Positions 1-64,000 of a stretch of DNA of 64,000 bases are shown here, piece after piece; position 1 is the stretch's first letter; every line of letters begins with the position of its first letter. This DNA is from an uncultured Chloroflexota bacterium (GTDB lineage: Bacteria; Chloroflexota; UBA11872; VXNJ01). Position numbers and translations under genes: made by a program. The stretch covers positions 4,787-68,786 of the forward strand of contig CAJWLF010000013.1 of assembly GCA_913043205.1 (NCBI GenBank). The letters are read 5' to 3'. The notes under the pieces were generated by a model. That model saw nothing but the letters and a program-made list of their open reading frames with translations, was not told where the DNA came from and did no database searches.

Positions 1-972
1 CAAATGGCCAAGCCATGGTAGCGATACCGTAAATTAATGCTATCCCTAATCCTGTATATCTCTCATATCCAAACAATAAGATTATTCGATACAACAAAGC
101 TGCAGTAAGAGCCGTGGCTATAACGCTTACAAGAGGAGACGGCATTCTAAGGAAGAATTCCTTGTTCTGCCTCTCTGACCACACCCGACCCGTCCCACCA
201 ACATCAACTAGTTTCTGGGATTGAAATTCAAGTAAAGCAAGAGAATCCACGAAGAATATTCCATCATCACCGACGTGTTGAAACTGGAGTTTGGATATAT
301 CAACAGGAGGCTCTAAAACAAAAGAAGTAAAGTAGAAATTAGCTCGTGTATTCCCTATATGCTTACCTACCACACGCCCACTTTGATGCTTAACAGTGGC
401 CCTAACATCGGCTCTATCAAACGCCCATTCGGCAGTTTCAATCCCGACTCTAATTGGATATCTAGTAATATCCCCAGCATCGTCTGTCACAATCATACGG
501 GCTACGGATAACCCCTGCGGTATATGGGCACTAAGGCCACTATGACTAATCATGTCGACCCTAGAAACTGCAGCCATCTCGGGTAGTTCAACGTCAATCA
601 ACTGAAGCTGGTTAGCATTTGCAGCCTGTCCCGGTCCAACCGAAGGAAAGGTGGAGACCGTATATTCATGTCCATCAACAAATATCGAATCTCTCTGTGG
701 AGCACTGTCAGCAAAGGGTTCGGCGATTAAAACAAAAGGTATCAGAGCGATTGGCAATCCTATACCCCAACGCGAAAAGTTCTTATTAAACTTGTTGAAA
801 TATTCGTGATCTGGATCTATCGCCAGACTCTTAGCCATCTCAAATGCAAAAGTACCGTCAGGACTGTATCCATAACCTGCCCGATTGACACCCATCCACA
901 TAGAATAAAACAGGGTCAGGAACACAAATATCAACAACGTAGTACGCCGTGACAATGCTAAAACAAATCTCA
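1..972 (-). CDS. Hypothetical integral membrane protein, partial; the 3' end runs off the window start. It has an N-terminal TM helix, an extracytoplasmic region of about 250 aa, then further TM helices.
   Basis: I translated the minus strand by hand from the ATG at 972: MRFVLALSRRTTLLIFVFLTLFYSMW ... LVSVIATALTAALLYRIILLFGYERYTGLGIALIYGIATMAWPF. There is no stop before position 1. The ORF track lists nothing over 1-981, consistent with an open frame that has no in-window stop. Its start lies 10 nt from the stop of the methyltransferase gene, which suggests one operon. Confidence 0.5.
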
Positions 973-981
973 TAAACCGTG

Positions 982-2193
982 TCATTCTAGCCAAATCCGA
1001 CTGATAGCCAATCCCAATGGACGAGAATCATGAATGCCAGCCGTAGGGACATATTCGTTAATAAACTTGACCTCTACTGAGTCAGTTGTATGACTAGGAA
1101 GCGAATGCGATACAGTGTTCCACGAAGCAGATTCAACATCAAAACGAGTATTAGTGTCTCCAGTTATTATTTCGCCTCGTACCCTACCATTCATACCCTC
1201 CCCACTATAGAACTTAACATTGAGAGTTGCATGGCCATCACACTTCAAAGTTGCAGAAGCATGACCGTTAGTCCATCTCACACACGGAGGCCAAACCTCT
1301 CGTAGATAAAATCCTGATGTCAATTGTGATTCCGGCGCATCGGACATATCTATCACGCTAGAATTGATGCGCGAGTAAGCGTAGCGATCAGCGAATATGT
1401 CATCCGGATAAGAATATCGAGGGTCTCCCGTCTTGCGCGCGCGCATATGTATAACATCCAGCACACCTCTCGCTACCGGAGCAGAATCCAATAACCTTCC
1501 TATAACTTTTAACCACCTAGAATAGTCGTAACCGGGATCGTATCGAGTTTGTATTTCTTCAACTTCATAACCGTTTACCTCGAATAGATTCTTCAGTTCA
1601 TAGGGGACAAACTCTCGATTATGCCTACTAGTCCAACTCCATCCGGAATATGGTGGGTAGAAATTTTTCCATTGAAGAATTTTTTTAAAATTTTCAAGGC
1701 GGAACGCATTCGGTGTACTAACTACAAAATGCCCCCCCGGCTTGAGAATTCGATTTACTTCATGCAAAGTGTGAACAGGATCCCATGCAAGATGCTCGAT
1801 AGTCTCGCAAAGCATCACAAGATCATATGTTTCATCTGGATATGGATAGTCGTCAAATTCCAAATTGAATTTCTCATAAGAAAAACGAATAGGATTAGGC
1901 ATATCTCTGTGCACAAGCTCAATCTCTCCGTCTATACCCCCACTAAAATCGCCTTCGTTAGCTACGTGAATACGGGAAGGGAGATATCTATGCAATAAAC
2001 CGGTCATCAAATAAGGCTGAGCTGCTAATTCAAGCGCAAGAGAGTCAGGCCCTAGGTCAGGTAACAATTCCATCGTAGTCAATATTCTGTCTACTGCTGT
2101 ATTCAGATAATATTGAAGACCTTCACCTTCAACATGCTCAAATCCCACTAGGAACTGTCTAGCCGTATCCGGATTAGGTAAACGATTTTTCAC
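982..2193 (-). CDS. Class I SAM-dependent methyltransferase with a C-terminal Wzt_C-like beta-sandwich domain. It is a candidate glycan chain-terminating or modifying methyltransferase.
   Basis: Methyltransferase motifs DLVMLCETIEHL and LKPGGHFVVSTPN are present. The C-terminal 120 aa (GFYLREVWPPCVRWTNGHASATL ... DSRPLGLAISRIWLE) parallel the Wzt C-terminus in the same cluster. Its start overlaps the GT4 stop by 4 nt. Confidence 0.8.
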   Translation of the reverse strand: MKNRLPNPDTARQFLVGFEHVEGEGLQYYLNTAVDRILTTMELLPDLGPDSLALELAAQPYLMTGLLHRYLPSRIHVANEGDFSGGIDGEIELVHRDMPNPIRFSYEKFNLEFDDYPYPDETYDLVMLCETIEHLAWDPVHTLHEVNRILKPGGHFVVSTPNAFRLENFKKILQWKNFYPPYSGWSWTSRHNREFVPYELKNLFEVNGYEVEEIQTRYDPGYDYSRWLKVIGRLLDSAPVARGVLDVIHMRARKTGDPRYSYPDDIFADRYAYSRINSSVIDMSDAPESQLTSGFYLREVWPPCVRWTNGHASATLKCDGHATLNVKFYSGEGMNGRVRGEIITGDTNTRFDVESASWNTVSHSLPSHTTDSVEVKFINEYVPTAGIHDSRPLGLAISRIWLE

Positions 2194-3794
2194 TGCGACT
2201 CCCTCATCCGAAACACCAAATCTAGCAAGCGTTCTCGAAATGTAGACTCGCTGAATCGTTTCGATGATTGGATCGCAGCTGTCCTTAGCCGCCCAGAAAG
2301 TTTCTGATCACCAATTATCTGCAACGTTCTGTGTTTTAATTCCTTTGCGTTTTTCCAGAGAAATCCATTTGTACCATCTGTAACGAGTTCTGGCTGTCCA
2401 CCTTTTCCTATCACCACCGGAATACACCCTGAAGCCATTGCTTCCACCGTAGTAATACCAAAATGTTCAAACATGACGGGATTCTTATTCACATTTGATC
2501 CGTAACCACTAGCATGCCAGTAGATAGTCGCTTGGCTATAAAGATTCCGTAACGCCTCAAAAGATATATCAGGGTGAAGTACAACCGGCAAACCGTCGGC
2601 CATCCGCTCTAATTCACCAAAATAACGAACGTCAACTGCTCTCGAACCTTTTCCGCCCGCCAGATGTAATTCCCATCCCTCAAGCCCATCGTCAATCATT
2701 GATCGAAAAGCGTTGATGAGGACATCATGGCGTTTGGAATGTCCACCTGCTCCAAAAAACCTCCCAACGCTCAGGATAATATTCTGCTTGTCGCCACAAA
2801 AATAATTTTGAGTCGAGACAGGTGGGTAAAGAATTGGCCCATCACGCTCCCAATAGTGTTGCATCCACCCAAGTGAGAATTCTGATATGGGCGAAATCAG
2901 ATCATAACTGTCAAGAAACTCTAGAGACCCATAACTCCTTACTCCTTCCAAACGAAGGCCTAGAGACATTGCCATCCGACGAAACACCATCTGATACAAA
3001 CGATGCCGCCAGTGCACAATAAATGCGTCAGTGACAGCAACACCAATTTCCCGATTGTCATCAGAACCCATGTCTGCCGGGTTGTAAGTGTCGCATCGGA
3101 TTTCCACATCGAGTTCAGGCCCTGTAGACAACCTAGCGGGAACATCCAATCGCCAAGAAATATATTCACCATCATTCGAATCTATTGTTGTGCGAGCCAC
3201 CTCTTCTCCATGAACACTAGCTTGGATGTTTACTGAACCAAGACCTACTGGACGGAAATTACCCAAAACAATCTCTATATTGATATCGTTCCCAATTAAG
3301 GGGTTTCGCAAACGAAGAACAGATTGATCCGAGCTATATCGAAACCATCCATGCCCAAGCTCCTGAACATCATAAAAACCATCATGGAAATCAGGTACTA
3401 ACAGACATCGAATGATCAACGCCCCTAACAATCTTCGTAATCGCGCCCATAATCCACTTTCTATTGGTGACGGAAATAGCACTAGCAGCAAACTATGTTT
3501 TGCTCCAGAAGGTTGCCCTGTCATAAAAGAGGAATTGATAAACAAGTCATACCGGGACGTGAACTTCTGGAATTTCATAGGGGGCATAGCTGGTACTACC
3601 CGCAAAGATACGTTTGACAAATCGATATTGAATCTTCGTCCTAAATCATCAAGATTTAGACCCTTGTGCGATACCAACTCGACCTCATGATCGTGGGACA
3701 TTACTGATGCGGCCATGCACGAATGCCTTTCCCCTCCTCCCATAGTGTGTAACCATCGGTTATATATTCCAACCTTCATCGATCTACTATCCAT
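2190..3794 (-). CDS. Glycosyltransferase family 4 (GT-B fold) with an inserted Wzt_C-like domain at about aa 135-262
   Basis: The C-terminal GT4 signature is FEHFGITTVEAMASGCIPVV ... GGQPELVTDGTNGFL (EX7E region). The inserted segment GFYDVQELGHGWFRYSS ... DDNREIGVAVTDAFIV matches the shared domain. Confidence 0.85.
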   Translation of the reverse strand: MDSRSMKVGIYNRWLHTMGGGERHSCMAASVMSHDHEVELVSHKGLNLDDLGRRFNIDLSNVSLRVVPAMPPMKFQKFTSRYDLFINSSFMTGQPSGAKHSLLLVLFPSPIESGLWARLRRLLGALIIRCLLVPDFHDGFYDVQELGHGWFRYSSDQSVLRLRNPLIGNDINIEIVLGNFRPVGLGSVNIQASVHGEEVARTTIDSNDGEYISWRLDVPARLSTGPELDVEIRCDTYNPADMGSDDNREIGVAVTDAFIVHWRHRLYQMVFRRMAMSLGLRLEGVRSYGSLEFLDSYDLISPISEFSLGWMQHYWERDGPILYPPVSTQNYFCGDKQNIILSVGRFFGAGGHSKRHDVLINAFRSMIDDGLEGWELHLAGGKGSRAVDVRYFGELERMADGLPVVLHPDISFEALRNLYSQATIYWHASGYGSNVNKNPVMFEHFGITTVEAMASGCIPVVIGKGGQPELVTDGTNGFLWKNAKELKHRTLQIIGDQKLSGRLRTAAIQSSKRFSESTFRERLLDLVFRMRESQ

Positions 3795-5170
3795 CGACTT
3801 ATTGCCTCAGTAAAGGTCAATTGCTGCCTTTTCCTTCGGAAGATCTCTGCCGACACTATGTCTACAGGTAAATTCAACATCACTTTCATCCGTGCAAACA
3901 GCATCGCCCATTCCAAAGGTATACGGAAAGGATTTCGCATTAATTGCTTCAACATAACTGTGCTTGAACCGATAAGTTCCCCAACAAAATACAAGACAGC
4001 ATTGATCCCTTCCTTGCGAGGCCAGTGCTTCCAGATGATATATATCCTGCTGCGCGTCACGTTGTAAGTAAAACCTGGGGACCACTCCTTTGATAGACCT
4101 GCATGATGATGCCTTATGATTGAATTTGGCTCATATTCAATTCTCCATCCGTTACGCCGCATTCGAACTGACAGATCAGTGTCTTCATAGTACATAAATA
4201 TACGTTCATCAAACATGCCAATTTTATGCATTGTGGACAACCTTAAAAGGACCCCAGCACCACAAAAAGCAAATACTTCACAACTAACGTTGTATCTAGT
4301 TCCAATCCAATCATAAAAATGATTGTTCCCAAAGCGCCGAGTGCCTCGATCTCGCGAACTACCGTCCGGTAACAACTCGCTTCCTGCATTCTGAATCAGT
4401 TCACTAGCCATTCTCGATCTGACTTCAAACTCACACAACTCCGCCTTTTTACCTAACGGACCGTAAGCCGCAGTATTGCCATCAACGAGTACTCTGTAGG
4501 AGACTACATCGTTATTAGGTCGAGGGGCCGAGATACGCAAAGCGACGTGATCCAATTCAGTCCGCAAAGGAATAGCTAATTCAGCCTCACCGTTCGTCCA
4601 TCTGAACAATTTACCTTCATCGTCTATTTCCACTGGCCCCACACCGGAACGATATTCTACTTTTGCACTACCTTGAACTTCGTAAAGACGAACACCAAGC
4701 GAACGATTGTCTTCATTTACACCTAACGCTGATGGACAAAATACATCAGAAGAAATAGTTACAGGAACTCGAGGTGTATCAAGTATTAGTTTTGATGTAA
4801 CAGCACCCAATGTGGCGTCTCCTTGTAATCGTTCCACCAATGGATTTAGCCAGTTAGGGTCGACCACAGTATCAGGGTTTACTAGTGCTATAAATGGTCC
4901 AGGTGCACGCCGCATAGCCAAGTTATTACCGTGTGAAAACCCTACGTTAGATCCCGCTTCAATTACATCTACAGACGGGAACATTTTTCGAATGAGATCT
5001 ACTGATCCGTCAGTAGACGCATTATCGACAACAACAACTTCAAACAAATGGCGTGGGTAATTCGAGGCAACTAATGCACTTAAGCAAGATGGTAAAAAAT
5101 CTATGCCGTTGTAATTCAACACAATTACAGTAACGAATGAATGCTGTTTTCGTGCATCGGCTAGCATCAC
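3776..5170 (-). CDS. Glycosyltransferase family 2 (GT-A fold) carrying an internal Wzt_C-like domain
   Basis: The N-terminus reads VTVIVLNYNG ... VVVVDNASTDGS ... the DxD region and YYEDTDLSVRMRRNGWRI. The internal segment LGVRLYEVQG ... GKLFRWTNGEAELAIPL ... YRVLVDGNTAAYGPL matches the shared domain. Confidence 0.85.
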   Translation of the reverse strand: MMLADARKQHSFVTVIVLNYNGIDFLPSCLSALVASNYPRHLFEVVVVDNASTDGSVDLIRKMFPSVDVIEAGSNVGFSHGNNLAMRRAPGPFIALVNPDTVVDPNWLNPLVERLQGDATLGAVTSKLILDTPRVPVTISSDVFCPSALGVNEDNRSLGVRLYEVQGSAKVEYRSGVGPVEIDDEGKLFRWTNGEAELAIPLRTELDHVALRISAPRPNNDVVSYRVLVDGNTAAYGPLGKKAELCEFEVRSRMASELIQNAGSELLPDGSSRDRGTRRFGNNHFYDWIGTRYNVSCEVFAFCGAGVLLRLSTMHKIGMFDERIFMYYEDTDLSVRMRRNGWRIEYEPNSIIRHHHAGLSKEWSPGFTYNVTRSRIYIIWKHWPRKEGINAVLYFVGELIGSSTVMLKQLMRNPFRIPLEWAMLFARMKVMLNLPVDIVSAEIFRRKRQQLTFTEAISRWIVDR

Positions 5171-5173
5171 GAA

Positions 5174-6873
5174 TTATTCGACACGAATTTCTCGGATGGC
5201 TATCCCAAGTTCTCGGGTATCGGGATCTATACCCATATTATCAGGCACAAAGGTCTTATCTATTTCAATTACAACTTCAAGGCGAGTAGGTTGATTCACA
5301 GGAGTGAGAGGAATTGCAAGGTCCTCAAAATCCATCCCACTCAAGCGAAACCGCGTAATCTCTTGACCATTCAACAACACCCTACCATCGGCACTAGCTT
5401 CCCGATGCAGTGGTCGACAAGCACGAATGACCAGTGTCCCTTTACCAACATCCTGAGTTATCACAGCGCACGCGCTACTTCCCATCCAACGTACTTCAGG
5501 AGGCCAATTTTCTACGGGATACCAACCACTTCCTAAGTATTCATCTTCACCATTGCCCATCTGTAAACATTCTGGAGCATGAGACCATGCAAGAGAATAT
5601 GGCAACGTAGTCATATCAGGCTGCGGGATACGCACCAAGTTGGTCCCAGCAAACGAATCGTTCTCCTCTTTTTTTATACCCCAGCGAGAATGCATAAAAA
5701 TTGCCCCGCGATTGCGGTTTTCTGATCTTCCCATATAGAGGGTTAGAACTTGCCTTAGGACATGTAAGGGCTTTTCTTCATTTCCAATTTGCCAAACCCC
5801 AACAGAAACCTTGTAGACACCCGGCCCCATATGCAACGAGCCCAATGATAATTCCACTTGACCAGAACCTAAGTCCAATCGACATTCAGAACACTCATCT
5901 ATAGATGAACTCTCAAACACGTGAAGCCCATCACTGCGAGATACAGAACACCCAAACACCACATCCTCGATCACTGATGTACAAGAGTAGCTCATACGAA
6001 TACGAATAGACGCCCCAGGTAAAACTGTGTGAGTGTTGTTGCCAGACTCATCGATGCACATAACTTCTGACAGTACTACACCTTCTTCCCCGCCTTCGTC
6101 ACCGGCTGTCTGCTTATACTCCTCACCAGACGTCGGACCGCCAACATGTTGCAAATATGATTGAATTACATCTCGGGCCAAACCACACTGCACCACTCGT
6201 CCCTCCTCAATCCACAGAACCCGATCACAAAACCTTCGAACCAAAATTGGATCGTGAGATACAAACAACATCGTTCGACCATCACGCTTAGCCACTGCCA
6301 AAGCGTCGTAACATTTCCGGGCAAAGGCCGCATCACCCACAGCCAAGACCTCATCTATAAGCAATACATCGGGACGCACGGCGATCGCTATTGAAAACCC
6401 TAGCCGCATATACATGCCGGATGAATAATGCTTGATTGGTGTATCGATAAATTGTTCCAACTCAGCAAATGTCACTATGCTGTCATAAAGAGATTCCATT
6501 TGCTGCCGGTCAATTCCCAAAAACGCCCCATTTAAAAAGATATTCTCGCGGCCACTTAAATCGGGGTGAAAGCCCGCCCCTAGTTCCAATAAACCAAAGA
6601 CCCGTCCTTCGACATCCACCCTACCCAGGTCGGGCTTCAAAGTACCGCTAAGCAGTTTGAGAATCGTACTTTTACCAGAACCATTGCGTCCGATGATGCC
6701 AAGGGTTTCACCAGCTTCTACCTCAAACGTTACTTCTTTCAGCGCCCAGAATTGCTCTACATCATCCGTGTTACGCCCTACAGCTTTGGTGACAAGATCA
6801 AAAAAGCTTTGATCACGCGAATGTCGCAATTCAAACTTTTTTGATACCTCATTGAATTGCACAGCTTTTGTCA
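5174..6873 (-). CDS. wzt: O-antigen/polysaccharide ABC exporter ATP-binding protein (Wzt/TagH type) with a C-terminal carbohydrate-binding domain
   Basis: The Walker A motif is GIIGRNGSGKST, the ABC signature LSGGMYMRLGFSIA, and the Walker B motif LLIDEVLAVGD. The C-terminal region (about 470-603) reads GWYPVENWPPEVRWMG ... DPDTRELGIAIREIRVE. The track ORF extends to 6985, but the likely true start is the ATG at 6873, directly abutting the wzm stop (ATG of MTKAVQFNEVSKKFEL). Confidence 0.85.
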
Positions 6874-7758
6874 TTAAACAAGCTCCGCAAATCGATGAGC
6901 AAATCGTCGCAGCATCCACCACCCCAGAACGAGAGCAAAAACAGAAATTAATACGGTAATAGCCGTGTGACGAATTGGAAGCCAACCATACAGCATCGTG
7001 TAGCGATAATCAGAAATCAAAGTCGCCATAGGATTAAGAGTAAATACCCAACGGTGGATATCCAATCCTAGGAAACGCGTGTTTGGAACGACGGACAATG
7101 CATAAAAAATAGGCGTTAAGAAAAACCAAGCTAGCATACCTATATCAACCACCTGTTCAAGATCACGCAAGAAGACATTCACAGCTGCCATCACCATGGC
7201 TAGGCCCGTCACAAACATCAGATGTAAACACATAATCAAGGGGACAAACCAAATTGTTGCTGACACGTTTCCACGGAAAACAAAGAGCGCCAACACAAAC
7301 AGTGAAAAAGCAATGACGAAGTGAATGAACGAAGATAAGACTGCCGACAGCGGTAATAATTCTCTAGGAAAATAAACCTTGTTTATCAAATTAGGGTTAC
7401 CAGTGATGCTCCTCATTGCCGAAACAAGCGCGTTTTGAGTAAAAGTCCACGGGATAAGTCCTGCCAAAAGAAAAAGTGGATAGTCCGGAATGTCCGTACT
7501 GGTGAGAACATTGAATACCACAGTAAACACGAGCATCATCAATATCGGACTTAACATGGACCAGCCGAAGCCAAGAACAGAACCTCGATATCTAACCTTT
7601 AAATCGCGCGCCACCATGGTACGCAACAGCCCTGAATAAGATACGATCTCATGCACTGGATGCCATATCGAACCAAATAGCAACTTGTTACATTTGTTTA
7701 AACTTTTCATAAATCCTAATATCACAACAAACTTAAGCAATTTAAACGGATGCAGCAT
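6874..7758 (-). CDS. wzm: ABC-2 family polysaccharide exporter permease (Wzm/TagG type)
   Basis: The protein is multi-TM and contains LKVRYRGSVLGFGWSMLSPILMMLVFTVVFN, typical of the ABC-2 family. It sits immediately upstream of wzt. The start may be an internal Met (MKSLNK...). Confidence 0.8.
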   Translation of the reverse strand: MLHPFKLLKFVVILGFMKSLNKCNKLLFGSIWHPVHEIVSYSGLLRTMVARDLKVRYRGSVLGFGWSMLSPILMMLVFTVVFNVLTSTDIPDYPLFLLAGLIPWTFTQNALVSAMRSITGNPNLINKVYFPRELLPLSAVLSSFIHFVIAFSLFVLALFVFRGNVSATIWFVPLIMCLHLMFVTGLAMVMAAVNVFLRDLEQVVDIGMLAWFFLTPIFYALSVVPNTRFLGLDIHRWVFTLNPMATLISDYRYTMLYGWLPIRHTAITVLISVFALVLGWWMLRRFAHRFAELV

Positions 7759-7825
7759 TAGCCCCTCCGCTATGCTACAGTTTAAGCGTTATCAGTTAAT
7801 TGAATCTCCTTAGCATAGGATTTGG

Positions 7826-8500
7826 ATGGAGATAGCTTGGTTCGGAAGCTATTGCTTCCGTATACGCAACCGAAACTCAATAGCTCTCGTAGACCCTTAC
7901 CTTCCCGACCCCAAATATCAAAACCTCCAAATTAAGGCTGATGTTATTTCTATCAGTCAGATTGGTCGAAAGATTCGGAAAGTAGTGCCGAATCAGCGCG
8001 AGGCGGTATACCGTGTCGAGCGCCCAGGAGAATACGAAATAGGTGGTATCTTTATAGACGCCATCCCGGTAACCATCACGTCTGAAGAGCAAGGTTCTGA
8101 AAATCTTCATCCAATCGCGGTTACTCTAACACTAGACGACCTTACTGTATGTCATTTAGGGCAATTAGATAATGTGCCAAGCTCTTCCATAATTGAGCAA
8201 CTCGGCTCCCCAGACATTCTGATTTTACCAGCAGGAGGAACCGAAAACCTGACTTGCGAACAATCTGTCAAATTGGTCAAATCATTGTCTCCCGCATACG
8301 TGATACCTATAAGTCATCCAGATCCTGACAGTCTGGCAACCAGTTCTATTGATAAATTCATCAAAGAATTAGGCGTTGAAAAACCAGAAATTGCAAATAA
8401 TTTAAATATTTCACGCGGAGGCATAACTCATGATGTTACATCTGTGGTTTTATTACAGTCCCGTACCAGAGAAAAACGACCACCTGGGGAAAACGCGTAA
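7826..8500 (+). CDS. MBL-fold (Lactamase_B_3-like) protein that appears to lack the HxHxDH metal-binding motif
   Basis: The N-terminus MEIAWFGSYCFRIRNRNSIALVDPYL follows the pattern of UPF0173/MBL-fold hydrolases (MKITWLGHSAFLIE..ILIDP). The position that normally holds HxHxDH instead reads ADVISISQIG. Confidence 0.5.
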   Translation: MEIAWFGSYCFRIRNRNSIALVDPYLPDPKYQNLQIKADVISISQIGRKIRKVVPNQREAVYRVERPGEYEIGGIFIDAIPVTITSEEQGSENLHPIAVTLTLDDLTVCHLGQLDNVPSSSIIEQLGSPDILILPAGGTENLTCEQSVKLVKSLSPAYVIPISHPDPDSLATSSIDKFIKELGVEKPEIANNLNISRGGITHDVTSVVLLQSRTREKRPPGENA

Positions 8501-8585
8501 TGCTGATCAATCGAATCTTGCGCCAATTTAAAACGTATAAAATTGCAAATATGACTTTATTAGTGAGTGTCAGGCGCGTACAAAT

Positions 8586-10238
8586 ATGAAGCCACGCTAT
8601 ATTTTTGTCACTGGCGGAGTAATGTCCGGCGTAGGTAAAGGAGTAACCTGTGCATCCATTGGGCGTCTTCTAAAAAGTCAGAGTCTCCGAGTGTCTCATG
8701 TAAAACTTGACCCTTACATCAATGTTGACCCAGGAACTATGAACCCTGCACAACACGGAGAAGTGTTCGTGACTGCCGATGGGGCGGAAACAGATCTGGA
8801 TCTTGGACATTATGAACGATTCACTGATGAGAATCTAACTCAACTCAGCAACCTCACTAGTGGGCAAGTATACGAGGACGTTATCCGTAGAGAGCGACGA
8901 GGTGATTACTTAGGGGGAACAATTCAAGTAATTCCTCACGTAACAGACGTGATCAAAACGCGAATAATAGAAGCAGGCGAAACTAGCAGAGCAAACGTGG
9001 TAGTAGTAGAGGTAGGGGGCACTGTTGGTGACATGGAAGGGTTGCCTTTTTTTGAAGCCCTGCGCCAGCTAAGACGGGAGCTAGGTCCAGAGAATGTCAT
9101 GTATGTACACGTCACCTTTCTTCCCCATATAGGACCTACTGGAGAGCTAAAGACAAAGCCAACTCAGCATAGCGTTTCTATGCTCCGCAGTATTGGAATC
9201 ATGCCCGATGTAATTGCATGTCGAAGTGACCTCCCATTTGAACAAGACACCAGAGAAAAAATTGCCTTGTTCTGCGATGTGGATAATGAGGCCGTTATTT
9301 CACTGACATCCGTAGACAACATTTATTCAGTGCCGTTAATTCTGCAGGACGAGGGAATGGGTACTTTGATAGCAGAAAAGCTAGGATTGGATGCAGTACC
9401 TGCGGATCTCACAGATTGGCAGGCAATGGTGGAGCGTATGTCTACATCGGATAACCCTGTGGAGATCGCTGTCGTTGGCAAATATGTTGGGGCTACAGAT
9501 GCCTATATCAGTGTAGAACAAGCCTTGCACCATGGGGCACTAGCCCATGGCAGACAAATAAAAATCCGCTGGATAGATTCTGAGCACATTGCAGAAGGTG
9601 GACCAACCAGCATTTTAGATGGTATAGATGGAATCGTCGTACCTGGTGGGTTTGGAGACCGAGGAATTGAGGGCAAAATTGCAGCTGCTCATCATGCCCG
9701 CAATGCAGGAATCCCCTATCTTGGATTATGTTTAGGTATGCAAGTCGCAGTAATTGAATATGCTCGGAATGTACTAGGCCTAGCCGATGCAAATAGCATT
9801 GAATTCGATCCACATACAACTAATCCTGTGATTTCACCTATGGATGATCACTACGGTAGAACTATAGATATGGGGGGCACTATGCGACTAGGATCACACC
9901 GATGTGCAATTGGTCAGGGTACAGTAGCATCAAAGGCCTACGGCACCACAACCACAACACAAGAAAGACACAGGCACCGTATGGAATTTAACAACGACTA
10001 TCTGGAAACCATGGAAAGCCATGGTTTCATCGCTAGTGGCATTAATCCAGATCGTAATTTGGTAGAAATTATCGAGATTACTGACCACCCTTGGTTTGTA
10101 GGAGTCCAGTTCCATCCGGAATTCCAATCACGTCCTAACAATCCCCATCCCTTATTCTCATCATTTATCAAAGCCAGTTGTAAACCCCAAAAAGCATTGA
10201 CGGACAACCCAATTATTCAGCAAACTAGCTTCTCGTAA
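8586..10238 (+). CDS. pyrG: CTP synthase
   Basis: The N-terminus is [30 protein letters not shown]. The glutamine amidotransferase domain contains GLCLGMQ. Length is 550 aa. Confidence 0.95.
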
Positions 10239-10393
10239 TTCTGTTGTTTGCTGTACCGACAAACAATACAAATCATGGAAGAGACTGAACCACGGATACT
10301 TCGAGTTTCTACTATTAGTAGAAATAGAAAGGCACTAACTTTCTTTAATACGTTCTGTTTTGGAGCAATTATGTCAATAAATGGATTCCAATT

Positions 10394-11683
10394 ATGAGTG
10401 TCATGTGTGTTGTAGGAACCCAGTGGGGGGACGAAGGCAAAGGCAAAATCGTTGACTACGTATCTTCTGAGGCCGATTTTGTTATAAGGTTTCAAGGTAG
10501 CGACAATGCGGGTCACTCTGTCATAAATCAGTATGGTGAATTCGGTCTACATCTAATACCTTCCGGTATCTTTCACACCCAAGCTACAAATCTGCTCGGC
10601 CCAGGAACAGGCATCAACGTCGAATCTTTCATGCAGGAGCTGGCTTCCCTGCGTAAATCCGCACCCGAGCTGGAAATGGAAAAGCGGATCCTAATTGCCG
10701 AAAGGGCCCACGTGATAATGCCATACCATCTATCAATCGACTCCGCCGAAGAAGAAGGTCGAGGGGAACTTGTGCAGGGAACCACACGGAGAGGCAATGG
10801 GCCCGTATATTCGGACAAAACAGCTCGCTCAGGAGTTGTGGTGGCAGATCTATTTGAGGAAGAATATTTACGACGATACTTACCACATGTGATCAGACAA
10901 AAAAACTTATATCTTGAAGCCGTATTAGGAGCTGATCCGGTAGATGCAGGAGAAATGATAGAGAGGTGTCTAGCTTGGGGGGAGCAGATCCGGCCCTATG
11001 TGGTAGATTCGTTTCCAATTATCAAGGGGGCCCTAGAACAAAATAAGAATATTGTACTCGAAGGTCAATTAGGGATAATGAGAGACTTAGACTGGGGCCA
11101 TTATCCATATGTAACCTCATCAAGCCCATCCGCAGGCGGGGCCTCAACAGGAGCAGGAATATCTCCTAATCAAATTGACAAAGTGATCGGAGTAGCAAAA
11201 GCATTTACATCGTCCGTGGGAGAGGGTCCATTCCCAACCGAGCTCAATGATGAAGTCGGAGAAAAACTAAGGATTCAAGGTCAGGAGTTTGGCGTATCCA
11301 CCGGAAGACCCAGACGAGTAGGTTGGATGGATACAGTTGCAGTTAAATTCGCATCCGCTCTTAACGGCCTGACAGGTTTGGCCCTAACAAAGATTGATCT
11401 ATTGGATTCCTTCCGCAATATTCCAATTTGCACAGCATACAAAGTCAGAGGAAAGCAAATTGACTGGGTTCCCAACACGCACCAACTTTACCGAGCCGAA
11501 CCTGTGTATGAAGAACTCCCTGGCTGGAATCAACCCACAGCCGGAATAAGCGAATGGGAAGACTTACCACCCGAGGCCCAAAATTATGTATTGCGTATCG
11601 AAGAACACATTGGAGTACCTGTACAATTTATCGGGACAGGTAGGCATCGTGACAACATAATTGCGAGAAATCACAAAATCTGA
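10394..11683 (+). CDS. purA: Adenylosuccinate synthetase
   Basis: The N-terminus is MSVMCVVGTQWGDEGKGKIVDY. Length is 429 aa. Confidence 0.95.
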   Translation: MSVMCVVGTQWGDEGKGKIVDYVSSEADFVIRFQGSDNAGHSVINQYGEFGLHLIPSGIFHTQATNLLGPGTGINVESFMQELASLRKSAPELEMEKRILIAERAHVIMPYHLSIDSAEEEGRGELVQGTTRRGNGPVYSDKTARSGVVVADLFEEEYLRRYLPHVIRQKNLYLEAVLGADPVDAGEMIERCLAWGEQIRPYVVDSFPIIKGALEQNKNIVLEGQLGIMRDLDWGHYPYVTSSSPSAGGASTGAGISPNQIDKVIGVAKAFTSSVGEGPFPTELNDEVGEKLRIQGQEFGVSTGRPRRVGWMDTVAVKFASALNGLTGLALTKIDLLDSFRNIPICTAYKVRGKQIDWVPNTHQLYRAEPVYEELPGWNQPTAGISEWEDLPPEAQNYVLRIEEHIGVPVQFIGTGRHRDNIIARNHKI

Positions 11684-11747
11684 GCATAAAACGTTGTCAG
11701 TCTGCCTCCAAAACAATCCTAAGATATTAAATTTGCATAAAACTAGC

Positions 11748-11776
11748 TTTGCTAGAACACCATAAAACAATATACT
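11748..11776 (+). promoter_or_regulatory. Candidate sigma70 promoter of the pyr operon: -35 TTTGCT/TTGCTA, 16-17 nt spacer, -10 TATACT
   Basis: The sequence is tttgctagaacaccataaaacaatatact. It lies about 10 nt upstream of the PyrR-binding loop. Confidence 0.4.
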
Positions 11777-11785
11777 CTCCATGCC

Positions 11786-11818
11786 TTTAATCCGACCCAG
11801 TGAGGCGGAAAGGATTGC
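11786..11818 (+). promoter_or_regulatory. PyrR-binding loop (anti-antiterminator) in the pyr leader RNA
   Basis: The sequence ctttaatccgacccagtgaggcggaaaggatt matches the conserved PyrR RNA motif UUUAAUCC-AGAGAGGCU-GCAAGG. The flanking stem is aatcc/ggatt. Confidence 0.7.
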
Positions 11819-11862
11819 GTGTTATCTATGGTGTGTCTTTTACTGATTAGCATTGGTTATAG

Positions 11863-11891
11863 CCCTCCCAGTGTCGGGAGGGTTTTTCTTT
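11863..11891 (+). terminator. Attenuator/terminator hairpin of the pyr leader: ccctccc-agtgtc-gggaggg followed by tttttcttt. The 3' arm carries the pyrR Shine-Dalgarno sequence.
   Basis: It is a perfect 7-bp GC-rich stem with a 6-nt loop and a T-tract ending 5 nt before the pyrR ATG at 11896. Confidence 0.7.
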
Positions 11892-11895
11892 AGTT

Positions 11896-12438
11896 ATGGT
11901 AAGAACCATTTTGGATCCAGGGGCCATGCGTCGAGCCATAGAACGTATCTCCCATGAGATACTTGAACAAAATCAAGGCTGTACAGACCTGGTGCTTGTT
12001 GGCATCCGCACTAGAGGAGTCCCTCTTGCTGAAAGAATCGCCGAAGTCATTCATCGAATAGAATCACATCGCCCGCCGGTTGGGCAACTCGACATTACTA
12101 TGTATCGAGACGATCTGTCGATGAAGATGCGCCCACCGTCTGTGAGCCCCACAGATATACCACACAGTCTTGATGGTATTAGTGTAGTAATTGTAGATGA
12201 CGTTTTGTATACAGGGCGCAGTGTTCGGGCAGCAATGGACGCATTGAATGACCACGGCCGACCTAGTACCATCCAATTGGCTGTCATGATTGACCGAGGA
12301 CATCGTGAACTGCCAATAAGGGCCGATTACGTCGGCAAAAACGTCCCTACCGGACAAGATGAGCAAGTTGCACTACAAATATCCGAGATCGACGGTGAAG
12401 ACCTAGTGTCTCTGACTCGTGCCGGTGATGAATTATGA
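11896..12438 (+). CDS. pyrR: Bifunctional pyrimidine operon regulator / uracil phosphoribosyltransferase PyrR
   Basis: The PRPP-binding motif [21 protein letters not shown] is present. Length is 180 aa. It is the first gene of the operon. Confidence 0.9.
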
Positions 12439-13397
12439 CTAGCTTCGAACAAGCAAATTTGTTGGACCTGGATACTTACAGCAACGAAGATATTTCTGCA
12501 GTACTTGAGACAGCAGAAGCTATGCTGCCAATCTTGCAGAGACCAATTGCACGAGTGCCTACCTTACGTGGGAAAACGGTAGCGATGGTTTTTTCTGAAC
12601 CAAGCACACGAACGCGAGTTTCATTCGAACTAGCAGCAAAGAGCTTGGGAGCTGATGTCATCACCATAGTTAATTCAGGTAGTAGTATCGAGAAAGGAGA
12701 GTCGATAACAGATACCGTGAAAACCGTACAATCTTTAGGGGCAAACATGCTCGTCATAAGACATCAAGCATCGGGCGTCCCTTATTTGGCTGCCAAAACT
12801 CTAGACATCCCAATAATCAACGCTGGAGATGGGTCCCATGCTCATCCTAGTCAATCCCTGTTAGACATGTTTACTATTAATTCAGAATTGGGTGAAATCA
12901 AAGGCAAGCGTGTAGTCATTGTTGGAGACATACTTCATAGCCGGGTAGCAAGATCCAATATCTGGGGTCTCACAAAAATGGGAGCCACAGTGGTTCTCAG
13001 TGGTCCTTCTCAGTTGTTACCCTCTCACCTGCAAGAAATTACAGATTTTCAAGATCGAGTTTCAACCGACTCTAATTTGGATCGGGCAATAGAAGGGGCC
13101 GACGTAATAATGGCACTTCGCATACAAAAAGAGCGTATGACGAGTATGTGTATGCCTGATATAAGAGAATATGCGCAACTATATTCAATCAACAAAAACC
13201 GCTTAGGGTTGGCAAATCCAAACGCCATATTGATGCATCCAGGACCAATAAACCGTGGCGTCGAAGTTTCTGATGAAGTGGCCTATGGAGAGCAATCCAA
13301 AATACAGTCACAAGTGATCAATGGTGTCGCAACACGTATGTCGATCATATACCTCTTGTCTGGTAATAGCAGGGAGGTTCCGATTGGCCAAAGCTAA
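12435..13397 (+). CDS. pyrB: Aspartate carbamoyltransferase catalytic subunit
   Basis: Contains the motifs STRTRVSFE and HPxQ (HPSQSLLD). It overlaps pyrR by 4 nt. Confidence 0.95.
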
Positions 13398-14727
13398 GAG
13401 TATCCTAATCCAAAACGGTCGAATTATAGACCCAGCCCACGGACATGATGACATTTCCGATCTACTGGTTATTAATGGCCGAATAGAGGCCATAGGCCAT
13501 AACCTGGCAGCACCCAACGGATCTACTATCATCGATGCAAACAAATTAATTGTATGCCCCGGGCTAGTAGACCCTCACTGTCATTTGCGACAACCTGGAT
13601 TTGAATACAAAGAAACCATTCTCAGTGGATCTAGGGCAGCTGCTGCAGGAGGATTTACCACAATCTGTAGTATGGCTAACACAAAGCCAGTTGTAGATTC
13701 CCTCGAAGTACTACAAACAATATTAAAACTTGCCAAGGATGAAGCTTCTATACGAGTACTCCCATTGGCATCCATCACAATGAATATGCAGGGTAAGCAA
13801 CTAGTTCAAATGGGTGAACTGGCATCGGAAGGAGCGATAGGGTTTTCTGATGACGGAATCCCTCTGGGCGATCCACTCATTATGCGACACGCACTAGAAT
13901 ATGCATCTCAATTTGAGTTACCAATCGCCAACCATGCCGAAGACCCTAGCCTAATAGCCGGATCTTCAATGAACGAAAGTCTCGTGTCAATAAAGTTAGG
14001 GCTTGTAGGGGCACCGAGACAAGCTGAAGAAATAATGTTGGCGCGGGACTTAGCTCTCACTGAATTAACCGGAGGTAAATATTACGCTCTGCATATTAGC
14101 TCCAGAGGATCGGTACCAATCCTTCGTCAAGCACGAGAACATGATATCAACTTTTTTTCGGAAGTTACACCACACCACTTAACGCTCACCGATTCAATAG
14201 TGAATGGACGAGAAACCCCAAGCGAAGCACGCTTGGCTCCTTACGATGGGGATACAAAAGTTAACCCACCGCTGAGAGAGATCGAGGATGTACAGGCATT
14301 GAGAACGGCCCTGGCAGAGGGCATCATTGACTGTATCGGGACAGATCACGCCCCACACGCATCGCATGAGAAGGATCTGGAATATGCTAGAGCAGCACCA
14401 GGCTTTTCGTGCTTTGAAACTGCGCTAGCATCATGTCTATCCCTAGTCCACGATGGCACCATGGAAATGCCTGCCCTCCTGGAAAAGATGACTATCAATC
14501 CATCGCGTGCATATGGATTGCCATACGGCACATTAGGCATTGGCTCAACTGCAGACATCCTAGTTTTTGACCCAACAAAGGATTGGGTTGTCGATAAGAA
14601 AGCGTTCCTGTCGAAGGGTAAAAACACTCCATATCACGGTCTACCCCTAAAAGGAAAAGTGCTTTGGACCATCTTCGAAGGGGCAGTCGTCTATAACTCA
14701 TCTGATCACGAAAGTTCACACAATTGA
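13384..14727 (+). CDS. pyrC: Dihydroorotase
   Basis: Contains LVDPHCHLRQPG and GTDHAPH. The track ORF starts at 13321 inside pyrB. The more likely start is the TTG at 13384, preceded by AGGGAGG at 6 nt spacing. Confidence 0.85.
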   Translation: MAKAKSILIQNGRIIDPAHGHDDISDLLVINGRIEAIGHNLAAPNGSTIIDANKLIVCPGLVDPHCHLRQPGFEYKETILSGSRAAAAGGFTTICSMANTKPVVDSLEVLQTILKLAKDEASIRVLPLASITMNMQGKQLVQMGELASEGAIGFSDDGIPLGDPLIMRHALEYASQFELPIANHAEDPSLIAGSSMNESLVSIKLGLVGAPRQAEEIMLARDLALTELTGGKYYALHISSRGSVPILRQAREHDINFFSEVTPHHLTLTDSIVNGRETPSEARLAPYDGDTKVNPPLREIEDVQALRTALAEGIIDCIGTDHAPHASHEKDLEYARAAPGFSCFETALASCLSLVHDGTMEMPALLEKMTINPSRAYGLPYGTLGIGSTADILVFDPTKDWVVDKKAFLSKGKNTPYHGLPLKGKVLWTIFEGAVVYNSSDHESSHN

Positions 14728-15968
14728 TCCACCCTGAACCTTCGATTAAGGATGACAATCCGTTACAACCATCATTAGCCAAGACTTTGACCGTCTTGAC
14801 TCTTGAAACCGGCCAACATTTCTTTGGTTATGGATACGGAGCAAACCAAGACGCTCGTGGTGAATTAGTATTCAACACGAGCATGACGGGATACCAAGAA
14901 ATATGCACGGATGCCTCCTACCGTTCCCAAATTGTGACCCTAACTTATCCCCTAATCAACAACTATGGGACCAATCTTGAAGATGTTGAATCACGACGAC
15001 CGTGGATTTCGGGGCTAGTGGTCCGAGAACTATCTCCTAATTCGAGTAACTGGAGGCATAAGAAAAGTCTCCACAGATTTCTTTTGCAAAACAATATCCC
15101 AATCGTTGGAGGCATAGATACAAGAAAGCTTGTTCGAATATTGCGCGGCGGCGGTATACACCGGGCGTTTATCACACAAACTCCAAGTGATTTCCCTGAT
15201 CCTGGAACATTCATTTGGACTACAGGACAGGTGCAAGGGTTGGACAGATTCTTAGCTGATCAAGTAGATCGTGCCAGATCAGTTTCGCCATTGTCAGACC
15301 AAAACCTCGTAGAAGAAGTCACTAGCATGAACCCAAGTTTCTTTGAAGATTCGTATTGGGGCCCCTGGAGAGCCCCTAATAAACGCAAGGCAACGCATAG
15401 AATCGCAGTTCTAGATTGTGGGGCAAAAACGAATATCCTCAGGTCTTTAGCCATTCGAGGCTGTGAAGTAACCCTGCTCCCATATGACACTAGCCCAGAA
15501 GACATAACCAGTCTTGATCCTGCAGGAATAGTTGTAGCAAATGGACCTGGTGATCCTGAACAAGCTGATATTGCAATTAATTCGATACGGAGAATCATCG
15601 GTAAGATACCAATAATGGGTATTTGTTTGGGTCATCAATTAGTGGCGTTAGCAATTGGAGCTTCAACCAGCCGCTTAAAGTTCGGCCACCGGGGAGCCAA
15701 CCACCCAGTCAAAGATTTGTTAACCGGCCAAGTCCACATCACTTCTCAGAACCATGGCTTTCAGGTGGATGAAAAATCAATCCCAGCCTGTAATGGTTAC
15801 CGGGTCAGTCATGTAAATTTGAATGACGGGTCTGTCGAGGGTATAACTCACGATTCCCTTCCAATATTCACTATTCAGTACCATCCTGAAGCATCACCAG
15901 GCCCTCAAGATAATCAATATCTATTCGACCGGTTCCTTGATATGGTGGAGAAATTTGAAAAACAATAA
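14724..15968 (+). CDS. carA: Carbamoyl-phosphate synthase small (glutaminase) subunit
   Basis: The glutamine amidotransferase active site reads GICLGHQL with H at HPEASPGP. The TTG start overlaps the pyrC stop (TTGA). Confidence 0.9.
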
Positions 15969-18900
15969 TCTGAAAAAGGTATTAATTCTAGGATCAGGCC
16001 CGATAGTTATAGGGCAGGCAGCAGAATTCGACTATGCCGGCACCCAAGCATGCAAAGCGATGCGAGAAGAAGGAGTCCAATCGGTACTGATTAATTCGAA
16101 CCCCGCAACAATCATGACTGACGAGGACATTGCAGACCGGGTGTATATTGAACCTCTAACCTGCGAGGTTCTCGAACGCGTATTAACCATAGAAAAACCA
16201 GACGGCATCTTGCCTACCATGGGAGGACAAACAGGACTCAATCTAGCAAAACAGGCAGCTGATTTAGGAATATTAGCTAGACATGGGGTTCAAGTATTGG
16301 GCACTCCCATACAGGCTATTGAGCAAGCTGAAGACCGTGATAAATTCCGAAAATTGATGTTAGAGATCGGAGAACCTATCCCCGGCAGCTCTATAGCAGA
16401 ATCTCTGCCAGAAGCTTGGGAAGCCGCGTCTGAAATAGGATTCCCATTGATCATCCGGCCGGCCTACACTTTGGGAGGAACGGGCGGCGGAATTGCCTTA
16501 AATGCTGACACTTTTGAGGACATAGTTGTCAATGGACTGGAAAATAGCCCTATTAGACAAGTCCTAGTTGAGGAATATCTATCCGGCTGGAAAGAGATCG
16601 AATATGAAGTTATGCGGGATGGTGCTGACAATTGCATCACAGTATGCAACATGGAAAATTTCGACCCGATGGGAGTGCACACCGGAGACTCTATAGTATT
16701 TGCTCCCAGTCAGACGTTGAGCGACAAGGAATATCAGGCATTACGATCGGCTTCTATCAACATAATCAGATCGTTAAAGATTGAGGGAGGATGTAATGTT
16801 CAACTAGGATTAGACCCACACTCCTTTGATTACAGAGTAATAGAGGTTAATCCTCGAGTAAGTAGGTCCTCAGCATTAGCATCGAAGGCCACAGGCTACC
16901 CCATAGCTCGAATCGCCGCGAAAATTGCTGTTGGATTAAATCTTGATGAGATATCCAACCCGATAACTCGTGAAACAACTGCCGCTTTTGAACCTGCCCT
17001 TGACTACGTCGTGTCAAAGATACCAAGGTGGCCCTTTGACAAATTTCCTACAGGAGATCGCTCTTTAGGAACTCAAATGAAGGCTACAGGAGAGGTAATG
17101 GCTATAGAAAGGACAATAGAGGCCTCCCTAAATAAAGCTGTTCGTTCACTGGAAGTAGGTGGAAAAACTCTCCTTTGGGAAGATCCATCCTGGTCTTCAG
17201 AAGACGAACTGAATCGAGTTATAACCACCCCTAACGATCAAAGGCTATGGGCACTTATGGCCGCCCTTCGACGAGGTAGATCAGTTGAATCTATTGCGGC
17301 CAATACAGGCATAGACCCTTTCTTCATCACTAAACTAGCAAATATTCATAGCATGGAACTAAGACTCCTTAGTAATCCTCTTGATGCAGACCTCCTTTGG
17401 GAAGCCAAACAATTGGGATTCTCTGATGAAATGATAGGCAACCTGGTAGATTTGTTGCCCTTACGCGTCAGAGAGCTGCGTCACTCGCTCGGAATTCGGC
17501 CCGTGTATAAACTTGTTGATACTTGTGCTGCCGAGTTTGAAGCGTACACACCCTATTACTACAGCACGTATGAACATGAAAATGAAGCTGAGCCATTTGG
17601 GGCAAATTCTGCGGTAGTCATCGGATCAGGACCTATACGAATCGGACAAGGAATAGAATTCGACTACTGCAGTGTCCATTCAGCCTGGGCACTGCAAAGT
17701 CGAGGCAGACGCAGCGTGATGATCAACAGCAACCCCGAAACAGTTAGCACAGATTTTGACACAAGTGACCGGCTATATTTCGAAGCTCTAGACGAAGAAA
17801 GTGTCGCCGACGTTATCGAGAATGAATCCAACGGCACTTATCCATCAGCAGTGGTTCAATTCGGCGGCCAGACTGCAGTAAATCTAGCTGCTCCTTTATA
17901 CAATCTAGGGATTCCGATAGCTGGTAGCAAAGTATCTTCCATAGATGCCACCGAAGATCGTGAGAAATTCGACGAGCTACTGGAACAGCTCGGTATTCCC
18001 AGGCCTCCCGGAGCTACTGTTAGAAACATAGAGGATGCTCTTCAAGTAGCAGACAACTTGGGTTATCCAGTCTTAGCAAGACCATCTTACGTGTTAGGCG
18101 GAAGGGCTATGGAGATAGCTTCCGACAGATCAAGTTTAGAGAGATATATAAATGAAGTAACACAACCATCTCCTGAGCACCCAGTGTTGATAGATAAATA
18201 TCTTGAGGGCATGGAGGTAGAGGTCGACGCAATATGTGATGGCGAACATACACTGATACCCGGAATCATGGAACATGTGGAGAGAGCTGGGGTACATTCC
18301 GGAGACAGCTTTGCTGTATATCCACCGCTAAATCTTTCGGACCATTCCATCACAACTCTGACTGAATATTCCCAGAGAATTTGTCAGGCACTAAACGTAC
18401 GGGGACTAGTCAACATACAGTACGTAGTCTGGGATGAAGACGTATATGTCATAGAGGTTAACCCAAGGGCCAGTCGGACAGTGCCATTCTTGAGTAAAGT
18501 TACCGGAGTACCAATGGTGCGACTCGCTACAGAAATTATGTTAGGAATGAAACTGAGTGAGTTGGGATACAGTGGTGGATTGCATCCAAACACGCCATTG
18601 GTAGCAGTCAAAGCGCCTGTGTTTTCAATGGCAAAATTATCCGGCGTAGACACTTTTTTAGGTCCAGAAATGAAATCTACAGGAGAAGTCATGGGAATTG
18701 ATCACTCATATGGCCCGGCGCTTTATAAAGCTGTTGTTTCGTCCGGACTTGAGATACCTGATTCTGGGACAGTACTAATGTCGATAGCAGACCGGGACAA
18801 GTTGGAATCCTTACCCATTGCACAATTACTGTATGAAAATGGCTATTCGATAATGGCTACTGAAGGCACTGCAAAATTCTTACTAAAACATGGTTTAGAG

Positions 18901-19182
18901 GTGGAAATGGTTAGCAGATTGCGTCAATCAGTATCAGGATCTCCAACAATAATTGAAAGGATACGAGACCCCTCTACAGTTCTTATTATCAATACATTAA
19001 CTCGAGATCGCTCAACGCTGCAGGACGGATTTCACATGCGGAGAGCAGCTGCAGAAAGTCAAGTGCCATGCCTAACCTCACTTGATACCGCTGCATCACT
19101 AACAAAATCCATAGTGGCCGGCAGAGACGGGTACAACGTCAAAACGATAGACAGTTATCGTACAGGAATCCCGACAAAATGA
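15937..19182 (+). CDS. carB: Carbamoyl-phosphate synthase large subunit
   Basis: Contains [22 protein letters not shown] and a duplicated ATP-grasp architecture. Length is 1081 aa. The start is TTG at 15937 or 15955, overlapping the carA end. Confidence 0.95.
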
Positions 19183-19985
19183 ATCCTGCCTCTCAATACG
19201 TTGAAGTGATAAGTAACACAAAACTGTCAAATCAGTTGTGGTGGATCGACTTCCACTCAGAATCGATCAGCAATAATGCCCAACCCGGCCAATTTGTACA
19301 TATGCTGAATTCTGAAGGTGATGATCCTCTATTACGCAGACCATACAGTTTGTCTTCAATCGATCCAGATAGAGAGTCGGCTTCAATCCTCTATCACGTG
19401 GTAGGCAGAGGATCGGAGTGGCTATCAAATTGCTCACCGGGCGACAAAATTGACACTATAGGTCCTTTGGGTTCCCCTTTCACAGTATTGTCAGATACGC
19501 GCCACCTACTCATGCTGGGAGGTGGTATCGGAATGGGACCACTAATTGCTTTAGCGAATCAATATGCAAGTGAACATACAAAGACAATTATTCTCAACGG
19601 AGCTCGATCATTACACGGCATCACCCCAAGAAAATTCATACCTAAACAAAGTAATTTACTTACAGCTACAGACGATGGATCCTTGGGCCACCAAGGAACG
19701 GTCGTCGACCTTCTGGCAGACAATTATCATTGGGCCGACCAGATATTTGCATGCGGACCTACACCAATGCTGCGAGCAATAGACCATAAAATTAATCACA
19801 TTGACCATACACCCTCGGACAAACGCAAGTCTGTCCAGTTTGCTTTAGAAGCCCGAATGGCTTGTGGTATTGGAATATGCTATAGCTGTGTAGTAGCTAC
19901 AAAATCTGGCCCGAAACGTGTATGTTACGAAGGACCGGTATTTCCGATGACTAATCTAACTTGGGACTGGCAAACTGGAATCTAA
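19179..19985 (+). CDS. pyrK: Dihydroorotate dehydrogenase electron-transfer subunit (FAD/NAD-binding, 2Fe-2S)
   Basis: Contains RPYSLSS and the C-terminal cluster [11 protein letters not shown]. It overlaps carB by 4 nt. Confidence 0.85.
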
Positions 19986-20048
19986 ACTTTGAATTCGGTA
20001 TGAATGCACTTCATCCCTGTCCTACATTCAAAGCACATAGCTTTCAGA

Positions 20049-20684
20049 CTAATCGTCTGGCTGAGAAACAATGCGGAGGTATGGTTTGGGAGATTCCCAA
20101 CCATTCGGAAATTTAGATTTTGCCTCATCATCGCTTACTGTCGGAGATATGATGACATGTTGACCGTTAATCCAGTCTGCTGGTGTCGCTACCTGATGAT
20201 TTGCAGTCAACTGGAGTGAATCCAGAACTCGCAATATCTCATCAAAGTTTCTACCAGTGCTAGCAGGATAAGTTAGGCTCAATTTAACTGTCTTGTCAGG
20301 ACCAATAACAAAGACCGACCGCACGGTAAGCGTATTGTCAGCGTTGGGATGAATCATCCCATAAGTAGCCGCAATGTGCCGATCAGGGTCTGCTATCAAG
20401 GGGAAATTCAAGGCCGTACCCTGAGTCTCCTCAATATCTGATGACCATTCAATATGATCCTCCAATCCATCTACACTCAAACCAAGCACTTTCACATCAC
20501 GTCGATCAAACTCACTCTTCAAGGCAGAAACTCGCCCGAGCTCCGTGGTACACACAGGAGTAAAATCAGCCGGGTGACTGAAAAGTAATCCCCAAGAATC
20601 ACCGAGGTAATTATGTAGAGAAATCTCACCGTCAGTAGATTCTGCAGTGAAATCTGGAGCAATATCACCTAGCTGTAGCGTCAT
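20049..20684 (-). CDS. 1-Cys peroxiredoxin (Prx6 subfamily)
   Basis: The peroxidatic cysteine context is HPADFTPVCTTELG. Confidence 0.9.
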   Translation of the reverse strand: MTLQLGDIAPDFTAESTDGEISLHNYLGDSWGLLFSHPADFTPVCTTELGRVSALKSEFDRRDVKVLGLSVDGLEDHIEWSSDIEETQGTALNFPLIADPDRHIAATYGMIHPNADNTLTVRSVFVIGPDKTVKLSLTYPASTGRNFDEILRVLDSLQLTANHQVATPADWINGQHVIISPTVSDDEAKSKFPNGWESPKPYLRIVSQPDD

Positions 20685-20833
20685 TAGACCATTCCTATAA
20701 TTCTATCGTTAAATACTCAATAATGCTTCAACACGCGACGATAGCGTAGCACATATTATCTACTAATTATAGGACTTTAGTTATTAATTAACCGTGCCAG
20801 CAAAGTGGATAAATCAGAATGAAATCACGCCAA

Positions 20834-22867
20834 TTAAGGACTAAACGTCACACTTGCCACTACCCCATCGAAACCAGCTATTTGGAATTTTCCTTTAAGA
20901 TCCCTTACCACCAATTGGTTAACTATCGACAGCCCCAAGCCAGCGTTAACCCCTAAGTCAAAATTGGCCGGCAACCCTCTTCCATCGTCTCTAACTTCAA
21001 CCAGCAGGTCACCATCTTGAAAAGACGTTGTTACAACGATTTTGCCCTCACTCTTATCAGAGAATCCATGATCTATTGCATTCCAAATTAATTCGTTTAT
21101 TACTAGCGCAAAAGTAGTAGCTTTGTCTTCAGGAATGTCTACAATTTGCCCTTCGACTGAAATTGCAATATTTTTCCCCATAGCCACAATATCCGATCTA
21201 GCAATATCGGCCATAGTGGAAACAATATCTGTTGCCGTAGCAACATTTATGCGATCACCAGACAATAAGTCGTGTACAGCAGCCATACCAGTTATTCGAC
21301 CTGCACTTAACGCAAGGATGTCCCCTGCCTCGGGCGACTCGGTCCGCCTGCTTTGCATATTTAATAGTGAAGCAACGGTTTGCAAATTGTTCTTTACTCG
21401 GTGATGAAGCTCACGCAACAATAATGAGTTTCGTTCCATGCCATCATTTGCCTGAGCGTACAATCGAGCATTGCTCATAGCAATCGCAGCCTGATCAGCA
21501 AAAGAGGACACCAATTGAACATCATGATCGCCGAATTCACGACGCGACTCAGAGTAAATTGTAATTGCACCAAGGACACGACCACGAGACTTTAATGGAA
21601 CACATAGCATTGAGGAATACCCTTCCTCGCGAATCATTTCTGGTGACGCCATCAATCTTCTATCCGTTAATGCGTCGATCACAATAGCCGGCTGATGAGA
21701 TTTCACGACTTCTCCGGCAACTCCTTCACCTACACGCATACTTAATTGCCGGTACGCAGGACCAACATTATGGTGTGCCACAATAAATATTCGGTCATTA
21801 TCCACTTCAAATATGGCCGCCTTATCTGCTTCAATAATAGAAGTGGCATAACTTGTAATCTGCTCCAACACATCCCGATAGTTCAAATTGGAAGTCAGGC
21901 TCTGACCTATTCTTTGAAGCGTAGTTAATTCGCTATATCGACGCCGTAGTTCTTCATCCGTTTGCTCATACAGATTGGCATTCCACAGTGCCATAGCCAG
22001 CTGACCTGCCGCAGTTTCAACAAACTCAATTTCCGCACCGCTAAAATCTCTATATTCCCGGCTATGCATGCTGAGCACGCCAAGTAAACGATTTGCTGTA
22101 AATTGAACGATTGGCACTGCCAAAATGCTGCAATACTGTTCTTCGCCTAGGCCCGGGAACACCCTGAATCGAGGGTCTGCCCAAGCATCGCGAACCACCA
22201 CCGACTCACCTAGTTCAGCGGCGCTACCAGCAATACCTTCCCCAACTTGCATAGAGGCCTTACCAACAAGATCAGTATTCAAGCCATGCGTTTGATGCAG
22301 AATCAGCCTATTACTTTCATCATCAAGTATCCATACGGAACACTCATCAAGCTCCATCACATCAGCAACGGTCTTCGCTGCCAAATACGAAGTTTGCTCC
22401 AAATCCAATGTGGAATTGGCGGCAGCATTTATACGCATAATTCCTTCAAGCTCGGCGCGACCACTTTCATCCTTTTTCTCAGCAGTCATACCATTTAACC
22501 TATTAGTCAGACCACGTTCTAGCCCAGTGCCAATGGATTGCAGAACCGACGAATTAAGCTTGCGAAAGCGATCATCAAATAATTTTGTAGCAGCACTCCC
22601 GTCTATCGCCATTCTTTCCACTGCCCATCCGTCTCTAAGCCTATCGCCCGCCATTGTTAGAGCGACAGAAATCGGTCGTCCACTCAAGGCCGAATCAGCA
22701 GCTGCCTGCTCAATCGACGCAAATAAATTAGGATCTTCTGCATGATGAACAACAAGTTGAAACATCTCTCTGGGATGCCAAGGGCGAGCTTCATCTTCTC
22801 GGTCAATCAACCAATTGCATATTCTTCGTATGTCCCGGCTAGTAGCCGGAAGCGTCTTATCAGTCAT
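20834..22867 (-). CDS. Sensor histidine kinase with two GAF domains, a HisKA_2 domain and a HATPase domain. There is no adjacent response regulator.
   Basis: The two GAF cores are GEGIAGSAAELGESVVV and GEGVAGEVVKSHQPAIV. The H-box reads ELHHRVKNNLQTVASLL. The C-terminal ATPase domain carries DDGRGLP and G-box motifs. Confidence 0.85.
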   Translation of the reverse strand: MTDKTLPATSRDIRRICNWLIDREDEARPWHPREMFQLVVHHAEDPNLFASIEQAAADSALSGRPISVALTMAGDRLRDGWAVERMAIDGSAATKLFDDRFRKLNSSVLQSIGTGLERGLTNRLNGMTAEKKDESGRAELEGIMRINAAANSTLDLEQTSYLAAKTVADVMELDECSVWILDDESNRLILHQTHGLNTDLVGKASMQVGEGIAGSAAELGESVVVRDAWADPRFRVFPGLGEEQYCSILAVPIVQFTANRLLGVLSMHSREYRDFSGAEIEFVETAAGQLAMALWNANLYEQTDEELRRRYSELTTLQRIGQSLTSNLNYRDVLEQITSYATSIIEADKAAIFEVDNDRIFIVAHHNVGPAYRQLSMRVGEGVAGEVVKSHQPAIVIDALTDRRLMASPEMIREEGYSSMLCVPLKSRGRVLGAITIYSESRREFGDHDVQLVSSFADQAAIAMSNARLYAQANDGMERNSLLLRELHHRVKNNLQTVASLLNMQSRRTESPEAGDILALSAGRITGMAAVHDLLSGDRINVATATDIVSTMADIARSDIVAMGKNIAISVEGQIVDIPEDKATTFALVINELIWNAIDHGFSDKSEGKIVVTTSFQDGDLLVEVRDDGRGLPANFDLGVNAGLGLSIVNQLVVRDLKGKFQIAGFDGVVASVTFSP

Positions 22868-23142
22868 ATATCAACACTGTCACATATTGCATGAAAATAA
22901 TGGACCCTATATTAACGGGCGCTACAACTCTGCGTTTGGACAAATTGACTCACATCCTCGATACTAGGCAAACACAAGCCCATACATCATCCCTGTGATG
23001 ATCCAATTTACCAAACGCAAATACCAATCCACCCGACTAGAAGACTCGCTCGAGTTAGAATGTTGGAACTGTTTTGTCTAGAGCCAGATAATTTGCAAAC
23101 TATCTGTGCCTAATTACTAACTCAAATAGGGAGATAATTTAA

Positions 23143-23253
23143 ATGTTCCGATTCATCTGGCGGGCCTTCAGGGCTCTCGCATTACTTGGCATTGCAATCG
23201 CCTTGTTTAATAGGTTTTTTAAAGACCGATTCAACGGTGAAGATGGGGAATAG
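23143..23253 (+). CDS. Candidate small membrane protein of 36 aa, too short for the ORF track
   Basis: An ATG is preceded by TAGGGAGAT at about 9 nt. The product MFRFIWRAFRALALLGIAIALFNRFFKDRFNGEDGE has a single hydrophobic helix with a charged tail. It lies in a 515-nt intergenic region. Confidence 0.3.
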   Translation: MFRFIWRAFRALALLGIAIALFNRFFKDRFNGEDGE

Positions 23254-23382
23254 CCATAGCTCAACAACCGTGTTGACCAACTTTAAAGGAACTGTATCGA
23301 ATACTGCTAGTTCTTACCGGTTAGCTAGCCTCCGACTCCCAGCACTCAGACATCAACATACAACAACGACCCCCTCACTCTG

Positions 23383-24636
23383 ATGATTGGACAAACCAAG
23401 CAGACAGCTTGGAAGAGAACAACTGTAGTAATAATCCTCTGTAACACCGTGAATTTCCTCGGTTACTCATTGATGATTCCTTTCTTAGCCCTCTATTTGC
23501 AAGAAATAGGCGTTCCAGACCCAGCGGATGCTGCTAAATGGGCCGGGTTTATAGGGGCCGCACAAGGGATATCATTCTCTATCAGCTCACCATTTTGGGG
23601 GTACCTAGCTGATCGCATCGGACGCAAACCTATGGTCGTACGAGCAATGATAGTCAGCGGCATAGGAATCGCAGCAGCAGGTTTTGTAAATGATCCGATG
23701 TTATTGTTCTTCGTAGTTCTATTCCGAGGCTTTGCATCTGGCCCTGGAACAGCTTCCATATCTCTGATGGCCACAATCGCTCCTAGTAATCAATTAACTC
23801 GCATCGTCGGCTGGGTGGAAGCTGCACACATGGTGGGAATGACGGCAGGATTAGCGGCTGGGGGAATATTAGCGGGAACAATAGGGATGCAAAACACCTT
23901 CGTCGCCGGTGGGATACTAAGCATAACCGCAGGATTGCTGGTGCAAATCTTTGCTGTAGAAAATTTTCAAAGACCCAAGCCGAATGATCAATCATTACCA
24001 AGTCAAAGTAATATCGCAACCAGAACAGGCCGTATAAGAAATGTGTTATCAGACTTGGGAGGATTGCTGACCTCCAACCTGTGGATCCTATGTATATTAC
24101 AAGGATCTCTGTGGTTTTCCGGAAACGGCATAAATTTTGTCTTGCCATTGCAGATCCAAGAGCTTACGGATCGAGGAACAGCGGCATTCTGGACAGGCAT
24201 GATACAAAGTGGATTCAGCGCACTCACCTTCGTGGGAGTTTTAGTCGTTCCCGAATTGGCAAGGAAGTGGGGATATCAACGTGTATTAGTCGGGGCATTA
24301 ATCGCTTTTGCCATATTATTCATCCCTCAGGCGCTCGCCCCTTCCATCATAACGTTTGCTGCATTGCGTATACTACAAGGAGTCGCTTTTGGATTTGTTG
24401 GTCCACTTCAACGTTCTTTGGTGGGACTGGCAGCTCCCAAACATCGCACAGCAACCGTATATGGCATTCAGACAACACTAGCAGGGACCGGGATGACTCT
24501 CGGACCTCTCGTACTAGGCACTCTTGTAGCAGGAAATATGGGAGTATCAGCTTCTTTCATCTGTGCCTCAACCATTTCATTGTCAGCCTGTCTGTTAGCA
24601 CTTCGTCGTTTAAACGCTGACTCTATAGCAAAATAG
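23383..24636 (+). CDS. MFS transporter
   Basis: The protein has about 12 TM helices. The MFS motif GYLADRIGRKPM follows TM2. Confidence 0.85.
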   Translation: MIGQTKQTAWKRTTVVIILCNTVNFLGYSLMIPFLALYLQEIGVPDPADAAKWAGFIGAAQGISFSISSPFWGYLADRIGRKPMVVRAMIVSGIGIAAAGFVNDPMLLFFVVLFRGFASGPGTASISLMATIAPSNQLTRIVGWVEAAHMVGMTAGLAAGGILAGTIGMQNTFVAGGILSITAGLLVQIFAVENFQRPKPNDQSLPSQSNIATRTGRIRNVLSDLGGLLTSNLWILCILQGSLWFSGNGINFVLPLQIQELTDRGTAAFWTGMIQSGFSALTFVGVLVVPELARKWGYQRVLVGALIAFAILFIPQALAPSIITFAALRILQGVAFGFVGPLQRSLVGLAAPKHRTATVYGIQTTLAGTGMTLGPLVLGTLVAGNMGVSASFICASTISLSACLLALRRLNADSIAK

Positions 24637-24642
24637 AGAAAA

Positions 24643-26040
24643 CTATACAGGCCTATGTAAATGCCAATCCGTAACTTCCTGATACGCTGACGCAACCTGA
24701 ATCAGCATAGCTTCATTGAACAAGCGAGCCGAAAGCATCATCCCAACAGGCAGCTGGTTTCTATCAAACCCACACGGTACCGAAATAGACGGTTGCCCCG
24801 TCTGGTTGAATACCGCAGTAAAACTGAGTATTCGTTTGGCCTCATCAGTGTGGTCACTATCAATACAACTTGCGGTCCGAAATACAGTTGGAGTCAGCAG
24901 AACGTCAACTGAATTGAATAGCTCATCGCTGCGACGCGTCAAGTCTTTCTTCAGGTTTAACCAAGCGCTATAATCCCTGCCATCAACATTGCAACCCCGT
25001 TCCAACAACCGCTCGCGAACATCATCTCCCAGCTTCTTAACTGAATCGGCATCATCAAGTATCGTCTTGTTCGAAAAAGCAGCATCCACTGGAACCATCC
25101 TAGAATTATTTTGAAATAATTGTTCCGCCCATTCAAAATCCAATGGTACTAGGGAAGCCCCCATACCCTCCAGAACTCTGATCGCATTGTCCAAACATTG
25201 CCCAACATCATTATCCAAATCATTGAAAAAAAACTGCCGGGGAACCCCTATCTTTCGCCCACTTATGCCTAGCCCCACCGTCCGAGTAAAGTTCTCACGA
25301 TGTATCGGTTCACTGTACGGATCCAACCTGTCATATCCAGTCATAACATTTAACATAATGCCGCAATCTATCGCGCTTCTTCCCATTGGACCCACATGGT
25401 CTAAATTCATTGACAGCGGCCACACGCCACGTCTCGAGACGCGACCAAACGATGGTTTCAGACCAGTAATCCCACAGAGTGCTGCCGGACCACGTATAGA
25501 ACCACCAGTGTCAGAACCAATAGCAGCTATAGACATGGCACTAGCAACTGCAACTGCAGACCCACTACTCGACCCTCCAGGAATGCGATCGATACCCCAT
25601 GGATTAGCGGGAGTACCAAAACTATGGTTAACCCCTGTTCCTCCTAATGCTAGCTCATGTAAATTTGTTTTTCCGATTATGATCGCGCCTGCCTGGATCA
25701 ATTTTTCCACAATTGATGCATTACAAACCGATGTGGTCAGCGGAGCTGCGAAAGAACCAGCTGTCGTCACTGTTCCAGCTAGGTCGCATAGATCTTTAAT
25801 TGCGACAGGCAACCCATGAAGCGGACCCCGAAACATACCGCTAGCTGACTCAATATCAGCCTGCCTGGCACTAGACACAGCCTCTTCCGGACTGGTCTGA
25901 ATAAAAACTTTATTGTCTGAATCAAGGGTGTTAATACGATCCAAAGCATTTCGGACCAAATCAAAGCTCGACAACTTACCAGCACGAATCTGAGCCGCCG
26001 CCTCGACAATAGAAAAATAACTCAAGCCTGAGTCGTCCAT
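24643..26040 (-). CDS. Amidase-signature family amidase (GatA-like)
   Basis: The Gly/Ser-rich amidase signature is GGSSSGSAVAVASAM, with catalytic K in AIKD. Length is 465 aa. Confidence 0.85.
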   Translation of the reverse strand: MDDSGLSYFSIVEAAAQIRAGKLSSFDLVRNALDRINTLDSDNKVFIQTSPEEAVSSARQADIESASGMFRGPLHGLPVAIKDLCDLAGTVTTAGSFAAPLTTSVCNASIVEKLIQAGAIIIGKTNLHELALGGTGVNHSFGTPANPWGIDRIPGGSSSGSAVAVASAMSIAAIGSDTGGSIRGPAALCGITGLKPSFGRVSRRGVWPLSMNLDHVGPMGRSAIDCGIMLNVMTGYDRLDPYSEPIHRENFTRTVGLGISGRKIGVPRQFFFNDLDNDVGQCLDNAIRVLEGMGASLVPLDFEWAEQLFQNNSRMVPVDAAFSNKTILDDADSVKKLGDDVRERLLERGCNVDGRDYSAWLNLKKDLTRRSDELFNSVDVLLTPTVFRTASCIDSDHTDEAKRILSFTAVFNQTGQPSISVPCGFDRNQLPVGMMLSARLFNEAMLIQVASAYQEVTDWHLHRPV

Positions 26041-26223
26041 CTAATTTCCTTCTTATCGCCTGCTCCATTCACCGCAACTGATATTATGCCAAATTGCATC
26101 TAAGACACACCACTTGTTGTCTACTTTTATAATACTGTCTAGTAACCAAATATCTTATTATGTTGACTAACTATTCAATGGAACACCGCTAACCTACTGG
26201 AGTCCGAGTTAGGACAATCAACA

Positions 26224-26979
26224 CTGACCCAAAACCACTCAAAATCATCCGTACGACTTCATGTCTTCTTAGCGAAGGCAGGACTCGGATCCCGTCGCGC
26301 CATGGAAACTGCTATTGCAGACGGTCGAGCTGAAGTAAATGGATCTGTAATAACAAGAATGGGTTCTAAAATTCATCCTGAATCCGACATTGTGGTGTTT
26401 GACGGATCAACCATCAATCCATCTAACGTCATCAAAGTTTATGTACTCCTAAATAAACCACGCGGAGTGTTAAGCACCACTAAAGACGATTATGGACGCA
26501 AGACGGTAATGGATTGCTTACCCAAAGAGTTGTTGCGCCACCGTCTCTTTCCAGTAGGCAGACTCGATTGGAACTCCGAAGGCCTAGTGCTGCTAACAAA
26601 CGATGGAGACCTAGCACATAGACTTTTACACCCAAAGTTCGAACATTATCGGCATTATTTAGTCAAAGTTACAGGACGGCCAAAAGAATCTCAGCTCAAC
26701 AAGCTTAGACATGGACTGCAACTTGAAGACGGCTTCACCTCTCCAACCAAGATTAAGGAAATAGGTTTCTATGATAGTCACACGGAACTTGAGATGACTA
26801 TGCGAGAGGGACGTAACCGTCAGATCAGACGCATGTTTTCATCGATAGGATCATCAGTGACTCACCTGCGACGCACCGGCCTTGCAACATTAAATATAGG
26901 TAGGTTAGGCCTCAGTGAATCACGCCTATTGACAAGCACAGAAGTGTCCAAATTGCGCAAGTCAGCAGGGCTAGAGTGA
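26224..26979 (+). CDS. RsuA/RluB-family rRNA pseudouridine synthase (S4 domain plus PseudoU_synth_2). Its start codon is uncertain.
   Basis: Contains VLLNKPRGVLST and the catalytic region FPVGRLDWNSEGLVLLTNDGDL. The S4 domain (VRLHVFLAKAGLGSRRA) lies upstream of the track ATG at 26302. There is no in-frame ATG/GTG/TTG between the stop at 26164-26166 and 26302. The best candidate is the CTG at 26224, preceded by AGGA. Confidence 0.7.
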   Translation: MTQNHSKSSVRLHVFLAKAGLGSRRAMETAIADGRAEVNGSVITRMGSKIHPESDIVVFDGSTINPSNVIKVYVLLNKPRGVLSTTKDDYGRKTVMDCLPKELLRHRLFPVGRLDWNSEGLVLLTNDGDLAHRLLHPKFEHYRHYLVKVTGRPKESQLNKLRHGLQLEDGFTSPTKIKEIGFYDSHTELEMTMREGRNRQIRRMFSSIGSSVTHLRRTGLATLNIGRLGLSESRLLTSTEVSKLRKSAGLE

Positions 26980-26982
26980 ATG

Positions 26983-29013
26983 TTAATCCATCAGTTGATT
27001 TCGTAAATCATGTAGCTCTGTCACCGGGAGAGAGCAAACGAAATCTCGACACACATATGCAGTCGGCTGACTGTTCAAAACGTCCCTACCCTTGAGTAAT
27101 GGAACCGCCGAATTACTTCCTAACCCACATGCCACAACACAATGCGGTCTGTATTGGTTCCGCAACTCAGCCAATAAATCTTGCATTTCTTTAGCTTTAA
27201 ATTTTCCGACTAAAGCAACTGCTACTGGGTTTGCTATCGCATAATCTAAGGCAATTAACCATTGGCCATGCCCGGTCGGATAACGATCCAATTGGTTGGA
27301 CACAGATTTTAATGCCGACTCCGCCATCTCTCGGTATCTATACTCGCCCGTCAAGTCCGCAATTTTCAGAAGTGTTGTAGCCGCCATAGCCCCACCAGAA
27401 GGGACAGCATTATCTTGCAAGAACATTGGACGCGTTATCAACTCTTCATGATCGTCACTAGTGTCAAAAAACCCTCCTTCATGTGAATAGAAACGGTCAC
27501 AAATCACATCAGCAAGTTCACGTGCAATCACAAACCATTTCTCATCAAACTTCCCTTGATACAAACACAAAAGACCTTCGATTAGATAGCTATAATCTTC
27601 CAATAATCCATTTACACTGGCTCTTCCATTCCGCCAAGTGTGCAAAAGACGACCATCATTATTCCGCATATTGGCGACGATGAAATTGGCATTTTTCTCA
27701 GCCACATGCCAGTAATCACTCCGATCAAAGGCTATGGCCGCCTCGCTAAAGGCAGCCATCATAAGCCCATTCCAAGATGTAATAACTTTGTCATCAGTAG
27801 CAGGTCTTATACGAGTTGATCTGATTTCAAATAGTTTCTTACGGGCATCATCAAACCCCGACAGCTCCTGAGCACTATCTGAATCCCCACCCTCATCCTG
27901 AATCGTAGTGGGACGTATTCGATTCAAGATATTTTGACCTTCAAAATTACCCTCTGTCGACACGTTGAATGTTCGCGCAAAATCTTCAGCTGCCTCCCCT
28001 AAAGCCTCATGTATTTCGCCTTTATCCCATAAGAAGAATTTTCCTTCAACCCCCTCAGAATCAGCATCTTGCGTACTGCTGAACCCTCCATCTAATAGTG
28101 TCATTTCACGCATGACATAGTCCAGCGTCTCCTCAGCTACTTTCCGGTAAATCAAATTACCCGTAATTTGCCAGGCTTTTACATAGACTCGGACAAGCTG
28201 ACTATTGTCATATAACATTTTTTCAAAATGAGGAGTCAACCAAAAAGCGTCTACTGAATAGCGATGAAACCCCCCTCCTATTTGGTCATAAATCCCACCT
28301 CTCGCCATCTTCTGCAACGCACCTTCCGCCACCTTTAAGGCGACATCATCGCCTGATGCCACATACCGATTTAACAAAAAGTGGATCAGCATAGGTTGAG
28401 GAAATTTCGGTTGCGATCCCCAACCTCCATTTTCTAAGTCAGAGGCTGACACGATACTGTTACCAGCCTCTACTATGGTCCCTTCGGCTAACTGCCCTTC
28501 CGAAGGCAAAGCAAATCCAGTTTCAATACGTTGTAACAACGCCTTTCCGGCATCTGTCACCTCTTGACGTCGCTCCCTGTATGCGCCAGATAATGCGTCG
28601 AGCACTTGGGTAAATGAAGGCATTCCATGCCTAGGAACAGGGGGGTAATATGTCCCTCCGTAAAAGGGAAGCCCATCGGGTGTGAGAAAGACGCTCATTG
28701 GCCAACCGCCTTGGCCAGTCATAGAGACAACCGAACTCATGTATATAGCATCGATTTCAGGCCGCTCTTCCCGATCAACTTTAATAGCAACGAATTCTCT
28801 GTTGAGTATTTCGGCAACAGTCGGGTCTTCAAAAGATTCTCGTTCCATAACATGGCACCAATGGCACGATGAGTAGCCCACACTGAGAAATACAGGCCTG
28901 TCTAAACCCTTAGCTTTCTTAAAGGCCTCGTCGCCCCAGGGATGCCAATCAACAGGATTGTTAGCGTGTTGAAGCAAATATGGACTAGTTTCTTTTGCAA
29001 GTAAGTTGGCCAA
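26983..29013 (-). CDS. Thioredoxin-domain protein of the DUF255/YyaL family (Trx-like N-terminus plus six-hairpin glycosidase-like domain)
   Basis: The N-terminus reads [22 protein letters not shown] ... [13 protein letters not shown]. Length is 676 aa. Confidence 0.8.
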
Positions 29014-29130
29014 GAGATAAATCCTATTTCATACCATTTAAACAACGATTAAAGATTCCACGTCCGAATACCAATTCCGAGGAAAATCAGATCTTGCAGG
29101 GCATAATAATCCACAAGGAAATAATTAACT

Positions 29131-29895
29131 ATGACAGCACCAACAAAAAACAAGCGAGATTTATTTAAAGAACCGGGACTGTATGACAATATCAGCTTGC
29201 CTGCAGCATCACATGAACGCCCTTATGTTGCTATCAATATGGTAATGACTGCTGACGGCGCGATTTCGCCGCCGGATCACAGTTACAAACACATTAGTGG
29301 TCCAGAAGATCAACGTACTTACAGGCGTATGCGAATCCATTTCGATGCGATCATGCGAGGCACGAAAACTTTGGATATCGATCTAGATAGAAATTTGATG
29401 AATGACCATATCGTCAATGCGCGCACACAAATAGGGTTACCAAACCCACCATTCGTTGTCATCCTGACCAACACAGGCAATGTTGACCCAAATTCCCTGA
29501 TATTCAAGCATGATATATATCCCGCTCGCCCCCTACTTTTTGTGCCAGAAAAAGTTGTGACATCCAGCAAACTCCAAGACGTGGCTTACGTTATAAAAAT
29601 GGACGGGCCGCAACTGATTTCGACTGACGTCCTGCAATGGTTACGAGAAAACAAAGGTGTAGAGAGGGTTTTGTCAGAAGGGGGAGCTACACTCAATTAT
29701 TCTCTAATTGCCGAAAACCTAGTAGACGAATATTTCCTCACTATTTCGCCTATTATCATCGGTGAATCGAACCCAAGAACTCCCGTGGAAGGAAAATTTC
29801 CTTTTGCTAACGATAAAACAAGAACCATGTCGCTAATCTCATCGATTAGTAGTGGTGATGAAGTTTTCTTGCGGTACAAATTTGAATGTCAGTGA
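29131..29895 (+). CDS. RibD C-terminal-domain / dihydrofolate reductase-like reductase
   Basis: Contains PYVAINMVMTADGAIS ... RVLSEGGATLNYSLI, which is the RibD_C pattern. Confidence 0.7.
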   Translation: MTAPTKNKRDLFKEPGLYDNISLPAASHERPYVAINMVMTADGAISPPDHSYKHISGPEDQRTYRRMRIHFDAIMRGTKTLDIDLDRNLMNDHIVNARTQIGLPNPPFVVILTNTGNVDPNSLIFKHDIYPARPLLFVPEKVVTSSKLQDVAYVIKMDGPQLISTDVLQWLRENKGVERVLSEGGATLNYSLIAENLVDEYFLTISPIIIGESNPRTPVEGKFPFANDKTRTMSLISSISSGDEVFLRYKFECQ

Positions 29896-30725
29896 GAAGC
29901 CTTATATGAGTCCCTAAGCAAACTTGTCTCGAAACCATCTGCTACCAAGTCTTCTGCCGCATATTCATAAAGAGCCGCCTTGAAAATGCCATCCATCGTT
30001 GTAACTACCAGAGCCGCTGATATTCCACCAAGCACAGCTAATACCAAACCAAGGGCAGGACTTACCTGTGCAAACACAATTGCAGGAACCATTGCTACTA
30101 AAAATACAAAAACCCCCATTACCCCAAAGCCAAAATTTGCCGTCACTTGCTCGCCCCAAGTCTGCCGAAGTAGAGATTTCGATCTCTTAATAGATTCAAT
30201 CGGCCCGACGTTTTCCACTACTAGTACAGGAATCACGAAAAAAGTTGTATAAGCCCAAGCTGCAGCCCCTATCGCAACTGCAATTTGGCCTATGACATTA
30301 TCTGAACGCCTAGAAGCATTGCTCAATATTCGAAGCACCAATCCCACAGAGGCAGATATAATCGCCCATCCAGCTATTGTGGAAACACGGGACATAGCAA
30401 TCTTCAAACCATCTTTGACCGTGGGATCCCCACCCCGAATACGTATCATTGCTGCACCTACAAGTGCTGAATTAAAAAAGATGATCACGAAAGACACTAT
30501 GAAATATATAATTAGCAGTAACACGTAATCAACGTTGGTCAATTCTGACTCACCAAACAATCTATCTAGCGCTCCCAAACCACTCGCTAAACCAGACCAT
30601 ATCAAAATTATCAAGATTGCTGAAGCCCCGGAAAATACAGGAAAAACAACGAGTTCACGGTCCTTTTGAAGTATTGCCCAGCAAATCTTGACGATAGACC
30701 AAGTTCTACCAATGGAAGCAAACAT
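29889..30725 (-). CDS. Hypothetical multi-pass membrane protein
   Basis: The protein has about 6 hydrophobic helices and no recognisable catalytic motif. It resembles the adjacent gene. Confidence 0.5.
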   Translation of the reverse strand: MFASIGRTWSIVKICWAILQKDRELVVFPVFSGASAILIILIWSGLASGLGALDRLFGESELTNVDYVLLLIIYFIVSFVIIFFNSALVGAAMIRIRGGDPTVKDGLKIAMSRVSTIAGWAIISASVGLVLRILSNASRRSDNVIGQIAVAIGAAAWAYTTFFVIPVLVVENVGPIESIKRSKSLLRQTWGEQVTANFGFGVMGVFVFLVAMVPAIVFAQVSPALGLVLAVLGGISAALVVTTMDGIFKAALYEYAAEDLVADGFETSLLRDSYKASH

Positions 30726-30822
30726 TAGATTAGAAACTCCATAGCTCGGCTTGTATCGACGTAGCCGTCTTTATCAGGGTTATACGTTAGTAAATACGGT
30801 AACACAATCCAACTTTCGATAG

Positions 30823-31581
30823 TCACGCCGACTCTGAATCTCGGTGAAAATCGTAAGTCACACTGCGAAGAGTAGCTCCAAAAACCGTAAGAAGAACTTC
30901 AAAGGGAAAGCTAATGATAGATGCCATAAAGATCGCTCTTGTCAATTCTGATTCACCCTGCGCCCCCATGTTGGTGACTGCACCTGTGACATTTGCTATC
31001 ACTAATGTGAGGGCAGCCATAAACGCCAAGAACATTAGCACATCACGCCATAACCTATTCGCCATCGAAAACGATAGTTTGATAGCAACATGTACAGAGG
31101 GATTTTTGTCCGCCAATATCGGTAACACAAAAATACTAGCGTATGACCATCCTATGGGTATTAGTAAGGCAATAAATAAAATAGCTCCTGTAGATTGACC
31201 TATCAGAACCTGAGTAACCCCCAGCAAAAAGACCAATCCCAACAGCGGGCGCACCAAAGTAAATATCTTGGTTATGGCAACCCCGAAGCCAATCCTTCTA
31301 CCTCGTAAATGATTTAATACAGAAAAAATAACCGCCAAATCCTGCGCCTGGTTCAAAAATATCTGTATCAATATTATTGGTAGCAATTGCGTTAGAGATA
31401 AGTTGGAAAGTGCTGCTCCCGGACTTCCCACCAAGATCATCCGAGTCAAAATGGCTCCAGGCACGGGATACAGAAGTAACAATGGGTGATCACGCAATAT
31501 GGTTAGTGAAGTCCGCACAAACAAACCAAAACGATATCCGAGACCTTCGCCATCTTCAGAATTAGAATCTGTGTTATTCAA
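30823..31581 (-). CDS. Hypothetical multi-pass membrane protein, a likely paralog of 29889-30725
   Basis: It has similar length and hydropathy. The segment LRGRRIGFGVAITKIF ... LLGLVFLLGVTQVL parallels IRGGDPTVKDGLKIAM ... WAIISASVGLVL in the neighbour. Confidence 0.5.
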   Translation of the reverse strand: MNNTDSNSEDGEGLGYRFGLFVRTSLTILRDHPLLLLYPVPGAILTRMILVGSPGAALSNLSLTQLLPIILIQIFLNQAQDLAVIFSVLNHLRGRRIGFGVAITKIFTLVRPLLGLVFLLGVTQVLIGQSTGAILFIALLIPIGWSYASIFVLPILADKNPSVHVAIKLSFSMANRLWRDVLMFLAFMAALTLVIANVTGAVTNMGAQGESELTRAIFMASIISFPFEVLLTVFGATLRSVTYDFHRDSESA

Positions 31582-32027
31582 TATTAAGCATCTTCTTACT
31601 CGGCTTTGATCCCTATTAGAATCTCACAATTAGAAATAAATAGCACTACATTTAACCCGGACAATATACAAACAATGCGACGCCAGGGATATCCAATAGA
31701 CCCTACAGTTAGCTCCCTAACAACGTCGTTTATTTATTAGAAGCTGCCTACTTCAGAAGATCCTCAGGTACCCAGACTACCATCATCCTTAGCAATGCTG
31801 AAACTCTATTTATATACAGAATCGCTATTAAAAACCTCACTGTCGGAATCCCTATCACCTATTATGGACTGGGCATCGAAATGGCAAGCCTTACAATTGT
31901 TAGAAAACACCTAATGCGCGACATGCACGACCAACCACTTGACCAGTAAAATTGCTTGGAAAAAATCTGATAGTGAGCACTATGTATACTCCTGAACACA
32001 CCCCTACCCCTAGACTAGCAATGCGAT

Positions 32028-32783
32028 ATGTCTAGACCAGACTCATCAAATAGGACATCCGGGCCAGAGCCGAAAGGTCTAGAAACAATGACCCGAGCAT
32101 TAGCTGACGCTAACAATTATCACAGGTGGCTTTTTGGAGAGATAGAACCATTTTTAGGGCATAAAGCCCTAGAGGTCGGAGGGGGGAGTGGAAACCTCAC
32201 TCGACTATTGCTACCGCAAGTTGACACGACCGTAATTGAACCATCGCAGGCAGCACTAGACACACTAATTAACAGAATAGGCAAATGTGCTAATTTCCAC
32301 CCGGTATTAGGTAACATATGTGACCAAAGCATGGTCAGCGACTTCACTAAATCTGGATTTGATACCGTAGTCAGTTCAAACGTCATAGAACATATAGAAA
32401 ATGACCTGTTAGCAGTTCGTGGAATACATCAAATCCTCAAACCGAATAATGGAAGGGCGCTTATTATCGTACCTGCCCACCAGTGGCTGTTCGGAACTCT
32501 TGATACCGCAGCTGGTCACTACCGACGGTATTCAAAGTCCACTTTGTCCAAACTGTTTGTCGATACCGGATTTAAGATAGAACATTGCTACCACCTAAAC
32601 ATAGTGGGGGCCTTTGCCTGGTACCTAAATGGATCACTCATACGGACTAGAGACCTGAATGCAAATATGATAGGTAAACAGGCCCTATTATTTGATCGAT
32701 TTGCTGTCCCTGTATTAAAACGCCTGGAGGGAATTTACCATCCGCCATTTGGACAATCTTTAGTGCTAGTGGCAAAAGCATAA
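32028..32783 (+). CDS. Class I SAM-dependent methyltransferase
   Basis: Motif I is LEVGGGSGNLTRLL. The post-I region reads DTVVSSNVIEHIEND. The start may instead be the second ATG, at 32088. Confidence 0.8.
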   Translation: MSRPDSSNRTSGPEPKGLETMTRALADANNYHRWLFGEIEPFLGHKALEVGGGSGNLTRLLLPQVDTTVIEPSQAALDTLINRIGKCANFHPVLGNICDQSMVSDFTKSGFDTVVSSNVIEHIENDLLAVRGIHQILKPNNGRALIIVPAHQWLFGTLDTAAGHYRRYSKSTLSKLFVDTGFKIEHCYHLNIVGAFAWYLNGSLIRTRDLNANMIGKQALLFDRFAVPVLKRLEGIYHPPFGQSLVLVAKA

Positions 32784-32879
32784 GAACAGGATTGAGGCAC
32801 CAGTTCTATCAGACATGCGAGACAGCTAAATGAATGTCCAAACAGACTAACTCCAAATGTTTATGCTCAATCCGATACG

Positions 32880-34412
32880 CTAACCAAAACGATGTATTCG
32901 CCGAGGGGCGATGTATTTCTCCGCAGTTCCTACCGATTCCAGATACTCCACCAGAAGCCCCTGTAATTCGCGAGCAATCTCCGGCTTCTCATCAACCAAA
33001 TCGACTTGGTGATCCGGATCCGCCTGGTTGTCGTAAAGATGCGGCTGTAGGCTTAAATCTATAGGGCTCTCTTGACGAATATGTACTTGGTCGTCTCTAA
33101 GCACATTGACTGCTGTGCCTCCACCGTAACCTGTGATAGATATCGGGGTCTCATCGGATACTGGCGCCCCCATATAAAGCGTCCAATCATGGGTGCGCAC
33201 TGTAGCCGGCCTACCAGCCACCATACCAACCACGCTGTGCGATGATATAGACGCCTTTCTGATATCCTCTGCTTCACCAGTCAGTAAGGGCATAAATGAA
33301 TGACCGTGTATCCCATCTGGACATTCAGCTCCACCTAATTCAATCAATGTAGGCAAAATGTCCTGAGGCTGCACAAATCCGGATATTCGATCTCCTGCAG
33401 ATGTGAATCCAGGGATGTGACCTAACATAGGAATGTGGCTTATTGCCGGAAATAGCGGTAAGGGACTGGCGGGCTTGTTATGAGTCATAATGCTTTTGCC
33501 AGTAATTCCATATTCCCCAAATAGATACCCATGATCAGACATAAACAATACTGCAGTATTTGACCATAGATTCATCGCATCCACTGTATCCATCAAATGA
33601 CCAAACCAGCGGTCTACCATTGACACTTCCCCACAATAACGAGCATGTGCATTTCGCAATTCGTCTGCGGACAGAAATTCTTCCCAGAAATCGTAAGTTG
33701 GAAAGGTAATCTGAACATCGGCCCCGGGATCAAATTTGTCTACATACCATTGAGGAGGATCCCACGGCTCGTGGGGATCAAAAGTGTCAACGATCAAACA
33801 AAATGGACTTTCAGTCGCATTCATTTCCAACCATTCTGATGCACGCCTAAAAGTTGTAGGAGCAAAGTATTCGCTCTCGTATCGAGCATAATTAAGATTG
33901 CGTGTATGCTGCGAATATGACTGAGCGTTACTTCTTAACTTTCGGAGATCAAATGGGGGGTCTATGAAGTCGGGATTGGTCCTATATTCGTCACTCTCTT
34001 GTCCACGAATCCAATCCCATCCGGTAAATCCGCGCTGATAATGGTATCCAGACCGAAATATGTGTGGAGTGTCAGCGATCAACATGGTCTTATATCCCGC
34101 AGCATTAAGCACTTCAGGCATAGAGGTTTCTTTGTCAGGGAAAGGCTCCCATTCACCATAAGTGAATACAGATCGGCCCGTAAGCATTTCACGTCGATTC
34201 AAGACTGTAGGGAATGAACCTAAATGATAATTCTCAAATAAGGCTCCCTGAGCTGCCAATTTATCTATGTTCGGAGTTTGCATCGACCAAGTTCCGCCAG
34301 ACGCCCATCTCTCAGGCTGGGCACCATATGCACTCACATGATCCCGACGCAAAGAGTCTGAAATCACAATGATGAAATTCATTGGGTTTGAAGAATTAGC
34401 AGATACACTCAA
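32880..34412 (-). CDS. Sulfatase-like hydrolase of the alkaline phosphatase superfamily
   Basis: The N-terminus reads FIIVISDSLRRDHVSAYG, and the protein has the overall sulfatase-family length and pattern. The canonical C/S-x-P-x-R FGly motif is not evident. Confidence 0.7.
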   Translation of the reverse strand: MSVSANSSNPMNFIIVISDSLRRDHVSAYGAQPERWASGGTWSMQTPNIDKLAAQGALFENYHLGSFPTVLNRREMLTGRSVFTYGEWEPFPDKETSMPEVLNAAGYKTMLIADTPHIFRSGYHYQRGFTGWDWIRGQESDEYRTNPDFIDPPFDLRKLRSNAQSYSQHTRNLNYARYESEYFAPTTFRRASEWLEMNATESPFCLIVDTFDPHEPWDPPQWYVDKFDPGADVQITFPTYDFWEEFLSADELRNAHARYCGEVSMVDRWFGHLMDTVDAMNLWSNTAVLFMSDHGYLFGEYGITGKSIMTHNKPASPLPLFPAISHIPMLGHIPGFTSAGDRISGFVQPQDILPTLIELGGAECPDGIHGHSFMPLLTGEAEDIRKASISSHSVVGMVAGRPATVRTHDWTLYMGAPVSDETPISITGYGGGTAVNVLRDDQVHIRQESPIDLSLQPHLYDNQADPDHQVDLVDEKPEIARELQGLLVEYLESVGTAEKYIAPRRIHRFG

Positions 34413-34421
34413 TTGAGACTC

Positions 34422-35396
34422 CTAAACATTAAGCAACACCTTTCCTGTAGTAAGTCTACCTTCTAGCTGCCTGTGTGCCTCCGCCGCATCAGCTAATTGG
34501 AATTCATGTTCCATCCTTAGATCAAGATCTCCCTCCCCAAGCATCCGAAACAGATCACCGGCACGCCATTCAAGATCTTGTCTGCTATACATGTGATCTG
34601 CCAGCGTAGGACGAGTAACATAAAGCGATCCATTCTGGGACAAATACAAAGGGTCTATTGCAGGGGCGTGTCCACTTGCATTGCCAAACAAGACCAAAGT
34701 ACCCCGTCTTTTTAAACAAGCAAGGCTATTCATCGCAGTTTCTTTAGCAACTGAGTCATAAACCACCTCTACACCTTCATCATCAGTTATTCGCATAACT
34801 TCCTGCTTAAAATCCTGATCCCTGTACAGAATTACATGATCGGATCCGGCATTTCGCGACAATTCAGCTTTCGCTTCGGTACCAACAGTCGTGATAACTG
34901 CAGCACCACGGCGCTTAGCTAATTGAGTCAGAAGCAGCCCAACACCACCCGCGCCAGCGTGTATTACGCAAGTATGATTAGATTGCAGAGGGAAAGTGCT
35001 ACTAGCTAGGTAGTGGGCAGTCATTCCTTGTAGCATCACCGCCGCCCCTTGTGTAGTCGACACTCCAGATGGTAGAACCACCAACTTGGAAGACGGTACA
35101 GCGGCGTACTCAGAGTAAGAACCTAAAGACATCGCCCAAGCCACACGATCACCAGATTTGAACCCATCGACATCGGGCCCTGTAGACTCCACTACTCCCG
35201 CTCCTTCGTTTCCTGGGACAAAAGGCAATTCCAAACCATACCCAGCAATCCCACTGCGATGGTAGGTGTCAATAAAATTGACTCCAGCGACTTCTACCTT
35301 GACTAAGACATCATCAGTACCGACTTCGGGTTGTTCAATATCTTCGAAAGATAATTTTTCAGGCCCCCCATTTTCATGCACCACAATAGCCTTCAT
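34422..35396 (-). CDS. qor: NADPH:quinone oxidoreductase / zinc-type alcohol dehydrogenase-like (MDR family)
   Basis: Contains MKAIVVHENGGPEKL ... VLVKVEVAGVNFIDTY and the Rossmann motif AGAGGVG. The track ORF starts at 35435, but the ATG at 35396 is preceded by AAGGGG. Confidence 0.85.
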   Translation of the reverse strand: MKAIVVHENGGPEKLSFEDIEQPEVGTDDVLVKVEVAGVNFIDTYHRSGIAGYGLELPFVPGNEGAGVVESTGPDVDGFKSGDRVAWAMSLGSYSEYAAVPSSKLVVLPSGVSTTQGAAVMLQGMTAHYLASSTFPLQSNHTCVIHAGAGGVGLLLTQLAKRRGAAVITTVGTEAKAELSRNAGSDHVILYRDQDFKQEVMRITDDEGVEVVYDSVAKETAMNSLACLKRRGTLVLFGNASGHAPAIDPLYLSQNGSLYVTRPTLADHMYSRQDLEWRAGDLFRMLGEGDLDLRMEHEFQLADAAEAHRQLEGRLTTGKVLLNV

Positions 35397-35742
35397 ATCT
35401 GTCTTACCCCTTAAAGCGATTCGGCTAACTGCCATACGAGATGCAAAGTATACGCTTTGTTACAAGACAGTTTCGAACAACACGCACACCAGCAGAGATA
35501 ACGTAGCGAGAAAACCATTCGATTTTCGGTATTTGGGTTCACAACATTTAACACACTAAATACAAGTGTTACAGACAGATTTAAATCAAAAAAATCATTG
35601 CAACACAAGACGGATAGGGTATCAATGAACTAGAATCAATTTTACCTTGCGATGCCAGGTACCCAATTTGTGTAAACATATACCGGCAAGGTAAATAGCC
35701 AACTTTGGTTCTAGCTTAATCAGCTTCAAGGAGAACAGCCTC

Positions 35743-37158
35743 GTGAAAATGTACGTGGGAACAAAATGGATCGACACAGATCAAAAAATCGAAGTGTTGT
35801 CACCCTGGGACGGATCCCTATACGACACTGTCCCATCAGCCAGCACTCAAGACGTCGAAACTGCTCTTGCAACGGCCGAGATTGGCGCCAAAAAAATGGC
35901 GGCTCTCACCGGGTTTGAGCGTTATCAAATATTGCATCGAGCAGCTGACATGATAGTCGAAAAACGGGAAGATTTGGCCCAGACGATTACTCATGAAATG
36001 GGTAAAATCATTACCGAAGCTCGAGTGGAAGTTGAGAGAGCAGCAGAAATAATCTACTTGTCAGCTGAAGAAGCTAAACGCCTGGGCAGCGAAGTAATAC
36101 CATTGGATGGGGGACCGGGCGTAACCCACGACAAATTCGGTTTCACAATTCGGGTACCATGTGGAGTTGTTCTCGCCATAACCCCATTCAATTTTCCACT
36201 TCACCTAGTATGCCACAAAGTTGGTCCGGCATTAGCAGCTGGCAATGCTGTTATTTCCAAGCCGACATCGGATACGCCTATAGTCGCACTAAGACTTTGC
36301 GAAATAATGCTCGAGGCAGGAGTGCCGTCCGAAGCAATACAGTGCATCACAGGAAGCGGATCTACAGTTGGTAATGCTCTAGCAGCAGATCCACGAGTGC
36401 GGAAAATATCTTTCACTGGTAGCCGTGAGGTTGGAGAAGCGATCTGTAGAACCGCTGGACTCAAAAAAGTCACTATGGAACTAGGATCGAACGCGCCTGT
36501 CATAATTATGCCGGACGCAGACATGAACAAGGTTCACACCGCGTTGTTATCCACCGCATATGCTAACGCTGGCCAAGTCTGCATTTCCACACAGCGTATT
36601 TACGCCGACTCCACTGTATATGACGATTTCATAGATTCGTTCAGTGAAAGAGTAGGAAAACTTTCATACGGTGACCCGCGCGATGAGAACGTGCAAATGG
36701 GGCCCTTGGTTAGAGAGAGCGATGCTGTACGTGTAGAAGAATGGATTAATAGCGCTATCAACGATGGCGCCAAGCTTGTTACCGGCGGAAGCCGCAATGG
36801 CGCATTCGTAGAACCTACATTGCTAGCTAATGTCGACAAGAGCATGCGCGTAAGCTGCGATGAATTATTCGGTCCTGCAGCCGGCGTGTCCAAAGTCGAT
36901 AACATCGAAGAGGCAATCGCCTTAGCTAACGATACAAATTACGGTCTAAGTGCAGCAATATTTACGGAGAGCCTTGATTCAGCAATGAAATTTGCTCGCC
37001 AAGTCGATTCAGGTAACCTTCATATCAATTTCGGCACCCAGTGGCGTACTGACTTGATGCCATATGGAGGAGTGAAAGAAAGCGGATTTGGGAAAGAAGG
37101 TCCAAGCTACGCTGTCGAGGAAATGACTGAAACAAAAATGGTTGTAATGCACCTGTAG
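35743..37158 (+). CDS. NAD(P)-dependent aldehyde dehydrogenase
   Basis: The catalytic Cys region is GQVCIST. ELGSNAP is also present. Length is 471 aa. Confidence 0.9.
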   Translation: MKMYVGTKWIDTDQKIEVLSPWDGSLYDTVPSASTQDVETALATAEIGAKKMAALTGFERYQILHRAADMIVEKREDLAQTITHEMGKIITEARVEVERAAEIIYLSAEEAKRLGSEVIPLDGGPGVTHDKFGFTIRVPCGVVLAITPFNFPLHLVCHKVGPALAAGNAVISKPTSDTPIVALRLCEIMLEAGVPSEAIQCITGSGSTVGNALAADPRVRKISFTGSREVGEAICRTAGLKKVTMELGSNAPVIIMPDADMNKVHTALLSTAYANAGQVCISTQRIYADSTVYDDFIDSFSERVGKLSYGDPRDENVQMGPLVRESDAVRVEEWINSAINDGAKLVTGGSRNGAFVEPTLLANVDKSMRVSCDELFGPAAGVSKVDNIEEAIALANDTNYGLSAAIFTESLDSAMKFARQVDSGNLHINFGTQWRTDLMPYGGVKESGFGKEGPSYAVEEMTETKMVVMHL

Positions 37159-37196
37159 AAAACAAAGCAAATCTAACATCTCTATTCATTTTTAGA

Positions 37197-37243
37197 TTCA
37201 AAAAATAAAACGGGCGAGGTCGTCTGCAAAAATGACCTCGCCC
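37197..37243 (-). terminator. Rho-independent terminator of the minus-strand operon: cgggcgaggtc - 12-nt loop - gacctcgcccg followed by UUUUAUUUUUUGA. It overlaps the last codons and stop of the MBL gene.
   Basis: It has a perfect 11-bp GC-rich stem. The U-tract forms only on the minus-strand transcript. It sits between the convergent ALDH and MBL genes. Confidence 0.65.
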
Positions 37244-37968
37244 GGATAGTTTAGTGTCTTAAATTCTGAACAACGTTGATCATGACTCATCGCTAATACT
37301 TCTGGGTACAAATGTACCAACACCAATTTCCGGGCCTTTGCATTCAATGCCACTTCAACCGCCTGAACTATGGTTTGGTGCACGTCACTCTTCATACTCG
37401 AAGGATAAGCGGCTTCAAGAAGCAACAAATCTGCTCCTATTGCCAATTCTGTCACTGCGTCACACGGAGCTCCATCAGCCCCATAAAGCAATACTTTTCC
37501 GTACGATTCAACCCTGAGAGCTTGGGTAGGAATTGGATGAATAGCTGCTGCGGTTCGTAGAATTGCTTCACCAACAACAAATTCCTGACCATCAACCAGA
37601 TGGTGAAAGGCAATGTCAAATCCAGATTCGAACGATGCAGAAAAGGATTGCACATAATGCAGATAATTTCCCACGTCATTCGAACCATATATATTCAAGG
37701 TTGATTCCCTCTTAAATCCGGGGGCATGAGTGTAACTTTGAATTAGGGCAGCCAGCCCTCCCACATGATCAGGATGATTGTGACTAATAAATATGTGGTC
37801 TATTTCATTAGGATTTTCACCAGCTCTCATCAATTGCTGTAAACACCCGACACCAACGTCTAGAAGCCACAACTCACCATCATCAAGTCTTAATAAATGC
37901 GAAGACGGATATCTAACAGGATCAGGAACGCAAGTCCCTGATCCAAGCACGATTAATTCCACGACCAT
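37198..37968 (-). CDS. MBL-fold metallo-hydrolase
   Basis: The metal-binding motif is HIFISHNHPDHVGG. The N-terminus is MVVELIVLGSGTCVPD. Confidence 0.8.
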   Translation of the reverse strand: MVVELIVLGSGTCVPDPVRYPSSHLLRLDDGELWLLDVGVGCLQQLMRAGENPNEIDHIFISHNHPDHVGGLAALIQSYTHAPGFKRESTLNIYGSNDVGNYLHYVQSFSASFESGFDIAFHHLVDGQEFVVGEAILRTAAAIHPIPTQALRVESYGKVLLYGADGAPCDAVTELAIGADLLLLEAAYPSSMKSDVHQTIVQAVEVALNAKARKLVLVHLYPEVLAMSHDQRCSEFKTLNYPGEVIFADDLARFIF

Positions 37969-37987
37969 TCCTCATAATGTATGTCCT

Positions 37988-38827
37988 TCATCGTCCCATC
38001 GAAACATCATCAATTAGAAATTCGCTCCTATTATCGCCGAACACATCAACAAACTCGCCATCAGCCTCGTAAAACATGATCAGATTGTGATTATGCTTTG
38101 CCTCTGGATCCAGTGCTCCATCACTAATGGAACTAACAATTGTGTCGCCACGTGCTATCTTGGCTCCGGCACTTTCCCGAGGTAAATCAAGGTATTTTTC
38201 GGCAATTTCTGAATCGCCAGGAACATATAAATGAACTACCGGATTGTATTTAATTGAGTTTCCTGAAGGATCAGTAGGGATTATCTGAATACGGAGTGCA
38301 CCAGCTCCATACAAGTGGTACCCATCAGGCAGATCAGACTGCATTTTACGAAATCTAATGTTTCCGGATATTGGTGCTGTAACCCTGGATCGGACAGCAA
38401 GCTGTGCTGTGTGAGCGGGCACCATTTCACCCCCTGCGCCCAGAAGCACCATACGCAAATCGAAGAATCGGACAATACTCTTACAACCTGATTCATCGAA
38501 AGGTAAGTTTATTTGATAAGGCAATATCTCAATGACCTCATTATTCAGACGGTTTGAACAAGCAGTACTAGACTGAAAATCAAATTCTGGGACCACTATC
38601 TGCATAGGTGTATTTGTCAGTAAATCGGTTTGTGGGATCGTGGTAGCAACAACAGTAGTGACATTAGTTTCGAGCTGAGGATCTACCACCACATCTTGTT
38701 TAGATACATCATTGTTATACCCACATCCACTAAGAACAACACTCACTATGGCGACCAATATCCATACTTTCAATGGCAAATTCGATGGAATATATGCAAA
38801 ATAAATCGACCAAGACCCTTGCTTCAT
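37988..38827 (-). CDS. Hypothetical lipoprotein
   Basis: The signal peptide has a lipobox (VVLSGCG). No known catalytic motif was found. Confidence 0.5.
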   Translation of the reverse strand: MKQGSWSIYFAYIPSNLPLKVWILVAIVSVVLSGCGYNNDVSKQDVVVDPQLETNVTTVVATTIPQTDLLTNTPMQIVVPEFDFQSSTACSNRLNNEVIEILPYQINLPFDESGCKSIVRFFDLRMVLLGAGGEMVPAHTAQLAVRSRVTAPISGNIRFRKMQSDLPDGYHLYGAGALRIQIIPTDPSGNSIKYNPVVHLYVPGDSEIAEKYLDLPRESAGAKIARGDTIVSSISDGALDPEAKHNHNLIMFYEADGEFVDVFGDNRSEFLIDDVSMGR

Positions 38828-38828
38828 A

Positions 38829-39236
38829 TCAATTCATTCTTTCCAAAAATAACCCGATCATGCGTCCGAATGCTATGCCAGCGAAAACTGCCACAACAGC
38901 CATTACATTCTGGCCTAAAATATTTCCGGCCGATTGTATCCAATCCGCATTCCGTAACAATCTAGCATTATCAAATGCAAAGCTAGAGAATGTTGTGAAC
39001 CCTCCCATAAATCCCACAAGCAATATCAGCCTGACTTGATCCATATCACCAGACCAATACTCCGATATTGCCCATATAACCCCAAATAAAAAACTTCCCA
39101 CAACATTGACCGCAAGTATTCCCCAGGGAAATCCGGCCCCACTCGAATTATGCATCATGTTAGTTATGACATAACGAGCCACCGTCCCACTCCCACCCGC
39201 AAGAAGAAGCCAAAATATTTTAGAAACTAGTTCCAT
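38829..39236 (-). CDS. crcB: Fluoride ion channel CrcB/Fluc
   Basis: Contains LAGGSGTVARY and GFMGGFTTFSSF, which are CrcB hallmarks. The track ORF begins with a TTG at 39281. The ATG at 39236 (MELVSKIFWLL) is the more plausible start. Confidence 0.8.
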   Translation of the reverse strand: MELVSKIFWLLLAGGSGTVARYVITNMMHNSSGAGFPWGILAVNVVGSFLFGVIWAISEYWSGDMDQVRLILLVGFMGGFTTFSSFAFDNARLLRNADWIQSAGNILGQNVMAVVAVFAGIAFGRMIGLFLERMN

Positions 39237-39270
39237 ATACCAGGCCAGTCGTATGCACAGGTCAAAATCA

Positions 39271-40410
39271 TTACCAAGCAATCACTGATTCGGTATCAGC
39301 GTTGTGCTTGAATTCGTCTGTCAAACAGACGCTATCACCATAATCAAATCCAAGCTCACCCATCTTCCTTAACGCCCTTTGAACAAACACCTGATGATCC
39401 TCTCGGAGATATGGTTCCCAACATATGGCCCACGAATCAAGTTGTTGGTCCATCAAGCTGCCATCATTAGGCCCTACGGCTCGGTTCAATCCCCACTCAA
39501 CCCAATCTACATCATGCTGAAACGAACTAGAACCGGGTACTCCGATTCGACCAGGCCGACCCTTTCCTATTGGATCACCTTGCTCAATTGCTTCACCGTC
39601 CTGAACCATCAAATCTACAACATGGTCGTAGACAATATAATAGAGACCATTGTCCATGTAGATGATCACTTCCCAATCTGTCCAATACTGACCCTCTGGA
39701 TCAATATCGTCCCCATAAAATTGTTGCTCAGTAATTTTGACAGTACCAGATCCAGAGGCAATCAGAACCGTCTCTGGAACCATTTCAAGTAGCAAGTCAG
39801 GATTCTTCTTCCCTCTCACTTCCCACAAGTCTTCACCAAATCCCCCAGCAAAAGCTCCTATCACATAACTGCCCGAATACGATAACCCTCCAAATGACTT
39901 AGTGATTGGATCATAATTTTCTGTGATTTCAAATGGAAATACTAAGGATTGGGTTGGAGGAGGTGGTGTGGTCTTTTTGGAAGGAACCTCCAATTGACTC
40001 AGTGAAACAATCCTAATCAAATTGTTACAAGAAGAATTGCTACAATACTCTAAGCTAACCTTCAGATCGTCCGCTAACAACTCTTGATCATTCAGAGGAA
40101 ATTCAAAGACTGGATCAGTAGAGTATCGCGCACCACTTGTAGTCCAGCGAAGGCTAACGCCTTCAAGATACCCATCGGCTTTGCAGGAAACCCATTTTTG
40201 CACTTTATCGAGCCTACATTTGGCACTAACATCCATATGCTGTACCGCGAATGAATCCGAATCTAATTCAGTCCCATCTTGCGACCTGTCAAACCGATCT
40301 CGCACAATATATGCATTGCTGTCCCCATAACATGAATTTAGCATTGCAATGGAAGCTAGAATGGCTGTGCAACACCAGACCCATGTCAATAATCGATGGA
40401 TGAGCAACAC
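39271..40410 (-). CDS. Hypothetical secreted protein, possibly with a degenerate M23/LytM-like C-terminal region
   Basis: An N-terminal signal peptide is present. The segment YIVYDHVVDLMVQDGEAIEQGDPIGKG resembles the M23 peptidase core, but the HxH motif is not seen. Confidence 0.45.
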   Translation of the reverse strand: MLLIHRLLTWVWCCTAILASIAMLNSCYGDSNAYIVRDRFDRSQDGTELDSDSFAVQHMDVSAKCRLDKVQKWVSCKADGYLEGVSLRWTTSGARYSTDPVFEFPLNDQELLADDLKVSLEYCSNSSCNNLIRIVSLSQLEVPSKKTTPPPPTQSLVFPFEITENYDPITKSFGGLSYSGSYVIGAFAGGFGEDLWEVRGKKNPDLLLEMVPETVLIASGSGTVKITEQQFYGDDIDPEGQYWTDWEVIIYMDNGLYYIVYDHVVDLMVQDGEAIEQGDPIGKGRPGRIGVPGSSSFQHDVDWVEWGLNRAVGPNDGSLMDQQLDSWAICWEPYLREDHQVFVQRALRKMGELGFDYGDSVCLTDEFKHNADTESVIAW

Positions 40411-40413
40411 CCG

Positions 40414-41664
40414 CTACCCAAATCGTTCGGGCTTGGTCATACTCAAGTCGAAGCCAGGTTCTTCGCCAGTAATTAGTCTCGCAACCACCTGCCCTGTTAC
40501 CGGCCCCAATGATAAACCTATCATTGCATGCCCTGCCGCAAAAACTAAATTATTCAAACGCTCACTTCGTCCAAGCAAAGGCAACCCATCAGGGGTACAA
40601 GGTCTGAGCCCCCGCCAAGTTTCTACATGACCCAGAGAATCCACCCCATTTAAATAACGTGCAGCCCCTTTGTTGATTGCATTTAATCTACGTTCATTAA
40701 TCCCTAAATCCATCCCTACCATCTCCAATGTACCCGCCAAACGAAGATTCGGCCCCATGGGTGTCACTGCTACTCGAGATTCGACCAGCAACATAGGAAC
40801 GTTGAATGATTCGACAGGACGAGCGTAGGTGATGCTGTAACCCTTAGCAGGCTGTATAACTGCTCTTAGTCTGAGCATAGCAGCTAATTCAGGAGTCCAT
40901 GCTCCAGAAGCCAAAACCACTTGCTCTGGCATGAAATCTCCCCGGGTTGTTCTAACCTTAATTATTTGGGCATCTTTTGTTTCAAATCCAACGGCTTCAG
41001 CCTCATTAATGAGAGTCACACCTTTGTCAACAGCATGTTGAGCCAACCCGTCGACAAACCTAGCAGGATCAACATGCGCATCGTCGGGATAGTGAATCAC
41101 CCCAGCCAGGCCTTCGCGTAGTTCAGGCACTAGCCTTATGGCCGCCGATCCCAAATGCACCGTACTCGGAATATTAGCTTTTCTCATTAAATCAGCTTCG
41201 TGTAACCCTGATTGCATTCCCTTATCAGAGTCATACACATAGAACAGACCCCGCCGCTCATAATGAGAATCAACTTCCAATTGATCCGACCACTCGGAAA
41301 ATAGGCCCCGACTAGCTAAATGCAAATCCCGCAATAGAGGTACAGCACGGTCTACATGTTCCTGATTGGCAAAAGAACGGAATTTCATCAGCCAGCGAAA
41401 AAGATTTAGATCAATACGAGGCCTTATATAGAAAGGACTTTCCGGATCGAACATCCATTTCAATCCCTCACCCATAACACCAGGAGCAGCCAGCGGCACA
41501 GAATGGCTGGGACAAACCAGCCCAGCATTCCCATAAGACGAGGCAAGCTCGTCACGACCTAAATCTACTACTGTTACATCGCATCCCAGATCGGCGAGGC
41601 AATACGCAGAAGATATCCCCATTATGCCACCACCAATTATTAGCACATCAGTGTTATTACTCAT
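40414..41664 (-). CDS. FAD-dependent oxidoreductase (DadA / D-amino-acid dehydrogenase-like)
   Basis: The N-terminal dinucleotide fold is DVLIIGGGIMGISSAYCLADLG. Length is 416 aa. Confidence 0.85.
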   Translation of the reverse strand: MSNNTDVLIIGGGIMGISSAYCLADLGCDVTVVDLGRDELASSYGNAGLVCPSHSVPLAAPGVMGEGLKWMFDPESPFYIRPRIDLNLFRWLMKFRSFANQEHVDRAVPLLRDLHLASRGLFSEWSDQLEVDSHYERRGLFYVYDSDKGMQSGLHEADLMRKANIPSTVHLGSAAIRLVPELREGLAGVIHYPDDAHVDPARFVDGLAQHAVDKGVTLINEAEAVGFETKDAQIIKVRTTRGDFMPEQVVLASGAWTPELAAMLRLRAVIQPAKGYSITYARPVESFNVPMLLVESRVAVTPMGPNLRLAGTLEMVGMDLGINERRLNAINKGAARYLNGVDSLGHVETWRGLRPCTPDGLPLLGRSERLNNLVFAAGHAMIGLSLGPVTGQVVARLITGEEPGFDLSMTKPERFG

Positions 41665-41718
41665 ACAGCCATCATCTCAATAAGTTTCATCTCTAACCTA
41701 AGTCGAGACACAACATCA

Positions 41719-44700
41719 TCAGAACTTCCGCTTTGTTGAGGGATCGTCATAAAGCATCTCGGCATAGGTAGCCACATCTACTTCAAATTCGCCATCATGA
41801 CGTTCCGGTCTTTCGGCAACTACCGTGTCGGTAGTGATAATTGCACAAGCAACACTAACCGCTGCTGCAAGAGCATGCTGGGAAACTAGTAGCGGGTCAA
41901 TTATTCCAGATTCAAACAAGTCTATAAATTTTCCAGTCACGGAATCATACCCATTCCAGAAAGACCCAAAGTCGATACGAGCCAGAATCCCACCAGGGTC
42001 TTCCCCTGCATTAACTACAATCGATTTAAATGGATCGTCGAGCGCTTTCCGCATTGCAGACACTCCAGCACCGACATCGCTCTCTTCCGGCAATTCCGGA
42101 AGAGAGCGGGCCGCGTGTAAATAGGCAGCTCCACCACCAGGCACCACTCCACTTGTCAATGCTGAACGGACTGACTTAACAGCATCATCGGCAAGCTGTA
42201 ACCGTCTCTTGACTTCTAATTGTGTTGCAGCTCCCACGTATATCGTTCCAATTCTCCCAGACAACCGCTGCAACTGTTTTTCAGCTATTTTCGTAGCATT
42301 CGACCTGTCTCTTTCCCGAACTCGTTCCACAATCTGCAGCTTGCGTCTCTCAAGTCCATCTTCCCGATCGGCTCCATTTACAATTACAGCAGATTTCATG
42401 TCGACCACTACGCGCTGTGCTTTCCCTAATACATTGACATCGATAGAGTTCCAGGGACGCCCAATTGCGTCACCAATAACCTGACCTCCCGTCACTGCGG
42501 CAACATCCATCAAAACTTCACTGCCAGACAAATCTAACGAATTGGTTACTACTGGACACACACGCGGACCATCCTGTCGCCAATTAGCTCTCAAAGCTCC
42601 GAGTGTTTCGGTTGGGAAGTCCTCAGCAATTAAAACAACATCAGTAACGATATTTGCGTTGGTAAAAACATCAAACAGTAATGCCAAATCTCTTATCAGT
42701 ACAGAGCCTAAAATCGCAACGATATATGGGGATTCGATGACAGTTTGCGAACGATCAGCATCATCCACAAAGAATGCATCTGTCAAACTTGCCTCGGCCT
42801 GAAATCCATTATTAATTCTTATAGTTGTTTCGACACCTCTACCTTGCCGAACATCTATCGCTCCATCATCTCCAGTATGGTCCACGATCTGTGTCACCGC
42901 AGTAGCGATTTCGGAATCACGAGAAGAAACTCGAGCCACCCTCTCGACTTCTGCCTTACTGGAAATCTCGCGCGCATGCTCTCTCAAATAAGCATCTACA
43001 TAGTTTGCAGCCAATCTAATCCCACTGCCAATTGACATCGGGCTTCTACCGGCAGCAATCTGCATGTCAGCCTCACGAACAATAGCTTGAGCGAGAACCA
43101 TAGCCGTGGTTGTACCGTCACCAGCCATTGACTCTGTATGCAAAGCCGCCTCGCGCAAAAGCTGGGCTCCCAGATCTTCTATAGGGTCAGGTAATTCTAT
43201 TTCTCGAGCAACATCGGCCCCGTCTCTGGTTACTGCCGGACAATAACTTCCTGCTAAACCTCTACGTTCCAGCACCACGCTCATACCGGTCGGCCCATGT
43301 GTAACCTTGACAACATCCGCCAATTTATCTACCCCGCTATGCAGACTCCTACGACCATTGTCACCAAAAAGAATCTCAGTTGTACGACGCTCAGGCTGAG
43401 ATTGGTTTACTTCATTACCCATGCCGGGAATTTCAATATCCTCTATCTTTTCCGTGTGCCGAATGGCAGTCTCAGTGGTGAGTATCGACACAGCCGTACT
43501 GGTAGCACTACGCAGAGAACTAGAGACCACGTCAAGTGGGTCTAAAACACCAGCTTCGAATACATTTACACAACTCCTCGATAGCGCATCAAACCCGTAC
43601 TCGATATCATCTTCAGATTCAATTTTTTCAACAATCAGTTGACCATCTAACCCCGCGTTAATGGCAATTTGCTCAGTGGGCCGCTGAAGCGCTTCCCGCA
43701 CAATACCTACACCAGTAGCCTGATCCCCATGAACATCTAACACATCTAATGCCGATCTAGCCCATAGTAGAGATCGTCCACCACCAGGAAGAACACCATT
43801 GTCATACGCCGCTCGACAGGCAGAAACAGCATTTTCAGTCCTTTGACACAGTTCAGTCCTCTCGGTTCCAGTAGAGGCCGAGACTTCAATGGTGATCATC
43901 TTGCCTGAAAGACGCGTAATACGATTTTTGATCAGATCAGCCTGAGTGTGATTCCTAGTTCGATCAGCTTCAGATTGCATAGCCGATATACGACTGGCAA
44001 TTCGAGCAGGATCACCCTTTGGACCTACAATCAAAAATTCTTTTGGGCCAACCACGACACGCTCTGCCCTTCCGAATACTTCAGAATTTACATTGTCCCA
44101 AGACCGACCAAATTCATCAGACACAAACGTGCCTCCAGTCACTATGGCTAAGTCCTCGCATACTTCGCTACGACTGAGCCCAGCAACTGGGTTGCTTGCA
44201 ATAACTAATTGAAGATTTTCATTCTTGTTTGCCGCAAGAACGTCGGATAATGCAACCTCATCCACAGAATCGCACATAACAAAAACGGACGTCACATCAT
44301 TGTCAACTAATGAATCCAACAAGCGTCTAATTTCACCAAATTCAACTATTCGCCGATCGGTTATAAGTATGTATGGATTGTCTAATTCGGCTTTTCCATA
44401 AACCGTGTTAACGAAGGCTGAAGATACATAGCCTTCGTCCATACTTACCCCAGTAGATCGCCTCAACTGAGACTGCAACCCACGCCCTTCTTCAACCACA
44501 ACACCACCATTTGGCTGTGTTTCAAGAATAGCTTTTGCTGCTAGTTCTCCAAGTACATTGCTATTAGCGGAAACAGTGCCAACCTGAGTAAGCACGTTCT
44601 CATTTCGAGCGTCGACAGATATTCTCTTTAGTTCTTCAAGAACAACACCACTAGCCAACTCAATCCCACGACGCAACATCATGGGATTTGCACCTGCTGC

Positions 44701-45087
44701 TATATTTTTGAGTCCCGCATGCAACATTTCTTGCGCAAGGATGGTTGCAGACGTGGTGCCATCCCCAGCCCACCATGACGCCTCAGACGCTGCCTCAATA
44801 ATCAATTTGGCTCCCATATTTTCGTACTCATCCCGCAAATTAATCGACCGAGCAATAGATATCCCATCATTTGTTATCACGGGACGAAAGGGAGGCGTTT
44901 GCAGCAACACATTCTGGCATAGAGGACCAAGCGTAATTTTTGTTGTGTCAGCAACAGCATCAACTCCTCGCCCCAAGGCAAAACGGGCCTCGGAATCAAA
45001 AATCATTTCAGATTTTGATGAGCGAACCGGCTTAGGGCGAGATGGAGTTCCTGAACTTCCCAGAATGAATGCTTTTGAGTCTTCCAT
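41719..45087 (-). CDS. Tandem-fused double chaperonin: two complete GroEL/Cpn60-family modules in one 1122-aa polypeptide
   Basis: Module 1 spans about aa 28-548. It reads FDSEARFALGRGVDAVADTTKITLGP ... AGDGTTSATILAQEML ... TENAVSACRAAYDNGVLPGGG ... VLDPLDVVSSSLRSATSTAVSILTTETAI. Module 2 spans about aa 571-1095. It reads ILFGDNGRRSLHSGVDKLADVVKVTHGP ... AGDGTTTAMVLAQAIV ... ADDAVKSVRSALTSGVVPGGG ... IIDPLLVSQHALAAAVSVACAIITTDTVV. Each module is colinear with E. coli GroEL over its full length. The linker is about 22 aa with no stop. The true start may alternatively be the ATG at 45006 (MIFDSEAR...). Confidence 0.8.
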   Translation of the reverse strand: MEDSKAFILGSSGTPSRPKPVRSSKSEMIFDSEARFALGRGVDAVADTTKITLGPLCQNVLLQTPPFRPVITNDGISIARSINLRDEYENMGAKLIIEAASEASWWAGDGTTSATILAQEMLHAGLKNIAAGANPMMLRRGIELASGVVLEELKRISVDARNENVLTQVGTVSANSNVLGELAAKAILETQPNGGVVVEEGRGLQSQLRRSTGVSMDEGYVSSAFVNTVYGKAELDNPYILITDRRIVEFGEIRRLLDSLVDNDVTSVFVMCDSVDEVALSDVLAANKNENLQLVIASNPVAGLSRSEVCEDLAIVTGGTFVSDEFGRSWDNVNSEVFGRAERVVVGPKEFLIVGPKGDPARIASRISAMQSEADRTRNHTQADLIKNRITRLSGKMITIEVSASTGTERTELCQRTENAVSACRAAYDNGVLPGGGRSLLWARSALDVLDVHGDQATGVGIVREALQRPTEQIAINAGLDGQLIVEKIESEDDIEYGFDALSRSCVNVFEAGVLDPLDVVSSSLRSATSTAVSILTTETAIRHTEKIEDIEIPGMGNEVNQSQPERRTTEILFGDNGRRSLHSGVDKLADVVKVTHGPTGMSVVLERRGLAGSYCPAVTRDGADVAREIELPDPIEDLGAQLLREAALHTESMAGDGTTTAMVLAQAIVREADMQIAAGRSPMSIGSGIRLAANYVDAYLREHAREISSKAEVERVARVSSRDSEIATAVTQIVDHTGDDGAIDVRQGRGVETTIRINNGFQAEASLTDAFFVDDADRSQTVIESPYIVAILGSVLIRDLALLFDVFTNANIVTDVVLIAEDFPTETLGALRANWRQDGPRVCPVVTNSLDLSGSEVLMDVAAVTGGQVIGDAIGRPWNSIDVNVLGKAQRVVVDMKSAVIVNGADREDGLERRKLQIVERVRERDRSNATKIAEKQLQRLSGRIGTIYVGAATQLEVKRRLQLADDAVKSVRSALTSGVVPGGGAAYLHAARSLPELPEESDVGAGVSAMRKALDDPFKSIVVNAGEDPGGILARIDFGSFWNGYDSVTGKFIDLFESGIIDPLLVSQHALAAAVSVACAIITTDTVVAERPERHDGEFEVDVATYAEMLYDDPSTKRKF

Positions 45088-45276
45088 AACGAAATTTATG
45101 CCATAACATGTGTTGCCATCGCTTAATTATTACCGACATTTCCCAAGACGGTAGAAGATTCTTATTGGATAAGCCCATTGTACGAATATCTGCACATAAT
45201 TATGCATATCGACTAGTATCATCCAATACATGCCAAAACAACGGTCGTTAATCCTCATCCTAGTAGGTATCACACA

Positions 45277-46938
45277 GTGCGCGATCCATCCTTAGAACCC
45301 ATAACAACAAGACGGCTTGGCCGAGCCAAATCCATTTATCACGATATGGACGCCTTACTGCCACTAAAACGAGGTGCAGATTACGTCGCTGATACGATAA
45401 AGCTATCATTAGGACCGACTACAACCACCGTGCTAATCGATAACGTCGGCGAATTACCGATCTCTGCCCAAGATGGAACCTCCATCGCAAATTCGATCAA
45501 AGCACCTAATAGATTAGAAGATATCGGAAGCCATCTTATGCGCGATGGTATCTCGACAATGTCAAAGAATATTAGAGATGGGACCTCCACGGCCGCCACC
45601 CTAGCACAAAGTATCATCGAGCACGGTGTTGCCCAAATTGCAACTGGAACGAATGCCATGATTTTGACCCGAGGGATAGAGGCTGCGTCTAGAGCAGTCG
45701 AACGGGAAATTAGGAGTTTTTCGCAACCAGCAGACACAAGCGACACACTCATATCAGTAGCAACCACTTGCAGCGAAAATGCTGCTCTCGGAGAACGAAT
45801 CGCAGAGATGATTGCTCACTTAGGGCCCGAAGCCAACATAGGTGTTAGGGCTGAGCCTGTAGTTGGAGTGCATCCTTTCTACAGTCCTGGCATGCAAATG
45901 AATCGCGGATGGTATTCACCTCATCTGACAACAAACGAAGAAGGAACCGAAGCAATACTAGAAGACGCATTAGTGTTCATTACTAGCTCAGTCATACATG
46001 GATCTGAAACAATGGGGCTACTGCTTTCGAAACTAGCTAGTTACGAAAGGCCCTTTTTGATTATTGCCGACGACATAGATGAGGCAGCTCTTAAAGTATT
46101 GGTCGTCAACAAAACAAACGGGGCAATAAATGCTTTCGCTATCCAGGCACCTAGTTACGGGGATCATAAACTAGCCATTCTTGAAGATATAGCAGTATTT
46201 ACCGGTGGGAAAGTAGTTAATAACGTTACTATGGCATTATCCAATATTGGCTCCGAATTAGGCGACAATCTAGGATTGGCAACCCGTGTTGTAGCCAATA
46301 GACGCGAATCCGTGATTACTACCGGTGGTGGCAGCGAAGAACAAATAAAATCACGTATGGACCATATTTCAACAGAGCTCGAATCAATCACAGACGAAGA
46401 AGGGAGAGCAATGCTAAGACAGCGTTGGGGAACCCTAGGAAAGGGGGTGGGGCAAATCATTTTCGGTGCCCCTACCGAACCTGAGCGTAGGGAACTTCGC
46501 CGAACCCTTGAAAAAACAATTCAGGTTACAAGAGCAGGGTTGAGAGAAGGAGTTGTGGCAGGTGGAGGAATCGCGTTTCTAACTGCAGCAAATACATTGG
46601 CAACTACTAAATGGGCAGACGATGAGCAAGCGGGAGCAATATGCCTAACAAGTTCGCTAAAAAGACCTACAGAACAGATAGCCATCAATAGCGGACACGC
46701 GGGATCTACAATCATCTCCCAAATATATGATCTTGATCCTGGGTACGGATATGACGCTATTACAGGGAATTATGTAAACATGAAGGAAGCTGGAATAATA
46801 GATGCAACTTCAGTGACTATTCATGCTTTGCGAATTGCATGCAGTATTGCAGTCAATTTATTAAAAACCAACGTGGCTATCCATTACGCGCCGAGTGCAA
46901 AATGGCCAAAAGCCCCGGAGCGCCCTGTCAGCAATTGA
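45277..46938 (+). CDS. Highly divergent GroEL/Cpn60-like protein (553 aa), divergently transcribed from the double chaperonin
   Basis: Contains ADTIKLSLGP ... DGTSTAATLAQSII ... TRAGLREGVVAGGGIAFL ... GIIDATSVTIHALRIACSIAVNLL, colinear with GroEL. The conserved GPKGRN loop is replaced by GPTTTT. The position equivalent to GroEL D398 is K (EKTIQ). Confidence 0.75.
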   Translation: MRDPSLEPITTRRLGRAKSIYHDMDALLPLKRGADYVADTIKLSLGPTTTTVLIDNVGELPISAQDGTSIANSIKAPNRLEDIGSHLMRDGISTMSKNIRDGTSTAATLAQSIIEHGVAQIATGTNAMILTRGIEAASRAVEREIRSFSQPADTSDTLISVATTCSENAALGERIAEMIAHLGPEANIGVRAEPVVGVHPFYSPGMQMNRGWYSPHLTTNEEGTEAILEDALVFITSSVIHGSETMGLLLSKLASYERPFLIIADDIDEAALKVLVVNKTNGAINAFAIQAPSYGDHKLAILEDIAVFTGGKVVNNVTMALSNIGSELGDNLGLATRVVANRRESVITTGGGSEEQIKSRMDHISTELESITDEEGRAMLRQRWGTLGKGVGQIIFGAPTEPERRELRRTLEKTIQVTRAGLREGVVAGGGIAFLTAANTLATTKWADDEQAGAICLTSSLKRPTEQIAINSGHAGSTIISQIYDLDPGYGYDAITGNYVNMKEAGIIDATSVTIHALRIACSIAVNLLKTNVAIHYAPSAKWPKAPERPVSN

Positions 46939-47144
46939 GTAGATTCTTAAACTAAATTCGCAAAGTGTTATCTCCGTATCCTAGAACCAAAACGGTACAT
47001 TCCGATTGGCTAATGGCTAATTTGGTAATTATTCAATTCGAACTGATGAAGACTAATATAGAACTTTTCATTAGAATAATGGTGCAGTCTTAATTATTGA
47101 CATTACACATCGCAACGTGTCGGGCAGTTGTAGTCACTTAAGTC

Positions 47145-49532
47145 ATGTTTCACGAAAGAGAGCAGTTGGTGGCCATAATCGAAAAAGACATCCAAAAGTC
47201 TAGGAACAAAGAAAGGATTTCCAGTCTTCGAAATCGAGCAATAACTTGGGAAGACTCTCCTGTTCGAGGCGAGCGCCTGAGGCTAGTCACTGAATCCTAT
47301 AAGCAAACTGAGGGACAAGGGGTGGCTGTTCGGAGGGCAAAGGCGTTAGCTCACACTTTGACAAATAACGCCATTCAGATTCGCGATGATGAATTGTTTG
47401 CAGGTCTTCCACAGCGCGCCGTTTATGGATCGGATTCACTGCACTTCAATAACCCAAGACACTGGGAAAGTGCTATGGATTACCCAGAGCTGACCGGTGG
47501 TATTTTCCCCGTACATAAAGAAATACCAGAAAACTTACAAGAGCATCTCGACTACTGGCAGGGACAGAAATTAGCTCGAGCAGTAGTCGCGGAAAATATG
47601 ACTCCGGAGATAAAGAAGGCCATGGAGTTCGGTGCGTTGTCAGTATCCGGCTGGGTGCAAGGACATTCGAATGCAGGATTCGACCGAGTGCTCGAATTAG
47701 GCTTAGAAGGAATCAAAGCCGAAGCAGAATCCAAACTTACAGAATTGCAGTCCGCAGATATAGATGAAGGACAAGACTTTTTACAAGGTGTGCTTATAGC
47801 TTGTGAAGGGGTAATCCAGCACGCAAAACGTTATGCCGATTTGGCAAGAGATAATGCAATTTCTGAGCCGGATTCTTCACGAAGAGCAGAATTGCTTCGT
47901 ATTGCTGATACTTGTGATAGAGTCCCGGCTCAACCAGCCAGTAATTTCCACGAAGCCCTTCAGTGCATATGGTTTGTACAGCGAGGGGTAGACATGGAAA
48001 TGGGAGATGCAGCGGCCCTAGCCAATGGATGGGGGAGAGTCGACCAATATTTATACCCCTACTACAGGTCAGACATCGATTCTGGAAACATAACCGACGA
48101 TGAAGTAAGGCTTTTACTGACAGAATTCTACCTGAAATTAAATCGAGCATATCAAGACACACTAATACTGCTCGGTGGACTAACAACAGAAGGGAAAGAT
48201 GGAACTAACGAACTTTCCTACATGTTGATGGAAATTCACAGAGACCAGGGACTTCTTATTGATATCGATGCACGTGTTCACTCTAAAACCCCCTCTGATT
48301 TCGTTCATTTGTGTGCCGAAGTAACACAAAAAAACCTAGGGTTTTCGTTCTTTAATGATGAACCTACCATCGCCGCACTCGAACGTATCGGCATACCAAA
48401 AGAGATTGCCGTTCAATATTCTCCTGTGGGATGCGTTGAAAATATCGTGCCTGGGTATGCCACTCCCACGACGATGGATAATCAAGTCAATGTCGCCAAA
48501 TGTCTGGAACTGGCGTTAAACGACGGTGTCTGCATGCTCACGGGCACTAGAATTGGCCCAGAGACAGGTGATCCAGCTAATTTCAAATCTTTTGACGACG
48601 TATGGGATGCCTTTGTAACTCAGTTAAATTATCTTGTTGATTTGGGTTGCCAGGGCACCAGTATCGTTCAAAAGGGTCAGGCAGGGCGCCTGCCGTTACC
48701 TTTCTATTCATCCACATGGTGGGATCCAATTAGCAAGGCCAAAGATCTTACAGAAGGTGGAGCAAGATATCCCTATTCAGGTTGCAACAATGTTGGTCTC
48801 AGTACTGCTGCCGACAGTCTTACAGCTATCAATAAATTAGTTTTTGAAGAACGTAAAGTCGACTGGCATGAACTGTTAGACGGTCTGAAGACAGATTTTG
48901 CTGGCAAAACAGATTTGCAAAATTCCCTGCTGGATTCCTCTCCAAAATATGGGAACGACAATGACGAAGCTGACCAAATGGCCTGCAAGGTGCATATGGC
49001 ACACTATGCAGCCCTCGAAGATAAAGTGACTGCTTTCGGGGGTCGTTACTTGCTGCTTATATTCAACACTAACCATCTGGTTGTCGTGTCGCATGGTTCT
49101 AGAACTGCTGCAACCCCAGATGGCAGAGGCGCACGTCAACCAGTCGGCATCAGTGTTTCGCCATCAGAAGGCAGAGATGTTTCTGGGCCAAAAGCTGCGA
49201 TGCGATCGATATGCAAGCTAGACCAAACAGCTATACCTGGTGGAGCTTCCTACATAATGGAATTAAACACCAAACACATTAAAAGCCCGAACGGAGATGG
49301 TGTTTCAACGGACCAGTTGGCTGATTTGCTCCAATACTATATCGACTTGGGGGGAATGAATTTGGCAATAAATGTCTTAGACCCTGAATGGATAGAAGAG
49401 GTTATGGATGACCCGACGAATAACCCCAACCTATCGGCACGGCTATACGGATGGAGCCAATACGTAAAGAACCTTGACCCACGATTACAGCAGTTTCTTC
49501 TTGACAGAACTAGACGATCATCGTCGGTTTAA
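47145..49532 (+). CDS. Glycyl radical enzyme of the PFL2 clade (pyruvate formate-lyase-like, glycerol dehydratase / CutC / HypD group)
   Basis: The N-terminal clade motif is GERLRLVTESYKQTEGQGVAVRRAKALAHTL ... DDELFAG. Also present is FHEALQCIWFVQ. The catalytic thiyl loop is YSPVGCVEN, with Cys at aa 430 and the adjacent Glu. The C-terminal glycyl-radical motif is ARLYGWSQY (RxxGWS), with Gly about 30 aa from the end. Length is 795 aa. Confidence 0.8.
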   Translation: MFHEREQLVAIIEKDIQKSRNKERISSLRNRAITWEDSPVRGERLRLVTESYKQTEGQGVAVRRAKALAHTLTNNAIQIRDDELFAGLPQRAVYGSDSLHFNNPRHWESAMDYPELTGGIFPVHKEIPENLQEHLDYWQGQKLARAVVAENMTPEIKKAMEFGALSVSGWVQGHSNAGFDRVLELGLEGIKAEAESKLTELQSADIDEGQDFLQGVLIACEGVIQHAKRYADLARDNAISEPDSSRRAELLRIADTCDRVPAQPASNFHEALQCIWFVQRGVDMEMGDAAALANGWGRVDQYLYPYYRSDIDSGNITDDEVRLLLTEFYLKLNRAYQDTLILLGGLTTEGKDGTNELSYMLMEIHRDQGLLIDIDARVHSKTPSDFVHLCAEVTQKNLGFSFFNDEPTIAALERIGIPKEIAVQYSPVGCVENIVPGYATPTTMDNQVNVAKCLELALNDGVCMLTGTRIGPETGDPANFKSFDDVWDAFVTQLNYLVDLGCQGTSIVQKGQAGRLPLPFYSSTWWDPISKAKDLTEGGARYPYSGCNNVGLSTAADSLTAINKLVFEERKVDWHELLDGLKTDFAGKTDLQNSLLDSSPKYGNDNDEADQMACKVHMAHYAALEDKVTAFGGRYLLLIFNTNHLVVVSHGSRTAATPDGRGARQPVGISVSPSEGRDVSGPKAAMRSICKLDQTAIPGGASYIMELNTKHIKSPNGDGVSTDQLADLLQYYIDLGGMNLAINVLDPEWIEEVMDDPTNNPNLSARLYGWSQYVKNLDPRLQQFLLDRTRRSSSV

Positions 49533-49556
49533 TCCTATCAAGCAAGTTAAGCTTTA

Positions 49557-49973
49557 GTGGTCAATCAGCCGGCTAGGTCCTTATCTCCTGATTCGACGGG
49601 CGACGGAATTTGGCACGATGTTGCCAGCACAGGTGATTTGATCGATGGTAAGTCGATTCTAGTTCAGATAAACAAACAGCCCGTTGTAGTTTGCCTAAGC
49701 CAAGGTCAATATTACGCAATTGGGCATAATTGCCCTCACTATGATGCCCCCATGGTAGAAGGACAATTAGTAGGAAATAAAATTATATGTCCGTGGCACT
49801 GGTGGGAATTCGACCTAGATACCGGACACTGTCTCTATGCACCAACTGAACAAATAACAGAAATGTTTTTTAGCAGTGAATTTATGGGCAATCCTCAAAG
49901 CGTCAAACTTCCTATATACCCTATACGTACAGAAGCTGGCCGCATACTCATCCAATTATCTTCGGAATCATAG
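49557..49973 (+). CDS. Rieske [2Fe-2S] domain protein (NirD-like small Rieske ferredoxin)
   Basis: The Rieske ligands are CPHYDAPMVEG and CPWHWWEF. Length is 138 aa. It starts 24 nt after the GRE stop. Confidence 0.8.
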   Translation: MVNQPARSLSPDSTGDGIWHDVASTGDLIDGKSILVQINKQPVVVCLSQGQYYAIGHNCPHYDAPMVEGQLVGNKIICPWHWWEFDLDTGHCLYAPTEQITEMFFSSEFMGNPQSVKLPIYPIRTEAGRILIQLSSES

Positions 49974-50040
49974 GTCCGCACAAACAACTACTCAAACTCG
50001 CTGCTCAGCTTTAGGCCACCGATAAATACGTGTTTTAGAG

Positions 50041-50970
50041 TCAGCTGTCCAGCAACTCTGCTTTTTCCAATGCAGACCATACCGTCTCTTGGTCTGATTG
50101 GCTTAAGGGCATTAGTGGTGGCCTAACAACACATCTGTCTACGATGCCCAGCCTATTAAGAGCAGCTTTAATACGGGCTCTACAGTCCCGTGCTGGCGTA
50201 CCGAAAATGACTTGTTCTAATGGTAGCAACCTGTCCCAAATCTGCTGCCCCAACTCATAATCACCAGTTTTTGCCGCATTTAGCATTTTGACTTGTAATT
50301 CAGTAGCCAAAGTGCCAAATCCAATTAAGGCTCCGTCAGCTCCCATCACCAATGATTCATATATAAATGGATCATTGCCTGTTAACAGAGTTATTCTCCG
50401 TGAAGCTGAATTCAAGGCATCTCTGACCGAGATGAATGTCTGCGCATCAAAAGAAGCCTCTTTTAGGCCGATGACCTGAGGTATCTCTACTAAGCCCCCG
50501 AGTATTTCAGCAGACAGAATCACTCCACCGAGAGAAGGGGTCAGATTGAACAAAATCATAGGTATATCAGCATCAGCTATCGCAGAGTGATATGCGTACG
50601 GAAGCTCAAATGGAAGAGGATTTCCCTGATACGCTGGAATAGGAAAAACCAGAACAGCGTCGGCCCCTGCAGACTTTAGATCTCGAGCACGCTGTACAGC
50701 CTCCTCTGTATTTATAGCAAGCAGACCGGATACTATTGGAGTCGAATCTCCTATCGTCAGCTTTACAGTCTCTACAACTGACAGTCTTTCCTCCCACGAC
50801 AGTTGTGGAGCCTCACCGAGTTCTGCGTTTACAGCCACCGCACTAATACCTTGGGGCTCAAGCCATTTCATATATGACTTTAGATTTTCTAGATCCGGCT
50901 TATAGTCCTCAGTCATAGGCAGTATGGTGGCAGGGATTATCCCTTTTATATCGTCACTGGTCAGTGCCAT
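50041..50970 (-). CDS. DapA-family (dihydrodipicolinate synthase / N-acetylneuraminate lyase superfamily) Schiff-base aldolase
   Basis: The Schiff-base Lys context is VIGLKEAS. The protein is a TIM-barrel family member of typical length, 309 aa. Confidence 0.8.
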   Translation of the reverse strand: MALTSDDIKGIIPATILPMTEDYKPDLENLKSYMKWLEPQGISAVAVNAELGEAPQLSWEERLSVVETVKLTIGDSTPIVSGLLAINTEEAVQRARDLKSAGADAVLVFPIPAYQGNPLPFELPYAYHSAIADADIPMILFNLTPSLGGVILSAEILGGLVEIPQVIGLKEASFDAQTFISVRDALNSASRRITLLTGNDPFIYESLVMGADGALIGFGTLATELQVKMLNAAKTGDYELGQQIWDRLLPLEQVIFGTPARDCRARIKAALNRLGIVDRCVVRPPLMPLSQSDQETVWSALEKAELLDS

Positions 50971-50987
50971 TTTAATTCCCTTCCTAT

Positions 50988-52145
50988 CTAATAGTTTTGT
51001 CTGTACAGCTCTGTTATTTCATCAATTGTTGCAATTCTAGGATTATTGCCCGGACTACCAGACGCTATCGCATCTTCAGCCATTTTAACGACCGATCGTT
51101 CGAATAGGTCCAAATCAGCCCCTGTTTGGCTTAGTGTTGGCACAGCCAAAATTTCAGTTATCTCTCTAACTTTGTCTATACCACAATTAGCCGCAGTTAT
51201 TGAATCCAGCCCCCCAACTTCACATCCCAATGCGTCAGCTATTGACGCATACCTCTGCGGAGCAGATCCCAAACTAAAAGCCATGACACTCTGCAGCAAT
51301 ATTGAATTGCACAGTCCATGTGGAAGATGAAACACAGCCCCTATCGGGCGTGCCATTCCATGAACTAGAGCTACTGATGAATTGGCAAAGGCCATTCCGG
51401 CCTGCATGGATGCAAATGTCATATCGTCCCGTGCTTCTTCGTCATAGTCCTCTGAGCATGCCCTAACGATGCTGGCTGATATTCGCCTAATTGCAGACAG
51501 AGCCAAATCATCGGTAATGGGTTGAGCTTTGCGAGACACATAGGCCTCTATGGCATGAGTAAGAGCGTCCACCCCTGCATATATTGATGGCCGTAATGGA
51601 GCTGTGTCTGCCAGAGCCGGATCGGAAAACGACACGTCCGGCAACAATTCCAAACTGGAAATTAGCATCTTTACATCCCTCTCTTCGTCAGTAATGATGC
51701 TAAATGGGGTCACTTCCGCGCCCGTGCCGGCAGTCGTACTGAGACATATAAGAGGTGGCCTACCAGTTTGCACCTTGTTGGCACCCTCAAGTTTCGGAAG
51801 ACTGCTATTCGCAGAAACTGCCCTGACAGCAATCGCCTTTGCCGCATCCATAGGACTACCACCACCCAATCCTATAACTATGTCAGAATTGAAAGAGTGA
51901 AACACCTTTAGTCCAGCCTCGACCATTTCAACTGTTGGCTCCGCTATGACTCCATCGTACTGAATTGTGGCAATCCCAGCATTCTCCAATAACTCCAAGA
52001 CATCTTGGGCAGCAGCAGAAGCTATGACGTGAGGATCCGTAACCACTAATGCACGACTTCCACCTAACTTAGTTACACTATCTCCTACTGCCTTCCTGCA
52101 TCCTCTACCCGTGTAAACATCCTGTGGAGCATGAAATTCAGCCAT
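50988..52145 (-). CDS. Iron-containing (group III) alcohol dehydrogenase
   Basis: Contains GLGGGSPMDAAKAIAV and His-rich metal-site motifs. Length is 385 aa. Confidence 0.85.
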   Translation of the reverse strand: MAEFHAPQDVYTGRGCRKAVGDSVTKLGGSRALVVTDPHVIASAAAQDVLELLENAGIATIQYDGVIAEPTVEMVEAGLKVFHSFNSDIVIGLGGGSPMDAAKAIAVRAVSANSSLPKLEGANKVQTGRPPLICLSTTAGTGAEVTPFSIITDEERDVKMLISSLELLPDVSFSDPALADTAPLRPSIYAGVDALTHAIEAYVSRKAQPITDDLALSAIRRISASIVRACSEDYDEEARDDMTFASMQAGMAFANSSVALVHGMARPIGAVFHLPHGLCNSILLQSVMAFSLGSAPQRYASIADALGCEVGGLDSITAANCGIDKVREITEILAVPTLSQTGADLDLFERSVVKMAEDAIASGSPGNNPRIATIDEITELYRQNY

Positions 52146-52196
52146 GCCTATTCTCCTTACTAAGTGGCATAATTCTAGATCCTCCTCCTTCCATAC

Positions 52197-52961
52197 CTAA
52201 CTGACTTTAAGACCTCCATCAACGACGATGGTGTCACCGGTAACAAAACTCGAAGCGTCTGACGAAAGAAAAATTGCCGCACCCACTAGATCATCCGGTT
52301 GCCCTAAACGACGCAAGGGTGTTTGATCTATGGCGGCTTGCCTTACATCATCATCATCAAGAATGGGCTTAGTCATAGACGTCTCAATAAATCCAGGAGC
52401 TATCAAGTTAACGCGAACATTATGTGAAGACCACTCCAACGAAAGAGATCTAGCCAAGGCAGATACAGCCCCTTTGGTAGCACCGTACAAATTTCTATTC
52501 ATTAAAGCCATTTCAGCTACAACGGAACTAATGAGGACAATCGAGCCGCCGCCAGAACTGATCATTCTGCGTCCGGCTTCTTGACAGCAAAACACCAACC
52601 CACGCACATTAGTATCGAAAACTTCATCATAGTTATCTTCAGATACATCAAGAAATGGAACCCGCTGCGATATACCGGCAGAAGCAATCAGGATATCAAG
52701 TTGTCCAAAAGCCTCGTCAAACTGCTTGTAGGCATTCCGAATTTCATCCGCATTTTTCACATCAGTAGGGATACCTAAAGTTTTTCGACCGAATCCAGAA
52801 ATTGTTTTTGTTACCTGATCTAAATCAGATTTCGTGCGTGATACAAGTGCAACATCGGCTCCAGCCTCTGCCAGACCCAGGGCTATCGATCGACCTATCC
52901 CTCGTCCAGCCCCTGTGATCAGGGCCGTCTTTCCTTGAAGGTCAAACATTCTTGCAGCCAA
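52197..52961 (-). CDS. Short-chain dehydrogenase/reductase (SDR)
   Basis: Contains TGAGRGIGRSIA and the catalytic YxxxK (YGATKGA). Confidence 0.85.
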   Translation of the reverse strand: MAARMFDLQGKTALITGAGRGIGRSIALGLAEAGADVALVSRTKSDLDQVTKTISGFGRKTLGIPTDVKNADEIRNAYKQFDEAFGQLDILIASAGISQRVPFLDVSEDNYDEVFDTNVRGLVFCCQEAGRRMISSGGGSIVLISSVVAEMALMNRNLYGATKGAVSALARSLSLEWSSHNVRVNLIAPGFIETSMTKPILDDDDVRQAAIDQTPLRRLGQPDDLVGAAIFLSSDASSFVTGDTIVVDGGLKVS

Positions 52962-52989
52962 TTAGAATCCTCCGTTCTTTACATGTAAT

Positions 52990-53721
52990 CTAATCATCAG
53001 TTTCATTTGCCTGACCAGAAAGCAATGAGCATAGAATTTCACTTTCAAAGCTTGAGTTGGCAGCTACTGAATCAGGATTGTTGAGTGATAAGGCAGATTT
53101 CAAATACGTGACTGCGGGCGGACTGTGATTTGCCAACCTCTCCACAATAGTCTTGACTGAATATTCAATGTCATCAGACTCAAACACGTTGACCACCAAT
53201 CCACAATCGTTAGCCTTAATAGACCCAATTCGGTCTCCAAGAAACAGCATGGCAACAGCCTGGCTGTAATTGATAGCACGTGTTAATAATGGAACCCCAC
53301 CCCAACCTGGAATCCAACCATTTGTTATTTCCGGGAAACCAAACTGAGCATCTTTTCGAGCAATTCTCATATCACAACTAAGGGCCAATTCCAGCCCGCC
53401 TCCCAGGCAATAGCCGTGAATACTAGCTACAGAAATTTGAGGTAAATTGCGAATCTTGTCGAGCACTCTGTGGCCGGTAGTCGTCCATCTATCTAATCCA
53501 TTGGAATCTAATTCACGTACAACTTTTAGATCAGCCCCTGCGCAAAAAGCTCGATCTCCGTTGCCAGCAAAAAGTACTACTCTATAACTGTCATCAACAC
53601 TGATACGGTCGACAGTTTCTTCAATCTGAGACAGCATCTCCCAATTGATAGCATTTAGCACGTCTGGGCGATTCAATGTGATACGCAGAACACCTTCACT
53701 AAGTTCGTCTGTATATATCAA
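52990..53721 (-). CDS. Enoyl-CoA hydratase/isomerase (crotonase fold)
   Basis: Contains FCAGADLK and the later GLGGGLELAL ... catalytic region. Confidence 0.85.
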   Translation of the reverse strand: MIYTDELSEGVLRITLNRPDVLNAINWEMLSQIEETVDRISVDDSYRVVLFAGNGDRAFCAGADLKVVRELDSNGLDRWTTTGHRVLDKIRNLPQISVASIHGYCLGGGLELALSCDMRIARKDAQFGFPEITNGWIPGWGGVPLLTRAINYSQAVAMLFLGDRIGSIKANDCGLVVNVFESDDIEYSVKTIVERLANHSPPAVTYLKSALSLNNPDSVAANSSFESEILCSLLSGQANETDD

Positions 53722-53751
53722 TTCAGATCTCCCACATTCACTTAAGCGTCG

Positions 53752-55272
53752 CTATTCCAAGAACAAGGATGTTGCCATCAAATCGAAGTCGTCAACAATA
53801 GGTTTGAATTCCATTAATCCCAATACATCTTTTTCGAGTTGCACCCCTGGAGCCAGCTCGATCAACTTTATGCCGTCATCTGTTAATTCAAAAACTGCAC
53901 GCTCAGAAATAAATAACACTTGCTGGCCACGACGCAGTGCCTCTTTCCCACTGAACGTAATATGCTCAACTTTTTTCACAAATTTTGCAGCCTTACCAAC
54001 ATCATGAACCTTTACATTTCCGTCCGTCACTTCAACATTTGCCTTTACCCCAAACGTTCCACAAAACACTATCTTTCGCGCACTCTGAGTGATATCGATA
54101 AACCCACCACAACCAGCAAGAATTCTTCCAAAGCGACTTACATTCACATTCCCTTCGACATCAGCCTGAGCCATTCCTAAAAAGGCTATGTCTAGACCAC
54201 CTCCTTGGTAAAAATCGAATTGATAGGGAGCATCTAGTATCGCCGTAGGGTTCGACATGGCTCCAAAGGCCACACCTGTCACTGGCCACCCACCCCATGC
54301 ACCTTGCTCAGTAGTAAAAGTTACCTTCTCCATCATCCCTATATCCTCTGCAGCACTAGGGACTCCATCCGACATGCCAAACCCTATGTTTACCATCTGA
54401 CCCTCTTCAAGTTCTTGAGCAGCTCTCCTGGTAATAAGCAGCCTTTGATCCAGTTCCTGATCGGGATAGTCTGGGTCTTGCAAACGTTCTACTCCGCAAT
54501 AATAGGGATTGAACTGCTCAACTAGTGTTTGCGGCTGCGATTCATCTACTACAATCGCTCCAATCACATGCCCGGGCACTTTTACCTGCCGAGGATCTAT
54601 CGTCCTAGCATCCACCACCCGAGCAACCTGAGCTATAGAGCTTCCACCATGATTGCTAGCAGCCGTCGCCTGAGACAACATTTCAAACCAGCCCGCCTCA
54701 TGTTCAAGACTGATATTACCTAATTGGTCCGCAGTCGTACCGCGCACTATTGCTACGTCAGGAGGAGGAATCTTGTAGTAAAGATGTTCCTCTCCATCCA
54801 TTTCTACATATTTCACCAAGTCTTCTTTGGTTGCAGTGTTTAGCTTGCCACCATCAATACGAGGATCAACGAATGTTCCAAGTCCTATACGACTCAACAT
54901 CCCAGGATGACCACCGGCAACCCGACGCATTAATTGACTAAGTACCCCCTGTGGAAAGTTATAAGCCTCTACATCACCTGACAGGGCCAGACTAGCTATA
55001 GCGGGCGACATACCATAATGCCCCAGAATTACCCTCTTAATCATCCCTGACAAGGCTAACCTATCAGTGCCTGCCCCGGCTTGATCGCCCAGTCCGCTGG
55101 TATGTACGATAGTCAGATCAGATGGGTGCCCAGTGTTTTCATATCGTCTAGCAAGAGCTGCAATTGTAAAGTCAGGGACATTTATAGCCCCGTTACCACC
55201 AAGATATACAACATCACCATCTTGGATCACCTGTATAGCATCGTCAGCCGGACGTATCTTTGATTCAAACAT
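53752..55272 (-). CDS. Family I CoA-transferase with fused subunits, YdiF-like acyl-CoA:acetate/short-chain-acid CoA-transferase
   Basis: Contains PQGVLSQLMRRVAGGHPGMLSRIGLGTFVDPRIDGGKLNTATKEDLVKYVEMDGEEHLYYK. This is near-colinear with E. coli YdiF (PQGVLTQ ... GIGTFVDPRQQGGKLNEVTKEDLIKLVEFDNKEYLYYK). Confidence 0.8.
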   Translation of the reverse strand: MFESKIRPADDAIQVIQDGDVVYLGGNGAINVPDFTIAALARRYENTGHPSDLTIVHTSGLGDQAGAGTDRLALSGMIKRVILGHYGMSPAIASLALSGDVEAYNFPQGVLSQLMRRVAGGHPGMLSRIGLGTFVDPRIDGGKLNTATKEDLVKYVEMDGEEHLYYKIPPPDVAIVRGTTADQLGNISLEHEAGWFEMLSQATAASNHGGSSIAQVARVVDARTIDPRQVKVPGHVIGAIVVDESQPQTLVEQFNPYYCGVERLQDPDYPDQELDQRLLITRRAAQELEEGQMVNIGFGMSDGVPSAAEDIGMMEKVTFTTEQGAWGGWPVTGVAFGAMSNPTAILDAPYQFDFYQGGGLDIAFLGMAQADVEGNVNVSRFGRILAGCGGFIDITQSARKIVFCGTFGVKANVEVTDGNVKVHDVGKAAKFVKKVEHITFSGKEALRRGQQVLFISERAVFELTDDGIKLIELAPGVQLEKDVLGLMEFKPIVDDFDLMATSLFLE

Positions 55273-55300
55273 CAGGACACATCCATCAGAGTACTAAATA

Positions 55301-56182
55301 CTATCCTTTGATACCGGTTAGGGTAATTCCTTCAATAAATCTACGCTGCCCAAAGAAGAACATGATCACCATTGGAAGCGTAAACATAGTGGAGCATGCC
55401 ATAAGCAAGTCCCACCTAGCACCATATAGAGTAAAGAATGTTCGCAAACCTATTGAAAGGGTATATCTGTCGTTATCACGAAGATATATGAGTGGACCAA
55501 TAAAATCATTCCACGTGAATATCACTTCAAACAGAACAAGAGTCGTAATGGCCGGCTTCATTAATGGCAGGACAACACTCCAGAAAATTTGTAGTTCATT
55601 CGCTCCATCCACACGCGCAGCATCTGAAAGATCCATAGGTATCGTTCTGTAAAACTGCCTAAGCAAGAAAATATAAAAGGCATTGCCAAAAAACGAAGGA
55701 ACGATTAACGGCAGTAATGTATTGAGCCAGCCAATTTGGTGAAACGCTATGTACATAGGAATCATGCGTACCTGAAAAGGCAGCATCATAGTGGCCAACA
55801 CCAGTATAAAAACCTGATCACGATACGGCCAGTTCAATCTGGCAAAACCATAGGCGATAAATGTATTACTAATCAATGCTCCGATTGTCGACCAAACAAC
55901 AAGAGCAAAGGAATTACCCAGATACGTCCAAAACGGTATCACCTCTAATACATCAGGGAAATTCATCCAGCGCGGGTTCACTGGCCACAGGTCTGGCGGA
56001 ACCTTAAATATTTCGGATTGCTCCTTTAAGGAACTCATAAACAACCAGTACAAGGGCAATGCAAATATGATGCCAAAGCCAGCAAGAAACAGGTGTACAC
56101 CGAACCTACCAAGAAGCTCCCTGCCTCTATCGGCTAAGCTTTTAGAGCGCCTAGTAACAACTACCGTTGACGTACTATTCAT
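55301..56182 (-). CDS. Carbohydrate ABC transporter permease (MalG/UgpE-like)
   Basis: The EAA-like motif is DAARVDGANELQIFWSVVLP. The protein has 6 TM helices. Confidence 0.85.
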   Translation of the reverse strand: MNSTSTVVVTRRSKSLADRGRELLGRFGVHLFLAGFGIIFALPLYWLFMSSLKEQSEIFKVPPDLWPVNPRWMNFPDVLEVIPFWTYLGNSFALVVWSTIGALISNTFIAYGFARLNWPYRDQVFILVLATMMLPFQVRMIPMYIAFHQIGWLNTLLPLIVPSFFGNAFYIFLLRQFYRTIPMDLSDAARVDGANELQIFWSVVLPLMKPAITTLVLFEVIFTWNDFIGPLIYLRDNDRYTLSIGLRTFFTLYGARWDLLMACSTMFTLPMVIMFFFGQRRFIEGITLTGIKG

Positions 56183-57056
56183 TTTCGTAATACACCCATC
56201 GTCGAGTACCTCTAAACACCACCAGGGTAAAGAACATTATGATCATAAACAGCAACCATGCTAAGGCTGAGGCATATCCCATACGTAGATTTTCAAATGC
56301 ATGGAAATATAAATTCAGTCCGTAGAATAACGACGCATTAGCGGGGCCACCTTGGGTCATAATGTATGACTCGGCAAATGCTTGAAACGAAAATATCAAT
56401 CCGACTACCACATTGAAAAGAATCACCGGGGTAAGAAGGGGTAAAGTTATATGTCGAAACACCGTTATAGGACCGGCCCCATCTATACGCGCCGCCTCAT
56501 AAAGATGCCTGGGAATCTCTTGTAATCCAGCGAGGAATATAATGATCGCCCTACCACTCCCCCATATCGCCATAATCACCAATGCTGGCTTTACCCACGT
56601 AGTAGACCCAAGCCAATTGGGCCCTACTAATCCCATAGCCTCCAACAGGTAGTTCACAATACCGCGTTGAGGATTCAAAACCCATATCCAGATAAGGGAC
56701 GAGGCCACCGTAGGTACAAGCACTGGGATAAAATAGATGAGCCTATAAGTAGCACGTGCCACAATTTTTCGATTGAGCAATGCTGCCAAAAATATATCTA
56801 CAATAGTTCCAAAAATAACTAGTGTTATTGCAAAATAAAATGTGTTGCCAATCGACACCCAAAACACAATATCTTTGAAAAACATGAACTCATAGTTGTA
56901 TAGGCCTATAAATTCAGCGTCCCTAACTATGTTGTAATTCGTAAATGAATACCATAGCGATGCGAAAAAAGGATATGCAGTGAACAGAAGAAAACCTAAC
57001 ACCCAGGGACCAACGAAAATCCCCGCCCACATCAAATTACTTCGATTTGTATTCAT
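56175..57056 (-). CDS. Carbohydrate ABC transporter permease (MalF/UgpA-like)
   Basis: Contains EAARIDGAGPITVFRHITLP. It overlaps the downstream permease by 8 nt. Confidence 0.85.
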   Translation of the reverse strand: MNTNRSNLMWAGIFVGPWVLGFLLFTAYPFFASLWYSFTNYNIVRDAEFIGLYNYEFMFFKDIVFWVSIGNTFYFAITLVIFGTIVDIFLAALLNRKIVARATYRLIYFIPVLVPTVASSLIWIWVLNPQRGIVNYLLEAMGLVGPNWLGSTTWVKPALVIMAIWGSGRAIIIFLAGLQEIPRHLYEAARIDGAGPITVFRHITLPLLTPVILFNVVVGLIFSFQAFAESYIMTQGGPANASLFYGLNLYFHAFENLRMGYASALAWLLFMIIMFFTLVVFRGTRRWVYYENE

Positions 57057-57262
57057 CTAAAACCAGCACCTTAGCCAATCGACCATAAAAACTTCGCCAA
57101 TTACTTATAGAACTATCTTCATTGGCAATGTAATCACATAGCCCTATCAAAGCATCACCATAAAACCTTGGGGATAGATATAAACTTGCAATTGGGCCGG
57201 AGACTCCATCGCTGGAGACCTCCGACCCAATAAATTAAGCATTTATTGAAGCAGGGAGAAAA

Positions 57263-58750
57263 TTACTTCGCTTTAGCATCAATGTCGGATTGAGTAGCCT
57301 TAGTGATGTCTGCAAGAGCAGCATCGACCGTCTTCTCACCGAGATATATCTGATCCTGAGCTGTACCAAGGGCTTTACGGAATACACCGTAGGAACCAAA
57401 CGGAGGTAGCTTCCATGTATTCGGGAAGATATCCGTCAAAGCTACACCATTGTACGGGGAAGCCTTGTGGTAGAACGGAGTGTCAAGACTCTTTCTGATA
57501 GCCGGAACTGAGTCAGCAACAGTCTTACGCTCCATCTGCTTAGGACTAGTTAGGAATGAACTCCACGCCCATCCACCCTCGGCGTTCTTAGCACCGTTAG
57601 GGATGATGTACACGTTGGTGTTCAAGTCACTCGTTCGATATTTTTTCGAGCCAGAAGTCGGAATGGCTTGCCATTGCTTATTCTGCTTCGGTGCTTGCTT
57701 ATCGATATCTGAAAACCACCAGCTGGACAAACCAGCCATACCTACAAGGTTGGTGTACAGCGGGCCATCAGAAGTGAAACGCCCAAAGCCGCCAGTACCG
57801 TATGTAGATTTCCAAGCAACTAATTCAGAACCTTTGTGGGTATCTGCGTAGCCCTTGTGCCAGTTCATCAAAGTCTTCATGTCGTCGGTAGAGGCATTAA
57901 ATTTGCCCTTACCGTCGTACACGTCTTCACCGCCCCACACGGCTGCCCATGTGGTAGGTGCTGAGAACATACTGGGAGAAAAACCAAGCGTCTTAATCTT
58001 GCTTCCAGATTTCTTGTACAACTTGGCTCCGACTGCCTCAGCTTCCGCCAAAGTCTTAAAGTTTGCTGGGACAGTAACGCCCATTTCTTTAGCCAAATCT
58101 AAGTTTGTGTACAACAAAGCCACAATTCCGGATAGAGGCACGGCATGCCGCTTACCCTGGAATATGGTCTGTGCCACTGGGCCTGCCAAAAAGTCTTCAG
58201 GCTTCCAAGTTTTCGCATCGCGCTTTACCCACTTGTCTATAGCAGTTGTAGCGCCAGCTTCGGCGTGACCACCAAGTGCATGGTACCAGTTTCGAACAGC
58301 GTCCGGAGGGTTACCAGCAGCAACGGATGTCAGCAATTTAGGGTTAATCTGACCCCATGGCTGAATGACGTGCTTCACTTCATGGCTCGGGTTCCCAGCA
58401 TTGAAAATGTCAATGATGGATCCGTATACACCACCCACTTTACCGTGGGTTTTTGGGTCAAATCCTGACCACAGCTCAACGGTTTGTCGGTTCAACTGAC
58501 TTGCAGCCACTTCAACCTTCTTAACCTTCTCGACGACGATGGCGTCAGTTCGAGCTGCGTTCACACCCAATTGCTTCTCGACCTCGACGATCTTCTCGAC
58601 CTCGACGATCTTTTCTACAGGAACCTCAACGATCTTTTCAACCGTTTTGGTTTCACCGCAACCCGCAAGGGACGCCGCGCCTACAACACCAAAAGTGCCG
58701 AGTAATCCGCCTTTGACGACCTTACGTCTGCTGACGTTTCCGAGTTTCAT
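57263..58750 (-). CDS. ABC transporter substrate-binding lipoprotein (family 1 solute-binding protein) with an RR-type lipoprotein signal and a repetitive EKIVEV linker
   Basis: The N-terminus reads SRRKVVKGGLLG ... SLAGCGE (lipobox). It is followed by VEKIVEVPVEKIVEVEKIVEVEKQ and then an SBP fold. Confidence 0.8.
   Translation of the reverse strand: MKLGNVSRRKVVKGGLLGTFGVVGAASLAGCGETKTVEKIVEVPVEKIVEVEKIVEVEKQLGVNAARTDAIVVEKVKKVEVAASQLNRQTVELWSGFDPKTHGKVGGVYGSIIDIFNAGNPSHEVKHVIQPWGQINPKLLTSVAAGNPPDAVRNWYHALGGHAEAGATTAIDKWVKRDAKTWKPEDFLAGPVAQTIFQGKRHAVPLSGIVALLYTNLDLAKEMGVTVPANFKTLAEAEAVGAKLYKKSGSKIKTLGFSPSMFSAPTTWAAVWGGEDVYDGKGKFNASTDDMKTLMNWHKGYADTHKGSELVAWKSTYGTGGFGRFTSDGPLYTNLVGMAGLSSWWFSDIDKQAPKQNKQWQAIPTSGSKKYRTSDLNTNVYIIPNGAKNAEGGWAWSSFLTSPKQMERKTVADSVPAIRKSLDTPFYHKASPYNGVALTDIFPNTWKLPPFGSYGVFRKALGTAQDQIYLGEKTVDAALADITKATQSDIDAKAK
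58573..58635 (-). repeat. In-frame tandem 18-nt repeat (cttctcgacctcgacgat, 2 exact copies plus 1 diverged copy) encoding the (EKIVEV)n linker of the substrate-binding protein
   Basis: The direct repeat is visible at 58573-58590 and 58591-58608, with a diverged copy to about 58635. Confidence 0.5.
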
Positions 58751-59032
58751 CTCCTACTTTTTCTCCTTCAACGGTTGGTAAGTAAGGAACTCCCCAATTA
58801 AATTGAACATATCGAGAAACTTCAATCTGATTCGCCCTCAACGATGACGAGAACCAAACCTAGCGTCCCCCTAACGCTCTTACTTCGGACTCTAATGCTA
58901 CCATCAACACCAATCCTATGGCAATTCACTGCGCTACTTATTACCTTAGTACTTAGGGAACATCACCATATTTGGCAACTCTCTTCCAACTCCAGCTCAG
59001 AATTTACTAAGACCAGTTTCAGTGTTTTGGTG

Positions 59033-60646
59033 CTAGTGAGACTCATGATCATTCTCAGGAACCTCTGCAACCAAAGCACCTATAGTCAGCACCATGCCCG
59101 CTATAGACCCAGCATTCTCCAAAACGGACCGAACAACCTTCGCAGGATCAATTATTGCTACATCATCGTCCAACATGTCGACATATTGCTCAGATATAAC
59201 ATCAAACCCTATCGTCTTGCTGCCTTCTTCAACCTGCCTCCGTTTTACGTCTCCCACTACAACATCCCCATTAAACCCAGCATTACGTGCAATTTGCTTG
59301 ATGGGTTCCTCCAGTGCAGCAATCACCGATCGATACCCGGTACTTTCATCACCATCTAACAAATCGGAGTCAAGACCTTCAGCCGCTACCAGTAGTGTAA
59401 CTCCGCCGCCGGGAACTATACCTTCTTCAACAGCTGCCCTGGTGGCAGCTACAGCGTCTTCCACTCTGAAAGCCTTTTCTCTCACCTCAGTCTCCGTTGC
59501 TCCACCAACTCTCAATATAGCCACACCTCCAGATAATTTACCAAGGCGGCTCTCTAACCTTTCCCGGTCATGCTGCAATGGGGTCTCTTTAATCTGTGAA
59601 GCTACCTGGTTGACTCTAAACGCTACTTGTTCGTCAGAACCGTGCCCGCCGACCAAAGTAGCCGACTCCCGATCCACTACCACTCTTCGACAACGACCCA
59701 AATCATCAATCGTCACAGAAACCAAGTCCCTTCCTACTCGGTCCGAAATCACAACCCCTCCAGTCAGCGCGGCAATATCTTCAAGAACCTCGTCCCTAGC
59801 ATCACCCCATTCGGGGGATTCAATTGCAACACAGCCAATGTTGCCTTGCATCTTGTTCATCACCAATGTGGCCATAGCCTCGTCAGCTATAGCATCACCC
59901 ATCACTAGCAAGGAATCAGCCCCGTTAGCTTTCACCACCTCCAATACCGGCAGAATATCGGCAACCGAGGATATTTGTGCATCACTGATAAGAAGGAAAC
60001 AATCATCCAATTCAGCCTGCATACGCTCTTCGCTAGTAATGAAATAGGGAGACAAGAATCCACTGTCGATACGAATTCCATCAACGTATTCGATTTCCAG
60101 GTTCAATCCAGTGGATTCCTCAACGCTGACAGCTCCATTAGGGCCAACCTTGTCTATAGCTTCCCCGACTAAGTCTCCTATTGCCTGTTCGGCAGCAGAA
60201 ATAGTGGCTACACTCTTAATTTCCTCCAAACTTTTAACAGGTACTGCCTGATCCTCGACAAGCTTAATAGCATCCGTTATCGCCCTCTGCACACCAAGCC
60301 TGATGAGCATAGGATTAGCACCAGCTGCAATGTTTCTAAGACCCTGCTGCAGAATTGCCTGAGCCATAACCACAGACGTGGTTGTACCATCCCCTGCCAC
60401 TATATTCGTCTGATTGGCCACCTCCTTGAAAACCTGTGCTCCCATATCCTCAAAAACATCCTCAAGTTCTACATGACGGGCTACTGTCACACCATCGTGT
60501 GTAATAGTTGGTGCAGCATAACGCCGACCCAGGGCAACGTTTCGCCCCTTAGGACCAAGTGTAGATTTGACCGCTTCGGCTAATTTATCGATACCATTCA
60601 TCGCAAGGCGCCGAGCATCTTGCCCATGAATAATCTCTTTAGGCAT
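59033..60646 (-). CDS. groEL: Chaperonin GroEL (Cpn60) with canonical ATPase residues, no GGM tail, and no adjacent groES
   Basis: Contains TLGPKGRNVAL, ITHDGVTVARHVELED, AGDGTTTSVVMAQAIL and VEDAVAATRAAVEEGIVPGGGVTLL, all near-identical to consensus. The C-terminus ends EVPENDHESH. The upstream neighbour is the glycoside hydrolase gene; there is no Cpn10 ORF. Confidence 0.9.
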   Translation of the reverse strand: MPKEIIHGQDARRLAMNGIDKLAEAVKSTLGPKGRNVALGRRYAAPTITHDGVTVARHVELEDVFEDMGAQVFKEVANQTNIVAGDGTTTSVVMAQAILQQGLRNIAAGANPMLIRLGVQRAITDAIKLVEDQAVPVKSLEEIKSVATISAAEQAIGDLVGEAIDKVGPNGAVSVEESTGLNLEIEYVDGIRIDSGFLSPYFITSEERMQAELDDCFLLISDAQISSVADILPVLEVVKANGADSLLVMGDAIADEAMATLVMNKMQGNIGCVAIESPEWGDARDEVLEDIAALTGGVVISDRVGRDLVSVTIDDLGRCRRVVVDRESATLVGGHGSDEQVAFRVNQVASQIKETPLQHDRERLESRLGKLSGGVAILRVGGATETEVREKAFRVEDAVAATRAAVEEGIVPGGGVTLLVAAEGLDSDLLDGDESTGYRSVIAALEEPIKQIARNAGFNGDVVVGDVKRRQVEEGSKTIGFDVISEQYVDMLDDDVAIIDPAKVVRSVLENAGSIAGMVLTIGALVAEVPENDHESH

Positions 60647-60818
60647 TAATATAAGTCCCCATTCGTCCGCTCCTCATTTATACGAGCTGGCAAATACCTT
60701 ACAACAGGGCGACAATATTCAGCAGCTAATTCCTTAAACAATACATAGTTGATTCCTCATATCTTTACGGCATGACCAATCCTGCAGAAACAAGATTCGT
60801 TTGCCCCTCACGGCCTAC

Positions 60819-62018
60819 TCAGGAAGAACGTAATTCCTTCAACATTTCCGACAATGTTTCCACAAAAAAGTATTCTCCCCACATCACACTCTCGTTCACT
60901 CCAAGCCCATTGTTTTCATGATATGTCCCATGCAGCAGAATGCCATCCCAATTAGGATCATCGATCGCGAGAAACCCCTTACCTGTCAGCGTGTCCATGA
61001 TACGAAAAGCAATTTCCTTGTAAGAATCAATTTTGGAATGACTTTGAGTCAATCGCGCAAGCCGCCAAAACCCCCCTGCAGCTATGGCGGCAGCCGAACT
61101 CTCATGCAAATTTGCAGGTGACGGCTCGTCCCAATCGTTCGGTGGGATGCCATGGCCAGGCGTTCGCTCTAGATAAAAGTCTGCACATTGCTCTGCTGTT
61201 GCGAGAAATCTTTCATCGTGAGTAAAAGAATATGCGGTCCCAAATCCATATATGGCCCACGCTTGGCCCCGTGCCCAAGACGAATCGGAACGCCAACCCT
61301 GATGGGTACCTTCTCGCAGAAATTCCCCTGCATCAGAAAATATACCTTCATGCGCGGTGCTACCATCACCTCGAACCAAGTACCTTCGTGTCGTCATACA
61401 ATGCTGCAATGCTATATTTTGCAGATCTTGATCACCATCCTCGGCTGCCGCATAGAAAATGATGCCAACATTCATCATGATGTCGATAAACGTGGAGTTT
61501 TTGCCGATAAATGAAGCTAGATATCTACCGCTTTCCTGAAATCTTAGGGCTTGCGTTCTGCCAGCCTGCAGAACCACTTCTTTGGCCTCATAATCACCTA
61601 AAAGATCAAACCATCGCTTCCAACTCGACCAGAACAAAAAGCCGAGGTCGTGAACGTCACGATCATATTCACGACCGATAATCAATTTTGAGTAATCTAT
61701 AGCCTTGTTTTTCCAAGAGGCATCCTGAGTCATCTCATAAAATAGCCACATCATTCCAGCAGGAAACCCATCACACCAGTTGGTCCAAGAATCTCCCTGA
61801 TGGTCCCATTTCCCCTGTTCTGTATAACAGGGTCTAAGGTTAGGATGTTCATTAGTCAGCTTCAAGACTTGCCGCTGAGCAAAACCTAGAGCTTTTTCAT
61901 ACTGATCAATTCGCAAAACACCCTCCGTCTTGCTCTGAATCCTTGCCGATATAACATGCACTAGTGATGAGCAGACATTATCCATTATCCTCTTTCCAGT
62001 AGATTTATGGCAACACAC
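60819..62018 (-). CDS. Unsaturated glucuronyl / rhamnogalacturonyl hydrolase-type glycoside hydrolase (GH88/GH105 fold)
   Basis: The protein has an (alpha/alpha)6-barrel family pattern with a DGFPAGMMWLF ... WARGQAWAIYG ... WGEYFF tryptophan-rich active-site region. Length is 399 aa. Confidence 0.65.
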   Translation of the reverse strand: MCCHKSTGKRIMDNVCSSLVHVISARIQSKTEGVLRIDQYEKALGFAQRQVLKLTNEHPNLRPCYTEQGKWDHQGDSWTNWCDGFPAGMMWLFYEMTQDASWKNKAIDYSKLIIGREYDRDVHDLGFLFWSSWKRWFDLLGDYEAKEVVLQAGRTQALRFQESGRYLASFIGKNSTFIDIMMNVGIIFYAAAEDGDQDLQNIALQHCMTTRRYLVRGDGSTAHEGIFSDAGEFLREGTHQGWRSDSSWARGQAWAIYGFGTAYSFTHDERFLATAEQCADFYLERTPGHGIPPNDWDEPSPANLHESSAAAIAAGGFWRLARLTQSHSKIDSYKEIAFRIMDTLTGKGFLAIDDPNWDGILLHGTYHENNGLGVNESVMWGEYFFVETLSEMLKELRSS

Positions 62019-62090
62019 CGTTTGAACACATTTGATATTCGTAAATATCCGTCATTTGCACGGGAAATAGAATCGTGAGGAACTATTCGT

Positions 62091-63002
62091 ATGAACGTTA
62101 ATTGGCAAGGGGTTTACCCCGCCGCAACTACCGGTTTTGACAGTGATGAAAACCTCGACTTACAAGAGACCGCCAAGCATTTTGACTACCTGATCCAATC
62201 AGGCGTACACGGTCTAGTAGCACTTGGCACCGTCGGTGAAAACACTGCTCTTACCCAACATGAAAAGATGATGGTTGTTGAAACGGCCGTCGACACGAGC
62301 AATCAGCGAGTGCCTGTTCTGATAGGAGTCGCCGAAAACTCTACGCGAGAAGCTGCCAATTTCGCCGCTTCATGTGAATCTGCGGGAGTGGACGGACTTA
62401 TGGTGTTACCGGGCATGGTATACAAGGCTGATGCTAAAGAAACAATGGATCACTTCCGCTTAGTAGCCAACGCATCTGAGTTACCAATACTGATATACAA
62501 CAATCCAGTTGCATATGGGGTCGATCTAAAGCCAGAACATTTTTCACAGCTGGCAGACGTTGAAACATTGGTCGCGATAAAAGAATCTTCCGAAGACGTG
62601 CGTAGAATTACGGACATATATAACGCAGTCGGTGAAAGATATACAATCTTTGCCGGCGTAGATGACTTAGCTTTGGAAGCGGCTATGCTCGGCGCTAAAG
62701 GATGGGTAGCCGGCCTAGTTAACGCCTTCCCAACAGAATCAGTTTTACTATGGGAACTAGCAATGTCCGGATCGTGGGAGGAAGCAAGACAGATTTATCG
62801 ATGGTTCAGCCCACTTCTCCACTTGGATACTCACATCAAGCTAGTGCAGTACATAAAACTGACTATGGCCGAAGTAGGATTAGGCTCTGAGACAGTACGC
62901 GCCCCCAGAAGACCGATAAAAGGGGAGGAACGCTCTGAGATAATGAACATTATTCGCGCGGCCATTAAATCAAGACCCAACGTCGATAGGACTCTGACAT
63001 AG
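62091..63002 (+). CDS. DapA-family Schiff-base enzyme, a candidate 1-pyrroline-4-hydroxy-2-carboxylate deaminase or other DHDPS-like lyase
   Basis: Contains GLVALGTVGE and the Schiff-base Lys in LVAIKESS. It lies 15 nt upstream of the proline-racemase-family gene. Confidence 0.75.
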   Translation: MNVNWQGVYPAATTGFDSDENLDLQETAKHFDYLIQSGVHGLVALGTVGENTALTQHEKMMVVETAVDTSNQRVPVLIGVAENSTREAANFAASCESAGVDGLMVLPGMVYKADAKETMDHFRLVANASELPILIYNNPVAYGVDLKPEHFSQLADVETLVAIKESSEDVRRITDIYNAVGERYTIFAGVDDLALEAAMLGAKGWVAGLVNAFPTESVLLWELAMSGSWEEARQIYRWFSPLLHLDTHIKLVQYIKLTMAEVGLGSETVRAPRRPIKGEERSEIMNIIRAAIKSRPNVDRTLT

Positions 63003-63016
63003 GAACAGATTCAATA

Positions 63017-63985
63017 ATGAAGCCATATCAAGAAGTAAGAGTCATAGACTCACACACCGCAGGCGAGCCCACCCGCATTGTGATTTCCGGAGGCCCCAAC
63101 TTGGGAAATGGACCATTATCAACCCGCCGAGCGAAATTTCAGTCGGACTTTGATTGGTTCAGATCAGCAACTATGAATGAACCTAGAGGATCCGAAGTGA
63201 TTGTCGGGGGTTTGTTATGTGAACCATACTTCGACGACTGTGTCGCCGGAGTCATATTTTTTAACAACGTGGGATACATCGGAATGTGCGGACACGGGAC
63301 TATAGGACTCATCTCAACGCTCGCCTTCCTAGGTGAAATACAACCAGGCGTCCATCAAATTGATACCCCTGTCGGCGTTGTTAAAGCAGAATTACTCGCA
63401 TCCGGTGAAGTCACTGTGATCAATGTACCCTCGTACTGCCATCGTAACAATGTAGAGGTCGAGCTTGATAATGGAGAAATAGTTACTGGAGACATCTCTT
63501 GGGGCGGCAACTGGTTTTTTTTGGTTGAAGCTCCAGAATTCGATTATTCGATTGCTGGTATTCCATCCCTAACTACCTATGCCAAACAAATCCGCAAAGC
63601 AATTGATAATTCGGGTATCACAGGACGCAATAATCAACGAATAGACCACATAGAGCTATTTGCCCCTCCACACTCCAACGACTCACACAGCCGCAACTTT
63701 GTCCTATGCCCTGGAGGGGCTTACGACAGATCCCCCTGTGGAACAGGAACAAGCGCAAAAATTGCAACTCTATACGAGAGTGGACAGATCAGAGAAGGCG
63801 AACTTTGGAGGCAAGAAAGCATTATCGGCAGCACTTTTGACGCCAGGGTAAATCTGGTTAATGGCCAAATCATTCCCTCCATTACCGGGACTGCCTTTGT
63901 CACTGCTGACTCCAAGTTGATTCTGGATCCTAGAGACCCATACGTCCACGGCATAGCTAGTTCAACATGTTTAACCAGCCCATAA
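63017..63985 (+). CDS. Proline racemase family enzyme with both catalytic cysteines, a candidate 4-hydroxyproline 2-epimerase or proline racemase
   Basis: The first catalytic Cys is in GYIGMCGHGTIG. The second is in DRSPCGTGTSAK. Retention of both Cys indicates an epimerase or racemase rather than a dehydratase. Confidence 0.85.
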   Translation: MKPYQEVRVIDSHTAGEPTRIVISGGPNLGNGPLSTRRAKFQSDFDWFRSATMNEPRGSEVIVGGLLCEPYFDDCVAGVIFFNNVGYIGMCGHGTIGLISTLAFLGEIQPGVHQIDTPVGVVKAELLASGEVTVINVPSYCHRNNVEVELDNGEIVTGDISWGGNWFFLVEAPEFDYSIAGIPSLTTYAKQIRKAIDNSGITGRNNQRIDHIELFAPPHSNDSHSRNFVLCPGGAYDRSPCGTGTSAKIATLYESGQIREGELWRQESIIGSTFDARVNLVNGQIIPSITGTAFVTADSKLILDPRDPYVHGIASSTCLTSP

Positions 63986-64000
63986 CAAGATGACTATGAT

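What the first reader, a model, noticed from the sequence alone, without database searches (positions are those of the whole stretch)
41719..60646. Four Cpn60 modules within 19 kb, none with groES and none with a CIRCE operator
The window holds the double chaperonin, the divergent paralog and a fully canonical groEL at 59033-60646. None is preceded by a Cpn10/groES-sized ORF. I could not find the HrcA operator CIRCE (TTAGCACTC-N9-GAGTGCTAA) in any of the three upstream regions: 45088-45276 shared by the divergent pair, and 60647-60818. Housekeeping groESL is normally heat-shock regulated. A co-chaperonin-less, CIRCE-less set embedded among catabolic genes points to a dedicated, non-heat-shock role. 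Candidates are a client-specific folding or encapsulation machine, or a moonlighting scaffold.
Basis: partly seen in the sequence, partly recalled or inferred. Interest (0 to 1): 0.8.

Follow-up and report, generated by a model that had tools for sequence, protein, structure and literature searches.

The report
Fused chaperonin set beside a radical enzyme
A marine bacterium carries three unusual GroEL-type chaperonin genes, one of them a natural fusion of two chaperonins, and they always sit next to the same glycyl-radical enzyme, so they are probably a private folding machine for that enzyme and not general heat-shock proteins.

Summary
The region contains a 1122-aa tandem double Cpn60 (41719-45087, -), a divergent 553-aa Cpn60 (45277-46938, +) and a third 537-aa GroEL (59033-60646, -). 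I found no groES and no CIRCE anywhere in the 64-kb window. CIRCE was found at 36 of 68 ordinary groE loci used as a control.

One correction: the third copy is not "fully canonical". It is 45-48% identical to ordinary GroELs, lacks the Gly-Met tail, and barely passes the GroEL equivalog cut-off.

All four modules belong to one island that is conserved in at least four lineages of marine Dehalococcoidia-like bacteria. Its order is GroEL3, ABC transporter, CoA-transferase, hydratase, dehydrogenases, then converging Rieske and glycyl-radical enzyme (GRE), then Single, then the divergently transcribed Double.

The Double's N half, its C half and the Single each form a separate clade with 100% bootstrap support. 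Their ATP sites decay in a conserved pattern. They evolve two to three times faster than their neighbours but remain under purifying selection (dN/dS about 0.17-0.20).

An exhaustive search of 1.84 billion representative proteins found only about four tandem Cpn60 clusters.

Best reading: a dedicated hetero-oligomeric chaperonin for the GRE-Rieske enzyme. This rests on gene linkage and has not been demonstrated.

The parts
43405..45087 (-). N-terminal Cpn60 module of the tandem double chaperonin (aa 1-561 of the 1122-aa ORF 41719-45087).
   Evidence: It is a full-length GroEL match (TIGR02348 448 bits, below the 582 cut-off). GDGTTS is kept, but D398 is Asn and K51 is Asn in all five GRE-linked orthologues. 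The module forms a clade with 100% bootstrap support. dN/dS is 0.17.
41719..43386 (-). C-terminal Cpn60 module of the double (aa 568-1122), with a conserved non-GGM tail of the form VDxxTYxxMLxDDPS.
   Evidence: TIGR02348 gives 390 bits. D52, D87, D398 and GGG are all kept, and L31 is His in all orthologues. The clade has 100% bootstrap support. dN/dS is 0.195. In the AF2 model, residues 539-569 (the disordered linker region, which overlaps the end of the N-module segment) and both termini have low confidence, while both modules fold as GroEL.
45088..45276 (.). Intergenic region of 189 bp shared by the divergently transcribed Double and Single genes.
   Evidence: It contains no CIRCE, HAIR or CtsR site. 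No operator is conserved between lineages. The sigma-70-type scan placed no promoter-like site in this region.
45277..46938 (+). Single divergent Cpn60 (553 aa) with a degenerate nucleotide site and a conserved tail of the form AIHYAPSxWWPxxPERP.
   Evidence: TIGR02348 gives 388 bits, below the cut-off. G86 is Arg, the TTT motif is degenerate, and D398 is Lys, Ala or Thr. The family has only 5 clusters at 90% identity, after which scores drop from 535 to 372 bits. It always lies next to a Double (L084/L085 show the adjacent truncated gene; L094). dN/dS is 0.17.
47145..49532 (+). Glycyl radical enzyme of the dehydratase/eliminase type (795 aa). This is the proposed client.
   Evidence: It carries the PFL-like and Gly_radical domains. 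The best solved relative is the B12-independent glycerol dehydratase 1r8w (404 bits), followed by HypD 6vxc. The Cys loop VGCVEN and the Gly loop AR[LM]YGWSQY are conserved. It is 69-90% identical across lineages.
49557..49973 (+). Small Rieske [2Fe-2S] protein (138 aa), which starts 24 nt after the GRE stop codon.
   Evidence: It matches Pfam Rieske. The CPH...CPWH ligand motifs are conserved in all lineages. It is always immediately downstream of the GRE.
50041..58750 (-). Conserved catabolic and transport operon that converges on the GRE-Rieske pair. It encodes a DHDPS-family enzyme, Fe-ADH, SDR, enoyl-CoA hydratase, CoA-transferase, two ABC permeases and a solute-binding protein.
   Evidence: Domain assignments come from Pfam. 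The same genes occur in the same order in lineages B, C and D.
59033..60646 (-). GroEL3, a near-canonical but divergent GroEL paralog with no Gly-Met tail, placed at the head of the transport and catabolic operon.
   Evidence: TIGR02348 gives 604 bits against a cut-off of 582. All ATP-site residues and most apical residues are kept. It is 45-48% identical to canonical GroELs. Orthologues at 71-72% identity occupy the same position in lineage B (L093 overlaps L080 at 100% nucleotide identity) and in lineage C/D (L086 overlaps L084 at 95% and L090 at 90%).
60647..60818 (.). Upstream region of GroEL3 (172 bp).
   Evidence: It has no CIRCE, no groES-sized ORF and no Rfam element.

Best explanation
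The Double (two fused Cpn60 modules) and the Single are three ancient, co-inherited Cpn60 paralogs. I propose that they assemble into one hetero-oligomeric group I chaperonin dedicated to the neighbouring 88-kDa glycyl radical enzyme and its Rieske partner.

**Proposed mechanism (inferred):**
- The C module of the Double keeps a complete ATPase site and drives the cycle.
- The N module (D398N) binds ATP but hydrolyses it slowly.
- The Single, whose P-loop is degenerate, acts as a structural or client-binding subunit.
- The conserved non-GGM C-terminal tails and the module-specific apical grooves give client specificity.
- The client is larger than the roughly 60 kDa a GroEL/GroES cage encloses, and no dedicated groES is present. 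The machine therefore probably works by bind-and-release or holdase cycles on an open ring, not by encapsulation under a lid.

GroEL3 is a more ordinary GroEL-like subunit encoded at the head of the same island. It either joins the complex or serves the other island enzymes. A housekeeping groESL with a Gly-Met tail is expected elsewhere in the genome.

**Shown:** the architecture, the residue patterns, the synteny, the phylogeny, purifying selection and the rarity of the fusion.

**Inferred:** co-assembly, the identity of the client, and the mechanism.
For: 1. **Synteny.** Every Double cluster of this type (P0001-P0005) and every Single cluster (P0084, P0114-P0117) whose contig reaches that far lies beside the GRE-Rieske pair. 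This holds across four lineages whose Cpn60s are only 45-53% identical. The flank beyond the Double's 3' end differs between them: DAO, integrase/UvrB, primase, or a B12 radical-SAM gene.
2. **Lineage D insertion.** The only block inserted between the Single and the GRE is another GRE with a true GRE activase (TIGR02494, 331 bits) and a LacI regulator.
3. **Old three-module set.** The N, C and Single clades are each monophyletic with 100% bootstrap support.
4. **Graded ATP-site decay.** The C module is intact, the N module has D398N, and the Single has RDG with a degenerate TTT motif. The pattern is lineage-conserved, as expected for fixed positions in a hetero-oligomer.
5. **The genes are functional.** dN/dS is 0.17-0.20. 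Both modules of the Double fold as GroEL in the model, with TM-score up to 0.84 to GroES-bound GroEL chains.
6. **Conserved unusual tails** replace the GGM repeats. The literature suggests C-terminal tails may take part in client recognition or selection, and reports that at least one GGM-tailed paralog is always retained (PMC11978752).
7. **No groES and no CIRCE** in the window, and no groES in the related loci scanned (L005-L008, L010).
Against: - The case rests on gene linkage. There are no expression, interaction or folding data.
- The Cpn60s evolve much faster than the GRE (45-53% versus 69-90% identity). That pattern could also mean relaxed constraint or a function unrelated to a highly conserved client.
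- A more distant family member (P0352, 41% identity, same tail motif) keeps D398 in both halves, and its context is unknown.
- An independent tandem-Cpn60 family (P0006-P0009) sits in an unrelated context next to CopCD, so fusion alone does not imply a GRE client.
- AF2 gave no confident relative placement of the two halves (pTM 0.45).
- The client could be any or all of the island's proteins.
- I could not confirm that a housekeeping groESL exists elsewhere in this genome.
Confidence: 0.5

Rival explanations
1. The chaperonins serve the whole island and not the GRE specifically. Double, Single and GroEL3 would form a portable folding kit that travels with a catabolic island of about 19-25 kb and helps several of its enzymes fold in whichever host carries it.
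For: GroEL3 heads the transporter and catabolic operon at the far end of the island in lineages A, B and C/D. Integrase and primase genes flank the Double in lineages C and D. Divergence between strains is mosaic: dS is 0.01-0.05 in the catabolic genes against about 0.3 in the Cpn60s and DAO, which shows that parts of the island recombine.
Against: The Double-Single pair is always nearest to GRE genes, including in lineage D where extra GRE genes are inserted. The other island enzymes (SDR, ECH, Fe-ADH, DHDPS) belong to families that normally fold without dedicated chaperonins (established knowledge). The window shows no compositional sign of recent transfer.
Confidence: 0.17
2. The Cpn60 complex is an ATP-driven activation, reactivation or protection factor for the radical enzyme, not a folding machine. 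It might open the GRE so the glycyl-radical loop can reach its activase, or shelter the oxygen-labile radical. This would be analogous to the Hsp70-like reactivases of B12-dependent diol and glycerol dehydratases.
For: The enzyme is a radical dehydratase-type GRE with intact Gly and Cys loops. The gene calls come from Tara station 125 surface and mixed-layer samples, which are oxygenated water (plus knowledge of Tara sample naming). A Rieske electron carrier is tightly coupled to the GRE. Radical enzymes with dedicated chaperone-like reactivases encoded next to them are an established precedent (knowledge).
Against: No chaperonin is known to perform such a role. The window lineage has no activase nearby. 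Oxygen cleaves the GRE backbone irreversibly, which a chaperonin cannot repair (knowledge). No sequence feature here distinguishes this role from folding.
Confidence: 0.13
3. These are ordinary surplus GroEL paralogs for general or stress proteostasis, as in many bacteria with several groEL copies. On this view their position next to the GRE has no functional meaning.
For: Extra groES-less groEL copies without GGM tails are common in Actinobacteria, Cyanobacteria and Chlamydiae (PMC5904260 and PMC11978752). GroEL3 keeps all catalytic residues and most apical residues.
Against: The neighbourhood is conserved across lineages in which the Cpn60s are only about 50% identical while the outer flanks differ. 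The ATP sites of two of the three fast-evolving modules are degenerate. All three modules score far below the GroEL equivalog cut-off. The family is confined to a handful of clusters.
Confidence: 0.1
4. The Double and Single have lost chaperone activity and serve as a structural scaffold or have another moonlighting role.
For: They evolve fast (45-53% identity against 65-92% for most neighbours). The Single has lost the P-loop and the N module has lost D398. Inter-ring contact residues R452 and E461 are replaced in the N module and the Single.
Against: The C module keeps every ATP-site residue in all five orthologues. All modules keep the GGG motif and full three-domain length. dN/dS of 0.17-0.20 shows continuing constraint across whole modules.
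Confidence: 0.07

Closest known systems
Client- or pathway-linked extra GroEL paralogs in bacteria, such as the rhizobial groESL operon in the nif/symbiosis island regulated with nitrogen-fixation genes, Myxococcus GroEL2 and mycobacterial GroEL1
   Same: These are additional group I chaperonin copies with non-GGM tails, embedded in or linked to a specific functional gene set, and not the housekeeping copy (PMC5904260 and PMC11978752).
   Different: The known examples are single-module proteins, usually at least 50-60% identical to the housekeeping GroEL. The rhizobial ones come with their own groES. Here there are three co-inherited, highly divergent modules (31-37% identity to canonical GroEL), two of them fused, with graded ATP-site loss and no groES.
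Hetero-oligomeric chaperonins: chloroplast Cpn60 alpha/beta and eukaryotic CCT/TRiC
   Same: Several paralogous subunits are kept together. In CCT only some subunits hydrolyse ATP efficiently (knowledge). The pattern here of one intact site, one D398N site and one degenerate site resembles that division of labour.
   Different: No bacterial example of obligate hetero-oligomeric GroEL is established, and the review states that bacterial paralogs prefer homo-oligomers. Co-assembly here is inferred. There is no built-in lid: the apical domains carry no insertion, and all four modules score as GroEL and not as thermosome.
Chloroplast Cpn20, a tandem fusion of two Cpn10 co-chaperonin units
   Same: It is a natural head-to-tail fusion of two units of a ring-forming chaperonin-system protein.
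   Different: In Cpn20 the fusion is in the co-chaperonin. Here it is in the 60-kDa chaperonin itself. I found no description of a natural tandem Cpn60, and an exhaustive search found only about four such clusters among 1.84 billion representatives. Covalently linked GroEL has been made artificially (knowledge).
Chaperone-like reactivases and accessory ATPases of radical or complex enzymes, such as diol/glycerol dehydratase reactivase DdrAB/GdrAB, EutA and BssE of benzylsuccinate synthase operons
   Same: An ATPase of a chaperone family is encoded beside a radical enzyme and presumed to be dedicated to it. This comparison concerns how the system may work, not family membership, and rests on knowledge.
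   Different: Those proteins belong to the Hsp70-like or AAA+/MoxR families, not Cpn60. No reactivation chemistry is known for glycyl radical enzymes.
Co-chaperonin-independent GroEL homologues, such as phage EL gp146
   Same: It is a group I-type chaperonin encoded without a groES partner (knowledge).
   Different: gp146 is a viral, single-module, homo-oligomeric protein. The window here is chromosomal, with pyrG, purA and the pyr operon. Independence from the host GroES has not been tested here.

Membership tests
Group I chaperonin Cpn60/GroEL (PF00118; TIGR02348) | Full-length three-domain Cpn60 fold (equatorial, intermediate and apical domains). | tested here: met
   All four modules align end to end with E. 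coli GroEL (reference sequence verified 548/548 against PDB 4pkn). Pfam and NCBIfam hits cover the whole model. The AF2 model of the Double matches GroEL chains with TM-score 0.77-0.84.
Group I chaperonin Cpn60/GroEL (PF00118; TIGR02348) | Score at or above the curated GroEL equivalog cut-off (TIGR02348, 582.1 bits). | tested here: not met
   The Double's N module scores 447.7, its C module 390.2 and the Single 387.8, all below the cut-off. Only GroEL3 passes, at 604.3. All four pass the looser subfamily model NF009487 (cut-off 352).
Group I chaperonin Cpn60/GroEL (PF00118; TIGR02348) | Complete ATP-binding and hydrolysis site (T30-P33, D52, G86-T91, D398, G414-G416). | tested here: inconclusive
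   The site is complete in GroEL3 and, apart from L31H, in the Double's C module. The N module has D398N and K51N. The Single has G86R, a degenerate 89-91 motif and D398 replaced by Lys, Ala or Thr. These patterns are conserved in all orthologues.
Group I chaperonin Cpn60/GroEL (PF00118; TIGR02348) | Adjacent groES (Cpn10) co-chaperonin gene. | tested here: not met
   The GroES HMM found nothing in the window (best E-value 7.6) or in the related loci scanned (L005-L008, L010). The control recovered groES at 15 of 19 canonical loci.
Group I chaperonin Cpn60/GroEL (PF00118; TIGR02348) | Gly-Met-rich C-terminal tail of the housekeeping paralog. | tested here: not met
   None of the four modules has it. 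The Double and the Single carry their own conserved tails. The literature reports that bacteria with several chaperonins always keep one GGM-tailed copy, so another copy is expected elsewhere in the genome.
Group I chaperonin Cpn60/GroEL (PF00118; TIGR02348) | Assembly into heptameric rings or a double-ring tetradecamer. | not testable with these tools
   The AF2 single-chain model has pTM 0.45 and a disordered linker region at residues 539-569, so it gives no inter-module geometry. Inter-ring residues R452 and E461 are replaced in the N module and the Single.
HrcA-CIRCE heat-shock regulon | CIRCE operator (TTAGCACTC-N9-GAGTGCTAA) upstream of the chaperonin gene. | tested here: not met
   There were no matches within 3 mismatches in the 64-kb window. 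The exact pattern is present at 36 of 68 canonical control loci and in none of the related loci held at that point, L001-L010 and L079-L088.
Group II / III chaperonins (thermosome, CCT, bacterial thermosome-like) | Built-in apical lid (helical protrusion) and best match to thermosome or CCT models. | tested here: not met
   Thermosome and CCT models score 34-147 bits against 388-905 bits for GroEL models. The apical domains carry no insertion beyond 6 aa. The best structural matches are GroEL and Hsp60.
Glycyl radical enzymes (PFL-like; the neighbouring gene) | PFL-like barrel plus Gly_radical domain, with the radical Gly loop and the catalytic Cys loop. | tested here: met
   PF02901 gives 501 bits and PF01228 gives 44 bits. 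The Cys loop VGCVEN aligns with GCVE of glycerol dehydratase. The Gly loop AR[LM]YGWS aligns with RVAGYS: the Gly is kept, and Val-Ala is replaced by Leu/Met-Tyr.
Glycyl radical enzymes (PFL-like; the neighbouring gene) | Cognate radical-SAM activating enzyme encoded nearby. | tested here: not met
   The Pfam scans of the larger ORFs of the window (roughly 120 aa or more at 1-38 kb, 80 aa or more at 38-64 kb) found no radical-SAM protein. Lineage D has a true activase (TIGR02494, 331 bits) beside a second GRE inside the island.
Pathway-dedicated chaperonin paralogs (functional class, not a sequence family) | Conserved co-location with the presumed client genes across diverged genomes. | tested here: met
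   Four lineages, and roughly twenty contigs from independent samples, keep the arrangement Double, Single, GRE, Rieske.
Pathway-dedicated chaperonin paralogs (functional class, not a sequence family) | Co-regulation with the client, physical binding to it, and dependence of the client on the chaperonin. | not testable with these tools
   No expression or biochemical data are available, and no shared operator was found.

The most novel reading that the evidence does not exclude
The Double and the Single build a chaperonin ring with fixed subunit positions, something not known in bacteria. One possibility is three Doubles plus one Single to fill a seven-membered ring, which would explain why a lone subunit is always inherited with the fused pair. 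Another is an eight- or nine-membered enlarged ring. This GroES-less machine would act as an ATP-gated chamber or platform that matures, activates or shields an oxygen-labile glycyl radical enzyme, letting a Dehalococcoidia-type (SAR202-like) bacterium use radical chemistry in oxygenated surface seawater.
Probability: 0.12. Interest if true: 0.92.

Novelty: new variant of a known kind. Interest (0 to 1): 0.72.

Why it matters
- Group I chaperonins are the textbook example of a homo-oligomeric, generalist folding cage that evolves extremely slowly. This system combines a natural tandem-fused GroEL, a co-inherited third paralog, graded ATP-site loss and fast evolution, all tied to one enzyme.
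- If the linkage reflects function, this would be a bacterial counterpart of the subunit specialisation seen in CCT/TRiC. It would also be a tractable three-gene system for studying how chaperonin hetero-oligomers and client specificity evolve.
- It points to an uncharacterised glycyl radical enzyme with a Rieske partner in abundant marine Chloroflexota from surface waters, where oxygen-sensitive radical enzymes are not expected.
- Practically, co-expressing the chaperonin genes may be necessary to produce this enzyme in active form.

Tried and rejected
- **Genome scan.** The scan of GTDB species genomes with the Double returned only canonical groESL loci through one generic motif. The source species was not found, so I could not search its genome for the housekeeping groESL, hrcA or an activase. 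Those loci were reused as controls for groES and CIRCE.
- **Taxonomy.** It could be inferred only indirectly, from GroEL3's best named hits: a 'Dehalococcoidia bacterium' MAG at 72% identity, then Chloroflexota GroELs at 52-57%.
- **Shared operator.** The intergenic regions of the four lineages are too diverged to align. A motif shared by two window regions (CTTAATTATT...GACAT) occurs no more often than in shuffled sequence. The sigma-70 scan found fewer promoter-like sites than shuffles gave and none in the intergenic regions. There were no HAIR or CtsR sites near the genes and no Rfam hits.
- **Structure.** AF2 on the Double confirmed two GroEL folds but gave no reliable inter-module geometry (pTM 0.45). 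The side-by-side versus stacked question stays open.
- **Metagenome scan.** The scan with the GRE alignment gave only four loci, two of them new (L090, L092). They agree with the synteny, but the sample is small.
- **Literature.** Searches found nothing on natural tandem GroEL, GRE-linked chaperonins or SAR202 chaperonins.
- **Rejected: fusion as a frameshift or assembly artefact.** The identical ORF is on 10 contigs and the architecture is kept at 46-50% identity.
- **Rejected: group II/III chaperonin.** All four modules score as GroEL and there is no lid insertion.
- **Rejected: pseudogenes.** dN/dS is about 0.17-0.20.
- **Rejected: phage or plasmid origin.** The window carries chromosomal housekeeping genes.

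Full report
**1. What is there**

The ORF map and domain scans confirm the finding's coordinates.
- 41719-45087(-) is a single 1122-aa ORF holding two complete Cpn60 modules. I call it the Double.
- 45277-46938(+) is a 553-aa Cpn60, the Single. It is transcribed divergently from a shared 189-bp spacer.
- 59033-60646(-) is a 537-aa GroEL, here GroEL3.

Between them lie:
- a PFL-like glycyl radical enzyme (GRE, 47145-49532, +);
- a 138-aa Rieske protein starting 24 nt after the GRE stop codon;
- on the minus strand, converging on these two, a DHDPS-family enzyme, Fe-ADH, SDR, enoyl-CoA hydratase, CoA-transferase, two ABC permeases and a solute-binding protein, with GroEL3 at the head of that string.

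The rest of the window is chromosomal. It carries pyrG, purA and a Gram-positive-type pyrR-pyrB-pyrC-carA-carB-pyrK operon.

**2. Absence of groES and CIRCE, with controls**

- An HMM built from 16 GroES sequences found nothing in the 1043 stop-to-stop segments of at least 30 aa in the window (best E-value 7.6), nor in the related loci scanned (L005-L008, L010).
- The same HMM recovered groES directly upstream of groEL at 15 of 19 canonical loci.
- CIRCE has no match within three mismatches anywhere in the window.
It is present in none of the related loci held at that point, L001-L010 and L079-L088.
- HAIR and CtsR operators and Rfam families are also absent near the genes.

**3. How canonical are the modules?**

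I aligned all four modules to E. coli GroEL.

| Module | Identity to E. coli GroEL | TIGR02348 score, cut-off 582.1 |
|---|---|---|
| Double, N half | 34% | 448 |
| Double, C half | 31% | 390 |
| Single | 34% | 388 |
| GroEL3 | 46% | 604 |

- Nineteen canonical GroELs from eight or more phyla are 56-64% identical to E. coli and 52-95% identical to each other. GroEL3 is only 45-48% identical to any of them.
- None of the four modules has the Gly-Met tail.
The literature reports that bacteria with several chaperonins always keep one GGM-tailed copy (PMC11978752). A housekeeping groESL is therefore expected elsewhere in this genome, but I could not check this.

**4. Residue patterns**

Across the five orthologous Doubles (P0001-P0005) and four Singles, the patterns are conserved.
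- **C module:** keeps D52, G86-T91, D398 and GGG. L31 is always His.
- **N module:** keeps GDGTT(S/T), but D398 is always Asn and K51 is Asn. In E. coli, D398A allows ATP binding but nearly abolishes hydrolysis (established knowledge).
- **Single:** G86 is Arg, the 89-91 motif is degenerate, and D398 is Lys, Ala or Thr.
- **Apical segments:** each module type has its own conserved sequences, for example GF(I/L)SSAFVN, GLxSPFF and NRGWYSP(R/H)L.
- **C-terminal tails:** each has its own conserved tail. The Double ends in VDxxTYxxMLxDDPS and the Single in AIHYAPSxWWPxxPERP.
- **Inter-ring salt-bridge pair R452/E461:** replaced in the N module and the Single.
- **GroEL3:** keeps the ATP-site residues and most apical residues.

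**5. Phylogeny and rarity**

- In a neighbour-joining tree with 200 bootstraps, the N modules, the C modules and the Singles each form a clade with 100% support on a long branch. The three-module set therefore predates the split of the lineages.
- GroEL3 is sister to the canonical GroELs.
- A second family of Doubles (P0006-P0009, 33-35% identical) groups N with C. It is an independent fusion, keeps all catalytic residues, and in the one context examined (L005) lies next to copCD.
- HMMER read all 1.84 billion cluster representatives. Only four proteins stood above the generic GroEL score of about 330 bits:
  - P0003, which represents this family;
  - P0352, a partial double at 41% identity with the same tail motif but with D398 kept in both halves;
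  - P0353, which represents the independent family;
  - P0118, a partial double.
- The Single family has just five clusters at 90% identity. Scores then fall from 535 to 372 bits.
- I found no paper describing natural tandem Cpn60.

**6. Conserved neighbourhood**

This is the key result. Orthologues fall into four lineages:
- A: the window, L001-L004, L079 and L094;
- B: L008-L010, L080 and L093;
- C: L006, L084 and L085;
- D: L007, L081-L083, L090 and L092.

In all of them the order is Double, then the divergently transcribed Single, GRE and Rieske, then the converging DHDPS, Fe-ADH, SDR (missing in B), hydratase, CoA-transferase, permeases and solute-binding protein.

- The flank beyond the Double differs between lineages: a DAO-type oxidoreductase in A, an integrase fragment and UvrB in C, a primase in D, and a B12 radical-SAM gene in B.
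- Lineage D has a LacI regulator, a second GRE and a bona fide GRE activase (TIGR02494, 331 bits) inserted between the Single and the GRE.
- GroEL3 orthologues at 71-72% identity head the same operon in lineage B. L093 overlaps L080 at 100% nucleotide identity over 725 bp.
- The same holds in lineage C/D. L086, from an NCBI MAG labelled Dehalococcoidia bacterium, overlaps L084 at 95% and L090 at 90%.
- In those lineages a 661-665-aa beta-propeller protein follows GroEL3, and in L086-L088 (lineage C/D) an IclR regulator as well. The beta-propeller gene has no homologue in the window (tblastn), and the 282-bp GroEL3-to-solute-binding-protein spacer leaves no room for either gene.

All four Cpn60 modules are thus parts of one conserved island.

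**7. Evolutionary rates**

- Between lineage A and the others, most island enzymes are 54-92% identical and GroEL3 is 71-72%. The Double modules and the Single are only 45-53%. That is the reverse of the usual extreme conservation of GroEL.
- They are still under purifying selection. Against the 88-90% identical orthologues in L094, dN/dS is 0.17 (N module), 0.195 (C module) and 0.17 (Single), at dS of about 0.3.

**8. The enzyme**

- The GRE's best solved relatives are the B12-independent glycerol dehydratase (1r8w, 404 bits) and trans-4-hydroxyproline dehydratase (6vxc).
- The catalytic Cys loop (VGCVEN) and the radical Gly are conserved. The loop reads AR(L/M)YGWSQY in place of the usual RVxG(F/W/Y).
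- The Rieske ligand motifs CPH...CPWH are conserved.
- The Pfam scans of the larger ORFs of the window found no activase.
- Tara gene names place the organism in station 125 surface and mixed-layer samples. That water is oxygenated (my knowledge of the Tara naming scheme).

**9. Structure**

- AF2 on the Double, with a 9-sequence alignment, gave mean pLDDT 75 and pTM 0.45. Both halves are well folded. Residues 539-569 (the linker region) and both termini are disordered.
- Foldseek matched the model to GroEL and Hsp60 chains, best to GroES-bound conformers (TM-score 0.77-0.84).
- The relative arrangement of the two halves is undetermined.

**10. Interpretation**

- The best-supported reading (confidence about 0.5) is a dedicated hetero-oligomeric group I chaperonin for the GRE-Rieske enzyme.
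  - The C module would act as the motor.
  - The N module and the Single would be slow or non-hydrolysing, client-binding subunits.
  - No dedicated lid is present, which fits an 88-kDa client too large for encapsulation. Large GroEL clients such as aconitase are known to be handled without encapsulation (knowledge).
- The rivals, in order of weight, are:
  - a folding kit for the whole island;
  - an activation or oxygen-protection role;
  - ordinary surplus paralogs;
  - an inert scaffold.
- The closest known systems are pathway-linked GroEL paralogs such as the rhizobial nif-island groESL, the hetero-oligomeric Cpn60 alpha/beta and CCT, and, for the fusion itself, the tandem co-chaperonin Cpn20.
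- The system is a member of the Cpn60 superfamily. Three of the four modules fail the GroEL equivalog cut-off. All four lack the groES adjacency, GGM tail and CIRCE tested here, and two modules (the N half and the Single) also lack a complete ATP site.
- I rate it a new variant of a known kind.

Noticed in passing
window 40414-58750 compared with L079 and L094: Divergence between two close strains is mosaic. DHDPS, Fe-ADH and CoA-transferase have dS 0.01-0.02, the solute-binding protein 0.05 and the GRE 0.09. The Single, the Double and the flanking DAO gene have dS of about 0.3. Part of the island seems to have been exchanged recently by recombination.
   Followed up: partly
L005 10001-13246 (P0006); also P0007-P0009 and P0353: This is a second, independent family of tandem double Cpn60 proteins of about 1080 aa. 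Both halves keep all catalytic residues. In L005 it lies directly downstream of copC/copD and a MauE-like gene on a 1.9-Mb contig, with no GRE and no adjacent Single.
   Followed up: partly
window 35743-37158, 40414-41664, 62091-63002, 63017-63985: An aldehyde dehydrogenase, a D-amino-acid-dehydrogenase-type FAD enzyme, a DHDPS-family protein and a proline-racemase-family protein flank the island. Together they resemble the aerobic hydroxyproline degradation gene set (knowledge). One of the GRE's nearest solved relatives is the anaerobic hydroxyproline dehydratase HypD. The substrate was not established.
   Followed up: no
L007 3605-6906; L081 11808-15109; L090 6515-9813: Lineage D carries an extra LacI regulator, a second GRE (37% identical, with a standard RVFGF Gly loop) and a true GRE activase, all inserted between the Single and the conserved GRE. 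This shows these bacteria do run glycyl-radical chemistry.
   Followed up: partly
L086 6772-8769; L093 7025-9010; L080 12169-12751: In lineages B and C/D a 661-665-aa beta-propeller protein follows GroEL3. It matches the F510_1955 glycosylhydrolase family and is Ycf48-like, with repeated SxDxGxxW motifs. tblastn found no homologue in the window, and the 282-bp spacer between GroEL3 and the solute-binding protein gene leaves no room for it.
   Followed up: partly
L006 14355-14717; L007 15817-16902; L081 1-2896: In lineages C and D, mobile-element-type genes lie just beyond the 3' end of the Double: a phage-integrase fragment, and a DnaG-type zinc-ribbon/Toprim primase with a 608-aa neighbour. 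This suggests the Double marks an island border.
   Followed up: no
window 47145-49532, residues 765-773: The Gly-radical loop of this GRE clade reads AR(L/M)YGWSQY, with a bulky Tyr immediately before the radical Gly. The GRE aligned here has a small residue at that position (RVAGYS in glycerol dehydratase 1r8w). The variant is invariant in all seven clade members aligned.
   Followed up: partly
L054, L057, L051 (Candidatus Poribacteria) and L024: These canonical-type groEL loci have no detectable groES upstream. The three Poribacteria loci nevertheless carry an exact CIRCE just upstream of, or overlapping, the groEL start; L024 has none. This shows that a groES-less groEL can still be HrcA-regulated.
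   Followed up: no
window 60819-62018 and 39271-40410: Two sizeable ORFs flanking the island have no significant Pfam or NCBIfam family. One, of 399 aa, lies upstream of GroEL3. The other, of 379 aa, has a weak sub-threshold M23 peptidase hit and lies next to crcB. Neither had a tblastn match (E <= 1e-3) in the related loci searched. A 358-aa gene with a faint M23 hit occupies the corresponding position in L094, which was fetched after that search.
   Followed up: partly

Follow-up and report, generated by a model that had tools for sequence, protein, structure and literature searches.

The open reading frame at positions 47145 to 49532 of the 64-kb stretch of DNA analyzed here (the window) encodes a real, complete homolog of the oxygen-sensitive glycyl radical enzymes (GREs), with an intact Cys loop and an intact Gly loop. 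The DNA is from a surface-ocean Chloroflexota bacterium. It belongs to a small clade found in Chloroflexota and Armatimonadota that is sister to PFL2, and is not an ordinary PFL2 member. The conserved partner of this GRE is a Rieske protein encoded immediately downstream, not the chaperonin-like genes encoded nearby. The explanation that we consider most likely, and to which we give about an even chance of being correct, is that the protein is a functional member of the GRE clade that has a Rieske accessory partner and is activated in trans. The locus contains the following features.

41719-45087, minus strand: tandem double GroEL-like fusion of 1122 aa, transcribed divergently from the 553-aa paralog
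45277-46938, plus strand: divergent GroEL paralog of 553 aa, in which Lys replaces Asp398, ending 206 nt 5' of the GRE gene
46939-47144, no strand assigned: intergenic gap of 206 nt, at the position of a LacI-GRE2-activase cassette in 69%-identical relatives
47145-49532, plus strand: GRE homolog of 795 aa, YG (Tyr-Gly) subclade, with a CxE Cys loop (Cys430, Glu432) and the Gly loop RLYGWS (Gly769)
49557-49973, plus strand: Rieske-type [2Fe-2S] ferredoxin of 138 aa, with CPH...CPWH ligands (Pfam Rieske, 4e-18)
50041-58750, minus strand: convergent catabolic operon encoding a DHDPS-family enzyme, Fe-ADH, SDR, enoyl-CoA hydratase, a fused CoA-transferase, two ABC permeases and, at 57263-58750, a solute-binding protein
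59033-60646, minus strand: GroEL of 537 aa, the third chaperonin gene of the window (NCBIfam GroEL equivalog, 604 bits vs. a cutoff of 582)

A GRE homolog with a remodeled active site

The reading frame is intact and open over the full 795 aa. In a Pfam scan, the two models suggested as a check by the first-pass annotation both match above their gathering scores: PFL-like PF02901 at residues 23-641 (E 8e-150, 501 bits), and Gly_radical PF01228 at residues 669-773 (E 3.4e-11, 44 bits vs. a cutoff of 22.2). The closest solved structures are those of B12-independent glycerol dehydratase (GD; 1r8w, 1e-119) and then HypD (6vxc, 2e-107). An AF2 model, with a pLDDT of 92.2, has the 10-stranded β/α barrel and a TM score of 0.85 to 1r8w, 5i2g, and 6vxc, which upholds the GRE fold.

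The motifs by which the protein had been recognized from its sequence are all present. Residues 49-57 read TESYKQTEG, in agreement with the TESYKxTEG block. The catalytic GCVE is located within VGCVEN, which aligns with the Cys loop of 1r8w and 6vxc, and the C-terminal RLYGWS places Gly769, 26 residues before the C-terminus, on the radical Gly of the same two structures. Cys430 corresponds to Cys433 of GD and Cys434 of HypD, and is invariant in 32 aligned sequences. Arg766, Gly769, and Ser771 are also invariant, and Glu432 is unchanged in the 25 members of the clade, down to 37% identity, as is Gly769 throughout these 25. The segment G-C430-V-E432 thus contains the CxE motif that has been defined for GRE eliminases (PMC7077986). 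The strict GRE fingerprint is RVxG[FWY]x6-8[FL]x4Qx2[IV]x2R (PMC13450708), and the protein reads R-L-Y-G-W-x6-L-x4-Q-x2-L-x2-R, which differs conservatively at two positions, where Val and [IV] are each replaced by Leu. At the variable x of the fingerprint it has Tyr, vs. Ala, Ser, or Cys in characterized enzymes.

The earlier assignment to the PFL2 clade holds for the best match, but not for membership, because the score against TIGR01774 (PFL2/glycerol dehydratase) is 458 bits and the curated cutoff is 678.2. The protein is also far under all GRE equivalog cutoffs. NCBI gives relatives no more specific name than "pyruvate formate lyase family protein." The Gly_radical match is faint in P0009.

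Members of the sister clade have a bulky residue ahead of the radical Gly (R-x-[Y/F]-G), by which YG and FG types are distinguished. Tyr768 does not vary among 17 YG sequences. We considered Tyr as a unique hallmark and rejected this idea, as this position is occupied by His, Trp, Val, Thr, or Gly in other, uncharacterized GRE representatives. The bulky residue is also weakened as a hallmark by the FG-type paralog GRE2 of lineage L002, which has the loop RVFGFT and whose gene shares 4 bp with the 5' end of a canonical activase gene. A bulky residue before the Gly is thus compatible with an activase. Aminoacyl radical enzymes (AAREs, 2024) are recently recognized PFL-like variants with non-canonical radical loops, and loops of this type occur in our survey (RVATYS in L022 and L025). 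In AAREs the Gly itself is replaced and the adjacent activase is kept, whereas the window GRE keeps the Gly, alters the preceding residue, and has no activase beside it.

A further difference is a 15-residue deletion in the β2-β3 active-site segment, which is common to all 25 F/Y-G clade members and is found in none of the canonical relatives. This segment carries the substrate-contacting residue Phe333 in GD or Ser334 in HypD. Other changes in the active site include an insertion with a conserved Asp288 and a 3-residue deletion ahead of His174. Compared with the dehydratases that act on glycerol, propanediol, and hydroxyproline, the active site is therefore remodeled, and the substrate is presumably different.

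GD and the other PFL2-type 1,2-eliminases (propanediol dehydratase, CutC, HpsG, and IslA) are nonetheless the closest known enzymes in sequence (33-35% identity) and in fold. As in GD of C. butyricum, the window GRE has a CxE Cys loop, a Gly radical domain, and His174, the equivalent of a conserved GH. Unlike GD, it scores under the TIGR01774 cutoff, lacks the segment that bears Phe333, has Tyr and not Ala or Ser ahead of the radical Gly, and has Met444 aligned with Asp447 of GD. It also differs from GD-type eliminases in having a Rieske partner and no adjacent activase.

The window contains hydroxyproline-type genes (4-hydroxyproline epimerase-like, DHDPS-family, and FAD oxidase genes), and these prompted us to consider whether the GRE might be a HypD. 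Equivalents of HypD His160 and Asp339 are present (His174 and Asp338). However, the NF043068 score is 422 bits vs. a cutoff of 1100. Moreover, four HypD residues that have been shown to be essential, Asp278, Ser334, Phe340, and Tyr450 (PMC7077986), correspond in the alignment to 6vxc to Ala290, the deleted segment, Thr339, and Gln447, respectively. We therefore rejected this identity.

The GRE is under strong purifying selection, with dN/dS of 0.08 relative to L006 and 0.17 relative to L095. Constraint on the Gly radical domain (0.07 vs. 0.08 for the GRE) matches that on the remainder of the protein. The reading frame is intact in every lineage, and the GRE is among the best-conserved proteins of the locus; in L006 it is 90% identical, vs. 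58-80% for most neighbors.

The Rieske partner and the chaperonin-like genes

The Rieske gene begins 24 nt 3' of the GRE gene, and the closest solved relative of its product is the ferredoxin of naphthalene dioxygenase (2qpz). The first-pass annotation had reported the gene's location correctly, but treated it as incidental. It is instead found directly downstream and on the same strand in all eight YG lineages, and at none of 43 canonical GRE loci (those with 5 kb or more of sequence on each side; Fisher p ~1.6e-9). Its cluster ligands are invariant at 13 loci, and in L010 the GRE and Rieske genes overlap by 4 bp. To our knowledge, Rieske proteins are not among the known types of GRE subunit. 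The potentials of Rieske ferredoxins are too high for reducing an activase cluster.

A small Fe-S protein gene that is adjacent to, and co-conserved with, the gene for the catalytic subunit is also a property of HPAD (γ), benzylsuccinate synthase (BSS; β and γ), and MASS (β, γ, and δ). However, the subunits of these enzymes are HiPIP-like [4Fe-4S] or rubredoxin-like proteins, whereas the putative partner in the window is a Rieske [2Fe-2S] protein of the type used by oxygenase systems. These enzymes are also decarboxylases or X-succinate synthases with adjacent activases, whereas the window GRE is eliminase-like and has no adjacent activase. What the iron cofactors do in HPAD, BSS, and MASS is still described as enigmatic, with a proposed role of HPAD γ in reducing or protecting the radical (PMC13450708). 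Our literature search for GREs that are Rieske-linked, from Chloroflexota/SAR202, or from the surface ocean found nothing relevant.

A Cpn60-like gene does lie 206 nt upstream of the GRE gene, as described earlier, and a chaperonin-like cage that folds, activates, or shields the GRE had been proposed on the basis of this proximity. The divergent GroEL pair adjoins the GRE in the window and in L095, L006/L007, and the L002 group, the three closest lineages (GRE identity 69-97%). It is missing from the other five of the eight YG lineages, from all FG-type loci, and from all 43 canonical loci. Because the adjacency is confined in this way, the cage idea is not supported. In the L002 group, moreover, the Cpn60-like genes are separated from the window-type GRE by genes for a regulator, a second GRE, and an activase. 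The Cpn60-like genes also diverge much faster than does the GRE and are the fastest-diverging of the locus (47-51% identity where the GRE has 69-90%), and more distant tandem-GroEL fusions (P0246 and P0248) occur in unrelated contexts with no GRE alongside. We regard a role for the chaperonin set in GRE function as extremely improbable; its presence would reflect synteny inherited in one lineage, and not a functional partnership.

In relatives with 69-97% identity, the convergent catabolic operon at 50041-58750 remains in synteny with the GRE-Rieske pair. A promoter and terminator scan of positions 46800-50200 gave nothing over shuffled expectation. Multicopper oxidases and FAD oxidases are found among the neighboring gene contexts. 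Members of the GRE cluster were detected at Tara station 125, in free-living fractions from the surface and the mixed layer. In oxic water of this kind, a glycyl radical should be destroyed.

Absence of the activase and its traces in relatives

Pfam scans of all open reading frames of at least 100 aa that we judged to be genes revealed no radical-SAM protein in the 64-kb window, and a six-frame tblastn search of the window with a genuine GRE activase as query gave no match. The sole CxxxCxxC sequence in a six-frame scan of the window is in the reading frame of a Wzt ABC ATPase, ahead of its actual start, and does not belong to a radical-SAM protein. An additional 15 kb of flank (10 kb to the right, and to the left the 5.3 kb that remain before the contig ends) is likewise free of GRE activases; a radical-SAM/SPASM protein in this flank is unrelated to them (E 0.17). 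The earlier statement that the window has no activase gene thus stands, and now extends to ~79 kb of the source contig. The missing neighbor is unusual, because 42 of the 43 canonical GRE loci have an activase within 10 kb.

Relatives retain traces of an activase. In L002-L005, whose GRE is 69% identical to that of the window, the gene order is LacI-GRE2-AE-GRE-Rieske. A tblastn search of the 206-nt gap found no activase remnant. A decaying activase fragment does occupy the corresponding place in a 60%-identical relative, and is seen as a C-terminal relic directly 5' of the GRE gene in L001 and L016. Overall, a complete activase adjoins the GRE in only one of the eight YG lineages, and has been lost or has decayed in the other seven. 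An activase immediately outside the window, with the GRE in an ordinary anaerobic fermentative setting, had been named by the first-pass annotation as a finding that would make the chaperonin adjacency coincidental. An activase is indeed found directly upstream in the 69%-identical relative, but the setting is not ordinary fermentative.

A database of 5.8 billion proteins contains GRE orthologs with 60-90% identity, but no ortholog of the L002 activase above 53%. On the large contigs that carry GRE orthologs, no activase homolog was recognized among the best 120 matches. B12-binding radical-SAM genes near some GREs (L006 and L013/L014) were considered as alternative activators and rejected, as they are mutually 24% identical and absent elsewhere.

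Proposed activation in trans and alternative explanations

In the explanation that we favor, the GRE would be a functional, selectively maintained enzyme of an uncharacterized sister clade of PFL2/eliminase-type GREs. It would act with its dedicated Rieske [2Fe-2S] protein as a two-gene module, beside a catabolic operon for a substrate that is presumably imported by the ABC transporter. A radical on Gly769 would generate a thiyl radical on Cys430, which would abstract hydrogen from the substrate, and Glu432 of the CxE motif may serve as acid/base. The cognate radical-SAM activase was probably once encoded directly upstream and has since been deleted from the window locus, and therefore the GRE would need activation in trans, presumably at low oxygen, by an activase from another part of the genome. 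The Rieske protein may be an accessory Fe-S subunit or an electron-transfer partner, in a role like that of the small Fe-S proteins that accompany HPAD, BSS, and MASS; it could, for instance, quench or protect the radical or supply electrons.

Activation in trans has a precedent in E. coli TdcE, which is activated by PFL-AE (PMC13450708). Like TdcE, the window GRE has no adjacent activase of its own and could be activated by one encoded elsewhere. However, TdcE has the Gly loop of the native substrate of PFL-AE (RVSGYAV), whereas the window loop, RLYGWSQ, is unique. Because activase specificity has been reported to depend on the Gly loop, and cross-activation is rare, a generic activase may not act on RLYGWSQ. 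Also counted against the favored explanation are the ~79 kb free of an activase, the lack of orthologs above 53% for the L002 activase, the oxic-water source, the absence of Rieske proteins from the known types of GRE subunit, and the high potentials of Rieske ferredoxins.

Loss of the activase could instead mean that the orphaned GRE is a nonfunctional relic that is becoming a pseudogene. The deletion in the window and the decay in L001 and L016 fit this view, but the intact reading frames, the dN/dS of 0.08-0.17, and a degree of conservation that exceeds that of most neighbors make it very unlikely. Another view is that the fold has been reused by a protein that performs no radical chemistry and needs no activase, such as one that uses Cys and Glu for acid/base catalysis, or that functions in binding or scaffolding with the Rieske protein. 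The remodeled active site, the sub-threshold scores on curated GRE models, the weak Gly_radical matches in the window GRE and in P0009, and the loss of the activase from the locus are consistent with this possibility. However, Gly769, Arg766, Ser771, Cys430, and Glu432 are invariant across deep divergence, and the Gly radical domain is under full constraint, a pattern that would be difficult to reconcile with an obsolete radical relay. We therefore consider a nonradical function unlikely.

It is also conceivable that a GRE-fold enzyme works in an aerobe by means of an activase-independent or oxygen-adapted system. A route that involves the Rieske partner, and not a radical-SAM activase, would then generate, regenerate, or protect the radical on the Gly/Cys relay. 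The activase has been lost or has decayed in seven of eight YG lineages, yet the GRE remains under strong purifying selection and the Rieske gene is kept in all eight. The invariant Tyr768, the oxic surface and mixed-layer habitat, the multicopper and FAD oxidases in neighboring contexts, and the failure to find orthologs of the L002 activase in relatives also point in this direction. However, the Gly radical domain is complete and the fingerprint is kept apart from the two conservative departures, as would be expected for recognition by an activase; the sister FG-type GRE2 adjoins a canonical activase; and the absence of an activase is established for ~79 kb of contig. Furthermore, we know of no chemistry by which a Rieske cluster could abstract the Gly Cα hydrogen. 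An activase-independent or oxygen-adapted system appears unlikely to us. Its analogy would be to ribonucleotide reductases, whose classes I, II, and III share one barrel and use different radical initiators.

GREs are regarded as strictly anaerobic and as paired with an activase. The YG clade breaks this pattern, because its radical relay is intact and strongly constrained, the adjacent activase has been lost repeatedly, the Rieske gene is always present, and the organisms are free-living bacteria of oxic surface seawater. If the GRE is activated in trans, its Rieske protein would be a fourth, structurally new type of Fe-S accessory partner for the GRE superfamily, and the finding would also point to a new catabolic reaction in marine Chloroflexota. 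If the genomes prove to have no activase at all, then radical chemistry of the GRE fold, or a derivative of it, would be supported in aerobes by another route. Should this route be independent of an activase or adapted to oxygen, and involve the Rieske protein, it would be a PFL-like counterpart of the varied radical initiators of ribonucleotide reductase.

A GRE with a remodelled active site

The following reading frame encodes a protein that belongs to the superfamily of glycyl radical enzymes (GREs).

47145-49532, + strand: GRE homolog, an open reading frame of 795 aa with Pfam and structure matches

Pfam detects a PFL-like domain at residues 23-641 (8e-150) and a Gly_radical domain at residues 669-773 (3.4e-11). 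By sequence, the solved structures that come nearest are those of B12-independent glycerol dehydratase (GD; 1r8w, 1e-119) and HypD (6vxc, 2e-107). When aligned to both, VGC430VE432N falls on the Cys loop and R766-L-Y-G769-W-S on RVAGYS. These matches uphold the first-pass annotation, which had called the enzyme complete. The structural model suggested there agrees: a confident AlphaFold2 prediction from a 32-sequence alignment (pLDDT 92.2, pTM 0.92) superposes on 1r8w, 5i2g, and 6vxc with TM 0.85. The protein has a near-match to the published GRE fingerprint, RVxG[FWY]x6-8[FL]x4Qx2[IV]x2R (PMC13450708), with Leu replacing both Val and [IV].

Cys430, Glu432, Arg766, Gly769, and Ser771 are invariant in 25 clade sequences, with identity down to 37%. 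Relative to L006, a locus whose GRE is 90% identical, the whole GRE has a dN/dS of 0.08 and its Gly radical domain one of 0.07; relative to L095 (97%), the GRE ratio is 0.17. The best-conserved locus proteins versus L006 are a DHDPS-family enzyme (92%) and the GRE itself (90%), with other neighbours at 58-80% and Cpn60-like proteins at only 47-50%. The low dN/dS and high identity indicate that the GRE is not a decaying relic and that its radical domain is not relaxed. The Cys/Gly relay is intact and constrained, and we infer that the protein still works through a glycyl radical.

Across 45277-47550, the divergence from L095 clusters in the Cpn60 genes (90-92% amino acid identity) and the first ~133 GRE codons. 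Synonymous divergence is 0.09 in the GRE and 0.01-0.03 in downstream genes, a pattern suggesting that recombination has a boundary at the 5' end of the GRE gene or that this segment is hypervariable.

The GRE scores 458 bits against NCBIfam TIGR01774 (PFL2-3; cutoff 678.2) and falls far under every equivalog cutoff: HypD (422/1100), HpsG (402/1000), and CutC (316/1050). It groups with ~24 clusters (90% identity) from Chloroflexota and Armatimonadota, which share three traits. An aromatic residue precedes the radical Gly (R-[LMY]-Y-G-[WQ]-S or R-[LVI]-F-G-[YF]-S); the β2-β3 segment, which bears Phe333 of GD and Ser334 of HypD (PMC7077986), is 15 residues shorter; and a short insertion bearing conserved Asp288 accompanies a 3-residue deletion preceding His174. 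The enzyme belongs to a subclade of its own, in which the active site is remodelled. When 15 billion library proteins are clustered at 50% identity, the whole Tyr-Gly subclade is reduced to 1 representative and its Phe-Gly relatives to ~9. Because other uncharacterised GREs there have His, Trp, Val, Thr, or Gly in front of the radical Gly, Tyr at this position is unusual, not unique.

A separate set of homologs has Thr (RVATYS) or Ala (RVAAYN) in place of the radical Gly: L022 3885-6275 and L025 10001-12340, from Dehalococcoidales metagenome-assembled genomes, and protein P0026. An activase adjoins them wherever flanks exist, and they match aminoacyl radical enzymes described in 2024.

A Rieske neighbour and a lost activase

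The GRE's neighbours are as the first-pass annotation described, with a divergent Cpn60 paralog upstream and a Rieske gene 24 nt downstream. A same-strand Rieske gene directly follows the GRE in 8/8 Tyr-Gly lineages, in 0 Phe-Gly loci, and in 0/43 canonical GRE loci (at least 5 kb of flank on both sides; Fisher p ~1.6e-9, Tyr-Gly versus canonical). At L010 the GRE and Rieske genes share a 4-bp overlap, and CPH...CPWHxWEF is kept in the Rieske proteins of 13/13 loci examined. The Rieske gene is an obligate neighbour of this type of GRE. Its products resemble ferredoxins of oxygenase systems (for example, 2qpz), and the protein may serve the GRE as an accessory Fe-S partner, by analogy with the small subunits of HPAD, BSS, and MASS. 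No accessory systems are known besides these three, whose iron cofactors are still called enigmatic (PMC13450708).

The same annotation had reported no activase, and none emerged in the window from Pfam scans of its reading frames for radical-SAM proteins or from tblastn with a genuine GRE activase. The sole CxxxCxxC motif lies in an over-extended reading frame.

5174-6985, - strand: Wzt ABC ATPase, mechanical reading frame of 603 aa; same-contig gene calls start 37 codons later (566 aa)

The later start removes the motif from the protein, and we rejected it as a radical-SAM site. The window occupies positions 5293-69292 of the 249-kb Tara Oceans contig ERR599156 k127_907550; no GRE activase is present in the 5.3 kb to its left (to the contig end) or 10 kb to its right. 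The only radical-SAM protein in these flanks is of a type unrelated to GRE activases.

L113 15308-16405, ~3.7 kb past the window's left end: radical-SAM/SPASM protein, 365 aa, CNLRCVMC motif
32880-34412 (window): sulfatase

The SPASM gene adjoins a Trm112-like gene and one for a 752-aa protein with no assigned function; the SPASM gene may encode a sulfatase-maturase-like or peptide-modifying enzyme.

Ortholog loci (GRE identity 97, 90, 69, 61, 60, and 45-47%) were scored by tblastn. A full-length activase lies within 10 kb in 1/8 Tyr-Gly lineages, 0/4 Phe-Gly loci, and 42/43 canonical loci (Fisher p ~5e-7, Tyr-Gly versus canonical). The single Tyr-Gly lineage with an activase (L002-L005) has the order Cpn60(1121)-Cpn60(554)-LacI-GRE2-activase-GRE-Rieske, followed by the window's downstream operon. 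This order places a LacI-GRE2-activase cassette exactly at the window's 206-nt gap (46939-47144). In another lineage (L001 and L016, 98% nucleotide identity), a fragment corresponding to activase residues 196-310 sits directly upstream of the GRE. It lacks the cluster-binding N-terminus, differs between the two loci at ~8% of residues plus one indel, and is a decaying pseudogene. The window holds no detectable remnant. Thus, the GRE ancestrally had an activase directly upstream, which was lost from this locus.

Phe-Gly relatives at L020, L021, L042 (Armatimonadota), and L012-L014 (RVFGFS or RLFGYS) have no activase within their flanks, and sulfatases and arylsulfotransferases surround those at L013 and L014. 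The F/Y-G clade as a whole, and not just its Rieske-linked subclade, may therefore be marked by the lack of a neighbouring activase.

The window GRE would presumably be activated in trans, for which TdcE/PFL-AE is a precedent (PMC13450708). Against this stands the reported dependence of activase specificity on the Gly loop. The GRE2 loop reads RVFGFT, and GRE2 overlaps by 4 bp the start of a canonical activase (TIGR02494, 331 bits); hence an aromatic residue before Gly is compatible with activase pairing. If these genomes lacked an activase altogether, the module would instead be activase-independent or a non-radical GRE derivative.

Chaperonin genes

Three chaperonin genes occur in the window, and no GroES gene was seen beside any of them.

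59033-60646, - strand: GroEL, 537 aa, passes the GroEL equivalog cutoff
45277-46938, + strand: divergent GroEL paralog, 553 aa, Lys in place of hydrolysis residue Asp398
41719-45087, - strand: natural fusion of two GroEL-like modules in tandem, 1122 aa, Asp398 to Asn in the N-terminal half

The 553-aa protein and both halves of the fusion count as divergent group I paralogs and share 31-34% identity with E. coli GroEL. Tandem fusions (1072-1122 aa) form only ~9 clusters at 90% identity among 5.8 billion proteins, and their sources, where named or traced, resemble Chloroflexota-type metagenomes. The fusions change quickly (47-50% identity versus 70-90% in neighbouring genes). A chaperonin cage had been proposed to fold, activate, or shield the GRE. 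However, only in the three closest lineages do Cpn60 genes adjoin the GRE, and fusions at 34-35% identity reside in unrelated contexts. This proposal is not supported, and we attribute the adjacency to inherited synteny.

Substrate and habitat

Judged by active-site residues, the substrate is neither hydroxyproline nor glycerol. A convergent operon encodes an ABC importer, CoA-transferase, hydratase, SDR, Fe-ADH, and DHDPS-family enzyme, which suggests a small polar compound converted through an aldehyde. An aerobic hydroxyproline-catabolism-type gene set is scattered around the locus (63017-63985, 62091-63002, 40414-41664, and 35743-37158), comprising a 4-hydroxyproline epimerase-like protein (396 bits; cutoff 450), a DHDPS-family enzyme, an FAD (DAO) oxidase, and an aldehyde dehydrogenase. 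Despite these genes, identification of the GRE as HypD was rejected on its HypD score and differing active-site residues.

The GRE's 90% protein cluster has members from surface (SRF) and mixed-layer (MIX) samples of Tara station 125, and its relatives are annotated as Chloroflexota. The origin is oxic and marine. The real point of interest is that a surface-ocean, aerobe-like bacterium has a GRE of a Rieske-linked subclade with no activase next to it.
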